Assembly (NCBI GenBank): GCA_963769885.1
Contig: CAVYNH010000004.1
Location: forward strand, 1 to 64,000
From: Methanobacteriota archaeon
Lineage (GTDB): Archaea > Thermoplasmatota > E2 > DHVEG-1
Direction: 5' to 3'
Length of the DNA stretch: 64,000 nt
This document shows positions 1-64,000 of this stretch, piece by piece. How positions within the stretch are numbered: the stretch's first letter is position 1; every line of letters begins with the position of its first letter. Both the position numbers and the translations under genes were made by a program. The notes beneath the pieces are model-generated. The model was not told where the DNA came from. It saw only the letters and a program-made list of their open reading frames with translations, and searched no databases.

Positions 1-74
1 CCTGGATGTTAATTAAGGGGAAAAATAAATTAGTCATTAAAATAAGACTTTAAAACGCAACCGGGAGGTTTAAG

Positions 75-788
75 GTGAGAAAGGGGAAAGGACTTTTGGC
101 GAAGGGATTTTTAATTTTTGTGCTTTTGGCGCTAAGTGGAGCGTTCGGCCCGCTCAAGGCTGGAGAAAAATACCCCAATCGAGCCATTAACGTGATTGTT
201 CCTTTCACTCCCGGCGGATCGACAGAATGATGTCGAGGACGTAGCTCCTTTTCTCAATAAGAAATGGGGGGTTCCGGTTAATATCATTAATAAGCCGGGT
301 GGCAATACCATTCCAGGTCAGTTGGAGGTTTATAATACTCCTCCGGATGGCTATACCATTCTGGCGGATGGATTGCCGATGTACTCGTTAGTCGGAGTGG
401 TGGTAAAAGATGTCCCTTTCAAAGTCATGGACCGGACCTTTATTGCCATAATGGTTCAAGTCCCTATGATCACGATCGTTCCTTCAACCTCCCCCCATAG
501 GAATCTTAAAGATCTAATGGAGGAAGCGAGGAGATCCAGAAAATTTTACATGGGATTCACTCGGCGGTTCCAGCGGGAATGATGTTGTGGGAAGGATGTT
601 TTTCAGGGAAGCAGGCGTGGAGGTGCCCAGGACGAAACCGGTGATGAGCAAGGGGGGGACGCCCGCTGGAGGTCATTTTGGTTGCGGGGGGACATATAAA
701 ATGGGGAACCTTCAATTATTTCAGCCTCCTCGCACATCCAAGCGGGGACGGTAAGAGTTTTGGCTGCGGCCACGAAGGAGAGGGATCC
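75..788 (+). pseudogene. Fragment of tripartite tricarboxylate transporter substrate-binding protein (Bug/TctC family), multiply frameshifted and truncated; bacterial-like
   Basis: GGAGG then GTG at 75; signal peptide; YPNRAINVIVPFTPGGST and NKPGG...PPDGYTIL motifs typical of Bug/TctC. Several frame changes; reading ends at about VRVLAAATKERDP. Confidence 0.8.
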
Positions 789-793
789 GTCGC

Positions 794-1327
794 GGGCATG
801 GCTTCGAGCACGGCTGGGGGACATACCGACCGAACGCCTTGACCAAGACCTTCATCTTCTACTATACGCCGTTCATCAACTGGTTGAAGAACGGGGATAA
901 GCTGCCGGTCATGTTTTTCGACGCGTGTCTGACCGCGAAACTGGATTTCAATATCTCGGACCTTCAGAGATACTATCCGGCGTTCGCCTGGTACTTGATT
1001 AAATCCGGAAAGGCGTCGGCCGACCCTATGATCTTCTACCCTTGTTTTGCGTGGTATTTCCTGATCAAGCAGGGCGGCGGAGCGGTCGCGACAATTGGGT
1101 CCACCCGGACGGCCTATACGCATGTGGACACGCATGGGATCTATGGAGGAGCGGGGTACCTTGATGTCCAATTCTTCGCTGGATATGAGGAAGGGATGCG
1201 TCTCGGGCAGGTGATGACCTCAGCGCAGGTCGGCTATCTCGATGGCGTGGGCCTGGATTACTTCACGCTTGAGGAATACCTGGTGTTTGGAGACCCCAGT
1301 CTCATGGTCGGCGGCCTGCCGTCGTAA
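794..1327 (+). CDS. C-terminal part of C25 (gingipain-family) cysteine peptidase, 5' truncated
   Basis: In-frame GHGFEHGWG (catalytic His region, 794 onward), FFDACLTA (catalytic Cys), GGAVATIGSTR and LVFGDPSL motifs. Confidence 0.8.
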   Translation, partial: GHGFEHGWGTYRPNALTKTFIFYYTPFINWLKNGDKLPVMFFDACLTAKLDFNISDLQRYYPAFAWYLIKSGKASADPMIFYPCFAWYFLIKQGGGAVATIGSTRTAYTHVDTHGIYGGAGYLDVQFFAGYEEGMRLGQVMTSAQVGYLDGVGLDYFTLEEYLVFGDPSLMVGGLPS

Positions 1328-1477
1328 TCTCGAGGTAGCTGGTTCGCGGTCTTCAATCAAAAAAGGAATCTTGGAGTTGAGGATAAAATTTTCTTAAAAA
1401 AAGTTGTGTGTACATTGGGTAAAAGGAAAATTGGGGGGAATGAAAAAAAGGGAGATGGTGAAGAAAGGGAAGGGGCT

Positions 1478-1780
1478 TTAGTCGAAGAGTGCGCTGAGCC
1501 CTGCTGCCGCTTCTTCTGTAGAGACTTCTTCTTTCTTTTCCTTTTTCTTCTCTTCTTTCTTTTCGGCAGGTGCTCCTGCGGCGGGTGCAGCAGCGACAAC
1601 CGGCATGGCCGCTTTCTTGATGGCCTCGTCGATATTGACGCCCTCGAGGGATGCCACGAGTGCTTTGACGCGGGCCTCGTCGGGTTTCACACCGGCGGCC
1701 GTGAGAATCTTCTTGACGTGGTCCTCGGTGATGGGCTGTCCTGCGGAGTGCAGCAGCATTGCGCTGTAGATATATTCCAT
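1478..1780 (-). CDS. rpl12: 50S ribosomal protein P1/L12
   Basis: [12 protein letters not shown]-terminus, Ala-rich hinge, acidic tail ending [10 protein letters not shown]. Confidence 0.97.
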
Positions 1781-1794
1781 TGGGGTTTACCTCC

Positions 1795-2673
1795 TTATGC
1801 AGCTGTTTTTGGTGTCGTTTCTCCTGGTTTTTTTGTGAGAGAGGAAAGCGCCATCATTTCGGCTTGTGCCTTGGCCATGAGGGGACCGATGGTCTCCTTG
1901 GTGTAGATGGATTGCTCCATCGCGAGGGTGTAGGCCTGGCGATACGCTTTCTGCAGGAGTGGGTTGATGGTGTCTTTGCTGGTCCATGCGGTCTCCAGGG
2001 CGAGTCCGAGGGCGCTCCAGTGTGCCTTCTGTATGCGGCCCATGAACTGTTCCATGTCGATGTCGAGGACCTCGGGTTTGAAGACGTTGCCCGCCTCGTA
2101 GATGGCGTGCACGTTCAATCCCAGCTCTATCGGGTAAATCTCCAGTCGGGTGAGCATCTGTGCCATGTCCTTGGGGATCTTCTCGCCGGCTTTGACCAGG
2201 ACTTTGTCGCTTTTAATGATGACTTTGCCTTCCTGGATCGCGGCCGGGATGCCGGCTTTTTGCAGCTCGCCGACGATCGGTCCGGGTTTGAAGGGTGTTT
2301 CCCCGGCTTTAATTTCGATGTCGGTCTGCGCGGTTTCCCCGCCCTTAGCCGGCGCCTTGGTGCGGGTGGATTTGATGTCTTTGAAGAGGGAGAAAGGGTT
2401 GCTGTCTGAGGCGATGATTGCGGCCTGGCCGCTGACGGCCCCCTTGAGGATGGCAAGGCCTTTGACTTTGGCGTCTGCTTCATCGAGGGCTCGGACGATG
2501 AGGGTGTTTTTCGCGGAGCGGATGACGGCTTTCTTGCGGATGTTGCCGCGGATCTTTTGGAGCTGGGGGGCGGGGATGCCGCTGATGTCGATGATGCCGA
2601 TGATTTTGTGTGTGGTCAGGAGGTTGACGAGGGTTTGGGTCTCTCCGTGTTTCCATTCTGCGACGTGTGCCAT
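1795..2673 (-). CDS. rpl10: 50S ribosomal protein L10/P0
   Basis: MAHVAEWK, KNTL, GETPFKPGPIVGELQKAGIPA motifs; lies between rpl1 and rpl12. Confidence 0.97.
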   Translation of the reverse strand: MAHVAEWKHGETQTLVNLLTTHKIIGIIDISGIPAPQLQKIRGNIRKKAVIRSAKNTLIVRALDEADAKVKGLAILKGAVSGQAAIIASDSNPFSLFKDIKSTRTKAPAKGGETAQTDIEIKAGETPFKPGPIVGELQKAGIPAAIQEGKVIIKSDKVLVKAGEKIPKDMAQMLTRLEIYPIELGLNVHAIYEAGNVFKPEVLDIDMEQFMGRIQKAHWSALGLALETAWTSKDTINPLLQKAYRQAYTLAMEQSIYTKETIGPLMAKAQAEMMALSSLTKKPGETTPKTAA

Positions 2674-2680
2674 GAGTGTC

Positions 2681-3325
2681 TCACCATATGCGGACGGAGG
2701 GGCCCATGGAGGTCTTGACGTAGACGGATCCGATGTTTTGACGGCCGCGCTCCAGTTTGGTTTCTACTCGCTTGATGATGGTGTCGATGTTGTCTGCAAT
2801 CTGATCGGTAGGCATCTTTTCTTGGCCGACGGTGGCGTGTAGGGAGGTGCTGGTTTTGCTGCGGACGCGGATGGTCTTGCGGAGGTTTTTGGCGATGCCG
2901 GTGATGTCGATGGTGGGGGGGACGGGCTTGGGCATTTTGCCTCGGGGGCCGAGGATGATGCCGAGGGATTTGCCGATGGTGGGCATGAGGGGTGCTTCGG
3001 CGATGAAGAAGTCGTATTCGTCCGCCATTTTTTTGAATTTCTTTTTGTCTTTGGCGAGTTCTTCGATTTCTTCGGGTTTGATGAGGAGGTCGACGTGGGG
3101 TTTTGCTTTGAGGGCGAGTTCGCCGCTGGCAAAGATTGCGATCTTGGCGTCGCTGCCGCGTCCGTTGGGGAGGACGATTTCTTCTTCGATGCGGTTTTTG
3201 GCGTCGTTCATGTCGACGTTTTTGAGGTTGATGGTAAGGTCTATGGATTGGGTGAATTTCCGCTCTTCTTTTTTGGAGTCGTCCAGTGCTTTTTGAACTG
3301 CCTCAGCAGTTTTGCTGTCTGCCAT
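2681..3325 (-). CDS. rpl1: 50S ribosomal protein L1
   Basis: RKFTQSIDL, LGPRGKMPKP and VKTSMGP motifs. Confidence 0.97.
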   Translation of the reverse strand: MADSKTAEAVQKALDDSKKEERKFTQSIDLTINLKNVDMNDAKNRIEEEIVLPNGRGSDAKIAIFASGELALKAKPHVDLLIKPEEIEELAKDKKKFKKMADEYDFFIAEAPLMPTIGKSLGIILGPRGKMPKPVPPTIDITGIAKNLRKTIRVRSKTSTSLHATVGQEKMPTDQIADNIDTIIKRVETKLERGRQNIGSVYVKTSMGPSVRIW

Positions 3326-3448
3326 AGTACATCAGTGAAGTCGGTTTTGGTGTTTTTATGTACTCCTCGTTTGGGAATGTAGTTCTCGGGAATAATAATC
3401 TTGTTTATAAAAGTTTGCGTCGCGCCTTCAGGGGGGAGCGGGGGTGTT

Positions 3449-4399
3449 TTAGGGCTCGTCGGTGCGTTCGGTGATGAGGGTGGTGACGTCGTCGGGGTCG
3501 TGGATTTTGCGGAGGTCTCGTTTCATGATGATGGGGGTGCCGGCGAGGTTGCGGCGGGTGATTTCTCGGTCGAGGAAGACGACGGCTTGTTTTTCGGTGA
3601 CTTTGGAGAGGTTGGCGAGGATCTCAGCTTTTTTTCGGAGGCGTTTGTTGTATTCTTGGATGCAGGTGAGGAGGATTTGGTCGCGTTCTTTGCTGACGGC
3701 TTCGAAGGGGCAGCGGTCCATGGGGACGATTTTGTAGCCGACGCGGTGGAGGAGGGAGAAGACTTCGCGTTGGAAGGATTTCATCTGTTTGAGGTCGGCG
3801 TCGAGGGTGAGGTCTGGGTCGGCGGCGTGTTTCCAGAGGTCGATGGGGGTGATGACGGGGGTTTCGAGGAGTGCTTCGATACGGGCGGCGATGTCGATGC
3901 GGGCGCTCATGCCGTCTTCGTACATCTGGACGGTGCGGCGGGAGACGCGGACGAAGCGGGCGAATTCGCCGAGGGAGATGTTTTTTTCCTGGCGGAGTTG
4001 GCGGAGGCGGTCGGTGTCGAGGTTGACGTAGAAGCCGCCGGGGCCCGCGTAGGCCCAGATGGGGACGTCTTCGAGGAGGTGGCTGTTGAGGGTGGCAAGC
4101 GTGATGGTTTGGATACCGAAACGGTCGTAGACGACGTTTGGCTCCAGGGGGTTGAACCCGTTTTTCTCGCCGATGAGGAGGGGGGTGGCCTTGAGCATTT
4201 GCGCGAGTTTTTGGAGGCTGTGGGCGACGGGCTCGGAGAAGGTGTCGATGTTGGTGAGGGCTTTGATGATAAGGAGGGTGTCGTCGCGGCGGGCGACCAT
4301 GTCGAAGCCCGCGAGGCGCATCTCAAAGGATTCTGAGACGACAAAGCCTGCGTTGACGAGGAGGCTGCGTGTTTCCTGGAGGAGTTCTGCCCGGTCCAT
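3449..4399 (-). CDS. Conserved archaeal HTH (XRE-like) transcriptional regulator, COG1395-like
   Basis: FDMVARRDD..LIIK N-terminal domain, AGPGGFYV, central HTH ISLGEFARFVRVSRRTVQMYE; typically divergent from tiaS. Confidence 0.85.
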   Translation of the reverse strand: MDRAELLQETRSLLVNAGFVVSESFEMRLAGFDMVARRDDTLLIIKALTNIDTFSEPVAHSLQKLAQMLKATPLLIGEKNGFNPLEPNVVYDRFGIQTITLATLNSHLLEDVPIWAYAGPGGFYVNLDTDRLRQLRQEKNISLGEFARFVRVSRRTVQMYEDGMSARIDIAARIEALLETPVITPIDLWKHAADPDLTLDADLKQMKSFQREVFSLLHRVGYKIVPMDRCPFEAVSKERDQILLTCIQEYNKRLRKKAEILANLSKVTEKQAVVFLDREITRRNLAGTPIIMKRDLRKIHDPDDVTTLITERTDEP

Positions 4400-4453
4400 G
4401 GATATGCAACTTAAGTACAACTTGTCTAATAATGTTTGTGGTGAACGACCCTT

Positions 4454-5796
4454 ATGTGGATTGGCGTTGACGACACGGACTCGGTGCGGGGCGGCTGCAC
4501 GACGTATCTCGCGCGGCTGATCCTTGAAAAGCTCACTGATCAGGGGTTCGGCGTCATCGGTTATCCGCGGCTCGTGCGGTTGAATCCGAACATTCCGTGG
4601 AAGACGCGGGGGAACGGGGCGATCGCGATGCAGATCGGTCGGGGCCGGGGGTCGCAGGTGCCGATTGCAGAGGTGCAGGGCCGGGTTGTGCAGGCGAGCC
4701 TTTCCTTACAGTCTGATCTAGAATATGACGATTACAAGGTGGCGCATGCGCTGGTCGACGAGCTGGTGAACGCGCATGCGTTCTTTGACGATAAGAAGAC
4801 GAATCCGGGGGTGGTGGTGCTTCCTCGGCAGCCGGATCCGCGGTGGTATCAGGAGGCGGTGACCGGGGTCGTCAGCCTTGATCGGGTACGCCGTGAGTTG
4901 TTGATGAGCGGGGCGCTGTTCACGCCGTATAAGAACGGACGGGGGTTGATCGGGGCGACGGCGGCAATCGCCTGGGTGCTGGGGGATTCGACGTATGAGG
5001 TGATCTGTTATCGGGAGCGGTCGCGGTGGGGGACGCCGCGTTCGATGGACGAGGCCTCGGTGATGGCGATGGATCAGGCGTTTCCGTCGACGTTTGACAA
5101 TTATGATTATCGGCATCGGTCTCCGCGAATCGCGCCGCATTCGCCGTGCCCTATCCTCTTTGGGATCCGGGGGAGAGCCCCGCTGACCTGCTGGCGGCGC
5201 GGAAGCGGGTGGTTTCTGAGGCGGTGGAGAGCTGGGTGCTGTTCCATTCGAATCAGGGGACGGATGATCATATCCTGCGGAAGTCAATCCGGGAGCTGGG
5301 GACGTATGAGTCGGTGGCGATCCGTGGGCGGGTCGCGAAGCCGCCGCGCAGCATCCACGGTGGTCATGTGGTGTTCGCGGTGGCGGATGAGACCGGGAGC
5401 ATCGCGTGTGCTGCGTATGAACCGACGAAGGAGTTCCGGGCCGTGGTGCGGGAGCTGCGGTGTGGTGATGAGGTCGTGGTGTACGGAGGGATGCGGGATG
5501 AGCCGCGGACGGTGAACCTGGAGAAGCTGCAGGTGCTCCGGGTGGTGGATGTTGTGGAGAAGGAGGAGAACCCCGTGTGCCCTGAGTGCGGGAAGCATAT
5601 GAAGTCGCGGGGGCGGAACCAGGGGTTCCAGTGCGTGGTCTGCGGGCGGTCGGAGTCGACTGCGCGGTACCGCTCAGTGCCGCGTGGGGTGACGCCGGGG
5701 TGGTATGAGGTGCCGGTGTGCGTCCGTCGGCATCTGAGCAAACCATTGAAGCGGATGGCGCTTGAAAAGACGAGTCTCGTTAGTGGAAGCGGATGA
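4454..5796 (+). CDS. tiaS: tRNA(Ile2) 2-agmatinylcytidine synthetase TiaS, with one apparent frameshift at ~5170
   Basis: IGVDDTDS..GGCTTY, RLNPNIPWKTRGN, SNQGTDDH, OB fold and Zn ribbon CPECG/CVVCG. Adding one G to the G-run at 5169-5173 joins the two ORFs. Confidence 0.93.
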
Positions 5797-6799
5797 ATTC
5801 GCCGATCGACGTCTCGTCGACGAGTTCGGTGGTGATGCCGAAGGTGAACGAGCCGGTGGCGTGGAAGTGGTACCGCCAGTATTTGATGAAGCCGAGGAAG
5901 CGTTCGTAGTGGATGGTGATGACGTTTAGGTGGAAGACGGACATCTGGTCGGGGTTCTGGATGGAGATGAAGAAGCGGTAGGGGATGAGGTGGAGGTGGT
6001 CGAGGCTTCTTTCCTCGCGGGCGAACCAGACGTTGTCCTGGGGGATGTATTGGTAGCCGCCGTCGAGGGTGTTTTCGACGGCGATGATGGTGTGGGTGAG
6101 TCTGGTGGTCTCGATCTCGGACCAGATGAGGGTGTAGTGGTCTGAGTTGATCTTGCCCCAGTACCAGCCGTAGCGGAGCGCTTTTGCGGTGCCGAGGCCC
6201 CAGTTGTGGTCGTGGTAGCCGATGCCGGTGAGGGTGAGGGTGAGGTCTTTGAGGTGGATGGTGCCGGCGACGTCGGCGCGGGGGCTCATGACGGCCCAGC
6301 CGTCGCCGAGGGGTCGGAGGATCTTCCAGCCTTTGGTGCGTCCAGTGTAGTTAAGGGTAGCGTTGAAGCCGGCGGTGCCGATGGCGAGGGTGTAGTCGTA
6401 GGTGTCGGTGGTGGCGTTGTGGGTGCCGTGGATGAGTTGGATGCCGTCGAGGGAGACGTCTGGGGTCTGTTGGGAGGCGGTGAGGTGGGCGAACCGGTCT
6501 TTGGTGCCGGTGCTGGCGATGGAAGCGCCGTCCTTGTAGAGGTTGAGTCGGGTGGTGACGGTGCCGTGGCGGTTGAGGGTGACGATGCGGACGCTGGCTT
6601 GGATGGTGTAGTTGCCGAGGACGGCGTCGAAGTACCACCATTCGGTGCGCGGCAGCATGGTGGGGTGGTAGGCGTCGTCGGCGAAGGTGACGTCTTGGGG
6701 GAGGAAGTCGCGGCCGACATGGGCGGGGGTGATTGTGGTGATAGGCGGGGTGAAAAGAATGAGGAGGGAGAGGAGGAGAAGCAGAGGCCTGCACTGCAT
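5780..6799 (-). CDS. Secreted CrtC/AttH-like (lipocalin-like) protein
   Basis: Signal peptide, then EWWYFDA, GYHDHNWG and WYWG motifs typical of the CrtC/AttH/tocopherol-cyclase-like fold. Confidence 0.65.
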   Translation of the reverse strand: MQCRPLLLLLSLLILFTPPITTITPAHVGRDFLPQDVTFADDAYHPTMLPRTEWWYFDAVLGNYTIQASVRIVTLNRHGTVTTRLNLYKDGASIASTGTKDRFAHLTASQQTPDVSLDGIQLIHGTHNATTDTYDYTLAIGTAGFNATLNYTGRTKGWKILRPLGDGWAVMSPRADVAGTIHLKDLTLTLTGIGYHDHNWGLGTAKALRYGWYWGKINSDHYTLIWSEIETTRLTHTIIAVENTLDGGYQYIPQDNVWFAREERSLDHLHLIPYRFFISIQNPDQMSVFHLNVITIHYERFLGFIKYWRYHFHATGSFTFGITTELVDETSIGEFIRFH

Positions 6800-6906
6800 A
6801 GGTGACGGATGGGTGGTTCTGTTTAATAAATGTTCGCCCATAATAATGATAATGAGGGGAAGGTGCGCAATGCTTTTTAAGTGCTGACGGTTTTCGGGTG
6901 TCGCGG

Positions 6907-6979
6907 GCGGGTGTAGTGTAGCCTGGTATCACATAAGCTTGCCAAGCTTATAACTCGGGTTCAAATCCCGGCGCCCGCA
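6907..6979 (+). tRNA. tRNA-Gly(GCC), no encoded CCA
   Basis: Acceptor stem GCGGGTG/CGCCCGC, discriminator A, anticodon arm TAAGC-TTGCCAA-GCTTA, T-loop GGTTCAAATCC; TTTTTAA TATA-like box ~30 nt upstream. Confidence 0.97.
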
Positions 6980-7199
6980 TGACTGTTCCTCATCATTGGT
7001 TCGACGGATTAATGTGTGTTGAACGACGTCTTTTCATCCCTTTTTCCTCCCTGATTTTGAACAGAATCGGCGTTTTTCTACGGCGATACGAGAGAATGAC
7101 ATCATCTGACATGCCCATTCCTCCGAAGGAAGAGCTAGGTGCAGTTCTCAAAAATTATATTAACAAGGAGCCTCATACTCGCATCTGGAGGCATATATA

Positions 7200-7610
7200 A
7201 TGAAGAAAATCGCACTACTTGTCTGCTTCATGCTAGCCATTATCCCCGCCGCAACCGCCGTTTCCATCACAGGCACCCCACACACCCTCGCCACCGGTAC
7301 CTTCGTCGGATCCATCGGATACCGGTCCGGAGGCAACTGGACCTCCGTCGGCGCCATCAACGGCACCTACGAGCTGCGCAACCGAGGCGGCCGCTTCACC
7401 GGCGACTGGAGCATCCAACTCCAAAATAAATCAGCGAACGGCACCATGCGCGGCGTCTTCCGTCCACCCTTCTTCTTCGGCCGCGTCGACATCAACGGCG
7501 GACGGCACGCCCCCATCGTCGGGTTCCTCATCGCCCGCAACAACACCTTCGGTGGCCGCTTCATGGCCCCCATCGGCCCCGCCCTCTACTACAAAGGAAA
7601 CTTCACCTAG
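7200..7610 (+). CDS. Hypothetical secreted protein
   Basis: GGAGG RBS, MKK+hydrophobic signal peptide, Gly-rich beta-strand pattern; followed by a T-tract. Confidence 0.75.
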   Translation: MKKIALLVCFMLAIIPAATAVSITGTPHTLATGTFVGSIGYRSGGNWTSVGAINGTYELRNRGGRFTGDWSIQLQNKSANGTMRGVFRPPFFFGRVDINGGRHAPIVGFLIARNNTFGGRFMAPIGPALYYKGNFT

Positions 7611-7625
7611 ACACACCCCCACCAC

Positions 7626-7653
7626 TCTTTTTTTTCTTTTCCCTTTCTTTTCT
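7626..7653 (+). terminator. Archaeal oligo-T terminator
   Basis: Long T-rich tract immediately after the stop at 7610. Confidence 0.6.
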
Positions 7654-7706
7654 ATCCGCCTCCCTGACGAAACTCTTATAGACCGCCAGCCCGATTCTAG
7701 GCCCGG

Positions 7707-8858
7707 ATGCCTCTCTTTGTCGTTCGACGCGGGACCATGGAACGTGCTGCCGGCTCGTTCTCACTGAAAAACGCGCTCAAACGACGCATGAACATCGGCC
7801 GGACCTTCTACTGGCTCCTCGCCTTCATCCCCATCTGCATCATTTTCGGCCTCTTCACCAATCTGCAGATCATCACGTTCTTCACCGCCATCCTCGCGCT
7901 TGTCCCCCTCGCCCGCATCATGGGCTACGCCGCCAAGGAAATCTCCCTGCACGTCAACCCCACCGTCAACGGCCTCATCCAAGCCACCTTCGGCAACATG
8001 ATCGAGCTCATCATCGCCATCTCCGCCCTCCGCCAAGGCCCCGAGCTCATCCCCCTCGTCCAGGCCTCCATCATCGGCAGCATCCTCATCAACATCCTCC
8101 TCCTCGACGGCCTCAGCATCTTCACCGGCGGGCTGCGCTACCGGTTCCAACGCTTCAACAACCAGGTCATCGGCGTCTCCTCCACTATGCTCATCATCGC
8201 CGTCGCCGGCCTCGCAATCCCCACCGTCTACTTCTTCCTCGCCTCCCCCGCACAGAACGTCCATGTCGGCCAAATCAGTGTCGCCGTCGCGATCGTCATG
8301 GCCCTCATCTACATCGCCGGACTCATCTTTTCCTTACGGACGCACAAGGACTTCTTCAGCGCCGCAGATGTCTCGAAAGAAATCAAAGAGACAGCGACCA
8401 TCAGCCGCCGCCGCGCCCTCATCATCCTGCTCCTCAGCATCGTGATCGCCTCCGTCGTCAGCGAGTTCCTGGTCAGCACCGTCGAGACCGCAGCCACGAC
8501 CCTAGGCATGACACAGACGTTCATCGGCATCGTCCTCATCAGCCTCGTCACCAATGTCACCGAGCACGCCACCGCCATCAACTTCGCGCTCGCGAACAAG
8601 ATCAGCGTCTCCATCGAGATCGGCCTGAGCAGCGCCATCCAAATCTCCTTGTTCGTCGTCCCCATCATCATGTTCACCAGCGTCATCTTCGGCCTCGGCT
8701 TCACCCTGGTCTTTTCATTATTCGAACTCCTCGCCGTAATCCTCGCCGTCTTAATCGTCAACTACCTCTCCGCGGACGGCCAGTGCAACTGGTTGGAGGG
8801 CGCTCAGCTCCTCAGCGTTTACTTTATCATCGCCATCGCCTTCTTCTTCATCCAGTAG
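7707..8858 (+). CDS. Ca2+/H+ exchanger (CAX/ChaA family)
   Basis: Alpha-repeat motifs ATFGNMIELII, GSILINILL, NVTEHATAI, SSAIQISLFVVP and NWLEGAQLL; about 11 TM segments. Confidence 0.93.
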   Translation: MPLFVVRRGTMERAAGSFSLKNALKRRMNIGRTFYWLLAFIPICIIFGLFTNLQIITFFTAILALVPLARIMGYAAKEISLHVNPTVNGLIQATFGNMIELIIAISALRQGPELIPLVQASIIGSILINILLLDGLSIFTGGLRYRFQRFNNQVIGVSSTMLIIAVAGLAIPTVYFFLASPAQNVHVGQISVAVAIVMALIYIAGLIFSLRTHKDFFSAADVSKEIKETATISRRRALIILLLSIVIASVVSEFLVSTVETAATTLGMTQTFIGIVLISLVTNVTEHATAINFALANKISVSIEIGLSSAIQISLFVVPIIMFTSVIFGLGFTLVFSLFELLAVILAVLIVNYLSADGQCNWLEGAQLLSVYFIIAIAFFFIQ

Positions 8859-8960
8859 CCTGCTTATGTATCTGCATATGCATCAGGATGCCCATGAGAA
8901 TATCCGCTAGCGATTGCTTTATTAGCGCACCAAGGATGTTCTTTTTTGGGATAGGAAGGG

Positions 8961-9302
8961 ATGCAGCATATGGAATCATCAGAGATGGCCATCGAGATTC
9001 AGCGCTCGCTAGCAATCAGGGCGCTGCGCCGTAGCAATGTCCGCCGCAAGATTACCGAGTACCTCAACACCATCAGCCCTAGGACCAGTTACACCTCGGA
9101 GATCGCCTACCATGTCGGAGCGACGACCTCAAACGTGATTGGCGCCCTGCGCGGCATCGAGACTCGCTACCGCGAAGAAGAATCATTGCTACAGCTTCAC
9201 CTCGTCGAGGAAAAGACCGGTAAAACTCACGTCCGCCTCTACGCTATAACCCCGTTCGGACAGGAAATCCTACACACGATGCAGGATCGGTATCGACCCT
9301 GA
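8961..9302 (+). CDS. Winged-helix regulator, EarA-like family
   Basis: ALRRSNVRRKI..YL..ISP..SYTSEIA....SNVIGAL.G...RY....SL..L.LVE pattern resembles euryarchaeal EarA. Confidence 0.7.
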   Translation: MQHMESSEMAIEIQRSLAIRALRRSNVRRKITEYLNTISPRTSYTSEIAYHVGATTSNVIGALRGIETRYREEESLLQLHLVEEKTGKTHVRLYAITPFGQEILHTMQDRYRP

Positions 9303-9330
9303 ACACTCGACGTTCAGACAAACCCTTTTT

Positions 9331-10095
9331 TTATTCGTACATCGACGTGGGCATCGGCGGCGCCTGGGGCGCGGTCGGTTTCGAGGCACTCATGAACGCG
9401 CGGATTCGCTGCTCGATCTCGGCGGCCTGTTTATACAAGGGCTCCGGGTCAATCTTCATCCCTGGGAGCAATTTGTCCAAGGCCTCGAGCAACTTGCCGG
9501 CGGCACGGGAGTCGGGGTACGCCGAATGCGCCTCAGCAATTAAACAGAGGACATCACGCTGTAGCTGGGCACCGCGATAGAGGAACACGCCGCTATCCCC
9601 CGCAATCATCCCCTCTTTGATCTCATCAACGTGGTATTCGGTCAACATGGCCTTCATCTTATTGGTGGTTGCCACGCCGTAGACTCGCTGGTCTTTTTCG
9701 TTAGTGGCGTGCATGCCCTCCAGCGTCAAAATAATCTTACAGCGTTTCTCTTTCGCCCAATCCAAAATCTGATCAACAAGAGGCTGAACGAGGTCCGGCG
9801 GAGGCATGAACTCCGAGATAATCACGGCGAGCTGCATGCAGGCGTCCCCAGCGCAGGCTTTCTCCCCAGCATAAATCCGGACGGGCGGGGCGGGGACGCT
9901 GTTGTGGATGACCGCAGCCGGGATGAAATAGCGTGAAGAAATTGAACCAATCTTATCAAGCTTGAAGGAATCGATGATGTATTGCCCGGCGATCGTGCTG
10001 ACGAGGCCGACGGTCGGGAAAGCCACAATCAACATGGAGTCCAACAACTCCACCTTTTTTTCCTCATGTATCTGAAGATCGCCCATTCTCTCCAT
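9331..10095 (-). CDS. Proteasome assembly chaperone (PAC2/PbaA-B family)
   Basis: FPTVGLVSTIA, PPVRIY and YPDSRAA motifs; C-terminal MYE resembles an HbYX motif. Confidence 0.9.
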   Translation of the reverse strand: MERMGDLQIHEEKKVELLDSMLIVAFPTVGLVSTIAGQYIIDSFKLDKIGSISSRYFIPAAVIHNSVPAPPVRIYAGEKACAGDACMQLAVIISEFMPPPDLVQPLVDQILDWAKEKRCKIILTLEGMHATNEKDQRVYGVATTNKMKAMLTEYHVDEIKEGMIAGDSGVFLYRGAQLQRDVLCLIAEAHSAYPDSRAAGKLLEALDKLLPGMKIDPEPLYKQAAEIEQRIRAFMSASKPTAPQAPPMPTSMYE

Positions 10096-10289
10096 ACCTC
10101 TTCCATTTCGGTATCGTACGTGTTTTTAATAATGGTATCTATTGATTAAAATTAAAAGGAAGGAAGAATTCTTTTAGAGGGGGAAAAGGGGGGTAGAAAA
10201 TGAAATTCTTCCATCCTTCCTATGGCCGTCACATCGAGCGGATTGGTTAAGTAGCTTTTTCGCAGCTGAATACGTAGCTATGTATGCAG

Positions 10290-11264
10290 CTACGCTGGGG
10301 CGGCGACGGCGTCGAGCCGTTTGATGACCTCGGCCTTCAGCTCAGGGATGCCCTCCCCCGTCGTGCAGGAAATCTTCCAGTTGATTGAACTGGTTTTTTT
10401 CATGTCACTTTTGTTTTCGACGACAAGGAACGGGACGTCCGCGAAGAAATCTTTGAGATAAGCGAGGAGCCGTTCCTGCACGTCGATGGTGTAGCCGCAG
10501 GTCTCCGTGGGGTCGATGATGAAGACGATAAGATCCGCAAGATGGGTCAGGGCGGTGATTGCCTGGCGTTCGATGGCGTTGCGGTCCTCCAGCGGCCGGT
10601 CGAGGAGCCCAGGGGTGTCGATGACCTGGTACCATTCGTCGCCGTACCGCTTGGTCTTCCTGATGTGACCGACGACGAGCTGCTTGGTCGTGAACGGGTA
10701 GGTGGCGATGAGGGGCTTGGCGTTGGAGAAGAGCCGGATGAGGGAGGATTTGCCGACGTTGGGGTACCCGGCGATGACCACCGTGGGCATGTCGCCGATC
10801 TCAGGGAGGTCTCTGAGGAGGGCGCGGGCCTTGGCGAGAAACTGCAGCTGGGGGTCGATTTGGTACAGGATGGAGGAGAGTCTGCCGATGATTGCCTGCT
10901 GGCGGCGCTTGAGGCCGTCGTCGGTCCGTTCTCGGAGCAGAATGCGCCGCTGCTTTTTGTAGACCGCGCTGCACGTCTCTTTCGCCCAACTGAGGGCGCC
11001 GAGCGCTTTTTTCAGCGCATCGGTCTTGACCTGGATGTTGATGATCTCCTGGTAGAAGAGGGGGAGGCGGTCCAGGGTGGGGAACGCGGTGACGTAGGAC
11101 TCCAGCTGGCTGGTGACGGAGGTGACGATGACGTCCATGTGGCCCGCGTACCGCCTCGGAGGCGAGCCTTCCTTGATGGTGGGGGAAAGGTGGGTCTTTT
11201 TGGCTCTCTGGAACGCGGCGTCGATGATCTCTTGTGCACTCTGGATTGGAGGGATGTGATACAT
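10290..11264 (-). CDS. NOG1-family GTP-binding protein
   Basis: GYPNVGKSS, YPFTTK, DTPGLLDRP and NKSD motifs. Confidence 0.93.
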   Translation of the reverse strand: MYHIPPIQSAQEIIDAAFQRAKKTHLSPTIKEGSPPRRYAGHMDVIVTSVTSQLESYVTAFPTLDRLPLFYQEIINIQVKTDALKKALGALSWAKETCSAVYKKQRRILLRERTDDGLKRRQQAIIGRLSSILYQIDPQLQFLAKARALLRDLPEIGDMPTVVIAGYPNVGKSSLIRLFSNAKPLIATYPFTTKQLVVGHIRKTKRYGDEWYQVIDTPGLLDRPLEDRNAIERQAITALTHLADLIVFIIDPTETCGYTIDVQERLLAYLKDFFADVPFLVVENKSDMKKTSSINWKISCTTGEGIPELKAEVIKRLDAVAAPA

Positions 11265-11314
11265 AGGTTGAAAAGCTTTATCTTATTCGTCTAAATAACG
11301 CTGTTGGTCAGCCT

Positions 11315-11545
11315 ATGGTGGATGAAGGGTATATCCTGGCGAACAAGTTCCGCCGCGCGATCTTCGACGAATTGGTCAGCGGCGAGCACGACATCCGCCG
11401 GATCGCCAAGAAGCACCGCATCATCCCACGGGTGGCACAGAAGGTCGTGGACGAGTTCGAGGCCGAGGAACTGGTGACCAAGCAGGGACCCTTCTACACC
11501 TTCACCGAGAAGGGCAACAAACTGGTCCATACCATGTACCGCTAG
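11315..11545 (+). CDS. Small winged-helix protein
   Basis: 76 aa with an HTH-wing pattern ending YTFTEKG; first gene of the ribK-polX-ligA run. Confidence 0.7.
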   Translation: MVDEGYILANKFRRAIFDELVSGEHDIRRIAKKHRIIPRVAQKVVDEFEAEELVTKQGPFYTFTEKGNKLVHTMYR

Positions 11546-11557
11546 AGGCCACAGACC

Positions 11558-12217
11558 ATGAAACACTACCTGCTCGCGACCCTCAAAGAGCTCGGATTAT
11601 TGGGTGCTATCGAACGCAAGATAGAGTTGTCCAGTCAGGAGCTCGCCGCGCGCCTCGGCGTCAGCCAACAGACCGCCTCCCGCTACCTCCTCGAACTGGA
11701 TCAACAGCAGCTCATCACCCGTGAACTCGGGATCAAAAAACAGCTCATCGCCATCACCCCCGCGGGCCGGGACGCCCTCGAAGCCGAGTACCTCTCCTTC
11801 CAACAAGTCTTCTCCCTCTCTTCCCAGGTGGTCTTCACCGGCCGCCTCGTCTCCGGCCTCGGCGAAGGCAAGTACTACACCGCCCACCCCGGCTACCAGC
11901 GACAGTTCACCGAACGCCTCGGGTTCACCCCCTACCCCGGCACCCTCAACATCGAGATCGCCGGCGCCGAACGCAACAAACTCCGCCTCCTCAGCGGCGG
12001 CGGCATCCACATCGAGGCCTTCGACGCCGAAGGACGCACCTTCGGCAGCGTCGACTGCTTCAAAGCCACCGTCAACGGCGTCCAGGCCGCCATCGTCCTC
12101 CCAAAGCGCAGCCATTACGCCACCGTCCTCGAAGTCATCTCCTCCCACCACCTCCGAGAAAAACTCGGACTCACCGACGGCGACACCGTCACCGTCACCG
12201 TCACCCTCACCAGGTAA
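11558..12217 (+). CDS. ribK: CTP-dependent riboflavin kinase with N-terminal HTH (RbkR-type)
   Basis: HTH SSQELAARLGVSQQTASRYL; SGLGEGKYY, PYPGTLN and EVIS..LR..LGL.DGD motifs. Confidence 0.93.
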   Translation: MKHYLLATLKELGLLGAIERKIELSSQELAARLGVSQQTASRYLLELDQQQLITRELGIKKQLIAITPAGRDALEAEYLSFQQVFSLSSQVVFTGRLVSGLGEGKYYTAHPGYQRQFTERLGFTPYPGTLNIEIAGAERNKLRLLSGGGIHIEAFDAEGRTFGSVDCFKATVNGVQAAIVLPKRSHYATVLEVISSHHLREKLGLTDGDTVTVTVTLTR

Positions 12218-12222
12218 ACATC

Positions 12223-15933
<3,711 letters not shown>

Positions 15934-15937
<4 letters not shown>

Positions 15938-16149
15938 ACAGATTGGAACCGTGCAAGAGTGAAGAGAACCAGGCGAGCTGTCCCTGTAGTTATCCCTGTG
16001 AGCGAAAGGGGATTTGCTGTGAGTGCCTGCGGTATCATCGAGGTCGAGGGGAGCTTCCCGGCTGTTTCTTCCCTGGTGCGGCCGAGCGGACGTATGATCG
16101 GAGTGTCGCGCATTTCATACGACTGACAAAGGAGAAGAAGGGTGGGTGA
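15934..16149 (+). CDS. Small Cys-rich protein (DUF6485-like)
   Basis: [20 protein letters not shown]...LPGCFF...ERTYDRS; overlaps the ligA stop (GTGA). Confidence 0.75.
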
Positions 16150-16367
16150 GGGATGCGCGGTCATACGTAGCCCGTGATGCCGACGTCGATCCAGGTGGTG
16201 TTCCGGGCGCACTGCGGGCTGCTCTGGAGAGAGTCCTCGACGAATTTCTTAATGAGCGCGGGGTACATCTCCCCGGCGACCATATGTTGGTTGTGACCTT
16301 CGCAGAAGAAGGCGAAGGTCGGCGTGTCCATGCGTGTTTTTCCAGGGGAAATCATGCCTTGTCGTAA
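16146..16367 (+). CDS. Hypothetical protein
   Basis: GTGA overlap with the preceding gene; 73 aa. Confidence 0.5.
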
Positions 16368-16420
16368 CGTAAGGCTTATAACTGTTGACAGTATAAGGGA
16401 TGCGAGGTAAGGAAGGACTT

Positions 16421-16654
16421 ATGGCTATCGGGTTTGTCCTGATTAGCGCGGCACCTGCGCATGAGCACGAGGTCTACAATAAACTGCTGAAAGTCCCGCA
16501 AATCATCGAGTTACATCCCTTGTTCGGGGAGTACAACCTCATCGCGAAGATCGAGGCGGATGACTTCGAAAGCCTCGGTGACATCGTGGTCAAGAAAATC
16601 AGGACGATCGAAGGGGTCATAGACACCAAGACCTTAACCGGGACTAAATTCTGA
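16421..16654 (+). CDS. Lrp/AsnC ligand-binding (RAM) domain protein
   Basis: MAIGFVLIS, LFGEYNLIAKIE and IRTIEGVIDTKTL motifs; no HTH. Confidence 0.9.
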   Translation: MAIGFVLISAAPAHEHEVYNKLLKVPQIIELHPLFGEYNLIAKIEADDFESLGDIVVKKIRTIEGVIDTKTLTGTKF

Positions 16655-16668
16655 GGAAGGAATAAACC

Positions 16669-16980
16669 ATGGAAGGATTACTCCAATATTTTTTGGGCAT
16701 GCTGATGCTGGTGTTTGCAATCGCAAGCATTATCGCCGGAATCTTCACCGCCTACTTCGGCTCCGGGAAGAGCCGCGGGGTCGGTGCCATCCTGATCATC
16801 CTCGGGCTGATCGTTGGCTTCATCTTCTTATGGGGCGCAGATGTCTTCCGCATCGGGACGCTGCCTAGCTTCCTTCAGTTCGTAGGCACGGTGACCAACG
16901 GCGTCGTCGCCGTCGTCGGCGCGATCGTCGGCGCGCTCATCGCCTTAGGCATCTTCCTGCTCGCCATCATGAAAACATAA
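16669..16980 (+). CDS. Small 3-TM membrane protein
   Basis: AGIFTAYFGSGKSR motif and hydrophobic helices. Confidence 0.8.
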   Translation: MEGLLQYFLGMLMLVFAIASIIAGIFTAYFGSGKSRGVGAILIILGLIVGFIFLWGADVFRIGTLPSFLQFVGTVTNGVVAVVGAIVGALIALGIFLLAIMKT

Positions 16981-17057
16981 GAGTCTCAGAAGACTCTGCT
17001 CAAAACGGCTTGCCATAGTCCCCCGGGGACTGTCGCAAGCTCCGTTTTCCCCTTTTT
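16980..17057. terminator. Tandem hairpins plus T-tract between convergent genes
   Basis: AGAGTCT-CAGA-AGACTCT, then a long stem AAAACGG-CTTGC...GCAAG-CT-CCGTTTT followed by CCCCTTTTT. Confidence 0.55.
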
Positions 17058-17072
17058 ACTGGTATGCTTCTA

Positions 17073-17660
17073 CTAGAGGGAGTCGTAAAACAGGCGGTGG
17101 ATGCGCAGGTCGTCGGTAAGTTCTGGGTGGAAGGAGACCGCGAGGAACCTGCCTTGGCGGGCCATGACGATGCCCTCATCGATTCGTGCGAGGACCCTGC
17201 AGTTCCTTGAAGTCTCCGTAATCAGGGGTGCGCGGATGAATACACCAGGGAATGGACGGTCGAAGACTTGGATGGCCACCGGCTGTTCGAAGGATTCCTT
17301 CTGCCTGCCGAAGGCGTTACGCCGGACCTCCATATCCATCGCCTTCAGCAAAGTAACCTCAGTCGGATCCGCGAGCCGCTTCGCGAGCAGGACGCAGCCG
17401 GCACACGTCCCCAGGACCGCGATGTCATCGTCGGAAATCCGTTCGCGAAGCTTCGGTCCAATCCCGCTCTGCTCAAGAATCCGGGAAATCGTCGTGCTCT
17501 CCCCACCTGGAAGAATCACCCCATCCAACTCAGGAATCTGGCCCGGGGTTCGCAGGAGAACACCTTTTCCTTTGATCTTGGATTCACGGAAAAGTCGCTG
17601 CAGGCTGTCGAGGTGTTCTGAGACCGCGCCTTGGATAGAGAGTACGCCGATGGTTTTGAT
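17073..17660 (-). CDS. pdxT: PLP synthase glutaminase subunit PdxT, no canonical start codon
   Basis: IGVLSIQGAVSEH, LPGGEST, GTCAG, RNAFGRQ.ESF, FIRAP and FHPEL motifs. The conserved N-terminus begins at an ATC at 17660. Confidence 0.92.
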   Translation of the reverse strand: MKTIGVLSIQGAVSEHLDSLQRLFRESKIKGKGVLLRTPGQIPELDGVILPGGESTTISRILEQSGIGPKLRERISDDDIAVLGTCAGCVLLAKRLADPTEVTLLKAMDMEVRRNAFGRQKESFEQPVAIQVFDRPFPGVFIRAPLITETSRNCRVLARIDEGIVMARQGRFLAVSFHPELTDDLRIHRLFYDSL

Positions 17661-17663
17661 AGA

Positions 17664-18668
17664 CTACCAGCCTCGCTCCTGAAGGATTTGGTCCTTGGGA
17701 ATCGTGCCAATCTCGATGCCTGGCATGGCGCCGCCGATGTCCTTGCTGACCCGGGCGATGACCTCGGGGTCGTCGTAGTTGGCGACGGCTTCGACGATCG
17801 CTTTGGCGCGCTTCTGCGGGTTTTCAGACTTGAAAATGCCGGAGCCGACGAAGACACCGTCGCTGCCCAGCTGCATCATAATAGCGGCATCTGCCGGGGT
17901 TGCGATCCCGCCGGCGGCGAAGTTGACGACTGGGAGCCGCTGCATCTGTCTCGTTTCCTTGATGATGGACAGGATCTCCTTGATTACGGTGCCGTACTCA
18001 TCGTCTCCGAACACCTTGCTGGTCGCGACAACCGTGTGGCCGCCGGTGAGCGTCTTGAAGGCGTCCGCGTAGCTTTGGGTGTAGCCTTCGGCGAGGGTCT
18101 GCAGAGTTGAATCATTCATCTGTTTGAGCTCATGGATCATCCCGATGACCATGTGCTGGTGGCGGATGGCTTCGACGATGTTGCCGGTCCCTGCCTCTCC
18201 TTTGGTGCGGATCATGGCTGCGCCTTCGTAGATCCGGCGGACGGCTTCGCCGAGGTTGCGGCAGCCGCAGACGAAGGGGACGGTGAACTCTTTCTTGTTG
18301 ACGTGGTAGAAAGGGTCGGCTGGGGTGAGGACTTCGGACTCGTCGATCATGTCGACGCCGAGGACTTCGAGGGCCTGGGCCTCGGCGAAGTGGCCGATGC
18401 GGCATTTGGCCATGACTGGGATGCTGACGGTGTCGATGATCTGCCTGATGATGAGGGGGTCGGCCATCCGGGCGACGCCGCCTTGGGCACGGATGTCGGC
18501 GGGGACACGTTCGAGGGCCATGACCGCGACGGCGCCGCTGTCCTCAGCGATGCGGGCTTGCGCTGCGTTGGTGACGTCCATGATAACGCCGCCTTTCTGC
18601 ATCTTGGCGAAGCCGCGCTTGACGAGGTCGGTGCCGTGGCGGAGTGTTGAAAGATCCAGGGTTTTCAT
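17664..18668 (-). CDS. pdxS: PLP synthase lyase subunit PdxS
   Basis: [38 protein letters not shown] and a QERGW end. Confidence 0.97.
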
Positions 18669-18736
18669 TTTATCCTACCCCCAGGAGAATTTGGATGGGA
18701 GAAATTAAGGGGATATCAGGTCCCCTTTATTAAGAA

Positions 18737-20119
18737 CTACGGTTGTTTCTTTAAGTGCCGGGGGACCTGGGTCTGCTGGAGGAGGGAGAGGGCGGCTGCC
18801 TTCGCATGGGGTTCGCCGTTGGGCAAGGTGTGCGCCATGTAGGCTTCGTAGGCGGCGAGGTCGAAGTAGCCGTGGCCGCTGTTGGTGAAGACGATGACTT
18901 GCCGTTGGTTGTTTTTCTTGGCGATGCGGGCGAGGTCGATGGCGGCTCTGACGGCGTGGGCGGATTCGGGGGCGACGAGGAAGCCTTCGGTTTTCGCAAA
19001 GAGGAGGGCGGCTTCGAAAACCTCTTCTTGGGTGTAGGCGAGGGCCTCCATGTAACCGTCTCTGGTGAGTTTGGAGAGGAGGGGGCTGTCGCCGTGGTAG
19101 CGGAGTCCGCCGGCGTGGATTGGTGGGGGGACGAACTGGTGGCCCATGGTGTACATTTTCAGGAGGGGGGTGAGGCCTGCACTGTCACCGTAGTCGTAGC
19201 GGTATTCCCCTTTGGTGAGGCTGGGGCAGGCGAGGGGTTCGACGCTGATGACTCTGAGGTCTGGGGTTTTGCCTGCGATTTTGTCTTTGAGGAAGGGGAA
19301 GCTGGTGCCGGCGAAGTTGCTGCCGCCGCCGACGCAGCCGGTGAGGATGTCGGGGGTGCGGTCGATGGCGTTGAGTTGTTGTTGGAGTTCAAGTCCGATG
19401 ATGGTTTGGTGGAGGACGACGTGGTTGAGGACGCTGCCGAGGGCGTAGTGGGTGTTGTCGTGGGTGGCGGCGTCTTCGACGGCTTCGCTGATGGCCATGC
19501 CGAGGCTGCCGGTGGTGTCGGGGTGTTCCTTGCGGATGTTGAGTCCGGTTTGGGTGAGGGTGGTGGGGCTGGGGTTGACTTCTGCGCCCCAAGTCTGCAT
19601 GAGGAGGCGGCGGTAGGGTTTTTGTTCGTAGCTGCATTTGACCATGTAGATGCGGCATTGGAGGCCGAAGAGCTGGGTGGCGAAGGCGAGGGCGCTGCCC
19701 CATTGGCCGGCGCCGGTTTCGGTGACGAGGCGCTGGGTGCCTTCTTGTTTGTTGTAGTAGGCTTGGGGGACGGCGCTGTTGGGTTTGTGTGAGCCGGCGG
19801 GGCTGACGCCTTCCCATTTGTAGTAGATCTCAGCGGGGGTCTTGAGGGCGGCTTCGAGTCTGGTGGCGCGGTAGAGGGGGGATGGTCTCCAGAGGCGGTA
19901 GATTTCCCGGACTGGGGTGGGGATGGGGATGTAGCGGTCTTGGCTGATTTCTTGTTGGATGAGGGCGTCGGGGAAGAGCGGTCGGAGTTCGCTGGGGTGC
20001 AGTGGTTTTTTGGTTTGGGGGTGGAGGGGTGGGTCGAGGGGGGTGGGGAGGTCGGCTTGGATGTTGTACCACGTTTTTGGGATGTCGTTTTCATCGAGGA
20101 TGATTTTGGTGCGCTTCAT
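18737..20119 (-). CDS. trpB2: Tryptophan synthase beta chain 2 (TrpB2)
   Basis: [42 protein letters not shown] and SGHGYFD motifs. Confidence 0.95.
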
Positions 20120-20163
20120 GGTAGTGTTCTATGGGCGTCTAGGTATTTATATTTTGCTAAAAC

Positions 20164-20225
20164 TGTGCATTAGTGTATAAAATTATACATCAATGGAAGG
20201 TTTTATTAAGGCACAAAACTGTACA
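20164..20225. promoter_or_regulatory. TRP-box array (TrpY operators) in the divergent trpB2/trpY promoter
   Basis: TGTGCA-N4-TGTATA-N4-TATACA (20164-20189) and GGCACA-N4-TGTACA (20210-20225) match the TGTACA TRP box; TATA-like boxes at ~20144-20151 (-) and 20201-20209 (+). Confidence 0.75.
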
Positions 20226-20234
20226 TCCCCCTGA

Positions 20235-20735
20235 ATGTGGAAGCAGCTCGCCCCCTTCTTCGACGCCTACCCCGTTCGCATGAGGATCGCCCAAAAGATG
20301 CTGGAGTACGGCCTGCGCACCAGCAACGGCAAGGTCTACTGCGGACCGATTGAATTATCAGACTCCAAGATGGCCAGGGCATTCGACGTAGATAGGCGTG
20401 CAATTGCGGTGACAATTGAAACTATCCAGAAGCATCCCGAACTTTCCAAGATTTTTGAAAAACTCCAGCCTACCTGCCATCTTCGAGAAGTAGCCCCGGT
20501 CATGAACTGGGGCGTCGTCGAAATCATCCCCGACGACCCCAGTACGCCCGGCATCCTCGCCGAGGTCGCCACCCTCATCGCCCAGGAAAAAATCAGCATC
20601 CGCCAGGCCATTAGCGACGACTTCGAAGTCACCGAGGAGCCACGCCTCTACATCATCACGGAGGGTACCATTCCGGGCCACCTGATCCCGAAAATCCGGC
20701 ACGCAAAAGGCGTCAAAGCAGTCCTCATTTACTAA
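20235..20735 (+). CDS. trpY: TrpY-like ACT-domain transcriptional regulator (COG2150)
   Basis: N-terminal HTH (SKMARAFDVDRR), C-terminal ACT (PGILAEV...ISIRQAI); divergent from trpB2 with TRP boxes between. Confidence 0.8.
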   Translation: MWKQLAPFFDAYPVRMRIAQKMLEYGLRTSNGKVYCGPIELSDSKMARAFDVDRRAIAVTIETIQKHPELSKIFEKLQPTCHLREVAPVMNWGVVEIIPDDPSTPGILAEVATLIAQEKISIRQAISDDFEVTEEPRLYIITEGTIPGHLIPKIRHAKGVKAVLIY

Positions 20736-20756
20736 AAGAAGAAGGGGGAGGAGAGG

Positions 20757-21860
20757 TTACGCGACCGTGACCTCGTTGCAGAGATACACATCCTGGATCG
20801 CATGCAGCAGCCGCACGCCGTCCTCGAACGGCTTCTGGAACGCCTTCCGACCTGTAATCAATCCGGTGCCGCCCGCCCGCTTGTTGATGACCGCGGTGCG
20901 CACCGCCTCCGCATAGTCATCTTTGCCTGACGGCCCACCAGAATTAATTAAACCGATGCGGCCCGCGTAGCAGTTCAGCACCTGATACCTAGTCAAATCG
21001 ATAGGATGATCCGACACTAACTCCGTATACGCCTTCTGATCCATCTTCCCGTACTTCATCCCTCCTTTGTTCAACGCTATGTATCCACCGTTTAGCGTCG
21101 GCAGCTTCTGCTTGATCAAATCCGCCTCAATCGTCACCCCGAGATGGTTCGCCTGACCGGTGAGGTCCGCGGCCGTATGGTAATCCTTCCCCTCAACCTT
21201 GAACGCATCGTTGCGCAGGTAGCACCACAGCACCGTCGCCAGCCCCAACTCATGCGCATACGCAAACGCCTCGCTGGTCTCCTGGATCTGCCGATCAGAC
21301 TCCTCGGAGCCGAAGTAGATCGTCGACCCGACCGCGGCCGCACCCATCGTCACCGCCTGCTCAACGCCCGCGAACATGATCTGATCGGAGTGATTAGGAT
21401 ACGTCAGCAACTCATTATGATTCAGCTTGAGGATGAACGGGATCTTCGGCGCGTACCGCCGCGCCACCGACCCAAGCACCCCAAGCGTGGAGGCAACCGC
21501 GTTGCAGCCGCCCGCTATCGCGAGCTTGACGATGTTCTCCGGGTCGAAGTACATCGGGTTCGGCGTGAACGACGCGGCAGCCGAATGCTCAATACCCTGG
21601 TCCACCGGCAAGATTGACAGGTAGCCAGTCCCAGCCAGCCGCCCATGATTATAGATCGACTGCAGGTTCACCAGCACCTGGGTCGGCCGGTCCGATTGCA
21701 GAAACACGCGGTCCACGTAATCATAGCCCGGAAGCGTCAACATTTCCTTCTTGACCTTACACGTATGATTCAACAAGGAATCGGCTTCACTTCCAAGGTA
21801 CTGACGGATCTGCTCAAAGTTGCCTTTCATGCTCACACCAACCTGCTCCAACCGGGACAT
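20757..21860 (-). CDS. fbaB: Class I fructose-bisphosphate aldolase (bacterial FbaB/DhnA type)
   Basis: [21 protein letters not shown] Schiff-base Lys, INKRAGG.GLI.GRKAFQ motifs. Confidence 0.93.
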
Positions 21861-21952
21861 GCGTATTTCCACCTCTCAACGGTGAGAATGGCAACACTAC
21901 CGGGTCAGATAAAACTTTCGACAAAAAAGGAGAAAAAAGGAAGAGGAAAGGG

Positions 21953-22930
<978 letters not shown>

Positions 22931-23030
22931 ACGAGTACGCTCCCCGTGTTCTTACCTGCCTGTATCAAGAGACCCTTTATATTTTTTATTTCACAAAAGA
23001 AGAAGGAAAACCACACCAATCTTCGAGGCG

Positions 23031-26000
23031 TTAGGATTCCTTCGGAGGCCCCGGCGAAATCACATACCCGAGTCGCCGCCGACGCCACCGCGCCCACCGC
23101 GCCAAGATCAACGGCAAGATGAAAATCGAGGTCAAAATCGCATACAACAGCGTCACCGCCGTAATCAACCCAAACTGCTGCTGCGGCGGAATCGGCGCAA
23201 ACAACAAGATCCCGAACCCAAAGATCGAGCTGACCGCAGCAATCGACACCCCACTGCCCGTCCGGGAGATCGCCTCAATCACCGCCTGATCGATATCACC
23301 AGTCCGATCCACCACCAACCGGAACCGCTCCGTGATGTACACCGCATAATCAATCCCTACCCCGACGGTGATGCTCGTCACCGTCACCGTTAGCACATTC
23401 AACGTAAACCCAAAGAAATACATCGTCCCCAACACCCAGATCATCGACAGTGACACCGGAATCATTGCCACCAATCCCAACGTCGGCCGACGATAGATCA
23501 CAACCAACATAATCGCCGCCAGCAGGAAACAAATCCCCGTCGACATCAACTGACTTTCAGTCAACGACGTGACAATATTGTAAGTAATGAGGTCACCTCC
23601 GGTCACAACCGCCGTCGCCGATTCATAATCCACCACATCCCCATTCAAATCCGACTGAAGTACCTTGTATTCCGCTAGCATGTCCTTACTCTGCGGCAGG
23701 GTAATATACACACGAACAACCGTTGCCGTAAACGAATCCTCACTCCGATACAAGATACTCCGCGTATCACTCCCATACGCATTACTATCATAGAGATACG
23801 AATAGAACCCGGCAACATCCGAATCATTCTGAGGAATCCCCGTGGCGGTATTGACATGAAAGACACCCGCCAAGGAAGCATTATCCGCCAACGCCCTCTG
23901 CATGATGCTGTAAATATTCGTCGTTTTCGCGGACCCATCCGGGTTACGAGTCACATAATGGTCATCCTGGAGCCTCAACTGGGTCTGCGCGACCCCGTTC
24001 AACGCCTCAACCGTCGCAACCTTCCCCTCTATGAGAAGATACGCCTGGTCTTGACTGGCGAACGGGAAGTCCGTGGAGATCTTATTCAACTCCTGCAGCG
24101 CCTTGTTCTCCTGTGGAATGAACGAAGAAAGGCTGAAGCCAGTACTCAACTGCGACACCCCCACAACCATGACCAGAGAAATAGCGATAGCGACCATGAA
24201 GACGGCTTTGTCATGATGCAGGAGGAACCCGGCTATCTTCTTCAACTGAGTCTGAATCGAGACATCAGAGGCCTTTTTTAACGGATATGACTTTGTTCGA
24301 TCAGTGAGATACCGAGAAGCCATCAAGAACGTCATGGAAATGATGAACGTATACGAAATCCCCATCGCGAGGAACAAGCCGAAATTCCGGATGGGGGGGA
24401 TGGTCGCACTAAGGAAGGAGATGAAGGCAACAAAGGTCGTCGCCCATGCTAAGAATATCGCGATCCCGATCTCCTTAATCGACAAGATAATAGCAGCCCC
24501 CGCACTATTCCCCTTCTGCCGCTCAATCTTGTAATTAAAAAGGAGATTAACAGAGGTACTCCACCCCAAGACCGATGTTCAATGGTAGGATAGCGACCGC
24601 GAGAATGTTAAAAGGGATACGAAGCCAAGCCATCGTACCGAACAACCAGATTGTGGACAGCATGAAGACGACGACCGGGAGGAAGACGTAGGATGGTCGG
24701 CGGAAGGCAAGGAAGAGAATGATGACAATGATAATGAAAATTAGCGGGGCGATGACCATGTTCGCATCCATGGCGACCTTGTTCACCTCGGTTGAGACGA
24801 TGTCCGATCCCGTGACAGAGGTGCGGAGTTGCGGATACAGCCTGCTGTTGTTCTGAACCAACCCCGTGATCTCATTAAACCTCCGGTCAATCTCAGAAGA
24901 TGAGTTGGTTGCGTTGAGGAAGAGGATAGCGATAGACTCAGTTGCACGAGTTGCGTTCGTAGTGTTGCGGGGGAAAAAGGTGAGGATGTTATTGCGAAAT
25001 ATTGAGAATAGGCGTGGCAACAAGGGATAGACAAGGGAGACTGAGCCGGTGTCCGGTGCCCGGTCCGTAGGCTGCCAGCGACTCTGAATATCGGCGAGTG
25101 AGAACGTTGGAGGAAGTGAGAAACCGCTGCTGACGTTAGTCAGGTTCTGGAGGGCATCGGCAGGGAGACCGAGGTGTTCGAGAAGTCGGGTAACGAGGGA
25201 GCCGAGAAATCGTCGCTGCTGTAGCGTTTTTAGGGGGCCAAATAAGGTTGTTGTATTGAAGTAGATGTGACCGCCGATACGGAAGAAGACGAGGGGGGCA
25301 TAGGTGCGGCTACCGGCGGTGAAGTTAGTGAGTTTTGCGGGGAGCTTGTAGCCGTCGTAGGCAGGCGCAATGCCGTACTGTCGCAGTTCATTGCGGGAGA
25401 CAGTGAGAGTGATTTTGCCGGCCGCGCGGTCGAAGGAGATATTGGCGGTCTGGAGTTTAAGGGGGAAGATGATGGTCATATTGGGTGGGGTAACCCAGAG
25501 GTAGCCGGCGGCGATGTATTCGCGATGCATACCACGCGTAGTACGGAGGAGATTGAGGTTGTCAGCGAGGCTGTTCCCGAAGGTCCAGAGAGGGTTTTTT
25601 GGTTGCAGCCTGACGGAGAGTTGGTAGTTGAAGTCGAGGCCTGCGGCGGTGAAGTGGTTAGTAAAGGCAATGAACCATTCGAGGAGGCTGGTACGGGGGA
25701 CGGGGGGCTGAAGAGTGGTTGGGAGGGTGCTGAGATTGTAGACTTGGAGGATGAGGGTGAGGGTGGTGTTGGTGCTGGAAAGGCTGGCGGTTTTGATGTC
25801 AAGTATGTCGTTGCTGCGTGGTTTACCGAGGCGGGGGTTCGTGTCGGTGGGCTCGTTGGGGTCTGTGAGAAGGGTGAGGTTGGTGGGGGAGGGAATGAGG
25901 ATGTCGGAGAGGGCGGTGGCGATTTCTTCGTCGGTGCAATTGCCGAGGGTCTTGTTGAAGTCGAGTTGGCAGGCGGCGTCGATGAGAGCGGCGATGCTAA

Positions 26001-26313
26001 CTGTGGTGTTGACGTAAGGTCGGGTGGAGATGGTGTGTTCGAGATAGTATTGTTGACGGAGGATTTGTGGGGTGAGTAGGCTTGAGTTGTCGATGGTGCT
26101 GGTGTGTAGGAGAAGAAGTCGTTGGGTGGAGCCGAAGTAGGCGGTGATGCGTGTGTTGGCGTTGGTCTGGGGGGTGTCGGGGGCGAAGTCGCTGAAGTTG
26201 GTTCGGAATTCTAAGGTGGGGAGGGCACTGGCGAGGATAATGGTGACAACGATGACTGGGGCGATGATAAGCCATGGCTTCCGGGTGATGAATCGTCCGA
26301 GTTGGGTGAGCAT
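23031..26313 (-). CDS. MMPL/RND-family (HAE3-like) transporter, with apparent +1 frameshift at ~24555
   Basis: Two MMPL repeats with GLGVEY and GVGIDY motifs and large extracellular loops. Removing one C gives GVEYSVNLLFNY and joins 24547-26313 with 23031-24569. Confidence 0.88.
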
Positions 26314-26451
26314 CGTGGTCCTCTGCTGTCGAAAGCCACGAGAACAGGAGCGTTCACGGGGTCTTCCCCCGCTTCTATATGAATGGAAATATATTAATTT
26401 TTGTATGAGAAAGGCATCGTAGCGAGGGAGGGAAAAGAAGGAGGGGTGCGG

Positions 26452-27174
26452 TTAGACTTGGTCTGCTTCGAAGTGGGCGTAGATCCAACCTTGGTGCAGG
26501 CCCATGGAGTCGATGGTGGTGGTGACCTCGATCTCGATTTGGACCCAGACAAAGTCGGAGAGATTGGAGGTGGCGTTGGTTTCGTTGCGTGTCCAGCGGA
26601 CGTTGGCGGTGGGGTCCCAGGGTGTGGGAATCGAGTGGTTGACCCGGTCGGAGACGTTGCTGCACATGTCGCTCGCATTCCGGTTGCCGGGGGCAAGTGT
26701 CCAGGCGGAGGTATTGCCCGAGTGGACGATGGTACCGTTGTTGTACATGAGGACGCTGGTGTTGTCGGTGAGGGTGCTGTTGGCGTTGGCGTCGCGGTCG
26801 CCGTGCAGCCAGATCTTCATGCAGGTCCAGTTGGCGGAGGAGACGTTGAAGTAGGTGATGTTGACGGGGTAATTTTCTTCGTTGACGATGCCAAAGGCGG
26901 CGGAGTAGTAGTTTTTTTGTTCCATGGTGAAGTTGCCGAAGGCGAGTCGGAGGACGACGTAGCTGGTGTTGGAGCCGGCGACGCGCAGGAGCCTGACGTT
27001 GTCGGAGGCGTTGTCGGAGCCGATGAGGCGGATGTTGGCGTTGGAGGGGTGGACGATGGTGAAGTCATAGCTGACGCGGGAGACGGCGAACTGGGTGGCA
27101 ATGACCATGGTACAAGTTATGAGGAGAAGTCCAAGGAGGAAATATCGTTTGTTAATGCGGTGGTGGTGTGACAT
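26452..27174 (-). CDS. Hypothetical secreted/membrane-anchored protein
   Basis: N-terminal TM/signal, beta-rich, many N-x-S/T sequons; directly upstream of the MMPL gene. Confidence 0.75.
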   Translation of the reverse strand: MSHHHRINKRYFLLGLLLITCTMVIATQFAVSRVSYDFTIVHPSNANIRLIGSDNASDNVRLLRVAGSNTSYVVLRLAFGNFTMEQKNYYSAAFGIVNEENYPVNITYFNVSSANWTCMKIWLHGDRDANANSTLTDNTSVLMYNNGTIVHSGNTSAWTLAPGNRNASDMCSNVSDRVNHSIPTPWDPTANVRWTRNETNATSNLSDFVWVQIEIEVTTTIDSMGLHQGWIYAHFEADQV

Positions 27175-27276
27175 GGTTGACGCATGATAACCTTTGGCAG
27201 ACTCGTTACTTAAAGCTTCAGTGGAAAAATGTCAGACCGCAAAAACGCACGCTTCCATGGAAAAGAGTAAATTATA

Positions 27277-28182
27277 TTAAGGAAGGAGCCCGGTGTCGCG
27301 CACGAGCCGGGGGATGATCGTTTCCCAGAACAAGGCGGTGATGTGGATGCCGTGGACGCCGCGGAGCCCTTTGAGGGACTCGATGGTTTCGACTGCGAGC
27401 CGGTATCCCTCCTCCTCTGGGTGTGTTGCCTGTGTGATCCTCTTGTACACCGCGTCCGGGACGTCCGTGCCCGGCACATGGTACTTCATGCGCTCCGCCA
27501 TCTTCACGGATTTCAACGGGGTGATCCCGGCGAGGATCCGCGCTTTCGAGTCTAGTCCACAGTCGTGGACGGCGTCGACCCAGCGGGTGAATCGCTCAAG
27601 GTCGAAGACGCTTTGGGTCTGGAAGAAACAGGCGCCCGCGTCTATCTTCTTCTCCATTCGTAGTAGTTGAAGATCTAGGGGGTCGCTGAAGGGGTTCGTG
27701 GCTGCTCCGAGGCAGAGGCGTGGGCAGGGGTGGCTGAGGCGGTCACCGCTTTGGAACAGGCCGTTCGTGGTCATCCCTGAGATGATTTGGAGGAGTTGGA
27801 TGGAGTCGATGTCAAAGACGCCTTTTGCCTCGGGGTGGTTGCCGAAGCTGGGGGAGTCGCCGGTGAGGCAGAGGATGTTGCGGACGCCGAGTGCGGCCGC
27901 GCCGAGGACGTCGCTTTGCAGTCCGATGCGGTTGCGGTCCCGGCAGGTCATCTGCATAATCGGTTCCATCCCCATCTCGAGGAGGAGGACGCTGCCGGCC
28001 AGGCTGGACATCCGGGTCACCGCGGTCTGGTTATCCGTAATGTTGAAGGCGACGGCGGAGCCGCGTAGGAGCCTGGCTTTCTGTCGGATTTTTTCAGGGT
28101 CGCAGTCTTTGGGCGGTCCGACCTCCGCGGTCACCACGAATTTCCCGGTGGCGAGGGCGTTGGCGAGGGTGCTGATGGTCAC
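27277..28182 (-). CDS. metF: Methylenetetrahydrofolate reductase MetF
   Basis: VTAEVGPPK, NITDNQ, TCRDRNRIGLQ, LTGD and AGA.FFQTQ motifs. Confidence 0.92.
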   Translation of the reverse strand: MTISTLANALATGKFVVTAEVGPPKDCDPEKIRQKARLLRGSAVAFNITDNQTAVTRMSSLAGSVLLLEMGMEPIMQMTCRDRNRIGLQSDVLGAAALGVRNILCLTGDSPSFGNHPEAKGVFDIDSIQLLQIISGMTTNGLFQSGDRLSHPCPRLCLGAATNPFSDPLDLQLLRMEKKIDAGACFFQTQSVFDLERFTRWVDAVHDCGLDSKARILAGITPLKSVKMAERMKYHVPGTDVPDAVYKRITQATHPEEEGYRLAVETIESLKGLRGVHGIHITALFWETIIPRLVRDTGLLP

Positions 28183-28817
28183 CGGTTCACGCTCCGTTCA
28201 GAGGCGTGTGACCAGTTTTTCGGCTTGTGTGTTTTTCGTAGGAGGTCGAGTTTGTGTTGCGCTTTAAGTTGTTGGTAGATCTGATCCCAAACGCAGGGGG
28301 TCTGGGGGTCGACTTCGCATTTCCCGTTGGTGATACCGCCGCAGGGGCCGTTGAGCATGGATTTTGGGCAGCGGGCGACAGGGCAGAGGCCGCCGAACTC
28401 GTCGAGGAGGCAGTCGCCGCAGAGGCTGCAGCGTTTCTCGAAGACACCATGGCGGATGACTTCGCCGACGAAGAGGGCGTCCGTCCCGCTTATGACTTGT
28501 ATGTCGGGGTAGAGTTCGTGGACGGTCTGGACGCCGCTGCCGCAGGCCATGACCAGAAGAGATTTGGCTTGGGTCAGCTGTTGGCTGACGTCGCTGAGGA
28601 GTCGCTTTGATTGGAGCAGATGGCAGGCGGGGTCCAGAACGAGAGAGCCTGTGACAGTGATGTGATGGTCAGAAAGGGCTTGGGAAAGAGTGGCGAGGTC
28701 GTCTTTGCCGCCGGTACCGCAGAGGGTGGCGCACTCGCTGCATCCCACGAGGAAGACGGGGCCATCCCTGATCTTCTCCAAGATCTCCTCAAGACGTTTC
28801 TGCCGAGTGATAATCAT
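28179..28817 (-). CDS. metV: MetV (Fe-S/Zn subunit of methylene-THF reductase)
   Basis: GC..CAT.C..GG, ACGSGVQ, CSLCGDC, CPVARCPKSMLNGPCGG and CEV....CVW motifs; overlaps the metF start. Confidence 0.88.
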   Translation of the reverse strand: MIITRQKRLEEILEKIRDGPVFLVGCSECATLCGTGGKDDLATLSQALSDHHITVTGSLVLDPACHLLQSKRLLSDVSQQLTQAKSLLVMACGSGVQTVHELYPDIQVISGTDALFVGEVIRHGVFEKRCSLCGDCLLDEFGGLCPVARCPKSMLNGPCGGITNGKCEVDPQTPCVWDQIYQQLKAQHKLDLLRKTHKPKNWSHASERSVNR

Positions 28818-28871
28818 GGCGGGAAACCATGTGGTAGCGGTAATTAAAGATTTGGCATGAGGGAGACATGT

Positions 28872-30269
28872 TCAATTTTTCTGATTTTGGGAAAGGATGT
28901 TGTTGAGGTCGAGTGCAGAGTTAATCGCGCAGTTGATGCCGATTCCCTTTGCCTTCACGCAATCGCCGATGAGATAGAGGTTTTTGACTGGCGTTTGAAT
29001 CTCCGGCTTGGAGTTGATGATGGTTTTAGCGACGCCGTCAAGATGCCATGTCGCCGGGTAGACCGCCCAGTGGAGGTCCGCGGCGTATGTCGGGATGATC
29101 CGTCGGAGGTTCTTATCCAATGCCTCTCTGAGCTTGAGCAGCATCTCGGCGTTGGTGGCCTCCTTTGGGGAGCAGATGATGTAGGCCTGAACGAGATAAT
29201 GGTCTGGGGCGGAGAGGCCGGCCTGGGACGCTGCGGTCATGAAATCGATCATGCCTGCGGCGTCATTGCCGTCGACACCGAGGTTACGTTCGATGAACAC
29301 GAAGGTTTTCCCGAGGAGATCCTGCTTGATTCGTTTCAAGGCGTAATAAGCGCATAGGCTGCCGGTTCCCTGGAGGCTCTTCATCGTGGTCACATAACCT
29401 GCGGGTAACAGGGTTGGATCTGCAATAGTGAACAGGTTTTGGACCAAGATATCCGAGGCGATGATATCGAAATCCTGGTGTTGGCCTGCAGCCTCGATGC
29501 CCTCAGCCTGCTGGTTAGTGATACGGATTTTTGTCACGGGGGTATTGAGATGGATGTGTCCTCCGTGTTTCTCGACGTACGCCGCGAGGGTCTGGCAGAT
29601 ATTGATGAGGCCGTGTTGTGGGTAGAAGACGCCAGCAAGCCTCATGTCTTTTTGGGTCCGTAAGACCTCGCCGGAGGAGATGAGGTCAAGGTTGTTGATG
29701 GTGGTGATGAGCCGTGGATTCAGCTCCAGGACGTCCTTCATCTTTCCTTTTCCGTATTGCTGGATCGTCTTTGACATCGGGACGGGGTCCAGTTCTTTCA
29801 AGGTTTTTTCCCCGGAGCTCAATAGTCTGATGATGTTACGTAGCATGCCGAGCTTGTCCATGGTGGTTACGAAGTTCCCGTAGTGGCTGTTCTTCTGTTC
29901 GTATAAGCGTGAATGATAAATGGTGATGTTGTTGAAGAACTCCGGGATGGTCGTTTGGAGTTTTGCGATGATGCCGCCGCCGATCAGGTGGAATCCAACG
30001 TCAAGGGTGTAGCCGTCCATGAGATGTTGCGTGAAGATGTCTTTCAGCGGGGGATCGGAGAAGACGATAGCGGTGTTGAACCGTTTGAGGGTCTGCGTGT
30101 AGGACTCCATGGTTTGGGTCGACATGGAGATAGATTGGGCCCGTCCACCGACGGTCGCCTCTTTTTCATAAATGTCCACGCTGTAACCATGTTGGATGAG
30201 CAGTGCGCCGGCAGTGAGTCCGCCGATGCCTGCGCCGATGATGCATACGCGTCGTTTCTGCATAATCAA
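28872..30269 (-). CDS. FAD-dependent oxidoreductase, phytoene desaturase (CrtI/COG1233)-like
   Basis: IIGAGIGGL..G, EK...VGGR, D.GFH and C-terminal NLYLIGD motifs. Confidence 0.8.
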   Translation of the reverse strand: MIMQKRRVCIIGAGIGGLTAGALLIQHGYSVDIYEKEATVGGRAQSISMSTQTMESYTQTLKRFNTAIVFSDPPLKDIFTQHLMDGYTLDVGFHLIGGGIIAKLQTTIPEFFNNITIYHSRLYEQKNSHYGNFVTTMDKLGMLRNIIRLLSSGEKTLKELDPVPMSKTIQQYGKGKMKDVLELNPRLITTINNLDLISSGEVLRTQKDMRLAGVFYPQHGLINICQTLAAYVEKHGGHIHLNTPVTKIRITNQQAEGIEAAGQHQDFDIIASDILVQNLFTIADPTLLPAGYVTTMKSLQGTGSLCAYYALKRIKQDLLGKTFVFIERNLGVDGNDAAGMIDFMTAASQAGLSAPDHYLVQAYIICSPKEATNAEMLLKLREALDKNLRRIIPTYAADLHWAVYPATWHLDGVAKTIINSKPEIQTPVKNLYLIGDCVKAKGIGINCAINSALDLNNILSQNQKN

Positions 30270-30278
30270 TAGGTCTCG

Positions 30279-31496
30279 CTAGGCGGTCTCTTTTTTTCTC
30301 CGGAACCGATGCCGCAGGGAAGCATAGAAGTATCTTCTGATGATCTTCCATTTATTTTTTTCACCGCTGATTTCGCCGGTGATGACGCCGACGAGCAGCG
30401 CGGTGAGAGGCTCGTCTTCGCTGGCGATTTGGAAGACGCGGTCCCGGTTCTCCAGCCCGCCTCGCTGCAGAATGGTGTAGATGAGGTCGAGGTCTTTGCC
30501 GAAATCTTTGTGCCAGCGGGTCTCGTACTGTGAGAGGAACTGCGAGGAACAATCATTCTTCTCTAAAGCCTCGGTGATGAGCTGTGCGGCGATCTCGCCT
30601 GAGGCCATCGCGTAGTAGATGCCTTCGCCAGAGAGCGGGTTGACGAATCCGCCGGCGTCGCCGACGAGCAGCAGTCGGTCCATATAGGTCTTTTCTAAGG
30701 GGCGAACGGGGGTCACGCCGCCCTTGATTGGCGCCTCGGGCAGCTCGTTGGGGATGAGGTGTTGGTCCTTTAGATACGTAAGGTATTTCTGGTAGCATTC
30801 CCGGAGGTTGAACGTCGGTCCTGTTTCTGGTTGGATGGCGCCAAAGCCAATGTTGACGTGTTCCTTTTTTGGGAAGACCCAGCCGTAGCCGGGTTGTTCC
30901 ATAAACCGCGAGTGAATCAGGCAGCGGCGTTTCTCTGAGAAATACGTGTCGAGGATCGGGGAGGGGATCGGGAACTCTTGGAGGACACAGACGCCGTGTT
31001 GTGTCCCTGGTTTTCGCATCCCTAGTGTTTTTGCGATGGTGCTGTGGACGCCATCCGCGCCGACGATGATGGAGGAGTTGTAGCCTTCCCCGGTAGCGGT
31101 CGTGGCATGGGTCTGCGGGCCCGTCAGCGATACGCCGGTCACGGTGGTGCCTTCCTGGAGTCGCGCCCCCGCGTCCGTTGCGAAGTGTACGAGTGCTGTA
31201 TCAAAGGTTTTCCGCAGGGTGGTGGCGATGATGGGCGTGGTCTTCTTCAGCTCGATTTTGTACTTCATCGAGGGAGAGTAGACGGTTCCGCCGTAAGAGT
31301 AGGCTTCGATGATCTTGTCGTTGACGATATAAGGGTACCGATGGAGGACGCGGGCGGGGATTCCGCCGCCGCAGGGCTTGTCTCGGGGGAACCGCTCTTT
31401 TTCCAGGATGAGGATGTTCCATCCTTTTTCAGCGAGAATCTTGGCGGTGGTTGACCCCGCAGGCCCAGCGCCGACAATCGTCACATCAAACGTCAT
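30279..31496 (-). CDS. Geranylgeranyl reductase family flavoprotein
   Basis: GAGPAGS, FPRDKPCGGG, GADG, GYGWVFPK and GDAGGFVNPLSGEGIYYA motifs. Confidence 0.92.
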   Translation of the reverse strand: MTFDVTIVGAGPAGSTTAKILAEKGWNILILEKERFPRDKPCGGGIPARVLHRYPYIVNDKIIEAYSYGGTVYSPSMKYKIELKKTTPIIATTLRKTFDTALVHFATDAGARLQEGTTVTGVSLTGPQTHATTATGEGYNSSIIVGADGVHSTIAKTLGMRKPGTQHGVCVLQEFPIPSPILDTYFSEKRRCLIHSRFMEQPGYGWVFPKKEHVNIGFGAIQPETGPTFNLRECYQKYLTYLKDQHLIPNELPEAPIKGGVTPVRPLEKTYMDRLLLVGDAGGFVNPLSGEGIYYAMASGEIAAQLITEALEKNDCSSQFLSQYETRWHKDFGKDLDLIYTILQRGGLENRDRVFQIASEDEPLTALLVGVITGEISGEKNKWKIIRRYFYASLRHRFRRKKETA

Positions 31497-31610
31497 AATA
31501 TTCGAAAATCTCCTTGGTTGTCTCCTGGATATGCATCGGTTCTTGCGCCTCGGAGGTGGTTAGACTTTGAACGATATATGAAGCTTTTCCTAAAGGGAAT
31601 ACGGCCGTGG

Positions 31611-32552
31611 TTAGAAGAAGACCTCCAGGAGGATGAAGACCTGGAACACGATGATCATGACCCGGGTGCCGGTCCGTTCGTACCGCTCAAAGGCGGTCCA
31701 GATCCGCTGCTCGTCGTCCGTCCGGATCACGACCAGATAGGTCAGCAGCCAGGTGAGCAACATGCTGAATGCGAGGATCGCGCCGCCGATAAGGTACACG
31801 ATGCCGAAGACTTGCGGGAGGTGCAGGCCGAGCCAGTCGTAGGCGGACAAGGGGAAGATTGGGATGAAGAGGAGATAGAAGAACAAGGCGATGTACATGG
31901 ATTTCTTCCGGCCGTGACGGACCGGAGTGGTCTTGAAGCCTGCCTTCAGGTCGCCGATGTAGTCGCCTGCGCAGACCATAATTTCTCTACCAATCTCCAG
32001 GAAGAAGATGGCGAGCGCCAGCGGCAGCATGAGCAGGGGCTGGGTGGGGAACACCGCGATACCGCCCCAGAAGGGGATGGCACCGACGCCGAAGGCGACG
32101 GCCATGTGCCCGAAGATGCCGTGGTGCTTCCCATAGTAGTTGTAGTACAACCCAACGATGACGAGGATGAAGGTGAACACGGCACAGGTCCAGTTGATTT
32201 GCCCGGTCTCAGGATAGGAAACATAGGCTCCGAGGAAAATCGATGCGACCATTAGGATGATCCCTGTGTAGTACACGGTTTTCTCCTTGAGGATGCCGGC
32301 GGGGACGGGTTTCTTGGGCCGGTTCACCCGGTCCGACTCCAGGTCCGTGATGTCGTTGTGGAGCATGGTGCCGGTGGAGAGGAACGCGGGGGTCAGGATG
32401 ACAAGGAGGAGTTGAGAGGCGGAGAGGCTCACGGATTTGTCGATGTAGAGGGAGCAGTTCAGGGCGCTGACGAGTGCTCCGAAGCTGCAGAGAAAGAGGA
32501 TGGGCGGACGGATCATCCGTATCCATGCTATGAGTAAGGTCCTGAACCTCAT
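31611..32552 (-). CDS. UbiA-family prenyltransferase 1 (DGGGP synthase-like)
   Basis: RP start, NDITDLESDRVNRP, YNYYGK, REIMVCAGDYIGD..AG..T; multi-TM. Confidence 0.88.
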   Translation of the reverse strand: MRFRTLLIAWIRMIRPPILFLCSFGALVSALNCSLYIDKSVSLSASQLLLVILTPAFLSTGTMLHNDITDLESDRVNRPKKPVPAGILKEKTVYYTGIILMVASIFLGAYVSYPETGQINWTCAVFTFILVIVGLYYNYYGKHHGIFGHMAVAFGVGAIPFWGGIAVFPTQPLLMLPLALAIFFLEIGREIMVCAGDYIGDLKAGFKTTPVRHGRKKSMYIALFFYLLFIPIFPLSAYDWLGLHLPQVFGIVYLIGGAILAFSMLLTWLLTYLVVIRTDDEQRIWTAFERYERTGTRVMIIVFQVFILLEVFF

Positions 32553-32617
32553 GGCGTCTGAGAATAGGGAGCAGTATTTATTACTTAATGTTTTCTCCCC
32601 CTAGAAAAAGGGGGGGG

Positions 32618-33295
32618 TTATGCAAGGCCGTAGAACTCGAAGAGTCGGACGATGCCGCCGTGGACCAGGAAGATCACTGACCCGGTGATGGCCAAGGAGA
32701 AGATTGCGAGGAGGACTTTCCTGTTGTCGGAGAACCGGGAGCGTTCGATAGAAATGGTTGCGAAGGTGATGAAGAACAGCAGGAGGAACCAGCCGATGAA
32801 GTTGAGGACCGGGACGTCGTAGTATTTCAGTCCGGTGAGGGATCCTTTCCAGATCCACCAGTGGTTATGGTGCGCGATCGGGTCCTCTAAGAGGTCCAGG
32901 CAGACGCCCGAGGCGCCTGTGATGAGTGAGACTAGAATGATTTGCAAGCGGTTCGTCTTTTCATAGAGGTTGTAGACGACGTGCTTGCCGATGTTCATGA
33001 ACAGGAAGAAGTTGACGCTCCAGGCGACGATGATGCTCAGGGGGACGGCACCGCCGACGGCGGAGATGTAGATGAGATAGCCGTTATAGTAGTAGCGTCC
33101 GCCGGCGACCCCCGCGGACTCGATGAACATGGTGGTGAGGATGATAGGGAGGAAATAAATCAGGGTTTTATGGACCCCGAATCGTTTGTACGAGTAGTAG
33201 AGGAAGACCAGCCAGAGGACGGCGCATAGCACGACAAAGGGGGCCAGCAGCTGGGTCCCCTCGCCGAAATGAGGGTTGAACTCGAGGAGACTCAT
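32618..33295 (-). CDS. CruF-like membrane hydratase (carotenoid biosynthesis protein family)
   Basis: ESAGV..G.Y.Y, VPL.I..AW, D...DP.A....WW.W and Y.VP..NFIGW motifs. Confidence 0.8.
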   Translation of the reverse strand: MSLLEFNPHFGEGTQLLAPFVVLCAVLWLVFLYYSYKRFGVHKTLIYFLPIILTTMFIESAGVAGGRYYYNGYLIYISAVGGAVPLSIIVAWSVNFFLFMNIGKHVVYNLYEKTNRLQIILVSLITGASGVCLDLLEDPIAHHNHWWIWKGSLTGLKYYDVPVLNFIGWFLLLFFITFATISIERSRFSDNRKVLLAIFSLAITGSVIFLVHGGIVRLFEFYGLA

Positions 33296-33633
33296 GGGCT
33301 CGTCACCTGCGTTTTCTGCTTGCGCCTTCGGGTGAGAATCAGGAGCAGCAAGGGGATGAGTGCGATGAAACCATTCACAATAGTCGGGATGAGGAAGTCG
33401 GACAAGACCCCGATCACCACAAGGACAACCCAGGCAGCCAGATAGAAGATGAAGAGACTATTGATGCTGAAGTTGCCGATTCTTTTATAATCCTCTTGGA
33501 GGTTTTCTTCCTCGATAGGGGTGTCTTTTTTTCCGGTGAAATACAGGATCATGGTGATGATAAACCCGCCGAGTAAGACAGGAACGAAGAACGCGAGGCG
33601 GTCGACGATATACTGGATGACGGTGTTTTCCAT
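33292..33633 (-). CDS. Small membrane protein
   Basis: Three hydrophobic segments; ATGA overlap with the CruF-like gene. Confidence 0.7.
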   Translation of the reverse strand: MENTVIQYIVDRLAFFVPVLLGGFIITMILYFTGKKDTPIEEENLQEDYKRIGNFSINSLFIFYLAAWVVLVVIGVLSDFLIPTIVNGFIALIPLLLLILTRRRKQKTQVTSP

Positions 33634-33842
33634 GAGGGCTGACCGGGGGAGGGCATCCTCATAACCACTTAAGAAGGTTCCTGTTTTTCCTCCTAGGTGG
33701 CCGCCTTCGCCGTCATCTTTGCCCTCATCCTCTTTCCTGGCTTCGGGTTTCTTCAGTCAAACCTCGTCTTGCACGGGACCTTTCTGCACTGGAAGACTAT
33801 GTAGGAAAACCTTCAAGTATCCCTGACGGGTTGCTGACCCCC

Positions 33843-34847
33843 ATGAAACGGGCAGTTGGGCTGGCACGCCTAATACGGCTACCAGGTATTGGCGCACTCG
33901 GAACCCCCCCTCTGATCGGGGCACTCACCGTCGGAGTCTTCGATATCCCAAGCCTCATCATCCTCTTCGCCATCGGCGCCTTGGCCGGTATCTTCGGCTT
34001 CATCCTCAATGATTTCGTGGACGCCGAACTCGACCGACTCGTCCCCGAACTCCAGGAAAAGCCCTTAGTGAGTGGTGTAATCCAACGCAAGACCGCGGTT
34101 TTCATCTGCGCCCTCTGCGCGATCTTCGCCTTCTTCCTCCTGATCATACTCTATCACGGACAGATTGTGACAACAGGAAGAGTCTATGCCGCGCTGATGC
34201 TCGTCCTCGCCGGCATCCTCGGCAGCATCTACGACATGTACGGCAAGAAGCTGCCCGGCTCCGATTTCCTCGTCTCCATCTCCATGGCCTTCCTCGTCCT
34301 CCTCGGCGCGCTCAGCTTCGGCACCCCCAACGTCCTCACCTGGATCGTCTTTGTCCTCACCTTCAATCAATCCCTGCACATGAACGCCATTGAAGGCGGC
34401 ATCAAAGACGCGGACCACGACTACAAGATGGGCGTCCTTAATATCGCCTACATCGCGGGCGTCCGCGTCGATGGCGAGAAGCTCACCATCCCCTGGCCAT
34501 TTAAAGCCTTCGGCCTCGGCATCCGACTCACCTCCGCCTTCCTCTTCTTTACCCCCTTCCTCTTCTTCGGCTTTGAGTACCCGATCTGGGTCCTCGTCCT
34601 GCTCGCCGTTGCAACCGCCATCGTCCTCTTCTTCAGCTTCCGCCTTGTCATGATGAACCGGTTCGACCGCGACCGGATCCGCAAATACATCGGGCTCCAA
34701 TCCTTCCTCCGCTACAGCCTCGTCCCTATCATGCTCTATCCCGTCATCGGCTGGCTGGCGATGCTCATCCTGATCGTGTACCCCATCGTCTGGTACATCG
34801 CGTTCACCCCGCTCGTCAAAGAAAAACTCTTCAAACCCAGGATGTGA
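33843..34847 (+). CDS. UbiA-family prenyltransferase 2
   Basis: NDFVDAELD...KPLVSG, YDMYGKK and GGIKDADHD motifs; multi-TM. Confidence 0.88.
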   Translation: MKRAVGLARLIRLPGIGALGTPPLIGALTVGVFDIPSLIILFAIGALAGIFGFILNDFVDAELDRLVPELQEKPLVSGVIQRKTAVFICALCAIFAFFLLIILYHGQIVTTGRVYAALMLVLAGILGSIYDMYGKKLPGSDFLVSISMAFLVLLGALSFGTPNVLTWIVFVLTFNQSLHMNAIEGGIKDADHDYKMGVLNIAYIAGVRVDGEKLTIPWPFKAFGLGIRLTSAFLFFTPFLFFGFEYPIWVLVLLAVATAIVLFFSFRLVMMNRFDRDRIRKYIGLQSFLRYSLVPIMLYPVIGWLAMLILIVYPIVWYIAFTPLVKEKLFKPRM

Positions 34848-35029
34848 GACCCCGGACCACCACCCCAAGCCCCAGTCTCCCCTTGACTGTCCTTTCTCCC
34901 GGAGAAAACGACAAATTATTTATATAGTGAGCGGGCATGCGGTATACGAAAGCCTGGTTAACGCACGACGTTCCCAAGACCTTCCCACACCCAACCATCG
35001 GGGTGTAACCGGGCAGGGGAGACACTCAC

Positions 35030-35998
35030 GTGACTGTTAAACTGACCATGAAGCAACCCTATAGCCGCACGCACATCCTCTCCAAGAAAATCCGCGCATA
35101 CATCGACCTGCTCCGGCCATTCACCCTCATCGCCCCCTTTTTCGTCGCCATGTTCATCATGCTCGCCAGCCTCGTCTCCCACTACCCGTTTGACAAATTC
35201 CCCTCGAACTGGTGGATTACCATCGGCCAGGCGAGCCTGACCCTCGCCTTCCTCAACGCTGCAAGCAACTCCCTCAACCAATCCACCGACGTCGAATCCG
35301 ACAAAATCTCCAAACCCTATCGTCCCATCCCCAAAGGCCTCGTGGAAAAAGACGAAGCCCAGAGCATCGCCTACATCCTCTACCTCTTTGCGCTTCTGCG
35401 AGCCGTCACCATCAACCTCTGGTTCGGCGTCTTCGTCTTCCTCATCATGATCTTCACGGTCGTCTACAGCCTCCCGCCCCGCATGAAACGCTTCCTCTTC
35501 CTCAACCAAACCTGGATCGCCATCCCCCGCGGCCTCTTCGCCGTCCTCGCCAGCTGGAGCGTCTTCAACGACCCCTTCGCCCCCGAACCGCTCCTAATCG
35601 GCATCATCGCCATGGTTTTCTTCATGGGCGCCATGACCACCAAGGACATCGTCGACTGCGAAGCCGACCGAAAAACCGGCACCCGCACCCTCATCAATAC
35701 CTACGGTCTGAAAAAAGCCGCCTACATCAGCCTCCCCTTCCTCATCATCCCCTTCGCCAGCATCCCCGTCTTCATCCATTACGGCATCTTCCAGCCCTAC
35801 TTCCTCCCCCTCACCATCCTCGTCATACCCGCTTTCTACATCTTCTACCTCATGCTTAAACAACACCAGAATCAGACCATGGAGAATGTCTCCGCCTGGT
35901 CCCTCATGTACATCACCTACCTCATCTACGCCGTCAGCTTCACCACGCTGATCATCCTCGGGGAACTCGGATACGTCTCCTTCTTCCCCCATCTCTAA
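35030..35998 (+). CDS. UbiA-family prenyltransferase 3 (NQxxD type)
   Basis: LLRPFTL, NQSTDVESDKISKPYRPIP, YSLPPRMK and KDIVDCEAD...G..T motifs. Confidence 0.9.
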   Translation: MTVKLTMKQPYSRTHILSKKIRAYIDLLRPFTLIAPFFVAMFIMLASLVSHYPFDKFPSNWWITIGQASLTLAFLNAASNSLNQSTDVESDKISKPYRPIPKGLVEKDEAQSIAYILYLFALLRAVTINLWFGVFVFLIMIFTVVYSLPPRMKRFLFLNQTWIAIPRGLFAVLASWSVFNDPFAPEPLLIGIIAMVFFMGAMTTKDIVDCEADRKTGTRTLINTYGLKKAAYISLPFLIIPFASIPVFIHYGIFQPYFLPLTILVIPAFYIFYLMLKQHQNQTMENVSAWSLMYITYLIYAVSFTTLIILGELGYVSFFPHL

Positions 35999-36012
35999 CC
36001 CCTTGAGGTCTC

Positions 36013-39000
36013 ATGCCCACACTCCGCGCCGCCGGCATGGATGCTGCCCAGCGAGGACACAACCGACACGCCCTCCTGGCCATCACCCTCGCCCTGGCCC
36101 TCCTCCTCCCCTGCCTCACTGCCAGGCCTCTTCTCGCTGCAGTCGACACTATCCCCTCCTGGAACGCCCAGTTCCCCAGCAGCCAAGAACTCATCATGCC
36201 CTACAACACCAGCCTACCCCGCGCCAAAAACCAGGCCATCGACCTCCCCATCACCTTCCACGGCCCCTGCTGGACCACCAACCCGACCCAGACCTCCGTC
36301 CGCGTCGCCTGCTGGAACGGCACCGGCTGGACCGAACTCCCCTCCCAAATCTATAACCTCCAGACCGCCAACGACACCAGCCACATCAAAGCCTGCAACC
36401 TCGTCTTCCTCATCCCCGACACCGCGAACGGCCACGAACGCTACTACATCCACTACAGCGCCAACCAAACCCCCCCACCCGACTACCCCGACCACCTCAG
36501 CATCGTCGACGCCACCTACCAGTTCGCCCCCATCAAGGAAATCTCCGCCGAAGCCCACTTCTACGGCATCGTCGAAGACGGCTACAGCATCTACGGCATC
36601 GGCGAAGAAGGCAAAGTACTCGACCGCGCCTGCGCCCAAGTCGTCGTCAAACAACACAAAGGAGCCACCACCTTCGACGCCCTCAACTCCGACCAATTCG
36701 TCAGCTATGCCTTCTCCTACTACTACGGCACCGACGAAAAAGACGAAAGCAGCAGCGACCAGGTCTTCCTCAGCAAACAAATCCTCGTCGACGGCCCCCT
36801 CATGGTCACCGTTAAAATCAGCAGCCAATCCAGCCTTGCCGACGTCCGAACCACCAACGAATACCGCTACTACTACACCCCCGGCGACGACAAACGCATC
36901 TACGTCCACGCCAAACACGAAATGCTCAAAGCCGCCACCGTCAAAGGCCTCGACGACATCGACGGCCGCTACGGCAGCATCATCTCAGTAAAAGCCCGCA
37001 GCAGCACCATCCCCAGCCTCAACATGGGCGACATCAACCCCCTCCTCGACTTCAACAGCACCACCAAACCCGTCGAAGAATACCAAATGGACCTCAACCC
37101 CGAAACCACCGACCGCGAATGGATCATCCCCTACCAAGACAACGCCGACCTCGGCCCCGACGCCTGGCTCTCCTACGGCGACGGCATCATCGGCCGCGCC
37201 AGCGCCGTCATCTTCGCCACCAACACCGGTCTCATCACCCAAGGCACCAACGAAAACGACGGCATCCAACTCAAAGTCTGCGAAAAACAATACTTCGACT
37301 TCCTCGGCACCCAAGTCGACTACGCCAGCCTCAACTTCGGCCGTAACTCCTACGACCCCACCAAAGGCCACGACATCACCATCCCCGCCAACCTCATCGT
37401 CCAATTCGACGCCGAAACCTTCTACACCTCCACCGGCGGCTACACCGCCACCCAACAAGAAGCCCACCTCTTCCAATCCCTCATCCGCAACCACACCCAA
37501 AACACCGCTCCCCCCACCAACGCCACCCGCTACAACCTCACCGTCAGCGCCTACTTCGGCGGCACCTTCCTCACATTTCCCTGGCTCGCCGAACACCCCA
37601 CCGTCACCATGCAACTCTACCAAAACGATACCTATCTCACTACCATCCAAGCCAACGGCACGACCATCCTTAGCAGCGCCACCGCCACCTTCCCCAACAT
37701 CACCGCTGGCCTATACATCGCCAAAGTCTACCTCAAAATTAGCAACACCCGCTTCCTCATCGGCGCCGCCGTCATCCCTGTCAACAAAAGCCTTACCACT
37801 CAAATCATCTGCACCTGGGAACGTGCCATCAAAGTCACCGCCCTAAACCAATACAACCACGGCATCCCTAACGTCCTCGTTCACCTCCAGAACAAGGACG
37901 GCCTCATCTTCGATTGCAACACCACTGACACCACCGGCAGCATCACCCTCCATGCCCCCTACAACCCCAACGATCCATACAAAGTCACGGCGTTCTACAA
38001 ACAACGCCAAATCTTTAACACAACCCTCCCTGCAACCCTCCAATATGCCGCTGCGAGCATCACCCTCGCCCTCTACAACTTCACTATAAAACTCGTCGAC
38101 GCCTACAACCTCCCCCCCGCCGTCGACGCCAGCCCACAACTCCTCCTTCAAAACGATAACCAGACTATCCCGATTTTCCCGGATATTGTCAATCAGAACT
38201 ATTATACTTTTACCAATCTCTTCGCTGGCAACTACACCGCCCAAATCCTTTACCGTAACCACATCGACTCCTCCTCTCTTACCATCCCTGAAAACGGCCT
38301 CGTTATCCAGATGATGTTCACCCAGACCTACCCGGCTACCTTTGACCTCTACGACGTGCGAGGAAACCCGATCACCGCCAGCGACGTCCTCCTCAGAGTC
38401 ATGCGCAACAGCACACTAGTCTACAGCTCATTCAAACACAGCATCTCGCTGCCCCCCGCCGAGTACGAAATCCTCTTCTACTCCGAGAACCGTCTCATTG
38501 CATCGAAAACCCTGGACCTCACCAGTGAACACCATAGCAGCATCGTCACTACCCTGGACCCTCAGCTGCCTCCCTTCACTATTGCGGCCAGCATTGCCGC
38601 CTTCGCGGCAGCCGCCATCCTCGCCGCACTCCGCAAGATCCGTCTACGCACTCTCTTTCTCGCCCTCGCCTTCTCCCTTATCCTCCTCGCGATTGTCCAG
38701 CCCTGGTGGGAGCTTGATGGTGCTAGGACGAATCCGTCGGCTACCCGGCATATCGATATGTTCATTCAACCGGGCGTCCTCATGGAGACACTCACAAGCT
38801 CGATGGTCACTCAACGAACGATATCCGAGATGCCCCCGCAGTTCATCTCGTTCCTCGGCCTCCTCATCCTTATACTCATGATCGCCTGTGGTATGGCAGT
38901 AGCAACAATCGGCATCTCATTGCATAAAAAACCGTGGTACAGCCTGATCATCCAGCCCGTTCTCATTTGTCTTCTGATAGGCATCGCGGTTGTATACGTC

Positions 39001-39228
39001 TATGGAACTTCGATTCTCACGAACATCGGCATCGGATCACTCCAAGGTTCGGGACCTTTGATCGTGAGCGTGGGCAACGTCAATTTGAATATCCCCTCAT
39101 CCTGGGGGCTAAGCAGCGGCTTCTATCTTCTCATCCTAGCCGCTGTTGCGACAGCGATAGCATTCTCGCTTACCTTGCTTGAATGGCGAAAGAAGAGACG
39201 ATTGTTAGAAGAGCGAACCCGACCGTGA
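36013..39228 (+). CDS. Large membrane-anchored extracellular protein (1071 aa), unknown function
   Basis: Signal/TM, DUF2341-like N-terminal segment, repeated beta-sandwich-like segments with many sequons, about 5 C-terminal TM helices. Confidence 0.8.
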   Translation: MPTLRAAGMDAAQRGHNRHALLAITLALALLLPCLTARPLLAAVDTIPSWNAQFPSSQELIMPYNTSLPRAKNQAIDLPITFHGPCWTTNPTQTSVRVACWNGTGWTELPSQIYNLQTANDTSHIKACNLVFLIPDTANGHERYYIHYSANQTPPPDYPDHLSIVDATYQFAPIKEISAEAHFYGIVEDGYSIYGIGEEGKVLDRACAQVVVKQHKGATTFDALNSDQFVSYAFSYYYGTDEKDESSSDQVFLSKQILVDGPLMVTVKISSQSSLADVRTTNEYRYYYTPGDDKRIYVHAKHEMLKAATVKGLDDIDGRYGSIISVKARSSTIPSLNMGDINPLLDFNSTTKPVEEYQMDLNPETTDREWIIPYQDNADLGPDAWLSYGDGIIGRASAVIFATNTGLITQGTNENDGIQLKVCEKQYFDFLGTQVDYASLNFGRNSYDPTKGHDITIPANLIVQFDAETFYTSTGGYTATQQEAHLFQSLIRNHTQNTAPPTNATRYNLTVSAYFGGTFLTFPWLAEHPTVTMQLYQNDTYLTTIQANGTTILSSATATFPNITAGLYIAKVYLKISNTRFLIGAAVIPVNKSLTTQIICTWERAIKVTALNQYNHGIPNVLVHLQNKDGLIFDCNTTDTTGSITLHAPYNPNDPYKVTAFYKQRQIFNTTLPATLQYAAASITLALYNFTIKLVDAYNLPPAVDASPQLLLQNDNQTIPIFPDIVNQNYYTFTNLFAGNYTAQILYRNHIDSSSLTIPENGLVIQMMFTQTYPATFDLYDVRGNPITASDVLLRVMRNSTLVYSSFKHSISLPPAEYEILFYSENRLIASKTLDLTSEHHSSIVTTLDPQLPPFTIAASIAAFAAAAILAALRKIRLRTLFLALAFSLILLAIVQPWWELDGARTNPSATRHIDMFIQPGVLMETLTSSMVTQRTISEMPPQFISFLGLLILILMIACGMAVATIGISLHKKPWYSLIIQPVLICLLIGIAVVYVYGTSILTNIGIGSLQGSGPLIVSVGNVNLNIPSSWGLSSGFYLLILAAVATAIAFSLTLLEWRKKRRLLEERTRP

Positions 39229-40087
39229 AGAGAAAATAGGTCAGGTACATCGCCATCCATGCACTCGTATTTTCCAATGATCGACGCCGATCATCACGTA
39301 CAAGAAGAACAGCAATCAAAACCCCGCAGAGCATAAGTCCCGCCAAGACGAGGAACGCCTGCGGGAGGACTCCAACGATGACCAGGGGTATGACTGCGGC
39401 GAAGGAGGAGACCATGATGATGGCGGAGAGCATCGCTGTCTTGCGCACGCCCAGGGCGTTGCAGAGAGTGTGCGTCCCTACGGAGCGGTCTGCCGCTGTA
39501 TCCAGGACGTCTTTGGTCGCCGTGCCACCGAAGAGGAACACCGACGCGATGCCGCCGATAGCCAGGGGAAGGCTCTGGAACGGGTTTGCGAAGACACTCC
39601 ATGATGCTAAAATCCCGAACAACCCCCGGGGTAGAGCCACCCAGAGTTGGTTGATGGCCAGGTGCTGTTTCATGCGGGGAGGCAGCGAATAAGTGATTGT
39701 GAAGAGGGCGATGATGAACACGAACCCAGCGAAGAGGACGTGGACGAAGAACGCTATAGATAAGGACAGGAAATATAAGAGGAGGGAAATCGTGTACGCT
39801 TCCCGAAGCGTGATGAGCTTTTTTGGTAGGGGTCGATAGGGCTTCGAGAGGCAGTCTTCCTCGTAGTCTGCTGCTTGGTTCAGCGCATTGGAGGCGCCGT
39901 TGAGGAGGGCGAGGCTGAGACTGGCCGGCAACATCGCGCCGAGAAGAGAGAGAATGGGGAGGGAGTGGGCGGCGGCGTAGACGTAGCTGGCAGCCATGAC
40001 GCTGATGCTGACGATGAGTGGGGCGAGTAGGGTGAATGGCCGTAGGAGAAGCAGGTACTTGTGGAGGGTACTGAAGGTCTTCCTCAT
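39170..40087 (-). CDS. UbiA-family prenyltransferase 4 (NQxxD type, paralog of 35030-35998)
   Basis: LLRPFTL, NQAADYEEDCLSKPYRPLP, YSLPPRMK, PRGLF.ILASWSVF and KDVLDTAAD motifs. Confidence 0.9.
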   Translation of the reverse strand: MRKTFSTLHKYLLLLRPFTLLAPLIVSISVMAASYVYAAAHSLPILSLLGAMLPASLSLALLNGASNALNQAADYEEDCLSKPYRPLPKKLITLREAYTISLLLYFLSLSIAFFVHVLFAGFVFIIALFTITYSLPPRMKQHLAINQLWVALPRGLFGILASWSVFANPFQSLPLAIGGIASVFLFGGTATKDVLDTAADRSVGTHTLCNALGVRKTAMLSAIIMVSSFAAVIPLVIVGVLPQAFLVLAGLMLCGVLIAVLLVRDDRRRSLENTSAWMAMYLTYFLFTVGFALLTIVSSFAIQAR

Positions 40088-40148
40088 CTATAGGGTGTTC
40101 TGTTTGTACTGCCTTATAAAGGATTTGTGACAGGTGGTGTCCGTTTGG

Positions 40149-40652
40149 TTAGGGGTGGTCTTTGAGTCGGTCTTGTCCGTGGATTTCTTTGATGATGTCG
40201 ACGACGGCTGGAGGGACGAGATGTGTCCAGCGGCCGCCGGTGGCGAGTCGGCTGCGGATTTCTTTGCCGCTGTAGTGGTCGCGGTGATAGAGGGGGGTGC
40301 GTTTGACGTGGAAGCCGTGCTGAGTGAAGAGGCGGGTGGTTTCGGGGTTGTTGGTGATGACGTCGGTGAAGTCGGTGACGTAGGTGAGGACGTGGTCGAC
40401 CCAGTGGGGTGGGTCGTGGATGTCGGGGATGGCGATGATGCGGTAGTTGGTGATGCCGGCGTTGGTGAGTGATCTGGTGATCATTTCGCGTCGTTCGTCG
40501 TAGGAAAAAGGGTTCTCGGCGGTGTGGCTGTATTGGGAGGAGCCGACGCCGATGATGATTTCGGTGTAGGTGGGGCTGAGGGTTTGGATGAGGTGGAGGT
40601 GGCCGTTATGGAATGGTTGGAAGCGTCCGATGAGGAGTGCGTTCATGGCCAT
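40149..40652 (-). CDS. nadM: Nicotinamide-nucleotide adenylyltransferase
   Basis: GRFQPFHNGH, ENPFS..ER and SGKEIR motifs. Confidence 0.93.
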   Translation of the reverse strand: MAMNALLIGRFQPFHNGHLHLIQTLSPTYTEIIIGVGSSQYSHTAENPFSYDERREMITRSLTNAGITNYRIIAIPDIHDPPHWVDHVLTYVTDFTDVITNNPETTRLFTQHGFHVKRTPLYHRDHYSGKEIRSRLATGGRWTHLVPPAVVDIIKEIHGQDRLKDHP

Positions 40653-40673
40653 TCCACCTGGCTCATTTTTGTG

Positions 40674-42737
40674 TTAGGGTGTTTTGTTTGGGTTTTTGGT
40701 TTCGCGGTATTCGATTTCCTTGAGTTTTTTGTCCTCTATTTTGACGAGGGGGGTTGATTTGCGTTCGGATTCCATCTCGACTTTGCCGGTGATTTTTGGT
40801 GGTTTCATTAGGCGGAGTTTCTGGAGGAGTTCTTCTTTGCCGGGGCCGGTGAGTGCGTTTTCGAGGACGTCGGTGAGGGTTTCGACCGGGATGATTTTGA
40901 TTTTGTCTTTGTAGCGGTCTTCGATGAGGATGTCGTTTAGGTTTTTCTTGGGGATGAGGACGGTGTCCATGCCGGCTTCGGCTGCTGCCTCGATTTTGGC
41001 GGTGACGCCGCCGATGGGGAGGACGGTGCCGCGGATGCTGATGGATCCGGTCATGGCGACGTTCTGCTTCACCGGGACGTTTTCCATGGCGCTGATGACG
41101 GCGGTGATGAGGCTGATGCTGGCGCTGTCGCCTTCGACTCCTTCGTAGGTGCCGATGAACTGGATGTGGATGTCGTGGGTGGAGATGTCTCGGCCCATGT
41201 ATTTCTTGATGATCGCGCTGATGTTTTGTACGGATTCTTTGGCGATCTCGCCGAGTTTGCCGGTGGCGATGACTTTGCCTTCGGATTGGCTGCCGGCGGG
41301 GGTGACTTCGGCGACGATGGGCAGGACGAGTCCGCTGAACTCGCTCATGCTGGGGTCTGCGGAGTGGACGGCGAGTCCGTTGACGACGCCGACTTCTTCG
41401 CCTTCGATGCGGAAGGAGCGGTAGGCTTTTTGGCTTTCGAGGGCGCGGTCTGCCACTTGTTGCTCGAGGCTGCGGGCGATCTGTTTTGCCGCTAGGACGT
41501 GGTCTTGGGTGACGAGTTTGTCCCCGCGTTCGTAGGCGATGTCGCCGGCGACTCTGATGAGTCCGCCGAGTTCACGGAGACGCAGGGAGAGTTTGCCTTT
41601 GCGTCCGGCGCGGCGTTGGGCCTCGTGGATGATTTCTCCGACTGCTTCTTTGTTGAAGTGGGAGATCTTGGAGTCTTTTTTGACTTCCTGGGCGACGAAG
41701 CGGATGAGTTTGGTGCGGTTTTCTTCGGTGTCGTTCATCGTGCTCCAGAGGTAGCTTTCGTAGCCGTAGCCGCGGATACGGGACCGGAGCGCTGGGTGCA
41801 TGCCGTTGAGGGCGTCGAGGTTGCCGGCGGAGACCAGGATGAAGTCGCAGGGTGCGGGCTCGGTTTTGACCATAGCGCCGAAGCTGCGTTCGGATTGTCC
41901 GGTGATCTGGAATTTCTTCTCCTGGATCGCGGTGAGGAGGTGTTGTTGTGAGGGCAGGCTGAGGGTGTTGATTTCGTCGATGTAGAGGACGCCTTTGTGT
42001 GCGCGGTGGATGGCGCCGGCTTCGACGAGCTGGTGCGGTGGCGTCTCAAGTCCTGCGGATTGGAATGGGTCGTGGCGGACGTCGCCGAGCAGCGCACCGG
42101 AGTGTGCCGCGGTGGCGTCGATGAAGGGTGGGAGGTCGTTTTTCTCGTGGCCGACGAGGATTTTGGGGATCATTTGTATTTCTTTGCGTTGTGAGAGTCC
42201 TCCTCGGGCGATGATGAGGTAGATGAAGACAGCTGCGAAGATGCCGAGGAGGGCGTATTCCAGGTGGTTGGTGAGGAAGGCGGCGGCGATGGAGAAGACG
42301 ACGATCATGAGGACGATGCTGAGCATGAAGTTGTTCTGCTGCTCCGCTTTCTTTTTAGCTTGTTCGCGTTGGCTGCGGATGATGTCTTGTGCTTTGCCGC
42401 TGGGGACGACGCGGATGGTGGGGGTGTTGGTGTCCTCGTTGTTGGGGTAGACGATGATGTCTTCCAGTTCGCCTTTGGGGAGGAACTCAGTCATGGCTCG
42501 GGCGATCATGGATTTGCCGGTGCCGGGGTCGCCGATGAGCATGACGTGGCGTTTCTGCTCCGCCGCTTTCTTGATAATCGTCACGGTCTGGTCTTGTCCG
42601 ATGACCTGTTCGAGGAGGGTGTCTGGGACTTTGATTTCCTCGGTGGTGCGGAAGTTGACGGTCTTGATCCATTCCTTGATTGGGGGAAGGGCCTCCGCCG
42701 TGACAGGTTCTTCACTGGCTTCGGTTGTCCTAGTCAT
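40674..42737 (-). CDS. lonB: Archaeal ATP-dependent protease LonB
   Basis: GDPGTGKS, two-TM insertion, [18 protein letters not shown] catalytic Ser and GGVTAKIEA catalytic Lys. Confidence 0.96.
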
Positions 42738-42887
42738 TCTTTTGTGGTGAGAGGATTACTGCATATAAGGCTTATGGATTTGGATTCAGTGTTGTACGGG
42801 TGTTGTGTGTGTTTTCTCTGTCAGTTTAAATGGTGGGGCGTCGTTGGCTTTATATTTGGTTTTGTTCTACCTAGATAATAGTAACGT

Positions 42888-44081
42888 ATGCAGCTTGGTA
42901 TTGTCGGGAAGCCGAACGTGGGGAAGTCGACGTTCTTCAACGCGGCGACGAAGGCGCATGCGGAGATCGCGAATTATCCGTTCACGACGATTGAGGCGAA
43001 CCGCGGGGTGATGTTCATCCGCAAGCCGTGCCCGTGCCGGGAGTTTCATGTGACGTGTACGCCGCATAACGCGCGGTGTATCGATGGGGTCCGGTTCGTG
43101 CCGATCGAGGCGTTGGACGTCGCAGGGCTGGTGCCGGACGCTCATAACGGCCGCGGTCTTGGGAATAAGTTCCTGGATGATCTGCGGCAGGCGCATGCAC
43201 TCATCCACATCGTGGACGCGTCCGGTAGTACCGATGCGGAGGGCAACCCGACAAACGTCGGTGCTCACGATCCGGCGGAGGATATCGCTTTCCTTGAGAA
43301 AGAGATTGATTACTGGTTGTTCGGGATCATCAAGAAGACGTGGGAGTTGAACGCGCGCAAGTCGGAGCTTGAGGGCAAGAAGATTGAGCAGATGCTTGGG
43401 GAGCAATTGACCGGGCTGGGGATCAAGGAGGAGCATGTGACCGCGGCGATCCGGAAGCTGAACCTGGACCGGGAGCGGCCGGCGTTGTGGAAGGACCAGG
43501 ATCTGTTTCGGTTCACGAGTTTTTTGCGGGTGTTCAGCAAGCCGATGATCATCGCGCTCAATAAGAGTGATATGGCGCCGGAGGCGCTGATGAAGAAGCT
43601 TCTCGCGATGCCGGGGTACACGATGATTCCGACGAGCGCGGAGAGCGAGCTTGCGCTGGGCAACGCGTTGGATAAGGGCATCATCGACTATGTGCCAGGG
43701 GCGGGGAGTTTCAAGGTCCTGCATCCTGAGACGCTGTCGGAGAAGCAGAAGGGGGCGCTGGAGTACATCCAGACGCATGTCCTTGGGAAGTACGGTTCGA
43801 CTGGTGTCCACCAATGTATCGATGAGGCGGTGCGGATGCTGGACCTTATCGTGGTCTACCCTGTGGCGGATGAGCATCATCTGACCGACAAGGAGGGTCG
43901 GGTGCTGCCGGATGCGTTCCTCGTGCCGAAGGGGACGACCGCGAAGGAGTTGGCGTTCAAGGTGCATACGGATCTGGGGAACCATTTCATCCGCGCGATC
44001 GATGCCCGGGCGCATCGCGTCATCGGCGCGGACCACCAGGTAAAAGACGGAGATATCATCAGCATCATCGCGGACATCTAA
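42888..44081 (+). CDS. ychF: YchF/OLA1-family ATPase with TGS domain
   Basis: GKPNVGKST, NYPFTTI, DVAGLVP..GRGLGNKFLDDL and C-terminal TGS. Confidence 0.93.
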   Translation: MQLGIVGKPNVGKSTFFNAATKAHAEIANYPFTTIEANRGVMFIRKPCPCREFHVTCTPHNARCIDGVRFVPIEALDVAGLVPDAHNGRGLGNKFLDDLRQAHALIHIVDASGSTDAEGNPTNVGAHDPAEDIAFLEKEIDYWLFGIIKKTWELNARKSELEGKKIEQMLGEQLTGLGIKEEHVTAAIRKLNLDRERPALWKDQDLFRFTSFLRVFSKPMIIALNKSDMAPEALMKKLLAMPGYTMIPTSAESELALGNALDKGIIDYVPGAGSFKVLHPETLSEKQKGALEYIQTHVLGKYGSTGVHQCIDEAVRMLDLIVVYPVADEHHLTDKEGRVLPDAFLVPKGTTAKELAFKVHTDLGNHFIRAIDARAHRVIGADHQVKDGDIISIIADI

Positions 44082-44189
44082 CCCTCTTTTAGTTACATTT
44101 TTTCTAAAAAACGAACTAAATATTCCTTAAAAAGAGGTCCAATAATAATAAAAGACAGAACGATGATTACTTCATTGGAGGAACGCCGT

Positions 44190-44903
44190 ATGAAAAGAAA
44201 TTTCATACTTGGAGTAATCATATTTTCTGTTATTTTTGGTAACGTCTCAATTAGCAGGATAAGCTCGGCGCAGCCTCTTCAACCCCAAATTATCCTTGAC
44301 CCTCCAGCGCCGAATGGAGAACATGGATGGTATGTAACCCCAGTGAACATCAGTTGTATAACTGAAAATTGGACCGTCATATATCGCTTAGACAATAGTT
44401 CATGGCAGACTTACCAGTCCACGATCTGTGTCAATACCGATGGCCATCATAATTTCAGTTATTATGCCATTGATCCTCAAGGAAACGTCACACCTACTAA
44501 ATACATCGTATTCAAAATAGACCAGACCCCACCCTACCGGTTCGGAGACAATACGAGCGGGATTAACCGAGTCGAATATTACCTGCAAGGCGCATTGCAA
44601 TTTACAGCTACAGAACCACCGTACGAATGGACGCTTTCCCCCCTCCCCCCCGGTAATATTACGATTGGAATCCGCATCTATGATAATGCTGGCAACAACA
44701 TCTCAATCTTCCAGAGAACCCAACACGTGTTCGGCTTTATCATCAAAAAAGGAGGATGCCACTGCTGTCCCGACTGCTTCGCTATTGCATTGAAAATCGG
44801 GTCAGAATGGCATTTCCTCGAACCAGTCAACTTATCCGGCGGACACTCCGGTTATTACGGCAAATTTTTTGTCTGTGGCTGGTTCTTGTTCACGCTCACT
44901 TAA
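44190..44903 (+). CDS. Secreted protein with Ig-like segments
   Basis: GGAGG RBS, signal peptide, PNGEHGWY...YYAID..GN...KIDQTPP and SGINRVEYY; more AT-rich than its neighbours. Confidence 0.7.
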   Translation: MKRNFILGVIIFSVIFGNVSISRISSAQPLQPQIILDPPAPNGEHGWYVTPVNISCITENWTVIYRLDNSSWQTYQSTICVNTDGHHNFSYYAIDPQGNVTPTKYIVFKIDQTPPYRFGDNTSGINRVEYYLQGALQFTATEPPYEWTLSPLPPGNITIGIRIYDNAGNNISIFQRTQHVFGFIIKKGGCHCCPDCFAIALKIGSEWHFLEPVNLSGGHSGYYGKFFVCGWFLFTLT

Positions 44904-45072
44904 GGGCTTCCTTCCAGAGAAAAAAAATGGATAGGTGTGTAGTTGCACATCAGGCTGCCTGGTAGTTGCACACCCAGCTACGAAACAAGCTTTTAAATAA
45001 CGGTGAGGATGGGAGGCTTGGGATCACTCAACAAATCATCGTCTAATCGATTGCCGCTAGGAGGAGAGACGC

Positions 45073-45534
45073 ATGATTGCCAACAAAAGGATTAGCACGA
45101 AGACGCTATCGAAAAACTTCAAGTCCACGAAGGCGCCCGTGCAGTTCCTCGCCCTTGGACACCCCAAAGGGAACCGCCCGGAGCCGAGCCGAAAAATCCC
45201 GTGTCAACAACCCATGGTGTGCGCTATGGACGAGGACCCGCCGCGGCCACGGAAGCACCGCCTGCCGGTCTCGATCAGGCCGTCCGTGACGGTCCGCTTC
45301 ACATTCAAATCGCTGCGCTGGATCATCGTTGTGCTGTTCCTCTACCTGGTCATTGGAACGGTGATGATGGTCGAGGACGGGACGGACTCCATGAAGACCA
45401 TCATCATCTACAGCGTCATGGGCTTCGCGACGTTCTTCATGGGCTACTTCGGCTGGATCGTCGCCCGGGACGTCCTTGAGCAGATAAGCCGGCATCGCCA
45501 AGCCCAGGATGATGCCACCCCTGAGGCACAATAG
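45073..45534 (+). CDS. Hypothetical membrane protein (2 TM)
   Basis: GGAGG RBS before the ATG; two C-terminal hydrophobic helices; start uncertain. Confidence 0.55.
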   Translation: MIANKRISTKTLSKNFKSTKAPVQFLALGHPKGNRPEPSRKIPCQQPMVCAMDEDPPRPRKHRLPVSIRPSVTVRFTFKSLRWIIVVLFLYLVIGTVMMVEDGTDSMKTIIIYSVMGFATFFMGYFGWIVARDVLEQISRHRQAQDDATPEAQ

Positions 45535-45593
45535 CTGCCTCACCCCCTATCTTTTTTTACCTCTGTTTTGTTCTGACCTTTGAGTGATACCTA

Positions 45594-46424
45594 GTGATTA
45601 TCTTTGAGAATCATCTGCATCTCCGCCGCGACGGCCACTACATTGAGGCAGTCAAAAAGTTCGCCAAGGCCGGCGGAACGCACCTCGTCCTCACCCAATA
45701 TCCCATGCCGGAGCGGGTCCTGATTGAGAAAAGCTATGTACCACTTTATACAGACACGCTACGGATGGCTGAGGAGATCATGGCCGCGGTGCCCGTAACG
45801 GTGTTCACAGTCGTGGGGCCGTACCCCGTTGACTACCTCGCCTTCCGGGACGTCATCGGCCGTGACCAGGCTATTCTGCTCATGAAGAAAGGGATGGATG
45901 AGGCCGCAGGGCTCTGTTGGGAGCATCGCTGCATCGCAATCGGGGAAATCGGCAGGCCGCACTTCCCCGTCGCAACGGAGATTATCCGGGATTCTAATGA
46001 AATCCTGCAGTATGGGATGCGGTGTGCGGCTGAGGTTGGCGTCCCAGTGGTGTTGCACACGGAATCGACGACGCCGGCCCACTGCAAGGAATTTGTTGAC
46101 CTGGGTCGCGCTGTCGGCCTGCGAGCTGATGCGATCGTGAAGCATTTCTCCCCGCCGTTGATCACCAGCGTGGAGAACTTCGGGTTGATGCCCTCCGTGC
46201 TTTCAAGTAAAAAGAATATTGTGACGGCGTTGACAAAAGGCTCCCGGTTCCTCATGGAGACGGATTACATCGATGATCTGAAGCGACCCGGGGTGGTCCT
46301 GGGCCCGGCGACGGTGCCGACGCTGACCAAGACACTGCTTGCGCGCGGGGTCATGACGGAGGCGCAGGCGGAGACGATTCACCGGACGAACCCGGAAAAG
46401 ACGTACCATCTCACGCTTGAGTAA
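45594..46424 (+). CDS. TatD-like metal-dependent hydrolase
   Basis: NHLH, GEIGRPHF, LHTE, KHF and METDYIDD motifs. Confidence 0.88.
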   Translation: MIIFENHLHLRRDGHYIEAVKKFAKAGGTHLVLTQYPMPERVLIEKSYVPLYTDTLRMAEEIMAAVPVTVFTVVGPYPVDYLAFRDVIGRDQAILLMKKGMDEAAGLCWEHRCIAIGEIGRPHFPVATEIIRDSNEILQYGMRCAAEVGVPVVLHTESTTPAHCKEFVDLGRAVGLRADAIVKHFSPPLITSVENFGLMPSVLSSKKNIVTALTKGSRFLMETDYIDDLKRPGVVLGPATVPTLTKTLLARGVMTEAQAETIHRTNPEKTYHLTLE

Positions 46425-46472
46425 ATTGCTCTATCCAAATCTTTATCTAAAATAAGTAAGGTACACGGTGGC

Positions 46473-47033
46473 ATGGCGTTCATCCGGACTTTCATTGCGG
46501 TGGACATCGCGTCGACGCCGGCGATGCTGGAGTTTTCGGAGGCGATCAAGAAGACCGGGGCGGACGTGAAGCTCGTCGAGCCGCAGAACATCCACATCAC
46601 GCTGAAGTTCCTCGGCGACACCGATGAGCAGCTCCTCCCAGATATCGAGGAGGTCATCCGGGACTCGGTCGTCGGCGTCCAGCCGTTCTCTGTCAGTCTG
46701 CAAGGGACCGGCGTGTTCCCGAACCGCAACTACCTCAAGGTCATCTGGGTCGGTTTGATTGCGGGTGAGCAGATGGAGACGATCGGAGGCAGGATCGAGG
46801 AGGGTTGCGCCGGGCTCGGGTTTATGAAGGAGCGACGGGCGTTCTCCCCGCATCTCACGGTCGGGCGGGTGCGGACCGCGCGCAACAAGCAGCAGCTCCT
46901 CGACGTCATCGACAAATACAAAGAGACGATGTTCGCGACGGAGGAGGTCCGTGCGGTGGCGTTGAAGCGCAGTGTCCTATCGCCGAGCGGACCGACCTAT
47001 ACAACCTTGATCTCGGTTCCCCTGGAAGGCTGA
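46473..47033 (+). CDS. thpR: RNA 2',3'-cyclic phosphodiesterase (2H family)
   Basis: RTFIAV, HITLKFLG and PHLTVGR motifs. Confidence 0.93.
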   Translation: MAFIRTFIAVDIASTPAMLEFSEAIKKTGADVKLVEPQNIHITLKFLGDTDEQLLPDIEEVIRDSVVGVQPFSVSLQGTGVFPNRNYLKVIWVGLIAGEQMETIGGRIEEGCAGLGFMKERRAFSPHLTVGRVRTARNKQQLLDVIDKYKETMFATEEVRAVALKRSVLSPSGPTYTTLISVPLEG

Positions 47034-47037
47034 GGCC

Positions 47038-47838
47038 GTGGTCGAAGCCTGGATGGTCACCCTTGGAGTACTGAACTTTGTCCTCTTGCTCATCGGCTTG
47101 TTCGTAATCCTGCCGTGGAAATGGTGGTCCGAGGTCCGCGGTTTTTCCCATGATATCCTCATTGTTCATCTGCCCTTGCTGTGCCTGATTGTCGCTGTGG
47201 TCATTGTGCAATTAATCGAGGTGAACTACCTTGACAGCCTCGCGACCGCGCTCGTTGGCCGGGATTTCACACCGGTGTTCCAGTCGATCGAGGATGGGGC
47301 GGTGCGCTGGCTGGTGCAGCACTGGTATCCGCCGCTGGTCACCGTCTGCGTTTACATATATATAGGTATATATCCTTTCACGCTGTGGTTCACCCCGTTG
47401 TTCTTCGTGCTGACCAACAACCAGCGGGCGCTGAAGACCTTCGCCGTCGGCCTCCTCTTTATCTTCGCCGTCGCCCTCCCCTTCTACCTCTTCTTTCCCA
47501 TCACCAACGTCTACACCTACTTCCACGAACCCTTCGCACTCGACTCCGTGATTCCCTCGGTCGGGCATTTCTTCTACACGACGACCACGACGAACAACTG
47601 CTTCCCCAGCCTGCACGTCGCCATGGCGCTGCTCATCTTCCTTTGCGTCACCATCACCAAGAACCGCCGGTACATCGCCCTGACCGCCGTCTCCGCCGGC
47701 GGCGTCATCTTCTCCGTCCTGTACCTTGGCATCCACTGGATCACGGACGTCATCGGCGGGACGATTCTTGTACTCCTCGTCTTCTATCTTGTGACCCGAT
47801 TCATCCGAGGCCCCCATGAACGACAACTCCGAGATTGA
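47038..47838 (+). CDS. PAP2/AUR1-like membrane phosphoesterase or phosphotransferase
   Basis: NCFPSLH and LYLGIHWITD motifs; about 7 TM. Confidence 0.85.
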   Translation: MVEAWMVTLGVLNFVLLLIGLFVILPWKWWSEVRGFSHDILIVHLPLLCLIVAVVIVQLIEVNYLDSLATALVGRDFTPVFQSIEDGAVRWLVQHWYPPLVTVCVYIYIGIYPFTLWFTPLFFVLTNNQRALKTFAVGLLFIFAVALPFYLFFPITNVYTYFHEPFALDSVIPSVGHFFYTTTTTNNCFPSLHVAMALLIFLCVTITKNRRYIALTAVSAGGVIFSVLYLGIHWITDVIGGTILVLLVFYLVTRFIRGPHERQLRD

Positions 47839-49177
47839 AAAAAAGATCCTGAAACAAATCACGCCGACTCCTACGGAAAAAAAGAAGGTCGCCAAGACCA
47901 TCCAGGACCTCACCGCCAGGGTCAACAAGGAGATTGCCAAGGCAGGCCTGCCCATCACCCCCACCCTCGTCGGCTCCACCGCCAAGGATACCTTCCTGCG
48001 AAACACCCTGGACATCGACCTCTTCCTCCTCTTCCCGCCGGCCACCCCGCGCGAGACGTTGGCCTCGGCCGGCCTGTCCATCGGCCGCGCCATCCTCAAA
48101 GACCAGGAGGAATGCTTCGCCGAACACCCGTACCTCCGCGGCACGTTCCAAGGCTACAAGACCGAGCTCGTCCCCGCGTACAAGATCACCGCCGCCACCC
48201 AGAGACTCTCCGCCGTCGACCGCACCCCCCTGCACACCCAGTACGTCACTACGCACCTCCGTGATGACCAGAAGGACGACGTCAGGCTCTTCAAACGGTT
48301 CCTCAAAGGCATCGGCTGCTACGGCGCCGAAGCCGAGGTCGAAGGCTTCAGCGGCTACCTCTGCGAAATCCTCATTCTCCACTACCACAGCTTCCACGCC
48401 CTCCTCACCGCCGCCAAAGACTGGAAACCCGGCCTCGTCCTCACCCTCACCCCACAGACCCCGCCGCCGCCCTTCCCCGGCAGCCCCTTCGTCTTCATCG
48501 ACCCCGTCGACCCCAGCCGCAACGTCGCCAGCGCCCTCTCAGAGGACACCTTCGACCGTTTCACCACCGCCTGCCACGCCTACCTCAAAAAACCCTCCAC
48601 CACCTTCTACTTCCCCAACCCCCTCAGCTTCTGGCCGCTGGACAAAATCACCGAGGAACTCGAAGACCGTAAGATCATCGGCATCCAAATCAAGAAACCA
48701 AACATCATCCCGGAGAACCTCTACCCGCAGGTCCGCAAGACCCTCCGCGCCATCCGCGAACTCTGCGACGCCTACGGCTATATGATCACCGAAGCCCACT
48801 ACATGGTCCTCGAAGACACCATCTACTTCGTCTTCCAGGCGACGACCCTGACCCTCCCGGCGACCGAGACCCACATGGGCCCCCCCGCGAACCTCCAGGA
48901 CCACGCCAAGGAATTCAAAGACAAATGGGACGCGAACCCCCGGACCGTCACCCCACCGTACCTCAAAGATGGCCGCTGGTACGTCGAAATCACCCGCGAC
49001 TACCCCACCCTCCGAGATCTCCTCACCGCCACCGTCACCAGCCTCAGCCTCGGCAAAGACATCGCAGACACCATGAAAACAAAATTCACCATTAAGGAAA
49101 AACCAGACCTCATCACCCCGAAGCTTCAAGGATTCTGGACCCAAGTCCTCGACACCAAGATGCCATGGGAATGGTAA
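47816..49177 (+). CDS. cca: Archaeal CCA-adding enzyme
   Basis: VGSTAKDT.L...DIDLF, AEHPY, SAVDRTPLH, GFSGYLCE and DPVDP.RNVA motifs. Confidence 0.96.
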   Translation: MNDNSEIEKKILKQITPTPTEKKKVAKTIQDLTARVNKEIAKAGLPITPTLVGSTAKDTFLRNTLDIDLFLLFPPATPRETLASAGLSIGRAILKDQEECFAEHPYLRGTFQGYKTELVPAYKITAATQRLSAVDRTPLHTQYVTTHLRDDQKDDVRLFKRFLKGIGCYGAEAEVEGFSGYLCEILILHYHSFHALLTAAKDWKPGLVLTLTPQTPPPPFPGSPFVFIDPVDPSRNVASALSEDTFDRFTTACHAYLKKPSTTFYFPNPLSFWPLDKITEELEDRKIIGIQIKKPNIIPENLYPQVRKTLRAIRELCDAYGYMITEAHYMVLEDTIYFVFQATTLTLPATETHMGPPANLQDHAKEFKDKWDANPRTVTPPYLKDGRWYVEITRDYPTLRDLLTATVTSLSLGKDIADTMKTKFTIKEKPDLITPKLQGFWTQVLDTKMPWEW

Positions 49178-49288
49178 GAAACAACCAGCATCCCCCCTCC
49201 TCCGATTCTCACCAATCCAAGCACATATAGATACGTTTTTATGACTTAACCGGATATGCGTATCCACGTACGTATGCACCAGGATGGG

Positions 49289-52200
49289 ATGAAACGAACC
49301 TACCAGATAGTTGTACTCAGTATTCTCCTCCTCGCACAATGTACCGCCCTCCTTTTCACGCCAAACACCCGCGCGGAGCCCACCACCCTCTACGTCGGCC
49401 AAGGCGAACTCTACACCACCATCCAGGCAGCACTGGACAACGCCTCTGACGGCTACCGCATCTTCGTCTACAACGGCACCTACCACGAACACCTCACCAT
49501 CACCAAACGCATCGACCTCTTCGGCGAAGACAACACCATCACCATCATCAACGGCAGCCACACCGGCACCCTCATCACCATCACCTCCCCTTCCGTCAAC
49601 ATCAGCCACTTCACCCTCACCACCGCCGGCACCAACACCACCGACAGCCTCATCGACATCCAAGCCGCCCACTGCATCATCACCGACAACATCCTCACCA
49701 CCGCAAACACCGGCATCCACCTCAACCACACCGGCGGCCACCTCATCTACGACAACACCATCACAGACCTCACCGGCGACGGCCTCCTCCTCAACGCCTC
49801 CAACACCAACACCAACATCAGCTACAACACCATCACCGACTGCCGCAACGCCATCCTCGCCACCAACTCAGACCACAACCCCTACTACCACAACACCCTC
49901 ACCCACAACACCCACAACGGCATCTTCCTCAACCACAGCCTCACCAGCAACACCATCCACCAAAACAACCTCAGCGACAACAACCACAACGGCATCTACC
50001 TCAACGACTACACCAACTACACCACCATCACCGACAACACCATCACCCACAACCACGACACCGGCATCGCCCTCGAAAACTGCAGCCAAACCACCATCAC
50101 CGACAACACCATCACCACCAACACCAACTACGGCCTCAAAATCATCGGCGCCCACACCACCATCACCACCAACACCATTACCGACAACCAAAAAGACGGC
50201 ATCTACCTCAGCGCCGACAACAACAACACCATCAACCAAAACACCATCACCGGCAACCACAACGCCGGCCTCAGACTCTATAACTCCACCGCCGACTGGA
50301 TCACCACCAACACCATCCACCACAACCAATACGGCATCTACCTCGACTTCTTCACCACCCACAACCTCATCTACAACAACGACCTCCACCAAAACACCAT
50401 CAACGCCCAAGACAAAAGCCTCCAACAAAACCACTGGAACACCACCCCCCTCACCGGCACCAACATCATCGGCGGCCCCACCCTCAGCGGCAACTACTAC
50501 GACACCTACGCCAACACCAGCCAAGGCGCCACCGACGCCAACCACGACGGCCTCGCCGACACCCCCTACACAATCTACGCCGACAACAAAGACGACGGCC
50601 CCCTCCTCGACACCATCCCCCCCACCCTCACCACCCCCCACATCACCCCCACCACCCAAACCCTCGGCGGCACCACCACCATCACCGTCACCACCACCGA
50701 CAACACAAAAATCACCAGCGTCACCCTCACCATCAAAACACCCACCAACACCCACCTCACCATCCCCATCACCCAAAACAAGACCGGCACCACCTACACC
50801 TGCACCCGCCGCTACCTCACCGTCGGCAACTACACCGCCAACATCACCGCCACCGACCCCCGCAACACCCAAACCTCCACCACCGCCACCTTCGCCATCG
50901 CCCCCGGCACCCCACCCACCATCAAAGACACCAGCCCCAAAAACACCACCCCCCACACTCTCTACCACTTCACCGTTAACGTCACCAGCCCCAACGCCGG
51001 CCCCGCCAACCTCACCGTCTACGCCAACTGGACCCACCACACCAAACATGCCAACACCACCCTCGCCCGCACGTCCGGCAACACCTTCACCGCCAACATC
51101 CTCCTCGACAAAAGCACCCGCAACCTCACCTACCGCCTCTACGCCCGCGACACCTGGGGCAACGCCAACCTCAGTAAAACCGCCACCGTCCGCGTCATCG
51201 ATACCCAAAAACCCCATATCCTCGTCACCAGCTACGGCCCCAGCTTCGCCATTCTCCCCGGCAGCTTCACCTTCCGCGCCCTCATCACCGACGACTCCAC
51301 CATCACCAACGCCACCATCGAATACTGGACCACCGACCAGCCCCACCGCACCGTCGCCATGGACCACCCCACCACGACCACCTACGAGAAAATCATCATC
51401 CCCGAGATAACCCCTAACCGCGTCTACTGCATCATCAACGCCACCGACGAAGCCGGCAATTACAACACCACCAAAAACCCTACCGCCAAACCCGACGGAC
51501 CCTACCGCGCCCTGGTCAATCAGCCGGTCTTGTTCAACGGCTCGCAAAGCTACGACCTCGATGGCAACATCACCACCTACAACTGGTCATTCGGCGACGG
51601 CACCACCGCGAACGGCTCCACTCTCAACCACACCTACTACGCCAACGGCACCTATACCCTCACCCTCACGGTCACCGACAACGACGGCAGGAACGGCACC
51701 AACACCACCAAGGTCGAGATCGGCACCTTCTCCGTCCACTTCATCCCCCTGCGAATCCTCACCACCCTCAACAGCCGCTACAGCCTCAGTCTCACCAGCC
51801 CCTTCTACTGCTACGATGCGAACGAAGACGGCCGCGTGGACTCATTCTACGACCCCAACAACCGACTCTACGCCGTCCACAACACTTCCGTCAACCTCAG
51901 CGGCACCGAACACTTCACCATTTCCCTAGAAGAGGACGACATCCCCGAGTTTCTCTGGAACACCAAGGATGATACCATTGAACCAATCACACATACACAA
52001 GGGACCGTTGCTGATTCCGCGGTGAACGAGGATCTGCAACAGGCGGTCCTCACCATCCATGCGGAGAAAGCCTCCTGGATCTATGTGGATGTCGCCGATC
52101 CGTATCCAACGGCGTCTCTCTCGATTACAACGGGAACACGCACGATCCCGTCCACATTGATCTGGCGGGAAGATAACCATATTCACCTATTGGATGATCC

Positions 52201-52927
52201 AGAGACATCGTACATCTTCACCTTCAATGATATCTATCCGCCTCTGGAAGCAACCTTCTCACCCCCGGAAGGCGGGATCATCGGTGAGTACTCCACGACC
52301 ATCTCCGTATCCTTCAACGCCCCCGTGATTATCCTCATGGCGACCTTCGGCGATGCAGATATCAAAAACTCTCTAGTATCCTCCGATGGAATCCATTTTG
52401 GGTACACACCGCCTTCGTACCTCGCCAACGGGACGTACTCCTTGCTTATTGACGTCCAGGCCCTCCATGGCACCCATTTCCTTTCCGCGGAGTCGGCCTA
52501 TATCTTCTTCACGTATGGAACCGTCCCGAAGAAAAGCCTGCTGGAACAAATCTGGCCGATACTCGTCCTTGGACTGATCGTCGGTGGCATCGGGAGTAGC
52601 CTCTTGGTGCTCCGAGTTAAACGGGTAACGCTTGATGGGTCGGTGTACATCCGGTCAAAGCGACTGCTGCCTTTCTTCAAGACTGTAGTCGTCGGTCCCG
52701 TCTCGGTGCACATCGATGATGCACGGCTACAGAAGGCTGAGTTCTACGTAGACGGGGCGTTGAAGCAAACCGCGACGACGTTTCCCTATACATGGCAGTG
52801 GAAGGAGAAGGCGCTGTTCAAGCACACCTTGGAGACACGGGTCTATAACGGGGAGGGCAACAGCGTCTCGACCGGGCCGGTGGATGTGTTCCTGTTCAAT
52901 CCTTATAGGGCCAGGGGAAAAGAGTAG
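49289..52927 (+). CDS. Cell-surface protein with NosD/right-handed beta-helix, Ig-like and PKD domains and a C-terminal TM
   Basis: YTTIQAALD, repeated N.I..N..GI.L, DANHDGLADTPY, PKD SYDLDG.I..Y.WSFGDG; TM helix before the last ~100 aa. Confidence 0.88.
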   Translation: MKRTYQIVVLSILLLAQCTALLFTPNTRAEPTTLYVGQGELYTTIQAALDNASDGYRIFVYNGTYHEHLTITKRIDLFGEDNTITIINGSHTGTLITITSPSVNISHFTLTTAGTNTTDSLIDIQAAHCIITDNILTTANTGIHLNHTGGHLIYDNTITDLTGDGLLLNASNTNTNISYNTITDCRNAILATNSDHNPYYHNTLTHNTHNGIFLNHSLTSNTIHQNNLSDNNHNGIYLNDYTNYTTITDNTITHNHDTGIALENCSQTTITDNTITTNTNYGLKIIGAHTTITTNTITDNQKDGIYLSADNNNTINQNTITGNHNAGLRLYNSTADWITTNTIHHNQYGIYLDFFTTHNLIYNNDLHQNTINAQDKSLQQNHWNTTPLTGTNIIGGPTLSGNYYDTYANTSQGATDANHDGLADTPYTIYADNKDDGPLLDTIPPTLTTPHITPTTQTLGGTTTITVTTTDNTKITSVTLTIKTPTNTHLTIPITQNKTGTTYTCTRRYLTVGNYTANITATDPRNTQTSTTATFAIAPGTPPTIKDTSPKNTTPHTLYHFTVNVTSPNAGPANLTVYANWTHHTKHANTTLARTSGNTFTANILLDKSTRNLTYRLYARDTWGNANLSKTATVRVIDTQKPHILVTSYGPSFAILPGSFTFRALITDDSTITNATIEYWTTDQPHRTVAMDHPTTTTYEKIIIPEITPNRVYCIINATDEAGNYNTTKNPTAKPDGPYRALVNQPVLFNGSQSYDLDGNITTYNWSFGDGTTANGSTLNHTYYANGTYTLTLTVTDNDGRNGTNTTKVEIGTFSVHFIPLRILTTLNSRYSLSLTSPFYCYDANEDGRVDSFYDPNNRLYAVHNTSVNLSGTEHFTISLEEDDIPEFLWNTKDDTIEPITHTQGTVADSAVNEDLQQAVLTIHAEKASWIYVDVADPYPTASLSITTGTRTIPSTLIWREDNHIHLLDDPETSYIFTFNDIYPPLEATFSPPEGGIIGEYSTTISVSFNAPVIILMATFGDADIKNSLVSSDGIHFGYTPPSYLANGTYSLLIDVQALHGTHFLSAESAYIFFTYGTVPKKSLLEQIWPILVLGLIVGGIGSSLLVLRVKRVTLDGSVYIRSKRLLPFFKTVVVGPVSVHIDDARLQKAEFYVDGALKQTATTFPYTWQWKEKALFKHTLETRVYNGEGNSVSTGPVDVFLFNPYRARGKE

Positions 52928-52929
52928 GC

Positions 52930-53808
52930 TTACGACGTGCTGGGGCGCAGGGGCCGGTTGTTCAGCAGGTTCATGCCTTCTTCGGTGAGCTCGATCTCAT
53001 TGTAGGAGACGTAGTGGAGCATCTCGGCATGGACGAGATTTGCAATCATGTTTTCGAACTCGTTTTTAGTAACGTGGAGGCTGGCGGCGGCGGTGTCCGC
53101 GTCCATATCCTGTATTGAGAGCATCCTGAGAAGTTCGATTTCTTTGTCGGAGAAGTTCAGCCCGGTGGCAGCGGCAGGCGGAAGTGACTCTTCCTCATGG
53201 GTGATGTGGGTGACGTAGCTTTCAATGATGGTGCCGAGGTCGAGGCGATCGAGTTCGTGGCCTTCTTTGTCGTAGAGGACGCAGGTTTTTTTAAGGGGAT
53301 CGAAATTCCAGGATCCGACGTTCTTCCAGGTGTAACCGAGGAGGCTAACGTCGTTTTCGGGTTTGATGGTTTTGCGGCGGTGCTGGCGGTGGAGGTAGCG
53401 TTGTTCGGTCTGGAGGAGGGTGAGGTCGACGTTGTAGGTTTTGAGGGCATTGACGATGTTCTCGCCTGCTTGTTCTTTGAGTTCTTTGAGGAAGAAGAGG
53501 CCGGCTTTGCCGACGAGGTCCATGTAGACGATGCGAATGATTTCTTCGATGACTCTGCCGATCTCGTTTTTGGGGGTTTGGTTGATTTCGGGGCTGACGG
53601 TGACGGTGTCGCTGGTGTTAACTTCAAGGTCGGCAACGGAGACGTGTTTGAGGAATTTGTAGTTTTGTTCGAGGGTTTTGACGATGGCGCCGATGACGGT
53701 GGCGGCGAAGGCTTGGCTGGTGCGTCGGCTAGCGACGGTGTAGACAGCGCGGAGGACCTCTCCGAGAACTTCGGCATGGGTGAGAGTGTTAGGTGTGTTT
53801 TGGGTCAT
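52930..53808 (-). CDS. Hypothetical protein with C-terminal winged-helix-like segment, coupled to the histidine kinase
   Basis: ATGA overlap with the kinase stop; C-terminal ...ELTEEG wHTH-like end. Confidence 0.7.
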   Translation of the reverse strand: MTQNTPNTLTHAEVLGEVLRAVYTVASRRTSQAFAATVIGAIVKTLEQNYKFLKHVSVADLEVNTSDTVTVSPEINQTPKNEIGRVIEEIIRIVYMDLVGKAGLFFLKELKEQAGENIVNALKTYNVDLTLLQTEQRYLHRQHRRKTIKPENDVSLLGYTWKNVGSWNFDPLKKTCVLYDKEGHELDRLDLGTIIESYVTHITHEEESLPPAAATGLNFSDKEIELLRMLSIQDMDADTAAASLHVTKNEFENMIANLVHAEMLHYVSYNEIELTEEGMNLLNNRPLRPSTS

Positions 53809-56189
53809 GGTCGTGTGACTGGGGGGTGGAAGTCGACGGTCATCTTGTGGATGTAGGGCAGTTCGATTTTGAAGACGCTGCCCTTGCCGACTTCGCTTTC
53901 CGCCCAAATCCTCCCGTTGTGTTTTCTAATGATTTCTTTGCTGATGAAGAGGCCGAGGCCGGTGCCTTCGTTGTTGCGGTCTTCGCCGGTGTAGGCCTGG
54001 TAAAATTTGGTAAAGATTTTTTTGAGTTCTTCTTTGGAGATGCCGATGCCGGTGTCGGCGACGGTGATTTCGATGGTGGTGTCGTGGTGGGTGGCGTGGA
54101 GGCTGATGGAGCCGGTGTCGGTGAATTTGAGGGCGTTGCCGATGAGGTTTTTCATGACTTGGCTGAGGCGGTTTTTGTCGGCGAGGATGTGGGGGATGTC
54201 GGGGGGGATGTTGAGGTCGAATTCGAGGTGTTTGGCGGTGATGGCGGGTCTGGCGTCTTCGGCGACTTCTTTGAGGAGTTCGGTGGTGTTGAGTTTTTCC
54301 ATGTCGAAGCGCATGGTGTCGCTGTCGAGTCTGGCGACGTCGAGGATGTCGTTGACGAGTTTGAGGAGGCGTTCGGCGTTGCGCAGGCTGATTTTGGCCC
54401 AGTTTTTGATCTTGTCGTTGGCTTCGGGGTCGTGGATGATGAGGTCGAGGTAGCCTTTGATGGGGGTGACGGGGCTGCGGAGTTCGTGGGCGGCGATGTT
54501 CATGAACTCGGTTTTGAGGCGTTCGTTTTTGCGGAGTTCTGCTTCGATTTCGCGGCGTTGGACGATGTCGCGGACGGTGCAGACGACGCCTTGGAATTCG
54601 TTGTCTTTCATGAGGGGGGCCATGTTGACTTCGATGGGGATGACGGTGTTGTCGGCGGCGATGAGTTCGAGTTCGATGTTTTCGATTTTTTCGTTGGTTT
54701 TATGGATGTCGAGGAAGAGTTGTTGAAGGAAGTAGATGGAGTCTTCGAGGAGGAAGGTGCGGAGGGGGGCGGTGAGGATTTGGTCTGTGGTGCGGCCGAG
54801 GAGGCGTTCGAAGGCGGGGTTGGCGTAGGTGATGCGGCCGAGAGCGTCGGTGGTGAAGACGCCGTCGGCGCTGGTCTCGGCGAGGACGCGGTAGCGTTCC
54901 TCGGATTTGACGAGGTCGTCCCAGACTGTGTGGCGGTCGGTGATGTCTTCGATGGTGCCGACGATGGCGTGGGGCTGGTGTTTGGGGTCGAAGAGGACGA
55001 CGCTGGTGTTGCTGAGCCAGCAGTAGTCCTTGTTTTTTTTCTGGAAGCGGAATTCGAAGGGCTGGGGCTTGTCTTTCTTGGCTGCGTAGGTGCTCTGTTC
55101 TTTTATTTTATTGAGGACGGTGGCGCGGTCGTCGGGGTGGAAGTGGTCGATGATGGTTGCAGAGGTCCAGGCGAGGATTTCGTCGGGGGGGATGCCGAGG
55201 ATGGTCTGGGTTGAGGGGCTGACGTATTCGAAGGTCTGTTTTTTGAAGTTCATTTTGTAGAGGATGTCGTGGGAGTGGTCGAGGACGGTTTGGAAGCGGC
55301 GTTGGCTGTCGGTGAGGTCTTTGATGGCGTTTTTGTACGGGGTGATGTCGGTGCAGGTGAACATGAGGTGGCGGGGGATGCCGAGGGGGTCGTCGATGCG
55401 GGTCCCGGTGAGTTGGAGGGGGATGAGGGTTTTGTTTTTTCTGATGCCGGTGGCTTCGCCGGTCCAGTGACCGGTGGCGAGGACGTCAGCGCTGAGGGGC
55501 GTCTTGTTCTTGGTTTTAATGAGGGCGTCGATGTGTACGGAAGTGAGGTCGGTGAGGCGCTCGTAGCCCCATTGGTGTTGGAAGGCGGGGTTGGCGTATG
55601 TAAGGGTGCCGTCGAGGGTGGTGAAGGTGATGGCGGTGGGGGTGACGAGGATGGCCGCCTCGGCGAGTGCGCCGGCTGCTTGGTGTGGGCCCTGGGTGGT
55701 GGTCGTGGGGTCGGGTTGGCAGTGGATGAGGTAGCCGTGGGTGTCGGTGGCGGTATGGATCTTGGTGACGGTGAGGGTGGCGGGGATTGGTGTGGATCTG
55801 CCGGTGTGGAGTCGTGTCTGGTAGGTGGCGCGGGTGTGGGGTTGGGTGGTGATCTGGGTCGCGGTCTGTTTAGAGTCTGGGGCGAGGAGATGGTCGAAGG
55901 GGAGCAGGAGGAGGTCGGTGCGGTTGGTGTGGAGGAGTTTCTGGGCGGCGGTGTTCCAGGAGATGATGCGGCGGTGGTCGTCGAGGAGGAGGGTGGGGGT
56001 GGGGGCGTTGTCGAAGAGGATTTTGAGGATTTGTTGTTCGTCGGAGCCGTTGAAGCTGCCGAGGATGGGAGGCTTGTGGTCGGTGGGCTCTGCCTGGATG
56101 GCGGGGGGGCTGGTGGGGCGTCTGCTGGGGAGTCGCCCTGCTCGTTCTTCTGCTTGGAGTTCTTCGACGATGGCTGGTACCTTTCTCAT
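53805..56189 (-). CDS. Cytoplasmic multi-PAS sensor histidine kinase
   Basis: About 4 PAS/PAC domains; H-box AAHELRSP, N-box NLIGNALKF, DTGIGI and GTGLGL. Confidence 0.95.
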   Translation of the reverse strand: MRKVPAIVEELQAEERAGRLPSRRPTSPPAIQAEPTDHKPPILGSFNGSDEQQILKILFDNAPTPTLLLDDHRRIISWNTAAQKLLHTNRTDLLLLPFDHLLAPDSKQTATQITTQPHTRATYQTRLHTGRSTPIPATLTVTKIHTATDTHGYLIHCQPDPTTTTQGPHQAAGALAEAAILVTPTAITFTTLDGTLTYANPAFQHQWGYERLTDLTSVHIDALIKTKNKTPLSADVLATGHWTGEATGIRKNKTLIPLQLTGTRIDDPLGIPRHLMFTCTDITPYKNAIKDLTDSQRRFQTVLDHSHDILYKMNFKKQTFEYVSPSTQTILGIPPDEILAWTSATIIDHFHPDDRATVLNKIKEQSTYAAKKDKPQPFEFRFQKKNKDYCWLSNTSVVLFDPKHQPHAIVGTIEDITDRHTVWDDLVKSEERYRVLAETSADGVFTTDALGRITYANPAFERLLGRTTDQILTAPLRTFLLEDSIYFLQQLFLDIHKTNEKIENIELELIAADNTVIPIEVNMAPLMKDNEFQGVVCTVRDIVQRREIEAELRKNERLKTEFMNIAAHELRSPVTPIKGYLDLIIHDPEANDKIKNWAKISLRNAERLLKLVNDILDVARLDSDTMRFDMEKLNTTELLKEVAEDARPAITAKHLEFDLNIPPDIPHILADKNRLSQVMKNLIGNALKFTDTGSISLHATHHDTTIEITVADTGIGISKEELKKIFTKFYQAYTGEDRNNEGTGLGLFISKEIIRKHNGRIWAESEVGKGSVFKIELPYIHKMTVDFHPPVTRP

Positions 56190-56291
56190 GGTCCTCTAGC
56201 TAGGGTGGTTGGTCAGTATGGATCCCATCCGGTGTGTGTCCCGTGCCTGCATCCCGTGGCCGGGGGTGTTGGTAAGGTGGTGTGAATCGGG

Positions 56292-56654
56292 TTATCCTTT
56301 TAAAATCTTGTCGACGCGTTGGAGGAGGGTTTCTTTGTCGAAGGGTTTCATGATGTAGTCGGCGAGGCCTTCGTCGAGGAGGACTTGTTTGCGTTTGTCG
56401 GAGATCTCCAGGACGCTCATGAAGGCGACTTTGATGCCCTGGTTTTTTTTCTTGATGCGGTTGAAGACGTCCCAGCCGCTCATGCCGGGCATCATGATGT
56501 CGAGGAGGACGAGGTCGACCTGTTCGCCTTCCAGCTTGCGGAGGGCTTCTTCGCCGCTGTACCAGGGTACGACCGTGTAGCCGCCGAGTTCCAATACTGT
56601 GCGCGTGAGATCGACGATGTCGGGTTCATTGTCGACGACCATGATTTTTTTCAT
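56292..56654 (-). CDS. Single-domain response regulator (receiver)
   Basis: IMVVDNE, LLDIMMPGMSGW and YIMKPF motifs. Confidence 0.95.
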   Translation of the reverse strand: MKKIMVVDNEPDIVDLTRTVLELGGYTVVPWYSGEEALRKLEGEQVDLVLLDIMMPGMSGWDVFNRIKKKNQGIKVAFMSVLEISDKRKQVLLDEGLADYIMKPFDKETLLQRVDKILKG

Positions 56655-56790
56655 GCATCCGTCTCCTCAGGGTCGTAAGCCTCTGTGCGGTATAAGAACG
56701 TATCGTTTTTCCCCCCTGACCGCGAGCCGGTAGTAGCCGGGGGGAAGAAAAAGTATAAATCTGGCATCGCCGATATGACAGGCTGTTGGG

Positions 56791-57246
56791 ATGGGACCCA
56801 TGGAGCATGTACCAATCCTTCTTTCGCTCGGCGTTGAAAAAGATGCGCAGACCAACGAGTTGGTCCTGCAGGTGATTTTCCGTCACGATGCCGTGAACAT
56901 CGGGGTGACGAAGTCTGCGTTCACCTGGTATCCTACGGCGGAGGAGCTGCAGTTTCTGAACGAGGCTTTCGCGATGTTCAAGCGTCCCAGCGAGGCCGCG
57001 CCTGCGCATGAGCATCATCCGACGATCGGCAAGGATCCATCGATTCGGGACACCGCGACGGACGAGGAGATCCACGCGGCGGTTGTCGCCAAGAAAAAGG
57101 AGGAAGACCAGGATCAGGTCCTCGTCCAAGTCGACGACACGCTCATCGACGAGGCGATCAAGCGGCGTAAGAGCACGGACGAGCCTCCCAAGACCACGGA
57201 GGAGTCCCTCGTCGACCGGCTCACCCGAAAAAAGAAGACCGCTTAA
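56791..57246 (+). CDS. Hypothetical protein
   Basis: TATA-like box at ~56751; 151-aa ORF with a charged C-terminus. Confidence 0.65.
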   Translation: MGPMEHVPILLSLGVEKDAQTNELVLQVIFRHDAVNIGVTKSAFTWYPTAEELQFLNEAFAMFKRPSEAAPAHEHHPTIGKDPSIRDTATDEEIHAAVVAKKKEEDQDQVLVQVDDTLIDEAIKRRKSTDEPPKTTEESLVDRLTRKKKTA

Positions 57247-58043
57247 TGAGTCTTGGTCGCCATCCGGCTGTCTATCCCATGTTTTTGGCAGAGATGTTCG
57301 ATGCGTGATCCGAGTCGGTTGAGGTAGCCTGGGTCTGGGGAGATTGCGTTTTCGTACCAGCGTCGGTACCACGGGAGGGCCAATGGGAACTCCTCCGCCA
57401 GTATCTGCAGGAACCGGTCTCGCTGCTCGCCTTTCAACTCCAGGTGCTTATACAGGAGGAACGAGGCGTGTGCCTCCGCGGCCGCGGCGACGGTTGCCTC
57501 TAGGTCAGGCTCGGCGAGCAACGGGAGGAACGGCATCAGCGCTACTCCAGCGTTTATCTCATGAGAACGAAGTGTCCGTACGAGATCGAGCCGCTGCAGC
57601 GGAGAGACGACCCCGGGTTCAAAGGCCGCCGCCAGCACCAGGCTCGTGGACAGGAGGCTGACCGCCACCGTACAATCAAAGGACGAAATCAATGGGAGGT
57701 CGCGCAGGACCAAAGGGGACTTAGTGAGGATATTACATGGGAACCCATGGTCACGGAGGACTTCAAGGATCGCCCGCGACAGCCCTCGCTGCTCCTCGAC
57801 CGGCTGATAGGGGTCATGGACGGAGCCGAGGATCACGCGACCACGCGGAAGATGCTCTAATTCCTTGACGAGCACCTCAACGGCATTGACCTTGATGTCG
57901 ACCGTGTCCACGGAGGAGTCGCAGTAGCGGCATCCCAAGGCACAGGACCGGTACGGGTCGACGGTATACTTCCCATGGAAAAGGGTATCTGGCCTCGTGA
58001 TGATCTTGAGGCAATGGCTGCAGGCGACGTCCCGGTACTGCAT
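57243..58043 (-). CDS. Radical SAM protein, SplB-like family
   Basis: DPYRSCALGCRYC (CxxxCxxC), DPYQPVE and ILTKSPLVLRD motifs. Confidence 0.85.
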   Translation of the reverse strand: MQYRDVACSHCLKIITRPDTLFHGKYTVDPYRSCALGCRYCDSSVDTVDIKVNAVEVLVKELEHLPRGRVILGSVHDPYQPVEEQRGLSRAILEVLRDHGFPCNILTKSPLVLRDLPLISSFDCTVAVSLLSTSLVLAAAFEPGVVSPLQRLDLVRTLRSHEINAGVALMPFLPLLAEPDLEATVAAAAEAHASFLLYKHLELKGEQRDRFLQILAEEFPLALPWYRRWYENAISPDPGYLNRLGSRIEHLCQKHGIDSRMATKTH

Positions 58044-58046
58044 CGC

Positions 58047-59771
58047 TCACATTTCCTCTGGGGCTGCAATCCCGAGAATCCCTAGACCGTTGGCCAGGAC
58101 AATGCGAGATGCTTCGACCAGCGAGAGCCGTGAGGCCCGCAGCATCTGCGTCGTCTCCGAGAGCACGGGGCAGTCCCGGTAGAACTGGTTGAAGGCGGCG
58201 GCGACCTCGTACACGTAGTTGGCGACGAGGTTAGGCCGCCGGCCCTGACAGGCCTCGTCGATGACAACGGGAAACCGCATCAACAGGTCAAGCAACACGG
58301 TCTCAGATGGATGAGTCAGCCGTGTGGCTTCGAAGGAAAATTTCTTGGTCTTGGCCTTATGGAGGATGCTGCAGGCGCGGGCGTGCGCGTACTGAAGGAA
58401 GGGGACCGCGTTGCCCTCGAAGTTGAGGGCCTCCTCCCATTTGAAGACGATGTCCTTCTCAGGCTGCACCCTGATGATGTTGTAGCGGAGGGCGCCGATG
58501 CCGACCTGCTCCGCGATGGACCGCATCCGGTCCTCGGAGAGCTCCTGGCCGCGCCGTTTCCGCACCTCTTCCAGAGCGCGGGCGATGCATTCGTCGATGA
58601 GATCATCAAGGTAGACGACCCGACCGCGCCGAGTGGACATCTTACCACCTGGTAGTGAGACGAATGAGTAAAATACAGCCTGGGGCTGCGGCTTGATGTC
58701 CAGTAGGGTAAGTGCGATTTCAACCTGACGGCTCTCTAGTCTATGGTCTTCACCAAGGACGTTGACCAAGCGGTCAGCCTGCGTGGCTTTCCAGCGATGA
58801 TAGGCGACGTCCCTGGTCGCGTAGAGTGTGGTCCCGTCTTTGCGCAGGAAGAAGAACTTGGTATTGCGGCCGTGGACGCCGTAGGGTTCGAGGTCGAGGT
58901 AGAAGGCGCCTTCCTCTTCATGGCTGTACGGCGTCTGTTTCAGCCCGTTGACGATGGTCTCGACGCCGCCGTCGAGGACGAAGCGGGACTCCGGGATGTA
59001 GTCATCGATATGGATATGGATGCGCTGCAGGCTCTCCTGGATTCCGCGCAGGACCGGAGTGTAGGCATCATGGACCTGCTTCAGGGTGTGTTTGTTGCCG
59101 TGTTCAAGCTGCTGGATCAGGGCGTTGATTTCTTCAGCAACGCTGGGTTCCTGTTCCATGAGTTCGTTGGCTTTTTGATAGTAGCCGACGAGGCGGTGGT
59201 CTTCCTTGTCGACCTCGGGAGCGGGAATAGTCTTGGCGTCGAGGTGCTGGATGCCCCAGGCGAGGATCGCGACCTGTTTGCCCATGTCGTCGAGGTAGAA
59301 CTGGGCGGTGGTGGTGTAGCCGTCGGCCTTGAATAGCCGGACGAGGGTGTCGCCGATGATAGGGTTCCGGGCGCGGCCGACGTGCAGCGGCCCGTTGGGG
59401 TTGGCTGAGGTGTGTTCGATGATGACGGTCTCGTGGCGTGGGTCGTGGTGGCCGTAGGAGTCTTTCTGTTTGAGGATGAGGCTGAGGGTCGCGTCGGCGA
59501 GGCGGGCTCTGTTGAGATGGAAGTTGACGTAGCCGCCCCTGGCTTCGACGTGGTCGAGCCAGGGGCCGGGCGTGAGTGTTTTGGCGATGGTTTCGGCGAT
59601 GGCCTGTGGGGCTTTTTTCAATATGGGGGCGAGGGTGAAGCAGGGGAAGGCGAATTGGCCCATCCCGGCGGGGGGCGTCTCTAGCCGGATCTCGGCGGGG
59701 TACTGCAGGCGTTTGAGGGCGCCCGCAAGGGCGCGGGTGAGCTCGCGTTTGCACTCCTCGAGTGGGTACAT
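58047..59771 (-). CDS. argS: Arginine--tRNA ligase
   Basis: EHTSANPNGPLHVGRARN (HIGH), KMSTRRG and LQYAHAR motifs. Confidence 0.97.
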   Translation of the reverse strand: MYPLEECKRELTRALAGALKRLQYPAEIRLETPPAGMGQFAFPCFTLAPILKKAPQAIAETIAKTLTPGPWLDHVEARGGYVNFHLNRARLADATLSLILKQKDSYGHHDPRHETVIIEHTSANPNGPLHVGRARNPIIGDTLVRLFKADGYTTTAQFYLDDMGKQVAILAWGIQHLDAKTIPAPEVDKEDHRLVGYYQKANELMEQEPSVAEEINALIQQLEHGNKHTLKQVHDAYTPVLRGIQESLQRIHIHIDDYIPESRFVLDGGVETIVNGLKQTPYSHEEEGAFYLDLEPYGVHGRNTKFFFLRKDGTTLYATRDVAYHRWKATQADRLVNVLGEDHRLESRQVEIALTLLDIKPQPQAVFYSFVSLPGGKMSTRRGRVVYLDDLIDECIARALEEVRKRRGQELSEDRMRSIAEQVGIGALRYNIIRVQPEKDIVFKWEEALNFEGNAVPFLQYAHARACSILHKAKTKKFSFEATRLTHPSETVLLDLLMRFPVVIDEACQGRRPNLVANYVYEVAAAFNQFYRDCPVLSETTQMLRASRLSLVEASRIVLANGLGILGIAAPEEM

Positions 59772-59939
59772 CGTCGGGTGGAAACCGTCCGCCGCTATTT
59801 AAATAATCGGGCGGCCCGCCGCCTCAACGAATTTAATCTCGAAGAGAATATTTAAATAGACTTGCAGCCTATTGATTATCTATTCATCAACGACACGTTT
59901 TAATACCATCGGGTATTAAGCGGGCGCAAGGGGATAATC

Positions 59940-62128
59940 ATGAAAAACGTTCTCAATAGGCCACGCCAGATGATGTTCATTCTCGGTCTTGTGACCCTGC
60001 TTCTCGCCACCTCGCTGCCAGGGGAGCTGTCGCGAACCCCACCAGCATGACCCTGACGGAGACCTACCAGTTCTCGACGCCGGCCCTTGGTCAGACGGCG
60101 GTCAACGGCGAGACCTACGACACCGTCTCGCTGCCGGACGGCACCGGCGGCCGATCCGTCGGAGAGCCGGACCTCCCCAGCCGCGGCGCCTCCCTGCTCC
60201 TCCCGCAAGGAACAGCGGTGGCCAGCATCGACATCACGCCTGGCGCTCCCATCGTTCTCGGCACCGGGTTCCATGTCATCCCTGTCCGCACCCCGGTGAA
60301 GCTCTCCGAGACAACGCAGACCGCCCCTGCACTTACCTTTGATTCCTCCATTTACGGCGGCGTTGACGCCTTCCCCGAAAGCCTCATCGAAGACCTCGGC
60401 ATCCAATCCTTCCGCGGCTACAACATCCTAGAGCTTGCCCTCAGCCCCGTGCAGTACCTTCCCGCCACCGGAACCCTACGCTTCTACCCTTCCCTGTCGG
60501 TCACCGTGCATCTGCAGTCGGCACCGGCCAACCCCCTCTTCCGTGGCCGGTCGGATGACGAGGTCATGGCACGGGAGAAGGTCGACAACCCTGAGGCTCT
60601 CGCCTCCTATCCGCTCCTCCCCGCCCCCGCCTCCAATGATTCGTACTCCCTCCTCATCCTCACGACCGATACGTTGAGGACTAATTTCGAGCCTCTCAAG
60701 GACGCCCACAACGCCAAGGGGTTGCCGACTCAGATCAAGACCCTCAGTGAGATTTCCTCAAAGGCCCTCACCGCCTCGGCCATCCGAGATTTCATCCGCC
60801 AGGAATACCTCACCAACGGCATCGAATACGTCCTCATCGGGGGCGATGACAACGTGGTCCCCGCCCAGTACCTTTACGTCCTGGCATGGACCGGGGGAGA
60901 CAGCGATCAGCTCCCTTCAGACCTCTTCTACGAATGCCTCGATGGGACCTATGACTACAACAACAACGAGATCTTCGGGGAATCGCACGATGGGCCTGGC
61001 GGCCGTGACGTCGACCTCTACGGCGAGGTCTCCGTCGGCCGCGCCTGCGTCGGCACTGCCGCCGAAGCCGACTTCTTCGTCCAGAAAACCGTCGCCTACC
61101 TCCAAAGCTCGGGGATCACGAGCGGCCCCTGCCTGATGGTCGGGGAGTACCTCTGGGAGAAGCCTGATACCTACGGGGACGACTACATGGAGGAGCTCGT
61201 CAACGGCTCGACCTCCTACTACACGACGGTAGGCATCCCGGCGAGCCAATACACGATGAGCAGATTATACGACAGACTCTGGAACTACCCACCGGGGTGG
61301 CCAGGTACTGAGCTCATCAGCCGCGTGAACGCTGGTGTTCGGCTCATCAACCATCTCGGTCACTCCTCCTCAGATTATAACATGCGGATCGTCAACGATG
61401 ATGTTGACGCTTTGACGAACACGGTGCTCCCGTTCGTGTACTCACAGGGATGCTACGCGGGCGCTTTCGATGCTGACGACTGCATCGCGGAGCACTGGAC
61501 GGTTAAGACCGCCCATGCGGGCTTCGCGGTCATCATGTGCGCCCGCTACGGGTGGGGCGTCGTCGGTAGCACCGACGGGGCGAACCAGCGGTACCACCGC
61601 TATTTCTGGGACGCGGTCTTCGCGCAGAACATCACCAGCATCGAGAAAGTAAACCAGTACTCCAAAGAGAAGAACGTCCATAAGATCAACGGCTCCTGCA
61701 TGCGCTGGGTCTACTACGAGATGAACCTGTTCGGCGACCCCGCCCTGGAGTTCTTCCCGACAGAGAACCAGGCTCCCGTGAAGCCTGCGGCGCCGAAAGG
61801 CACCGCCCAGGGGACGCTCAACACGAACTATGTCTTCAATGCCTCGACAACCGACCCGGACGGCGACCGGCTCTACTATAAATTCAGCTTCGGGGACGGC
61901 ACTTTCAGCGCCTGGCTCGGCCCGTATAACTCCGGCACAGAAGTCAAGGTCTCCCACAACTGGACGAAGCGGGGCACCTACAACGTCCAGGTCCGCGCCA
62001 TGGACACGCATCGCCAGCAGAGCGACTGGTCCGACCCGCTCCCGGTGAAGATGCCGTACCGCCCGCACTGGCTCGACATCCTAGTTAGAATCCTGGCGTT
62101 CTTCCAGCACCTCTTCCTCCCAAGTTAG
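59940..62128 (+). CDS. Secreted C25 (gingipain-family) cysteine peptidase with propeptide and PKD domain; apparent frameshift at ~60022
   Basis: Signal peptide from 59940 joins the main ORF if one base is added in the G-run at 60021-60024. GEPDLP propeptide, YVLIGGD, SDLFY, VGR, NHLGH, SQGCY, NLFGDP and PKD motifs. Confidence 0.9.
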
Positions 62129-62160
62129 AAAACAAAAAAAGAAGAGGCCCTGGGAACACG

Positions 62161-62421
62161 TTAGGTGATCATGGGGTCAAAGGGATCCCCGGCGGTCGGC
62201 CGAGGAGGCTTGACTGCTGACGGCCCATCCATCCGCCTCGCGACCACGGCAAGGACGTGCTTCTCCACCAGCTCGACGTGCCGGCGGCTGAGGTTCTCCT
62301 TGCGCAGGATGATCTCCCCGCACTCGTTGTAGACCTCGATGACGCCTTTCTCTGGGTCGGCGATGACCCTATAGGTCTTCCCCTTGGATTTCGTCCAAAC
62401 CCAGACGTGCTCGCTGCCCAT
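62161..62421 (-). CDS. Small hypothetical protein
   Basis: 86-aa ORF with an AT-rich promoter upstream; ends FDPMIT. Confidence 0.55.
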   Translation of the reverse strand: MGSEHVWVWTKSKGKTYRVIADPEKGVIEVYNECGEIILRKENLSRRHVELVEKHVLAVVARRMDGPSAVKPPRPTAGDPFDPMIT

Positions 62422-62579
62422 ATGAATGAATCCCGCATTTTTATTAATATAAGGAGAAAGTTATTTTAATGACTATTTAAACCTTGCCCCTTTTCCAAAG
62501 AGAGAAGCTTCCGGATTGGCATTCCGTCACCCTATCTTTATATATGATTCATAGAAGAACCTACATCGGGTAAGGAGAG

Positions 62580-64000
62580 ATGCAAGGAATAACGCAATCA
62601 AGAAAAGACCCGCAGCGCAAAAAACTCAGACTCGCCGCCATTTTCCCAATACTCTTCCTGATGCTTGCGACTATCCCCTTGGTCGCAGCGGACACCGCCG
62701 TGTACGTCGACGCGGCCAATACCACCGGGCCGTGGGACGGGACCGCGGACCATCCCTTCCGGAACATCAGCGACGCCACCGCCACCGAAGCAACGACGAT
62801 CTATGTCTCTACCGGCACCTACGCCGAAAACGTCGTCGTCACCCATTCCCAAAGCCTCATCGGCGCCAGCGCCCTCACCACCATCATCGACGGCGGCAGC
62901 CACGGCCATACGGTCTACGCCGCGGGCACCGAGGACGCTGAAATCACCTTCACCCTCTCAGGCCTCACCATCCGGCATGCCGGCATGCACGGATTCGCCA
63001 ACATCGCCTGCTCCCACGTCAACGGCGGCACCATCGAGGACACCACCATCCAAGACTGCCAGGAAGGGGACGGCATCCAGCTCGACCACTGCACCAGCCT
63101 CGCCATCCATGACACCATCATCACCAACTCCTACGTCTCCGGCATCAGCCTCACCCTCTGCTCCACCTGCACCCTCGACCACAACACCATCCGCTACAAC
63201 CAGAAAGGCATCAGCATCAGCTACTCAGTCGCGAACCTCATCACCGACAACACCATCTCCAAGAATACCATCTACGGGGTTTACCTCTTCCAGTCATCAC
63301 AGAACCAGTTCTCCCAAAATACCTTTTCCATGAATGGACAGCCCGCGAGTGACCCCTGTAGCAACACCTGGTCCATCAGCCAGCAGGGTAACTCCTGGGA
63401 TGATTACGGTGGCGTTGACGCTAACCATGACGGCATCGGCGACACACCCTACCCAATCCCCGGCGGGTCAAACACGGATAACTACCCCCTTGGAGTCTTC
63501 CAGACTGCCCCCTCGCAAGGCAGCGACAACACACCCCCCACCGTGCTCTCAATGACCATCACGCCCTTGGAAGCCTTTGCCGGCGATCCGGTGTACTTCA
63601 GCGGCGAGGGACATGACACTGACGGGATCATCGAAGGATACTGCTGGCGGTCCAATCTCGACGGTCAATTCAGCACCAGCAAGACTGCCACTTTGACGAC
63701 GCTTTCGGTCGGAGTACACACGATTTCCTTTAAAGTCCAGGATGACGACGGGGACTGGTCGTCCCTGCAGACCGGCACCCTGACCATCAGGGCGAATCCC
63801 GCTGCGGTCATCGACTCTGTCTCACCTTTGACGGCGCTCGTCCATCAAACGGTCGCCTTCCAGGGCCACGCGGAGAACGCTGAAGGGCTTGATGTCCAGT
63901 ATCAATGGACGTCCTCGCAGGACGGCGTGCTCAGCTCTGAGGCAGCATTCACACGATCGAATCTCACCAACGGAGTCCATACCATCTCGCTACGGATCCG
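62580..64000 (+). CDS. Secreted NosD/beta-helix plus PKD-like protein, 3' truncated by the window edge
   Basis: AAGGAG RBS, signal peptide, YVD....GPWDGT.DHPF.NI.DA, beta-helix repeats, GNSWDDY..DANHDGIGDTPY; frame open to the window end. Confidence 0.85.
   Translation, partial: MQGITQSRKDPQRKKLRLAAIFPILFLMLATIPLVAADTAVYVDAANTTGPWDGTADHPFRNISDATATEATTIYVSTGTYAENVVVTHSQSLIGASALTTIIDGGSHGHTVYAAGTEDAEITFTLSGLTIRHAGMHGFANIACSHVNGGTIEDTTIQDCQEGDGIQLDHCTSLAIHDTIITNSYVSGISLTLCSTCTLDHNTIRYNQKGISISYSVANLITDNTISKNTIYGVYLFQSSQNQFSQNTFSMNGQPASDPCSNTWSISQQGNSWDDYGGVDANHDGIGDTPYPIPGGSNTDNYPLGVFQTAPSQGSDNTPPTVLSMTITPLEAFAGDPVYFSGEGHDTDGIIEGYCWRSNLDGQFSTSKTATLTTLSVGVHTISFKVQDDDGDWSSLQTGTLTIRANPAAVIDSVSPLTALVHQTVAFQGHAENAEGLDVQYQWTSSQDGVLSSEAAFTRSNLTNGVHTISLRI

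Follow-up and report, generated by a model that had tools for sequence, protein, structure and literature searches.

What would a cell make with four UbiA-family prenyltransferases encoded almost side by side? The question is raised by a contig from a member of the uncultured Thermoplasmata, of which a stretch of 64,000 nucleotides (the window) was analysed. An earlier note, made from the letters alone, listed at 28872-40087 four UbiA-family genes, a geranylgeranyl reductase (GGR), a CrtI-like flavoprotein, a CruF-like protein, a small membrane protein and a 1071-aa membrane-anchored protein. Pfam, which assigned families to genes of the 23031-40087 region (PF01040 for each UbiA), agrees with this list. 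The island probably builds a modified membrane isoprenoid. The best explanation is that the source genome has a clade-specific island for isoprenoid tailoring, in a local and rearranged copy.

Grouping and conservation of the island

Prenyltransferase genes could, of course, be neighbours by accident. The 2.09-Mb genome has about 16 UbiA genes, four of them inside 8.5 kb, where about 0.065 would be expected; by our own calculation, the Poisson P(>=4) is about 7e-7. Chance alone would not give such a grouping. The earlier note took archaeal UbiA genes to be few and scattered, which fails for the source family, where each genome holds 6-16 of them along with about 8 GGR-like genes.

Synteny was followed in 20 relatives' loci and in 80 species-level loci from Thermoplasmata MAGs. 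Per-gene counts use the loci with enough flank: 68 for UbiA2, 64 for UbiA3, 40 for the surface protein with UbiA4, and 51 for accessory genes anchored on the CrtI-like gene. Across the 80 loci a core is kept, in the order UbiA2, CrtI-like, UbiA3, and only these three are near-universal among the island genes. Two optional modules join them, the CruF-like/UbiA1/GGR genes and the pair of 1071-aa and UbiA4 genes. The island is real and co-conserved clade-wide in uncultured sediment Thermoplasmata (MBG-D/Thermoprofundales type). Its catalytic motifs are intact, and in every UbiA subfamily the Asp-rich motifs are kept across 14-61 orthologs.

Genes in so modular and frequently rearranged an island do not have to share one product. 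One product that is prenylated several times, hydrated and in part saturated, as the earlier note proposed, is at most a possibility, the CruF-like/UbiA1/GGR module being found in about a quarter of loci. One might go further, and see no single pathway here but a recombination-prone hot spot gathering paralogous lipid genes (UbiA, GGR, hydratases) of an expanded family. Each gene would then have a separate membrane-lipid or polyprenol task, with true coupling only between UbiA2 and the CrtI-like gene. Family genomes rich in UbiA and GGR-like genes are consistent with this, as is a gene count that differs among loci, from 2 up to 8 or more, with parts of the island inverted or swapped; in the congener of the source genome, the CruF..CrtI block sits on another contig. 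A plainly unrelated gene, that of the surface protein, is also interleaved, as are the housekeeping genes for LonB, NMNAT and MetF. However, in 48 of 64 loci (75%), spread over many genera, UbiA3 comes directly after the CrtI-like gene, the re-insertion point of accessory genes is always the same, between UbiA2' and the CrtI-like gene, and that spot recruits two unrelated hydratase families. This is the pattern expected under functional coupling, and it makes the hot spot a rather unlikely account of the island.

The core pair and the other prenyltransferases

At the centre of a shared pathway would stand UbiA2, a membrane prenyltransferase, and the peripheral FAD protein encoded by the CrtI-like gene, acting together. 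UbiA2 (33831-34847, forward strand; PF01040, 72.9 bits) is a divergent member of its family. The CrtI-like protein (28872-30269, reverse strand; PF01593, 51.3 bits over residues 15-453) belongs to the CrtI/amine-oxidase superfamily. Among 68 loci of relatives, 40 have UbiA2 ending no more than 350 nt upstream of the CrtI-like gene (median gap about 8 nt), and 50 have it within 1.7 kb. Such spacing is short enough that translation of the two may be coupled. Here, an inversion has broken the arrangement, leaving UbiA2 on the opposite strand, 3.6 kb off.

UbiA2 found no match at E<=1 in a PDB sequence search. It falls in a U2 clade with 100% support, within a lineage-specific U2 superclade, and its motifs NDxxDxxxD, YxxYGKK and KDADHD are kept in 52 orthologs. 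The CrtI-like protein has an N-terminal FAD motif (GxGxxG...E...GGR), scores 57 against the 238 cut-off of TIGR02734 crtI_fam, and has as nearest PDB entries to its profile 3KA7 (an M. mazei oxidoreductase, 1.6e-18), 3NRN and 4REP. The gene is single-copy and near-universal across four related families (f1, 31/35; f2, 2/4; f4, 11/11; f9, 9/9), and no ortholog was found in about 240 other genomes from more than 40 other families of the phylum.

The cut-offs for DGGGPS, MenA, UbiA, CyoE, ChlG and HPT are beyond the scores of all four UbiA proteins, and no housekeeping clade in the tree contains any of them. The earlier note had tied its proposal to co-conservation of the genes and to the four UbiA proteins not all being housekeeping enzymes; on both points the proposal stands. 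The housekeeping DGGGPS role appears to have its own candidate, a separate and better one at C6:354412-355320 (PRK12884, 237 bits). The source genome has only one GGGPS, and nearly all of 41 related genomes searched retain one top-scoring UbiA, about 300 aa long.

After the core pair, UbiA3 (35030-35998, forward strand; PF01040, 126.1 bits) would supply a second prenyltransferase, of ChlG/HPT-like type. UbiA4 (39170-40087, reverse strand; PF01040, 117.6 bits) is its paralog at about 44% identity, pairs with it in most genera of the source family, and keeps its motifs in 19 orthologs. The motifs of the two (HPT-type NQxxDxxxD and ChlG/HPT-type YS(L)PPRMK, in UbiA3 YSLPPRMK) and their place in the tree, where the U3/U4 clade is sister to BchG with support of 84/86, are nearer ChlG/HPT than DGGGPS. 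On this hint, the acceptor may be a carboxylate or an aromatic compound rather than a lipid chain.

The island might instead make a prenylated non-lipid cofactor, perhaps a quinone- or phenazine-like membrane redox carrier or a prenyl-esterified tetrapyrrole. In that case, UbiA3 and UbiA4 would join the chain to a carboxylate or an aromatic ring, with the GGR saturating this side chain and the flavoprotein acting on the head group or on the chain. UbiA enzymes reportedly group according to the type of acceptor (Hemmi 2004, cited in PMC9385802). The model scores point the same way: UbiA3 has 78 bits for HPT and 76 for ChlG, UbiA4 has 55 and 67, and BchP-ChlP is the second-best model of the GGR, at 173. 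These values lie, however, far under the family cut-offs of 226, 313 and 343, respectively. UbiA3 has 80 bits (cut-off 296) for DGGGPS, and the nearest PDB entry is still DGGGPS (6M31, for UbiA3 at 2.9e-14; ChlG 9SAS has 1.9e-9). Head-group biosynthesis genes occur in or near the island in 0 of 80 loci. Further, the most conserved pair is UbiA2 with the CrtI-like gene, not UbiA3 with UbiA4, and hydratases of the CruF-like and CrtC/AttH-like types act on isoprene double bonds. A cofactor is, on balance, an unlikely product.

The surface protein and the transporter

The gene for the 1071-aa protein (36013-39228, forward strand) starts 14 nt past UbiA3, and UbiA4 is convergent with it, overlaps its end, and runs co-directionally with the housekeeping genes for LonB and NMN adenylyltransferase. 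The protein has a signal helix, an Ig/CnaB-like ectodomain and five C-terminal TM helices. In an AF2 model (mean pLDDT 82), the ectodomain is beta-rich, with tandem Ig/CnaB-like sandwiches; Foldseek matched the model to pilins, adhesins, SdrD, Cna B repeats and the S-layer protein SlaB, and returned no enzyme. The 1071-aa protein is thus an Ig/CnaB-like surface protein and no evident enzyme of the pathway.

Could UbiA3 and UbiA4 act on the protein whose gene they flank, adding a lipid anchor or a lipid-linked modification? The 1071-aa gene and UbiA4 are both present in 18 of 40 loci (about 45%), from at least 7 genera, and one of the two paralogs elsewhere in the source genome lies 2.6 kb from another UbiA gene (C6:404-410k). 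But the third paralog has no UbiA neighbour, UbiA3 and UbiA4 occur apart and without the surface-protein gene in many genomes, and the protein has five TM helices of its own. We know of no UbiA-family enzyme that modifies proteins. The idea is quite improbable.

The earlier note also had the product exported by an MMPL protein. This gene (23031-26313, reverse strand) is of the HAE3-type RND, HpnN-like kind, with PF03176 on both of its open reading frames and matches to TIGR00921 and HpnN. In the source assembly, a 1-nt frameshift near 24556-24569 leaves two frames, 24547-26313 and 23031-24569, and no bridging contig was found among public contigs; in relatives it is a single frame of about 1120 aa. 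Between it and the isoprenoid genes stand MetF (27277-28182; PF02219, 133.6 bits) and a MetV-like DUF5981 protein (28179-28817; PF12225, 119.7 bits), both on the reverse strand. These methylene-THF reductase genes are not isoprenoid genes. The intervening pair, the frameshift and the wealth of UbiA genes in the family had escaped the earlier note. In 19 of 80 loci, and in three different layouts, the transporter gene and the CrtI-like gene are no more than 8 kb apart; the wider neighbourhood of the transporter gene is one of housekeeping genes in conserved order. Thus, of a biosynthesis-and-export cluster, the co-conserved isoprenoid genes stand; the link to export is weak, and membership of the transporter in the pathway is doubtful. 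The same doubt applies to a secreted-looking protein of 240 aa, rich in N-glycosylation sequons (26452-27174, reverse strand), which has no Pfam or NCBIfam match and whose gene adjoins the MMPL gene in some relatives.

Accessory chemistry and known pathways

The remaining genes, all on the reverse strand, would add a prenyltransferase, a double-bond hydratase and a GGR-type double-bond reductase as optional modules. UbiA1 (31611-32552; PF01040, 108.6 bits) forms its own clade and occurs in 11 of 51 loci. Its best NCBIfam model is PRK12884 (125, cut-off 269) and its nearest PDB entry DGGGPS 6M31 (1.7e-15); orthologs 57-83% identical are found in G001, from the same genus, and in 6 of 23 other family genera searched, two further genera having only distant matches (32-34%). 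The CruF-like membrane protein, a putative isoprenoid double-bond hydratase (32618-33295; PF04240 "Caroten_synth", 59.6 bits, cut-off 25), occurs in 13 of 51. Upstream of it, in an arrangement conserved in 10 loci, is a 113-aa protein with about three TM helices and only a weak DUF4870 match (33292-33633), whose gene shares, at its stop, 4 nt with the start of the CruF-like gene. The GGR-family flavoprotein (30279-31496; TIGR02032, 216.5 bits, cut-off 158.8) occurs in 12 of 51 and ends 9 nt before the CrtI-like gene; it is far below the cut-offs of the lipid-GGR equivalogs and has about 8 paralogs in the source genome.

Of the 80 loci, 28 have a CrtC/AttH-like hydratase in the island; most of these lack a CruF-like gene in the available stretch, and at least 4 (L071, L073, L077, L125) carry both. 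In the source genome, this gene is 22 kb from the island. Since one or both hydratase types are recruited, hydration looks to be part of the chemistry.

In the reading that we prefer, and hold with about even confidence, end-group chemistry in the style of carotenoid pathways is applied to a membrane isoprenoid derived from GGPP, other than a phytoene-derived carotenoid. The steps would comprise prenyl transfer, flavin-dependent desaturation or hydration, hydration to tertiary alcohols, and partial saturation; their order, the substrate and a product common to all modules are what we infer. The substrate is a guess, because no member of the island has a characterised ortholog. The likeliest candidates are the cell's own ether lipids, with their unsaturated chains as the target, or a polyprenyl lipid in free form.

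An obvious comparison is with bacterioruberin-like C45/C50 carotenoids, where a LyeJ-type elongase, a CrtD-type desaturase and a CruF hydratase work on lycopene. The same three protein families share a neighbourhood here, the genuine cluster of Halocatena salina is ordered crtD-lyeJ-cruF-crtB, and 8 of 24 family genomes have a phytoene/squalene synthase gene (PF00494). That gene, however, tracks neither the island nor its CruF/UbiA1 module, and neither it nor a true CrtI was found in the source genome (92% complete) or its congener (91%). Without detected phytoene synthase in the genus, a bacterioruberin-like carotenoid is unlikely. The proteins differ as well. By BLASTP, only a 43-aa FAD motif aligns with genuine CrtD, genuine LyeJ gives E>=0.18 with all four UbiA proteins (5.3 with UbiA1) and lies outside all four of their clades, and Halocatena CruF matches at 3.5e-4 over 37 aa. 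Scores for the CruF_Halo (26, cut-off 300), CrtD and CrtI models are far below cut-off. The island thus appears not to be a carotenoid pathway; for this genus, that very improbable reading is already largely refuted.

For tailoring of membrane isoprenoids, precedent exists: Has, of the CrtI family, hydrates unsaturated archaeol, and the AttH-like Hgs makes hydroxy-GDGT (bioRxiv 10.1101/2025.10.20.683597; PMC10821996).

Gene content and setting of the island

Pfam and NCBIfam scans bore out the gene inventory that the earlier note had read from the sequence alone. On the minus strand, the genes for a CrtI/amine-oxidase-like flavoprotein (28872-30269), a protein of the geranylgeranyl reductase (GGR) family (30279-31496), the prenyltransferase UbiA1 (31611-32552), a CruF-like protein of family PF04240 (32618-33295), and a membrane protein of 113 amino acids (33292-33633) form one block. 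UbiA2 (33831-34847) lies on the plus strand, divergent from this block, and is followed there by UbiA3 (35030-35998) and by the gene for a protein of 1071 amino acids (36013-39228). UbiA4 (39170-40087, minus strand) is convergent on this last gene, and lies downstream of genes for LonB and an archaeal NMN adenylyltransferase. Four UbiA genes in 8.5 kb, where about 0.065 would be expected in a 2.09-Mb genome that holds about 16, are far above the genome-wide rate.

Two further minus-strand genes, absent from the inventory of the earlier note but recognized by Pfam/NCBIfam, encode MetF (27277-28182) and a MetV-like DUF5981 protein (28179-28817). These methylene-THF reductase genes separate the isoprenoid genes from the gene for an MMPL/RND exporter, found by Pfam and NCBIfam as two minus-strand ORFs (23031-24569 and 24547-26313). 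A secreted-looking protein of 240 amino acids (26452-27174, minus strand) is encoded between the exporter and MetF. A paralog of the secreted protein (42% identical) is encoded elsewhere in the same genome, at 333057-333755 of contig C6, with a polyprenyl synthase gene (C6:329373-330335) some 3 kb away.

Public sequencing runs that contain the window are freshwater-sediment and wetland metagenomes, and no RNA dataset is listed among those that cover 30000-39900. The congener is “Euryarchaeota archaeon AlinenSediments_bin-5223.”

Conservation of the island among relatives

Conservation was assessed from tblastn maps of 20 relatives' loci, 11 further stretches, and 80 species-level loci. All 80 of the loci found with a profile of the CrtI-like protein belong to metagenome-assembled genomes of uncultured Thermoplasmatota/Thermoplasmata, from freshwater, wetland, marine, and hydrothermal sediments. 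Across this sample, the island is modular, with a fixed core. In 40 of the 68 loci that have enough flank, the CrtI-like gene is preceded, at no more than 350 nt, by the end of a UbiA2 ortholog (45-61% identical), with a median gap of about 8 nt. At 50 of the 68, the ortholog is no farther off than 1.7 kb, a GGR gene usually being inserted between the two. In the most distant carriers (loci L126-L136; genomes G035 and G039 of the Thermoplasmata family f4), the UbiA2 and CrtI-like pair alone remains. This pair is the minimal, tightly spaced core of the island.

Around the core, the other genes differ in frequency. In 48 of 64 loci, UbiA3 is the next gene after the CrtI-like one, and a second paralog of the UbiA2 type (about 30% identity) stands ahead of the pair in 34 of 51. 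The surface protein (that is, a protein of the 1071-amino acid type) and UbiA4 come after, in 18/40 and 17/40 loci, respectively. The accessory genes are rarer, with the CruF-like gene in 13, UbiA1 in 11, and GGR in 12 of 51 loci.

The arrangement in the window is a derived one. In a relative (G023) and on contig C44 of the congener, the small protein, CruF-like, UbiA1, UbiA2, GGR, and CrtI-like genes follow one another in this order on one strand; UbiA3 comes directly after the CrtI-like gene in G023, and is on a separate contig (C9) in the congener. In the window, an inversion spans all genes from the small protein through the CrtI-like one, and UbiA2 has come to lie on the other strand. Identity to the congener's copy (L049:10983-11981) is only 56% for UbiA2, against 71-84% for the neighboring island genes, and the strand of UbiA2 is the opposite one. 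This suggests that UbiA2 alone was replaced or relocated.

In a sample of 301 genomes that spans the phylum, the CrtI-like ortholog is single-copy. It occurs in four families of one class (31/35, 2/4, 11/11, and 9/9 genomes), and was absent from the roughly 240 genomes sampled from more than 40 other families. With a fixed core across 80 loci and this distribution over four families, the alternative that these genes are not co-conserved therefore fails. The island is real, conserved, and uncharacterised. In one relative (locus L024, G023:C2), the CrtI-like gene at 10538-11923 contains an in-frame TAA stop.

The place of the exporter is less simple. Both halves match PF03176, TIGR00921 is matched at 69 and 176 bits, and the HpnN models match weakly; by these scores, the transporter is predicted to be an HAE3/HpnN-like RND protein. 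In this assembly, a one-base frameshift near 24556-24569 splits it into ORFs of 588 and 512 amino acids, while in relatives it is a single ORF of about 1120 (1128 in the congener). When 24200-24900 was compared with public contigs, none bridged the frameshift site, and the ends of two contigs from a single wetland run fall precisely on 24554/24555; an artefact and a real change are both possible.

The earlier note had the island's product exported by this protein. An MMPL ortholog does recur near the island: in 19/80 loci, no more than 8 kb separates it from the CrtI-like gene. Its placement takes three forms. It can be divergent and sit beyond MetV-MetF, or it can lie 5-8 kb downstream, beyond four genes of the opposite strand, among them one for an H+-pyrophosphatase; in one f4 genome, it is 2.3 kb downstream and convergent. 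Proximity in different arrangements argues for some link to the island. The link is weakened, however, by the surrounding epimerase, DeoC aldolase, Topo VI B, and eIF2-gamma genes, which indicate that gene order here is simply well conserved. MMPL relatives are also far more widespread than the island. An operon with the exporter directly downstream, considered for four loci, was rejected, as four opposite-strand housekeeping genes lie between. Export by this protein is possible, but not supported.

The prenyltransferases and their partner proteins

All four UbiA proteins pass PF01040, at 108.6, 72.9, 126.1, and 117.6 bits for UbiA1 to UbiA4, against a gathering cut-off of 34.2. All carry the Asp-rich motifs (N/D)xxxDxxxD and DxxxD together with YxxxxxK, and these catalytic motifs are conserved at 60-90% or more across the 14-61 orthologs of each subfamily. 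The third motif of UbiA2 is unusual, KDADHD.

None of the four, in contrast, reaches an NCBIfam equivalog cut-off for DGGGPS, MenA, UbiA, CyoE, MqnP, ChlG/BchG, HPT, EboC, or DPPR synthase. For DGGGPS, their best scores are 82, 22, 80, and 63 bits, where NF009521, NF009522, and NF009512 demand 296, 353, and 278. For MenA, the 4-HB enzyme UbiA, heme O synthase, and MqnP, the scores are at most 37 bits against cut-offs above 200. The ChlG (313), BchG (212), and HPT (226) cut-offs are likewise missed by UbiA3 (76, 75, and 78 bits) and by UbiA4 (67, 70, and 55 bits). The best DGGGPS candidate in the genome lies outside the island, at C6:354412-355320 (PRK12884, 237 bits; NF009521, 167 bits). One such top-scoring UbiA, of about 300 amino acids, is present in nearly all of 41 related genomes searched. 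The genome has one GGGPS.

Trees were built from the 15 intact UbiA paralogs of the window's own genome (G000) and the island orthologs. The references were E. coli UbiA, MenA, and CyoE, two plasmid-borne BchG, two haloarchaeal DGGGPS named by PGAP, and a genuine LyeJ, the tree that includes the last being built with a quick method. Three separate, strongly supported, lineage-specific clades emerge: UbiA1; a UbiA2 superclade that takes in five other G000 paralogs; and UbiA3 with UbiA4. These trees gave no supported grouping of the four with E. coli UbiA, MenA, or CyoE. The alternative that all four are ordinary housekeeping enzymes fails on the same clades and cut-offs.

The UbiA3/4 clade is sister to BchG with moderate support (84/86), although the long MenA branch intrudes. 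Both proteins have the HPT-type motif NQxxDxxxD and the ChlG/HPT-type motif YSLPPRMK. Together, tree and motifs point to kinship with the ChlG/HPT branch, whose cut-offs for membership both proteins miss.

Among solved structures, the M. jannaschii DGGGPS (6M31) is nearest to UbiA1, UbiA3, and UbiA4, followed by chlorophyll synthase, and UbiA2 had no PDB sequence match at E<=1. In the ESM Atlas, UbiA2 matches only clusters named “UbiA family,” and a search for longer homologs found no fused forms of it, which is weak evidence. In a set of 5.8 billion proteins, UbiA3 found only close relatives with generic automatic names. Plasmid searches with UbiA1 and UbiA3 returned only genes annotated as DGGGPS or ChlG, at 22-31% identity.

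Two split genes of related type were seen in the same genome. At C3:32349-34477 (L041), a weakly MenA-like UbiA gene adjoins a GGR paralog split over two frames, and at C7:74377-75424 (L043), another UbiA2-type gene is split in two. Like the exporter gene, these split genes may be pseudogenes or may reflect indel errors of a long-read assembly.

The N-terminus of the CrtI-like protein is canonical for FAD binding. The protein matches Amino_oxidase over its full length, and belongs to the wider amine-oxidase superfamily (PF01593, 51.3 bits against 19.8). It fails as a CrtI or CrtD, with 57 bits against the 238 of TIGR02734, and 47-61 bits with the CrtD/CrtID models. The best solved relatives of a profile built from 13 orthologs are 3KA7 from Methanosarcina mazei (1.6e-18) and then PF1083 from Pyrococcus. 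Both are uncharacterised archaeal oxidoreductases, and both rank above a carotenoid desaturase. The reductase is within the GGR family (TIGR02032, 216.5 bits against 158.8); its 129, 89, and 173 bits fall short of the lipid-GGR equivalogs (580-780) and of BchP/ChlP (343). The CruF-like protein is within the wider PF04240 (59.6 bits, cut-off 25), and scores only 26.4 bits with the CruF equivalog NF041333 (cut-off 300). A second PF04240 paralog in the genome (C4:139883-140551; L044:5883-6551) scores 91 bits with the Pfam model, above the island copy, and PF04240 homologs named “carotenoid biosynthesis protein” occur on plasmids of Vibrio, Legionella, and Bradyrhizobium.

A second, unrelated hydratase family appears in many relatives. 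These soluble CrtC/AttH-like proteins of about 330 amino acids, with the motif DDAFHGS...EWWYFDA, are encoded in one or two copies inside the island in 28/80 loci. Of 15 members, 14 give weak matches to PF07143, the N-terminal lipocalin domain of CrtC (best 6e-5); one member just passes its cut-off. The best structural relatives of their profile are weak matches, AttH (2ICH, E=0.004) and a CrtC-domain protein (7A0Q, E=0.086). The window has a homolog of 353 amino acids at 5780-6841 (minus strand; 30-37% identical; PF07143 weak, E=0.02), outside the island and 22 kb away. For most of these 28 loci, the stretch covered shows no CruF-like gene; at least four (L071, L073, L077, and L125) have both. 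Recruitment of two unrelated carotenoid-type hydratase families to one site gives the best indication that the island's chemistry may include the hydration of double bonds in isoprene units.

The 1071-amino acid protein, in turn, looks like no enzyme. An AlphaFold model made from 23 sequences (mean pLDDT 82) has a signal helix, a large beta-rich ectodomain with a run of Ig/CnaB-like sandwiches, and, at the C-terminus, five membrane helices with beta inserts. Foldseek matched it to pilins, adhesins, SdrD and Cna B repeats, and the Sulfolobus S-layer protein SlaB, with no enzyme among the matches. On this evidence, it is a surface protein. Its gene begins 14 nt after UbiA3, a linkage conserved in about 45% of loci. 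Elsewhere in the genome, a second UbiA paralog (C6:404056-404883) lies 2.6 kb from a surface-protein paralog (C6:407483-410626; 30% identical; L034), and a third surface-protein paralog (C7:386451-389573) has no UbiA neighbor.

A candidate chemistry and the systems it resembles

In its probable chemistry, the island most resembles the tailoring of carotenoid end groups, directed at a substrate that is not a carotenoid. Here, a UbiA would transfer a prenyl group onto an isoprenoid end group, the flavoprotein would modify the isoprenoid in a flavin-dependent step, and hydration would yield tertiary alcohols. A more specific proposal, which we hold to be rather unlikely, is that an undescribed class of archaeal membrane lipid is the product of the UbiA2/CrtI-like/UbiA3 operon and of the hydratases and reductase added to it, for example C5-prenyl-extended or branched ether-lipid or polyprenyl chains bearing tertiary hydroxyls. 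If so, carotenoid end-group chemistry would have been transplanted onto non-carotenoid lipids.

This would matter beyond one genome. Few archaea of anoxic sediments are as widespread as Thermoplasmata of the MBG-D/Thermoprofundales type; we know of no cultured member, and of no account of their lipids. In this clade, the island is near-universal; it is restricted to the clade and accompanied by an unusual expansion of UbiA genes. Most genomes of the window's family carry 6-16 of these, and neighboring families 0-6; one or two were counted in each of two poor assemblies of the family (64% and 74% complete). If the proposal holds, the lipid would be a diagnostic biomarker for these ubiquitous uncultured sediment archaea. 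The island gives a short list of candidate genes, with UbiA2, the CrtI-like gene, and UbiA3 first, and assignment of a product could tie orphan sedimentary isoprenoids to their source organism. The searchable literature yielded no description of the island, and no characterised ortholog of it was found. A paper on extended tetraethers (PMC13003381) names no genes and points to Altiarchaeota.

One close likeness is to the haloarchaeal bacterioruberin cluster, represented here by that of the Halocatena salina plasmid NZ_CP096020.1 (L144; crtI/D, prenyltransferase, cruF, and crtB). In both, a UbiA, a flavoprotein of the amine-oxidase/CrtI type, and a PF04240 membrane hydratase adjoin, and the same chemistry is implied. 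The island differs in having two to five UbiA genes rather than one, in its added GGR paralogs, and, in many relatives, in its CrtC/AttH-like hydratase. Nor did BLASTP find orthology to the Halocatena enzymes. CrtD matches the CrtI-like protein only in residues 8-50, the 43-residue FAD motif. LyeJ matches UbiA1, UbiA2, and UbiA4 at E=5.3, 2.3, and 0.18, with no listed match to UbiA3. Its best match, to UbiA2-type second paralogs (1e-5), is no better than its match to BchG, and in the tree it is a long branch outside all four UbiA clades. CruF matches the island's PF04240 protein at 3.5e-4 over 37 amino acids, and is closer to the second paralog (2e-11, same contig).

A C50 carotenoid pathway would also need its precursor enzymes. 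A phytoene/squalene synthase (PF00494) was looked for without success in G000 (92% complete) and in the congener (91%), where the unassembled part could hold one, and nothing in the genome passed the crtI_fam cut-off. A PF00494 homolog is present in eight of 24 family genomes (G002, G004, G005, G012, G015, G016, G017, and G018); these are on contigs other than the island's, and the carriers differ from the genomes with the CruF-like/UbiA1 module. Heliorhodopsin (PF18761) likewise gave no match, an uninformative result, as its control matched nowhere. A bacterioruberin pathway is therefore very unlikely in this genus, no PF00494 protein and no lycopene-forming desaturase having been found in these assemblies, and BLASTP having given no CrtD, LyeJ, or CruF orthology. 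Tailoring of a non-carotenoid substrate remains the preferred reading.

There are two other likenesses. With DGGGPS (MjDGGGPS, 6M31) and the ChlG/HPT branch, the island UbiAs share a fold family and three catalytic motifs, UbiA3/4 having the HPT/ChlG variants; they differ in scoring far below every curated cut-off and in forming lineage-specific clades. The Corynebacterium C50-carotenoid cluster carries an embedded mmpL gene, and HpnN is a hopanoid transporter. In these, as in the window, an RND/MMPL transporter lies near isoprenoid-lipid genes; the window differs in its intervening genes, in a proximity seen in about one-quarter of loci, and in the frameshift of the assembly.

A further comparison is with enzymes of archaeal lipids themselves. 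Has, of the CrtI family, is the hydroxyarchaeol synthase of M. acetivorans, and the AttH-like Hgs makes hydroxy-GDGT (bioRxiv 10.1101/2025.10.20.683597; PMC10821996). These are precedents for carotenoid-type enzymes that work on archaeal membrane lipids. Has, Hgs, and GGR are carotenoid-type families (CrtI-like, CrtC/AttH-like, and GGR) used anaerobically on the isoprenoid chains of such lipids, as those of the island may be. The likeness is set at the level of the protein family, with 3KA7 of M. mazei and the weak PF07143/AttH matches as indirect hints. No UbiA partner is reported for Has or Hgs, whereas the island couples its flavoprotein to a dedicated UbiA, which is unprecedented in those pathways. 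The island could thus extend the reuse of carotenoid-type enzymes in archaeal lipid tailoring to prenyl transfer.
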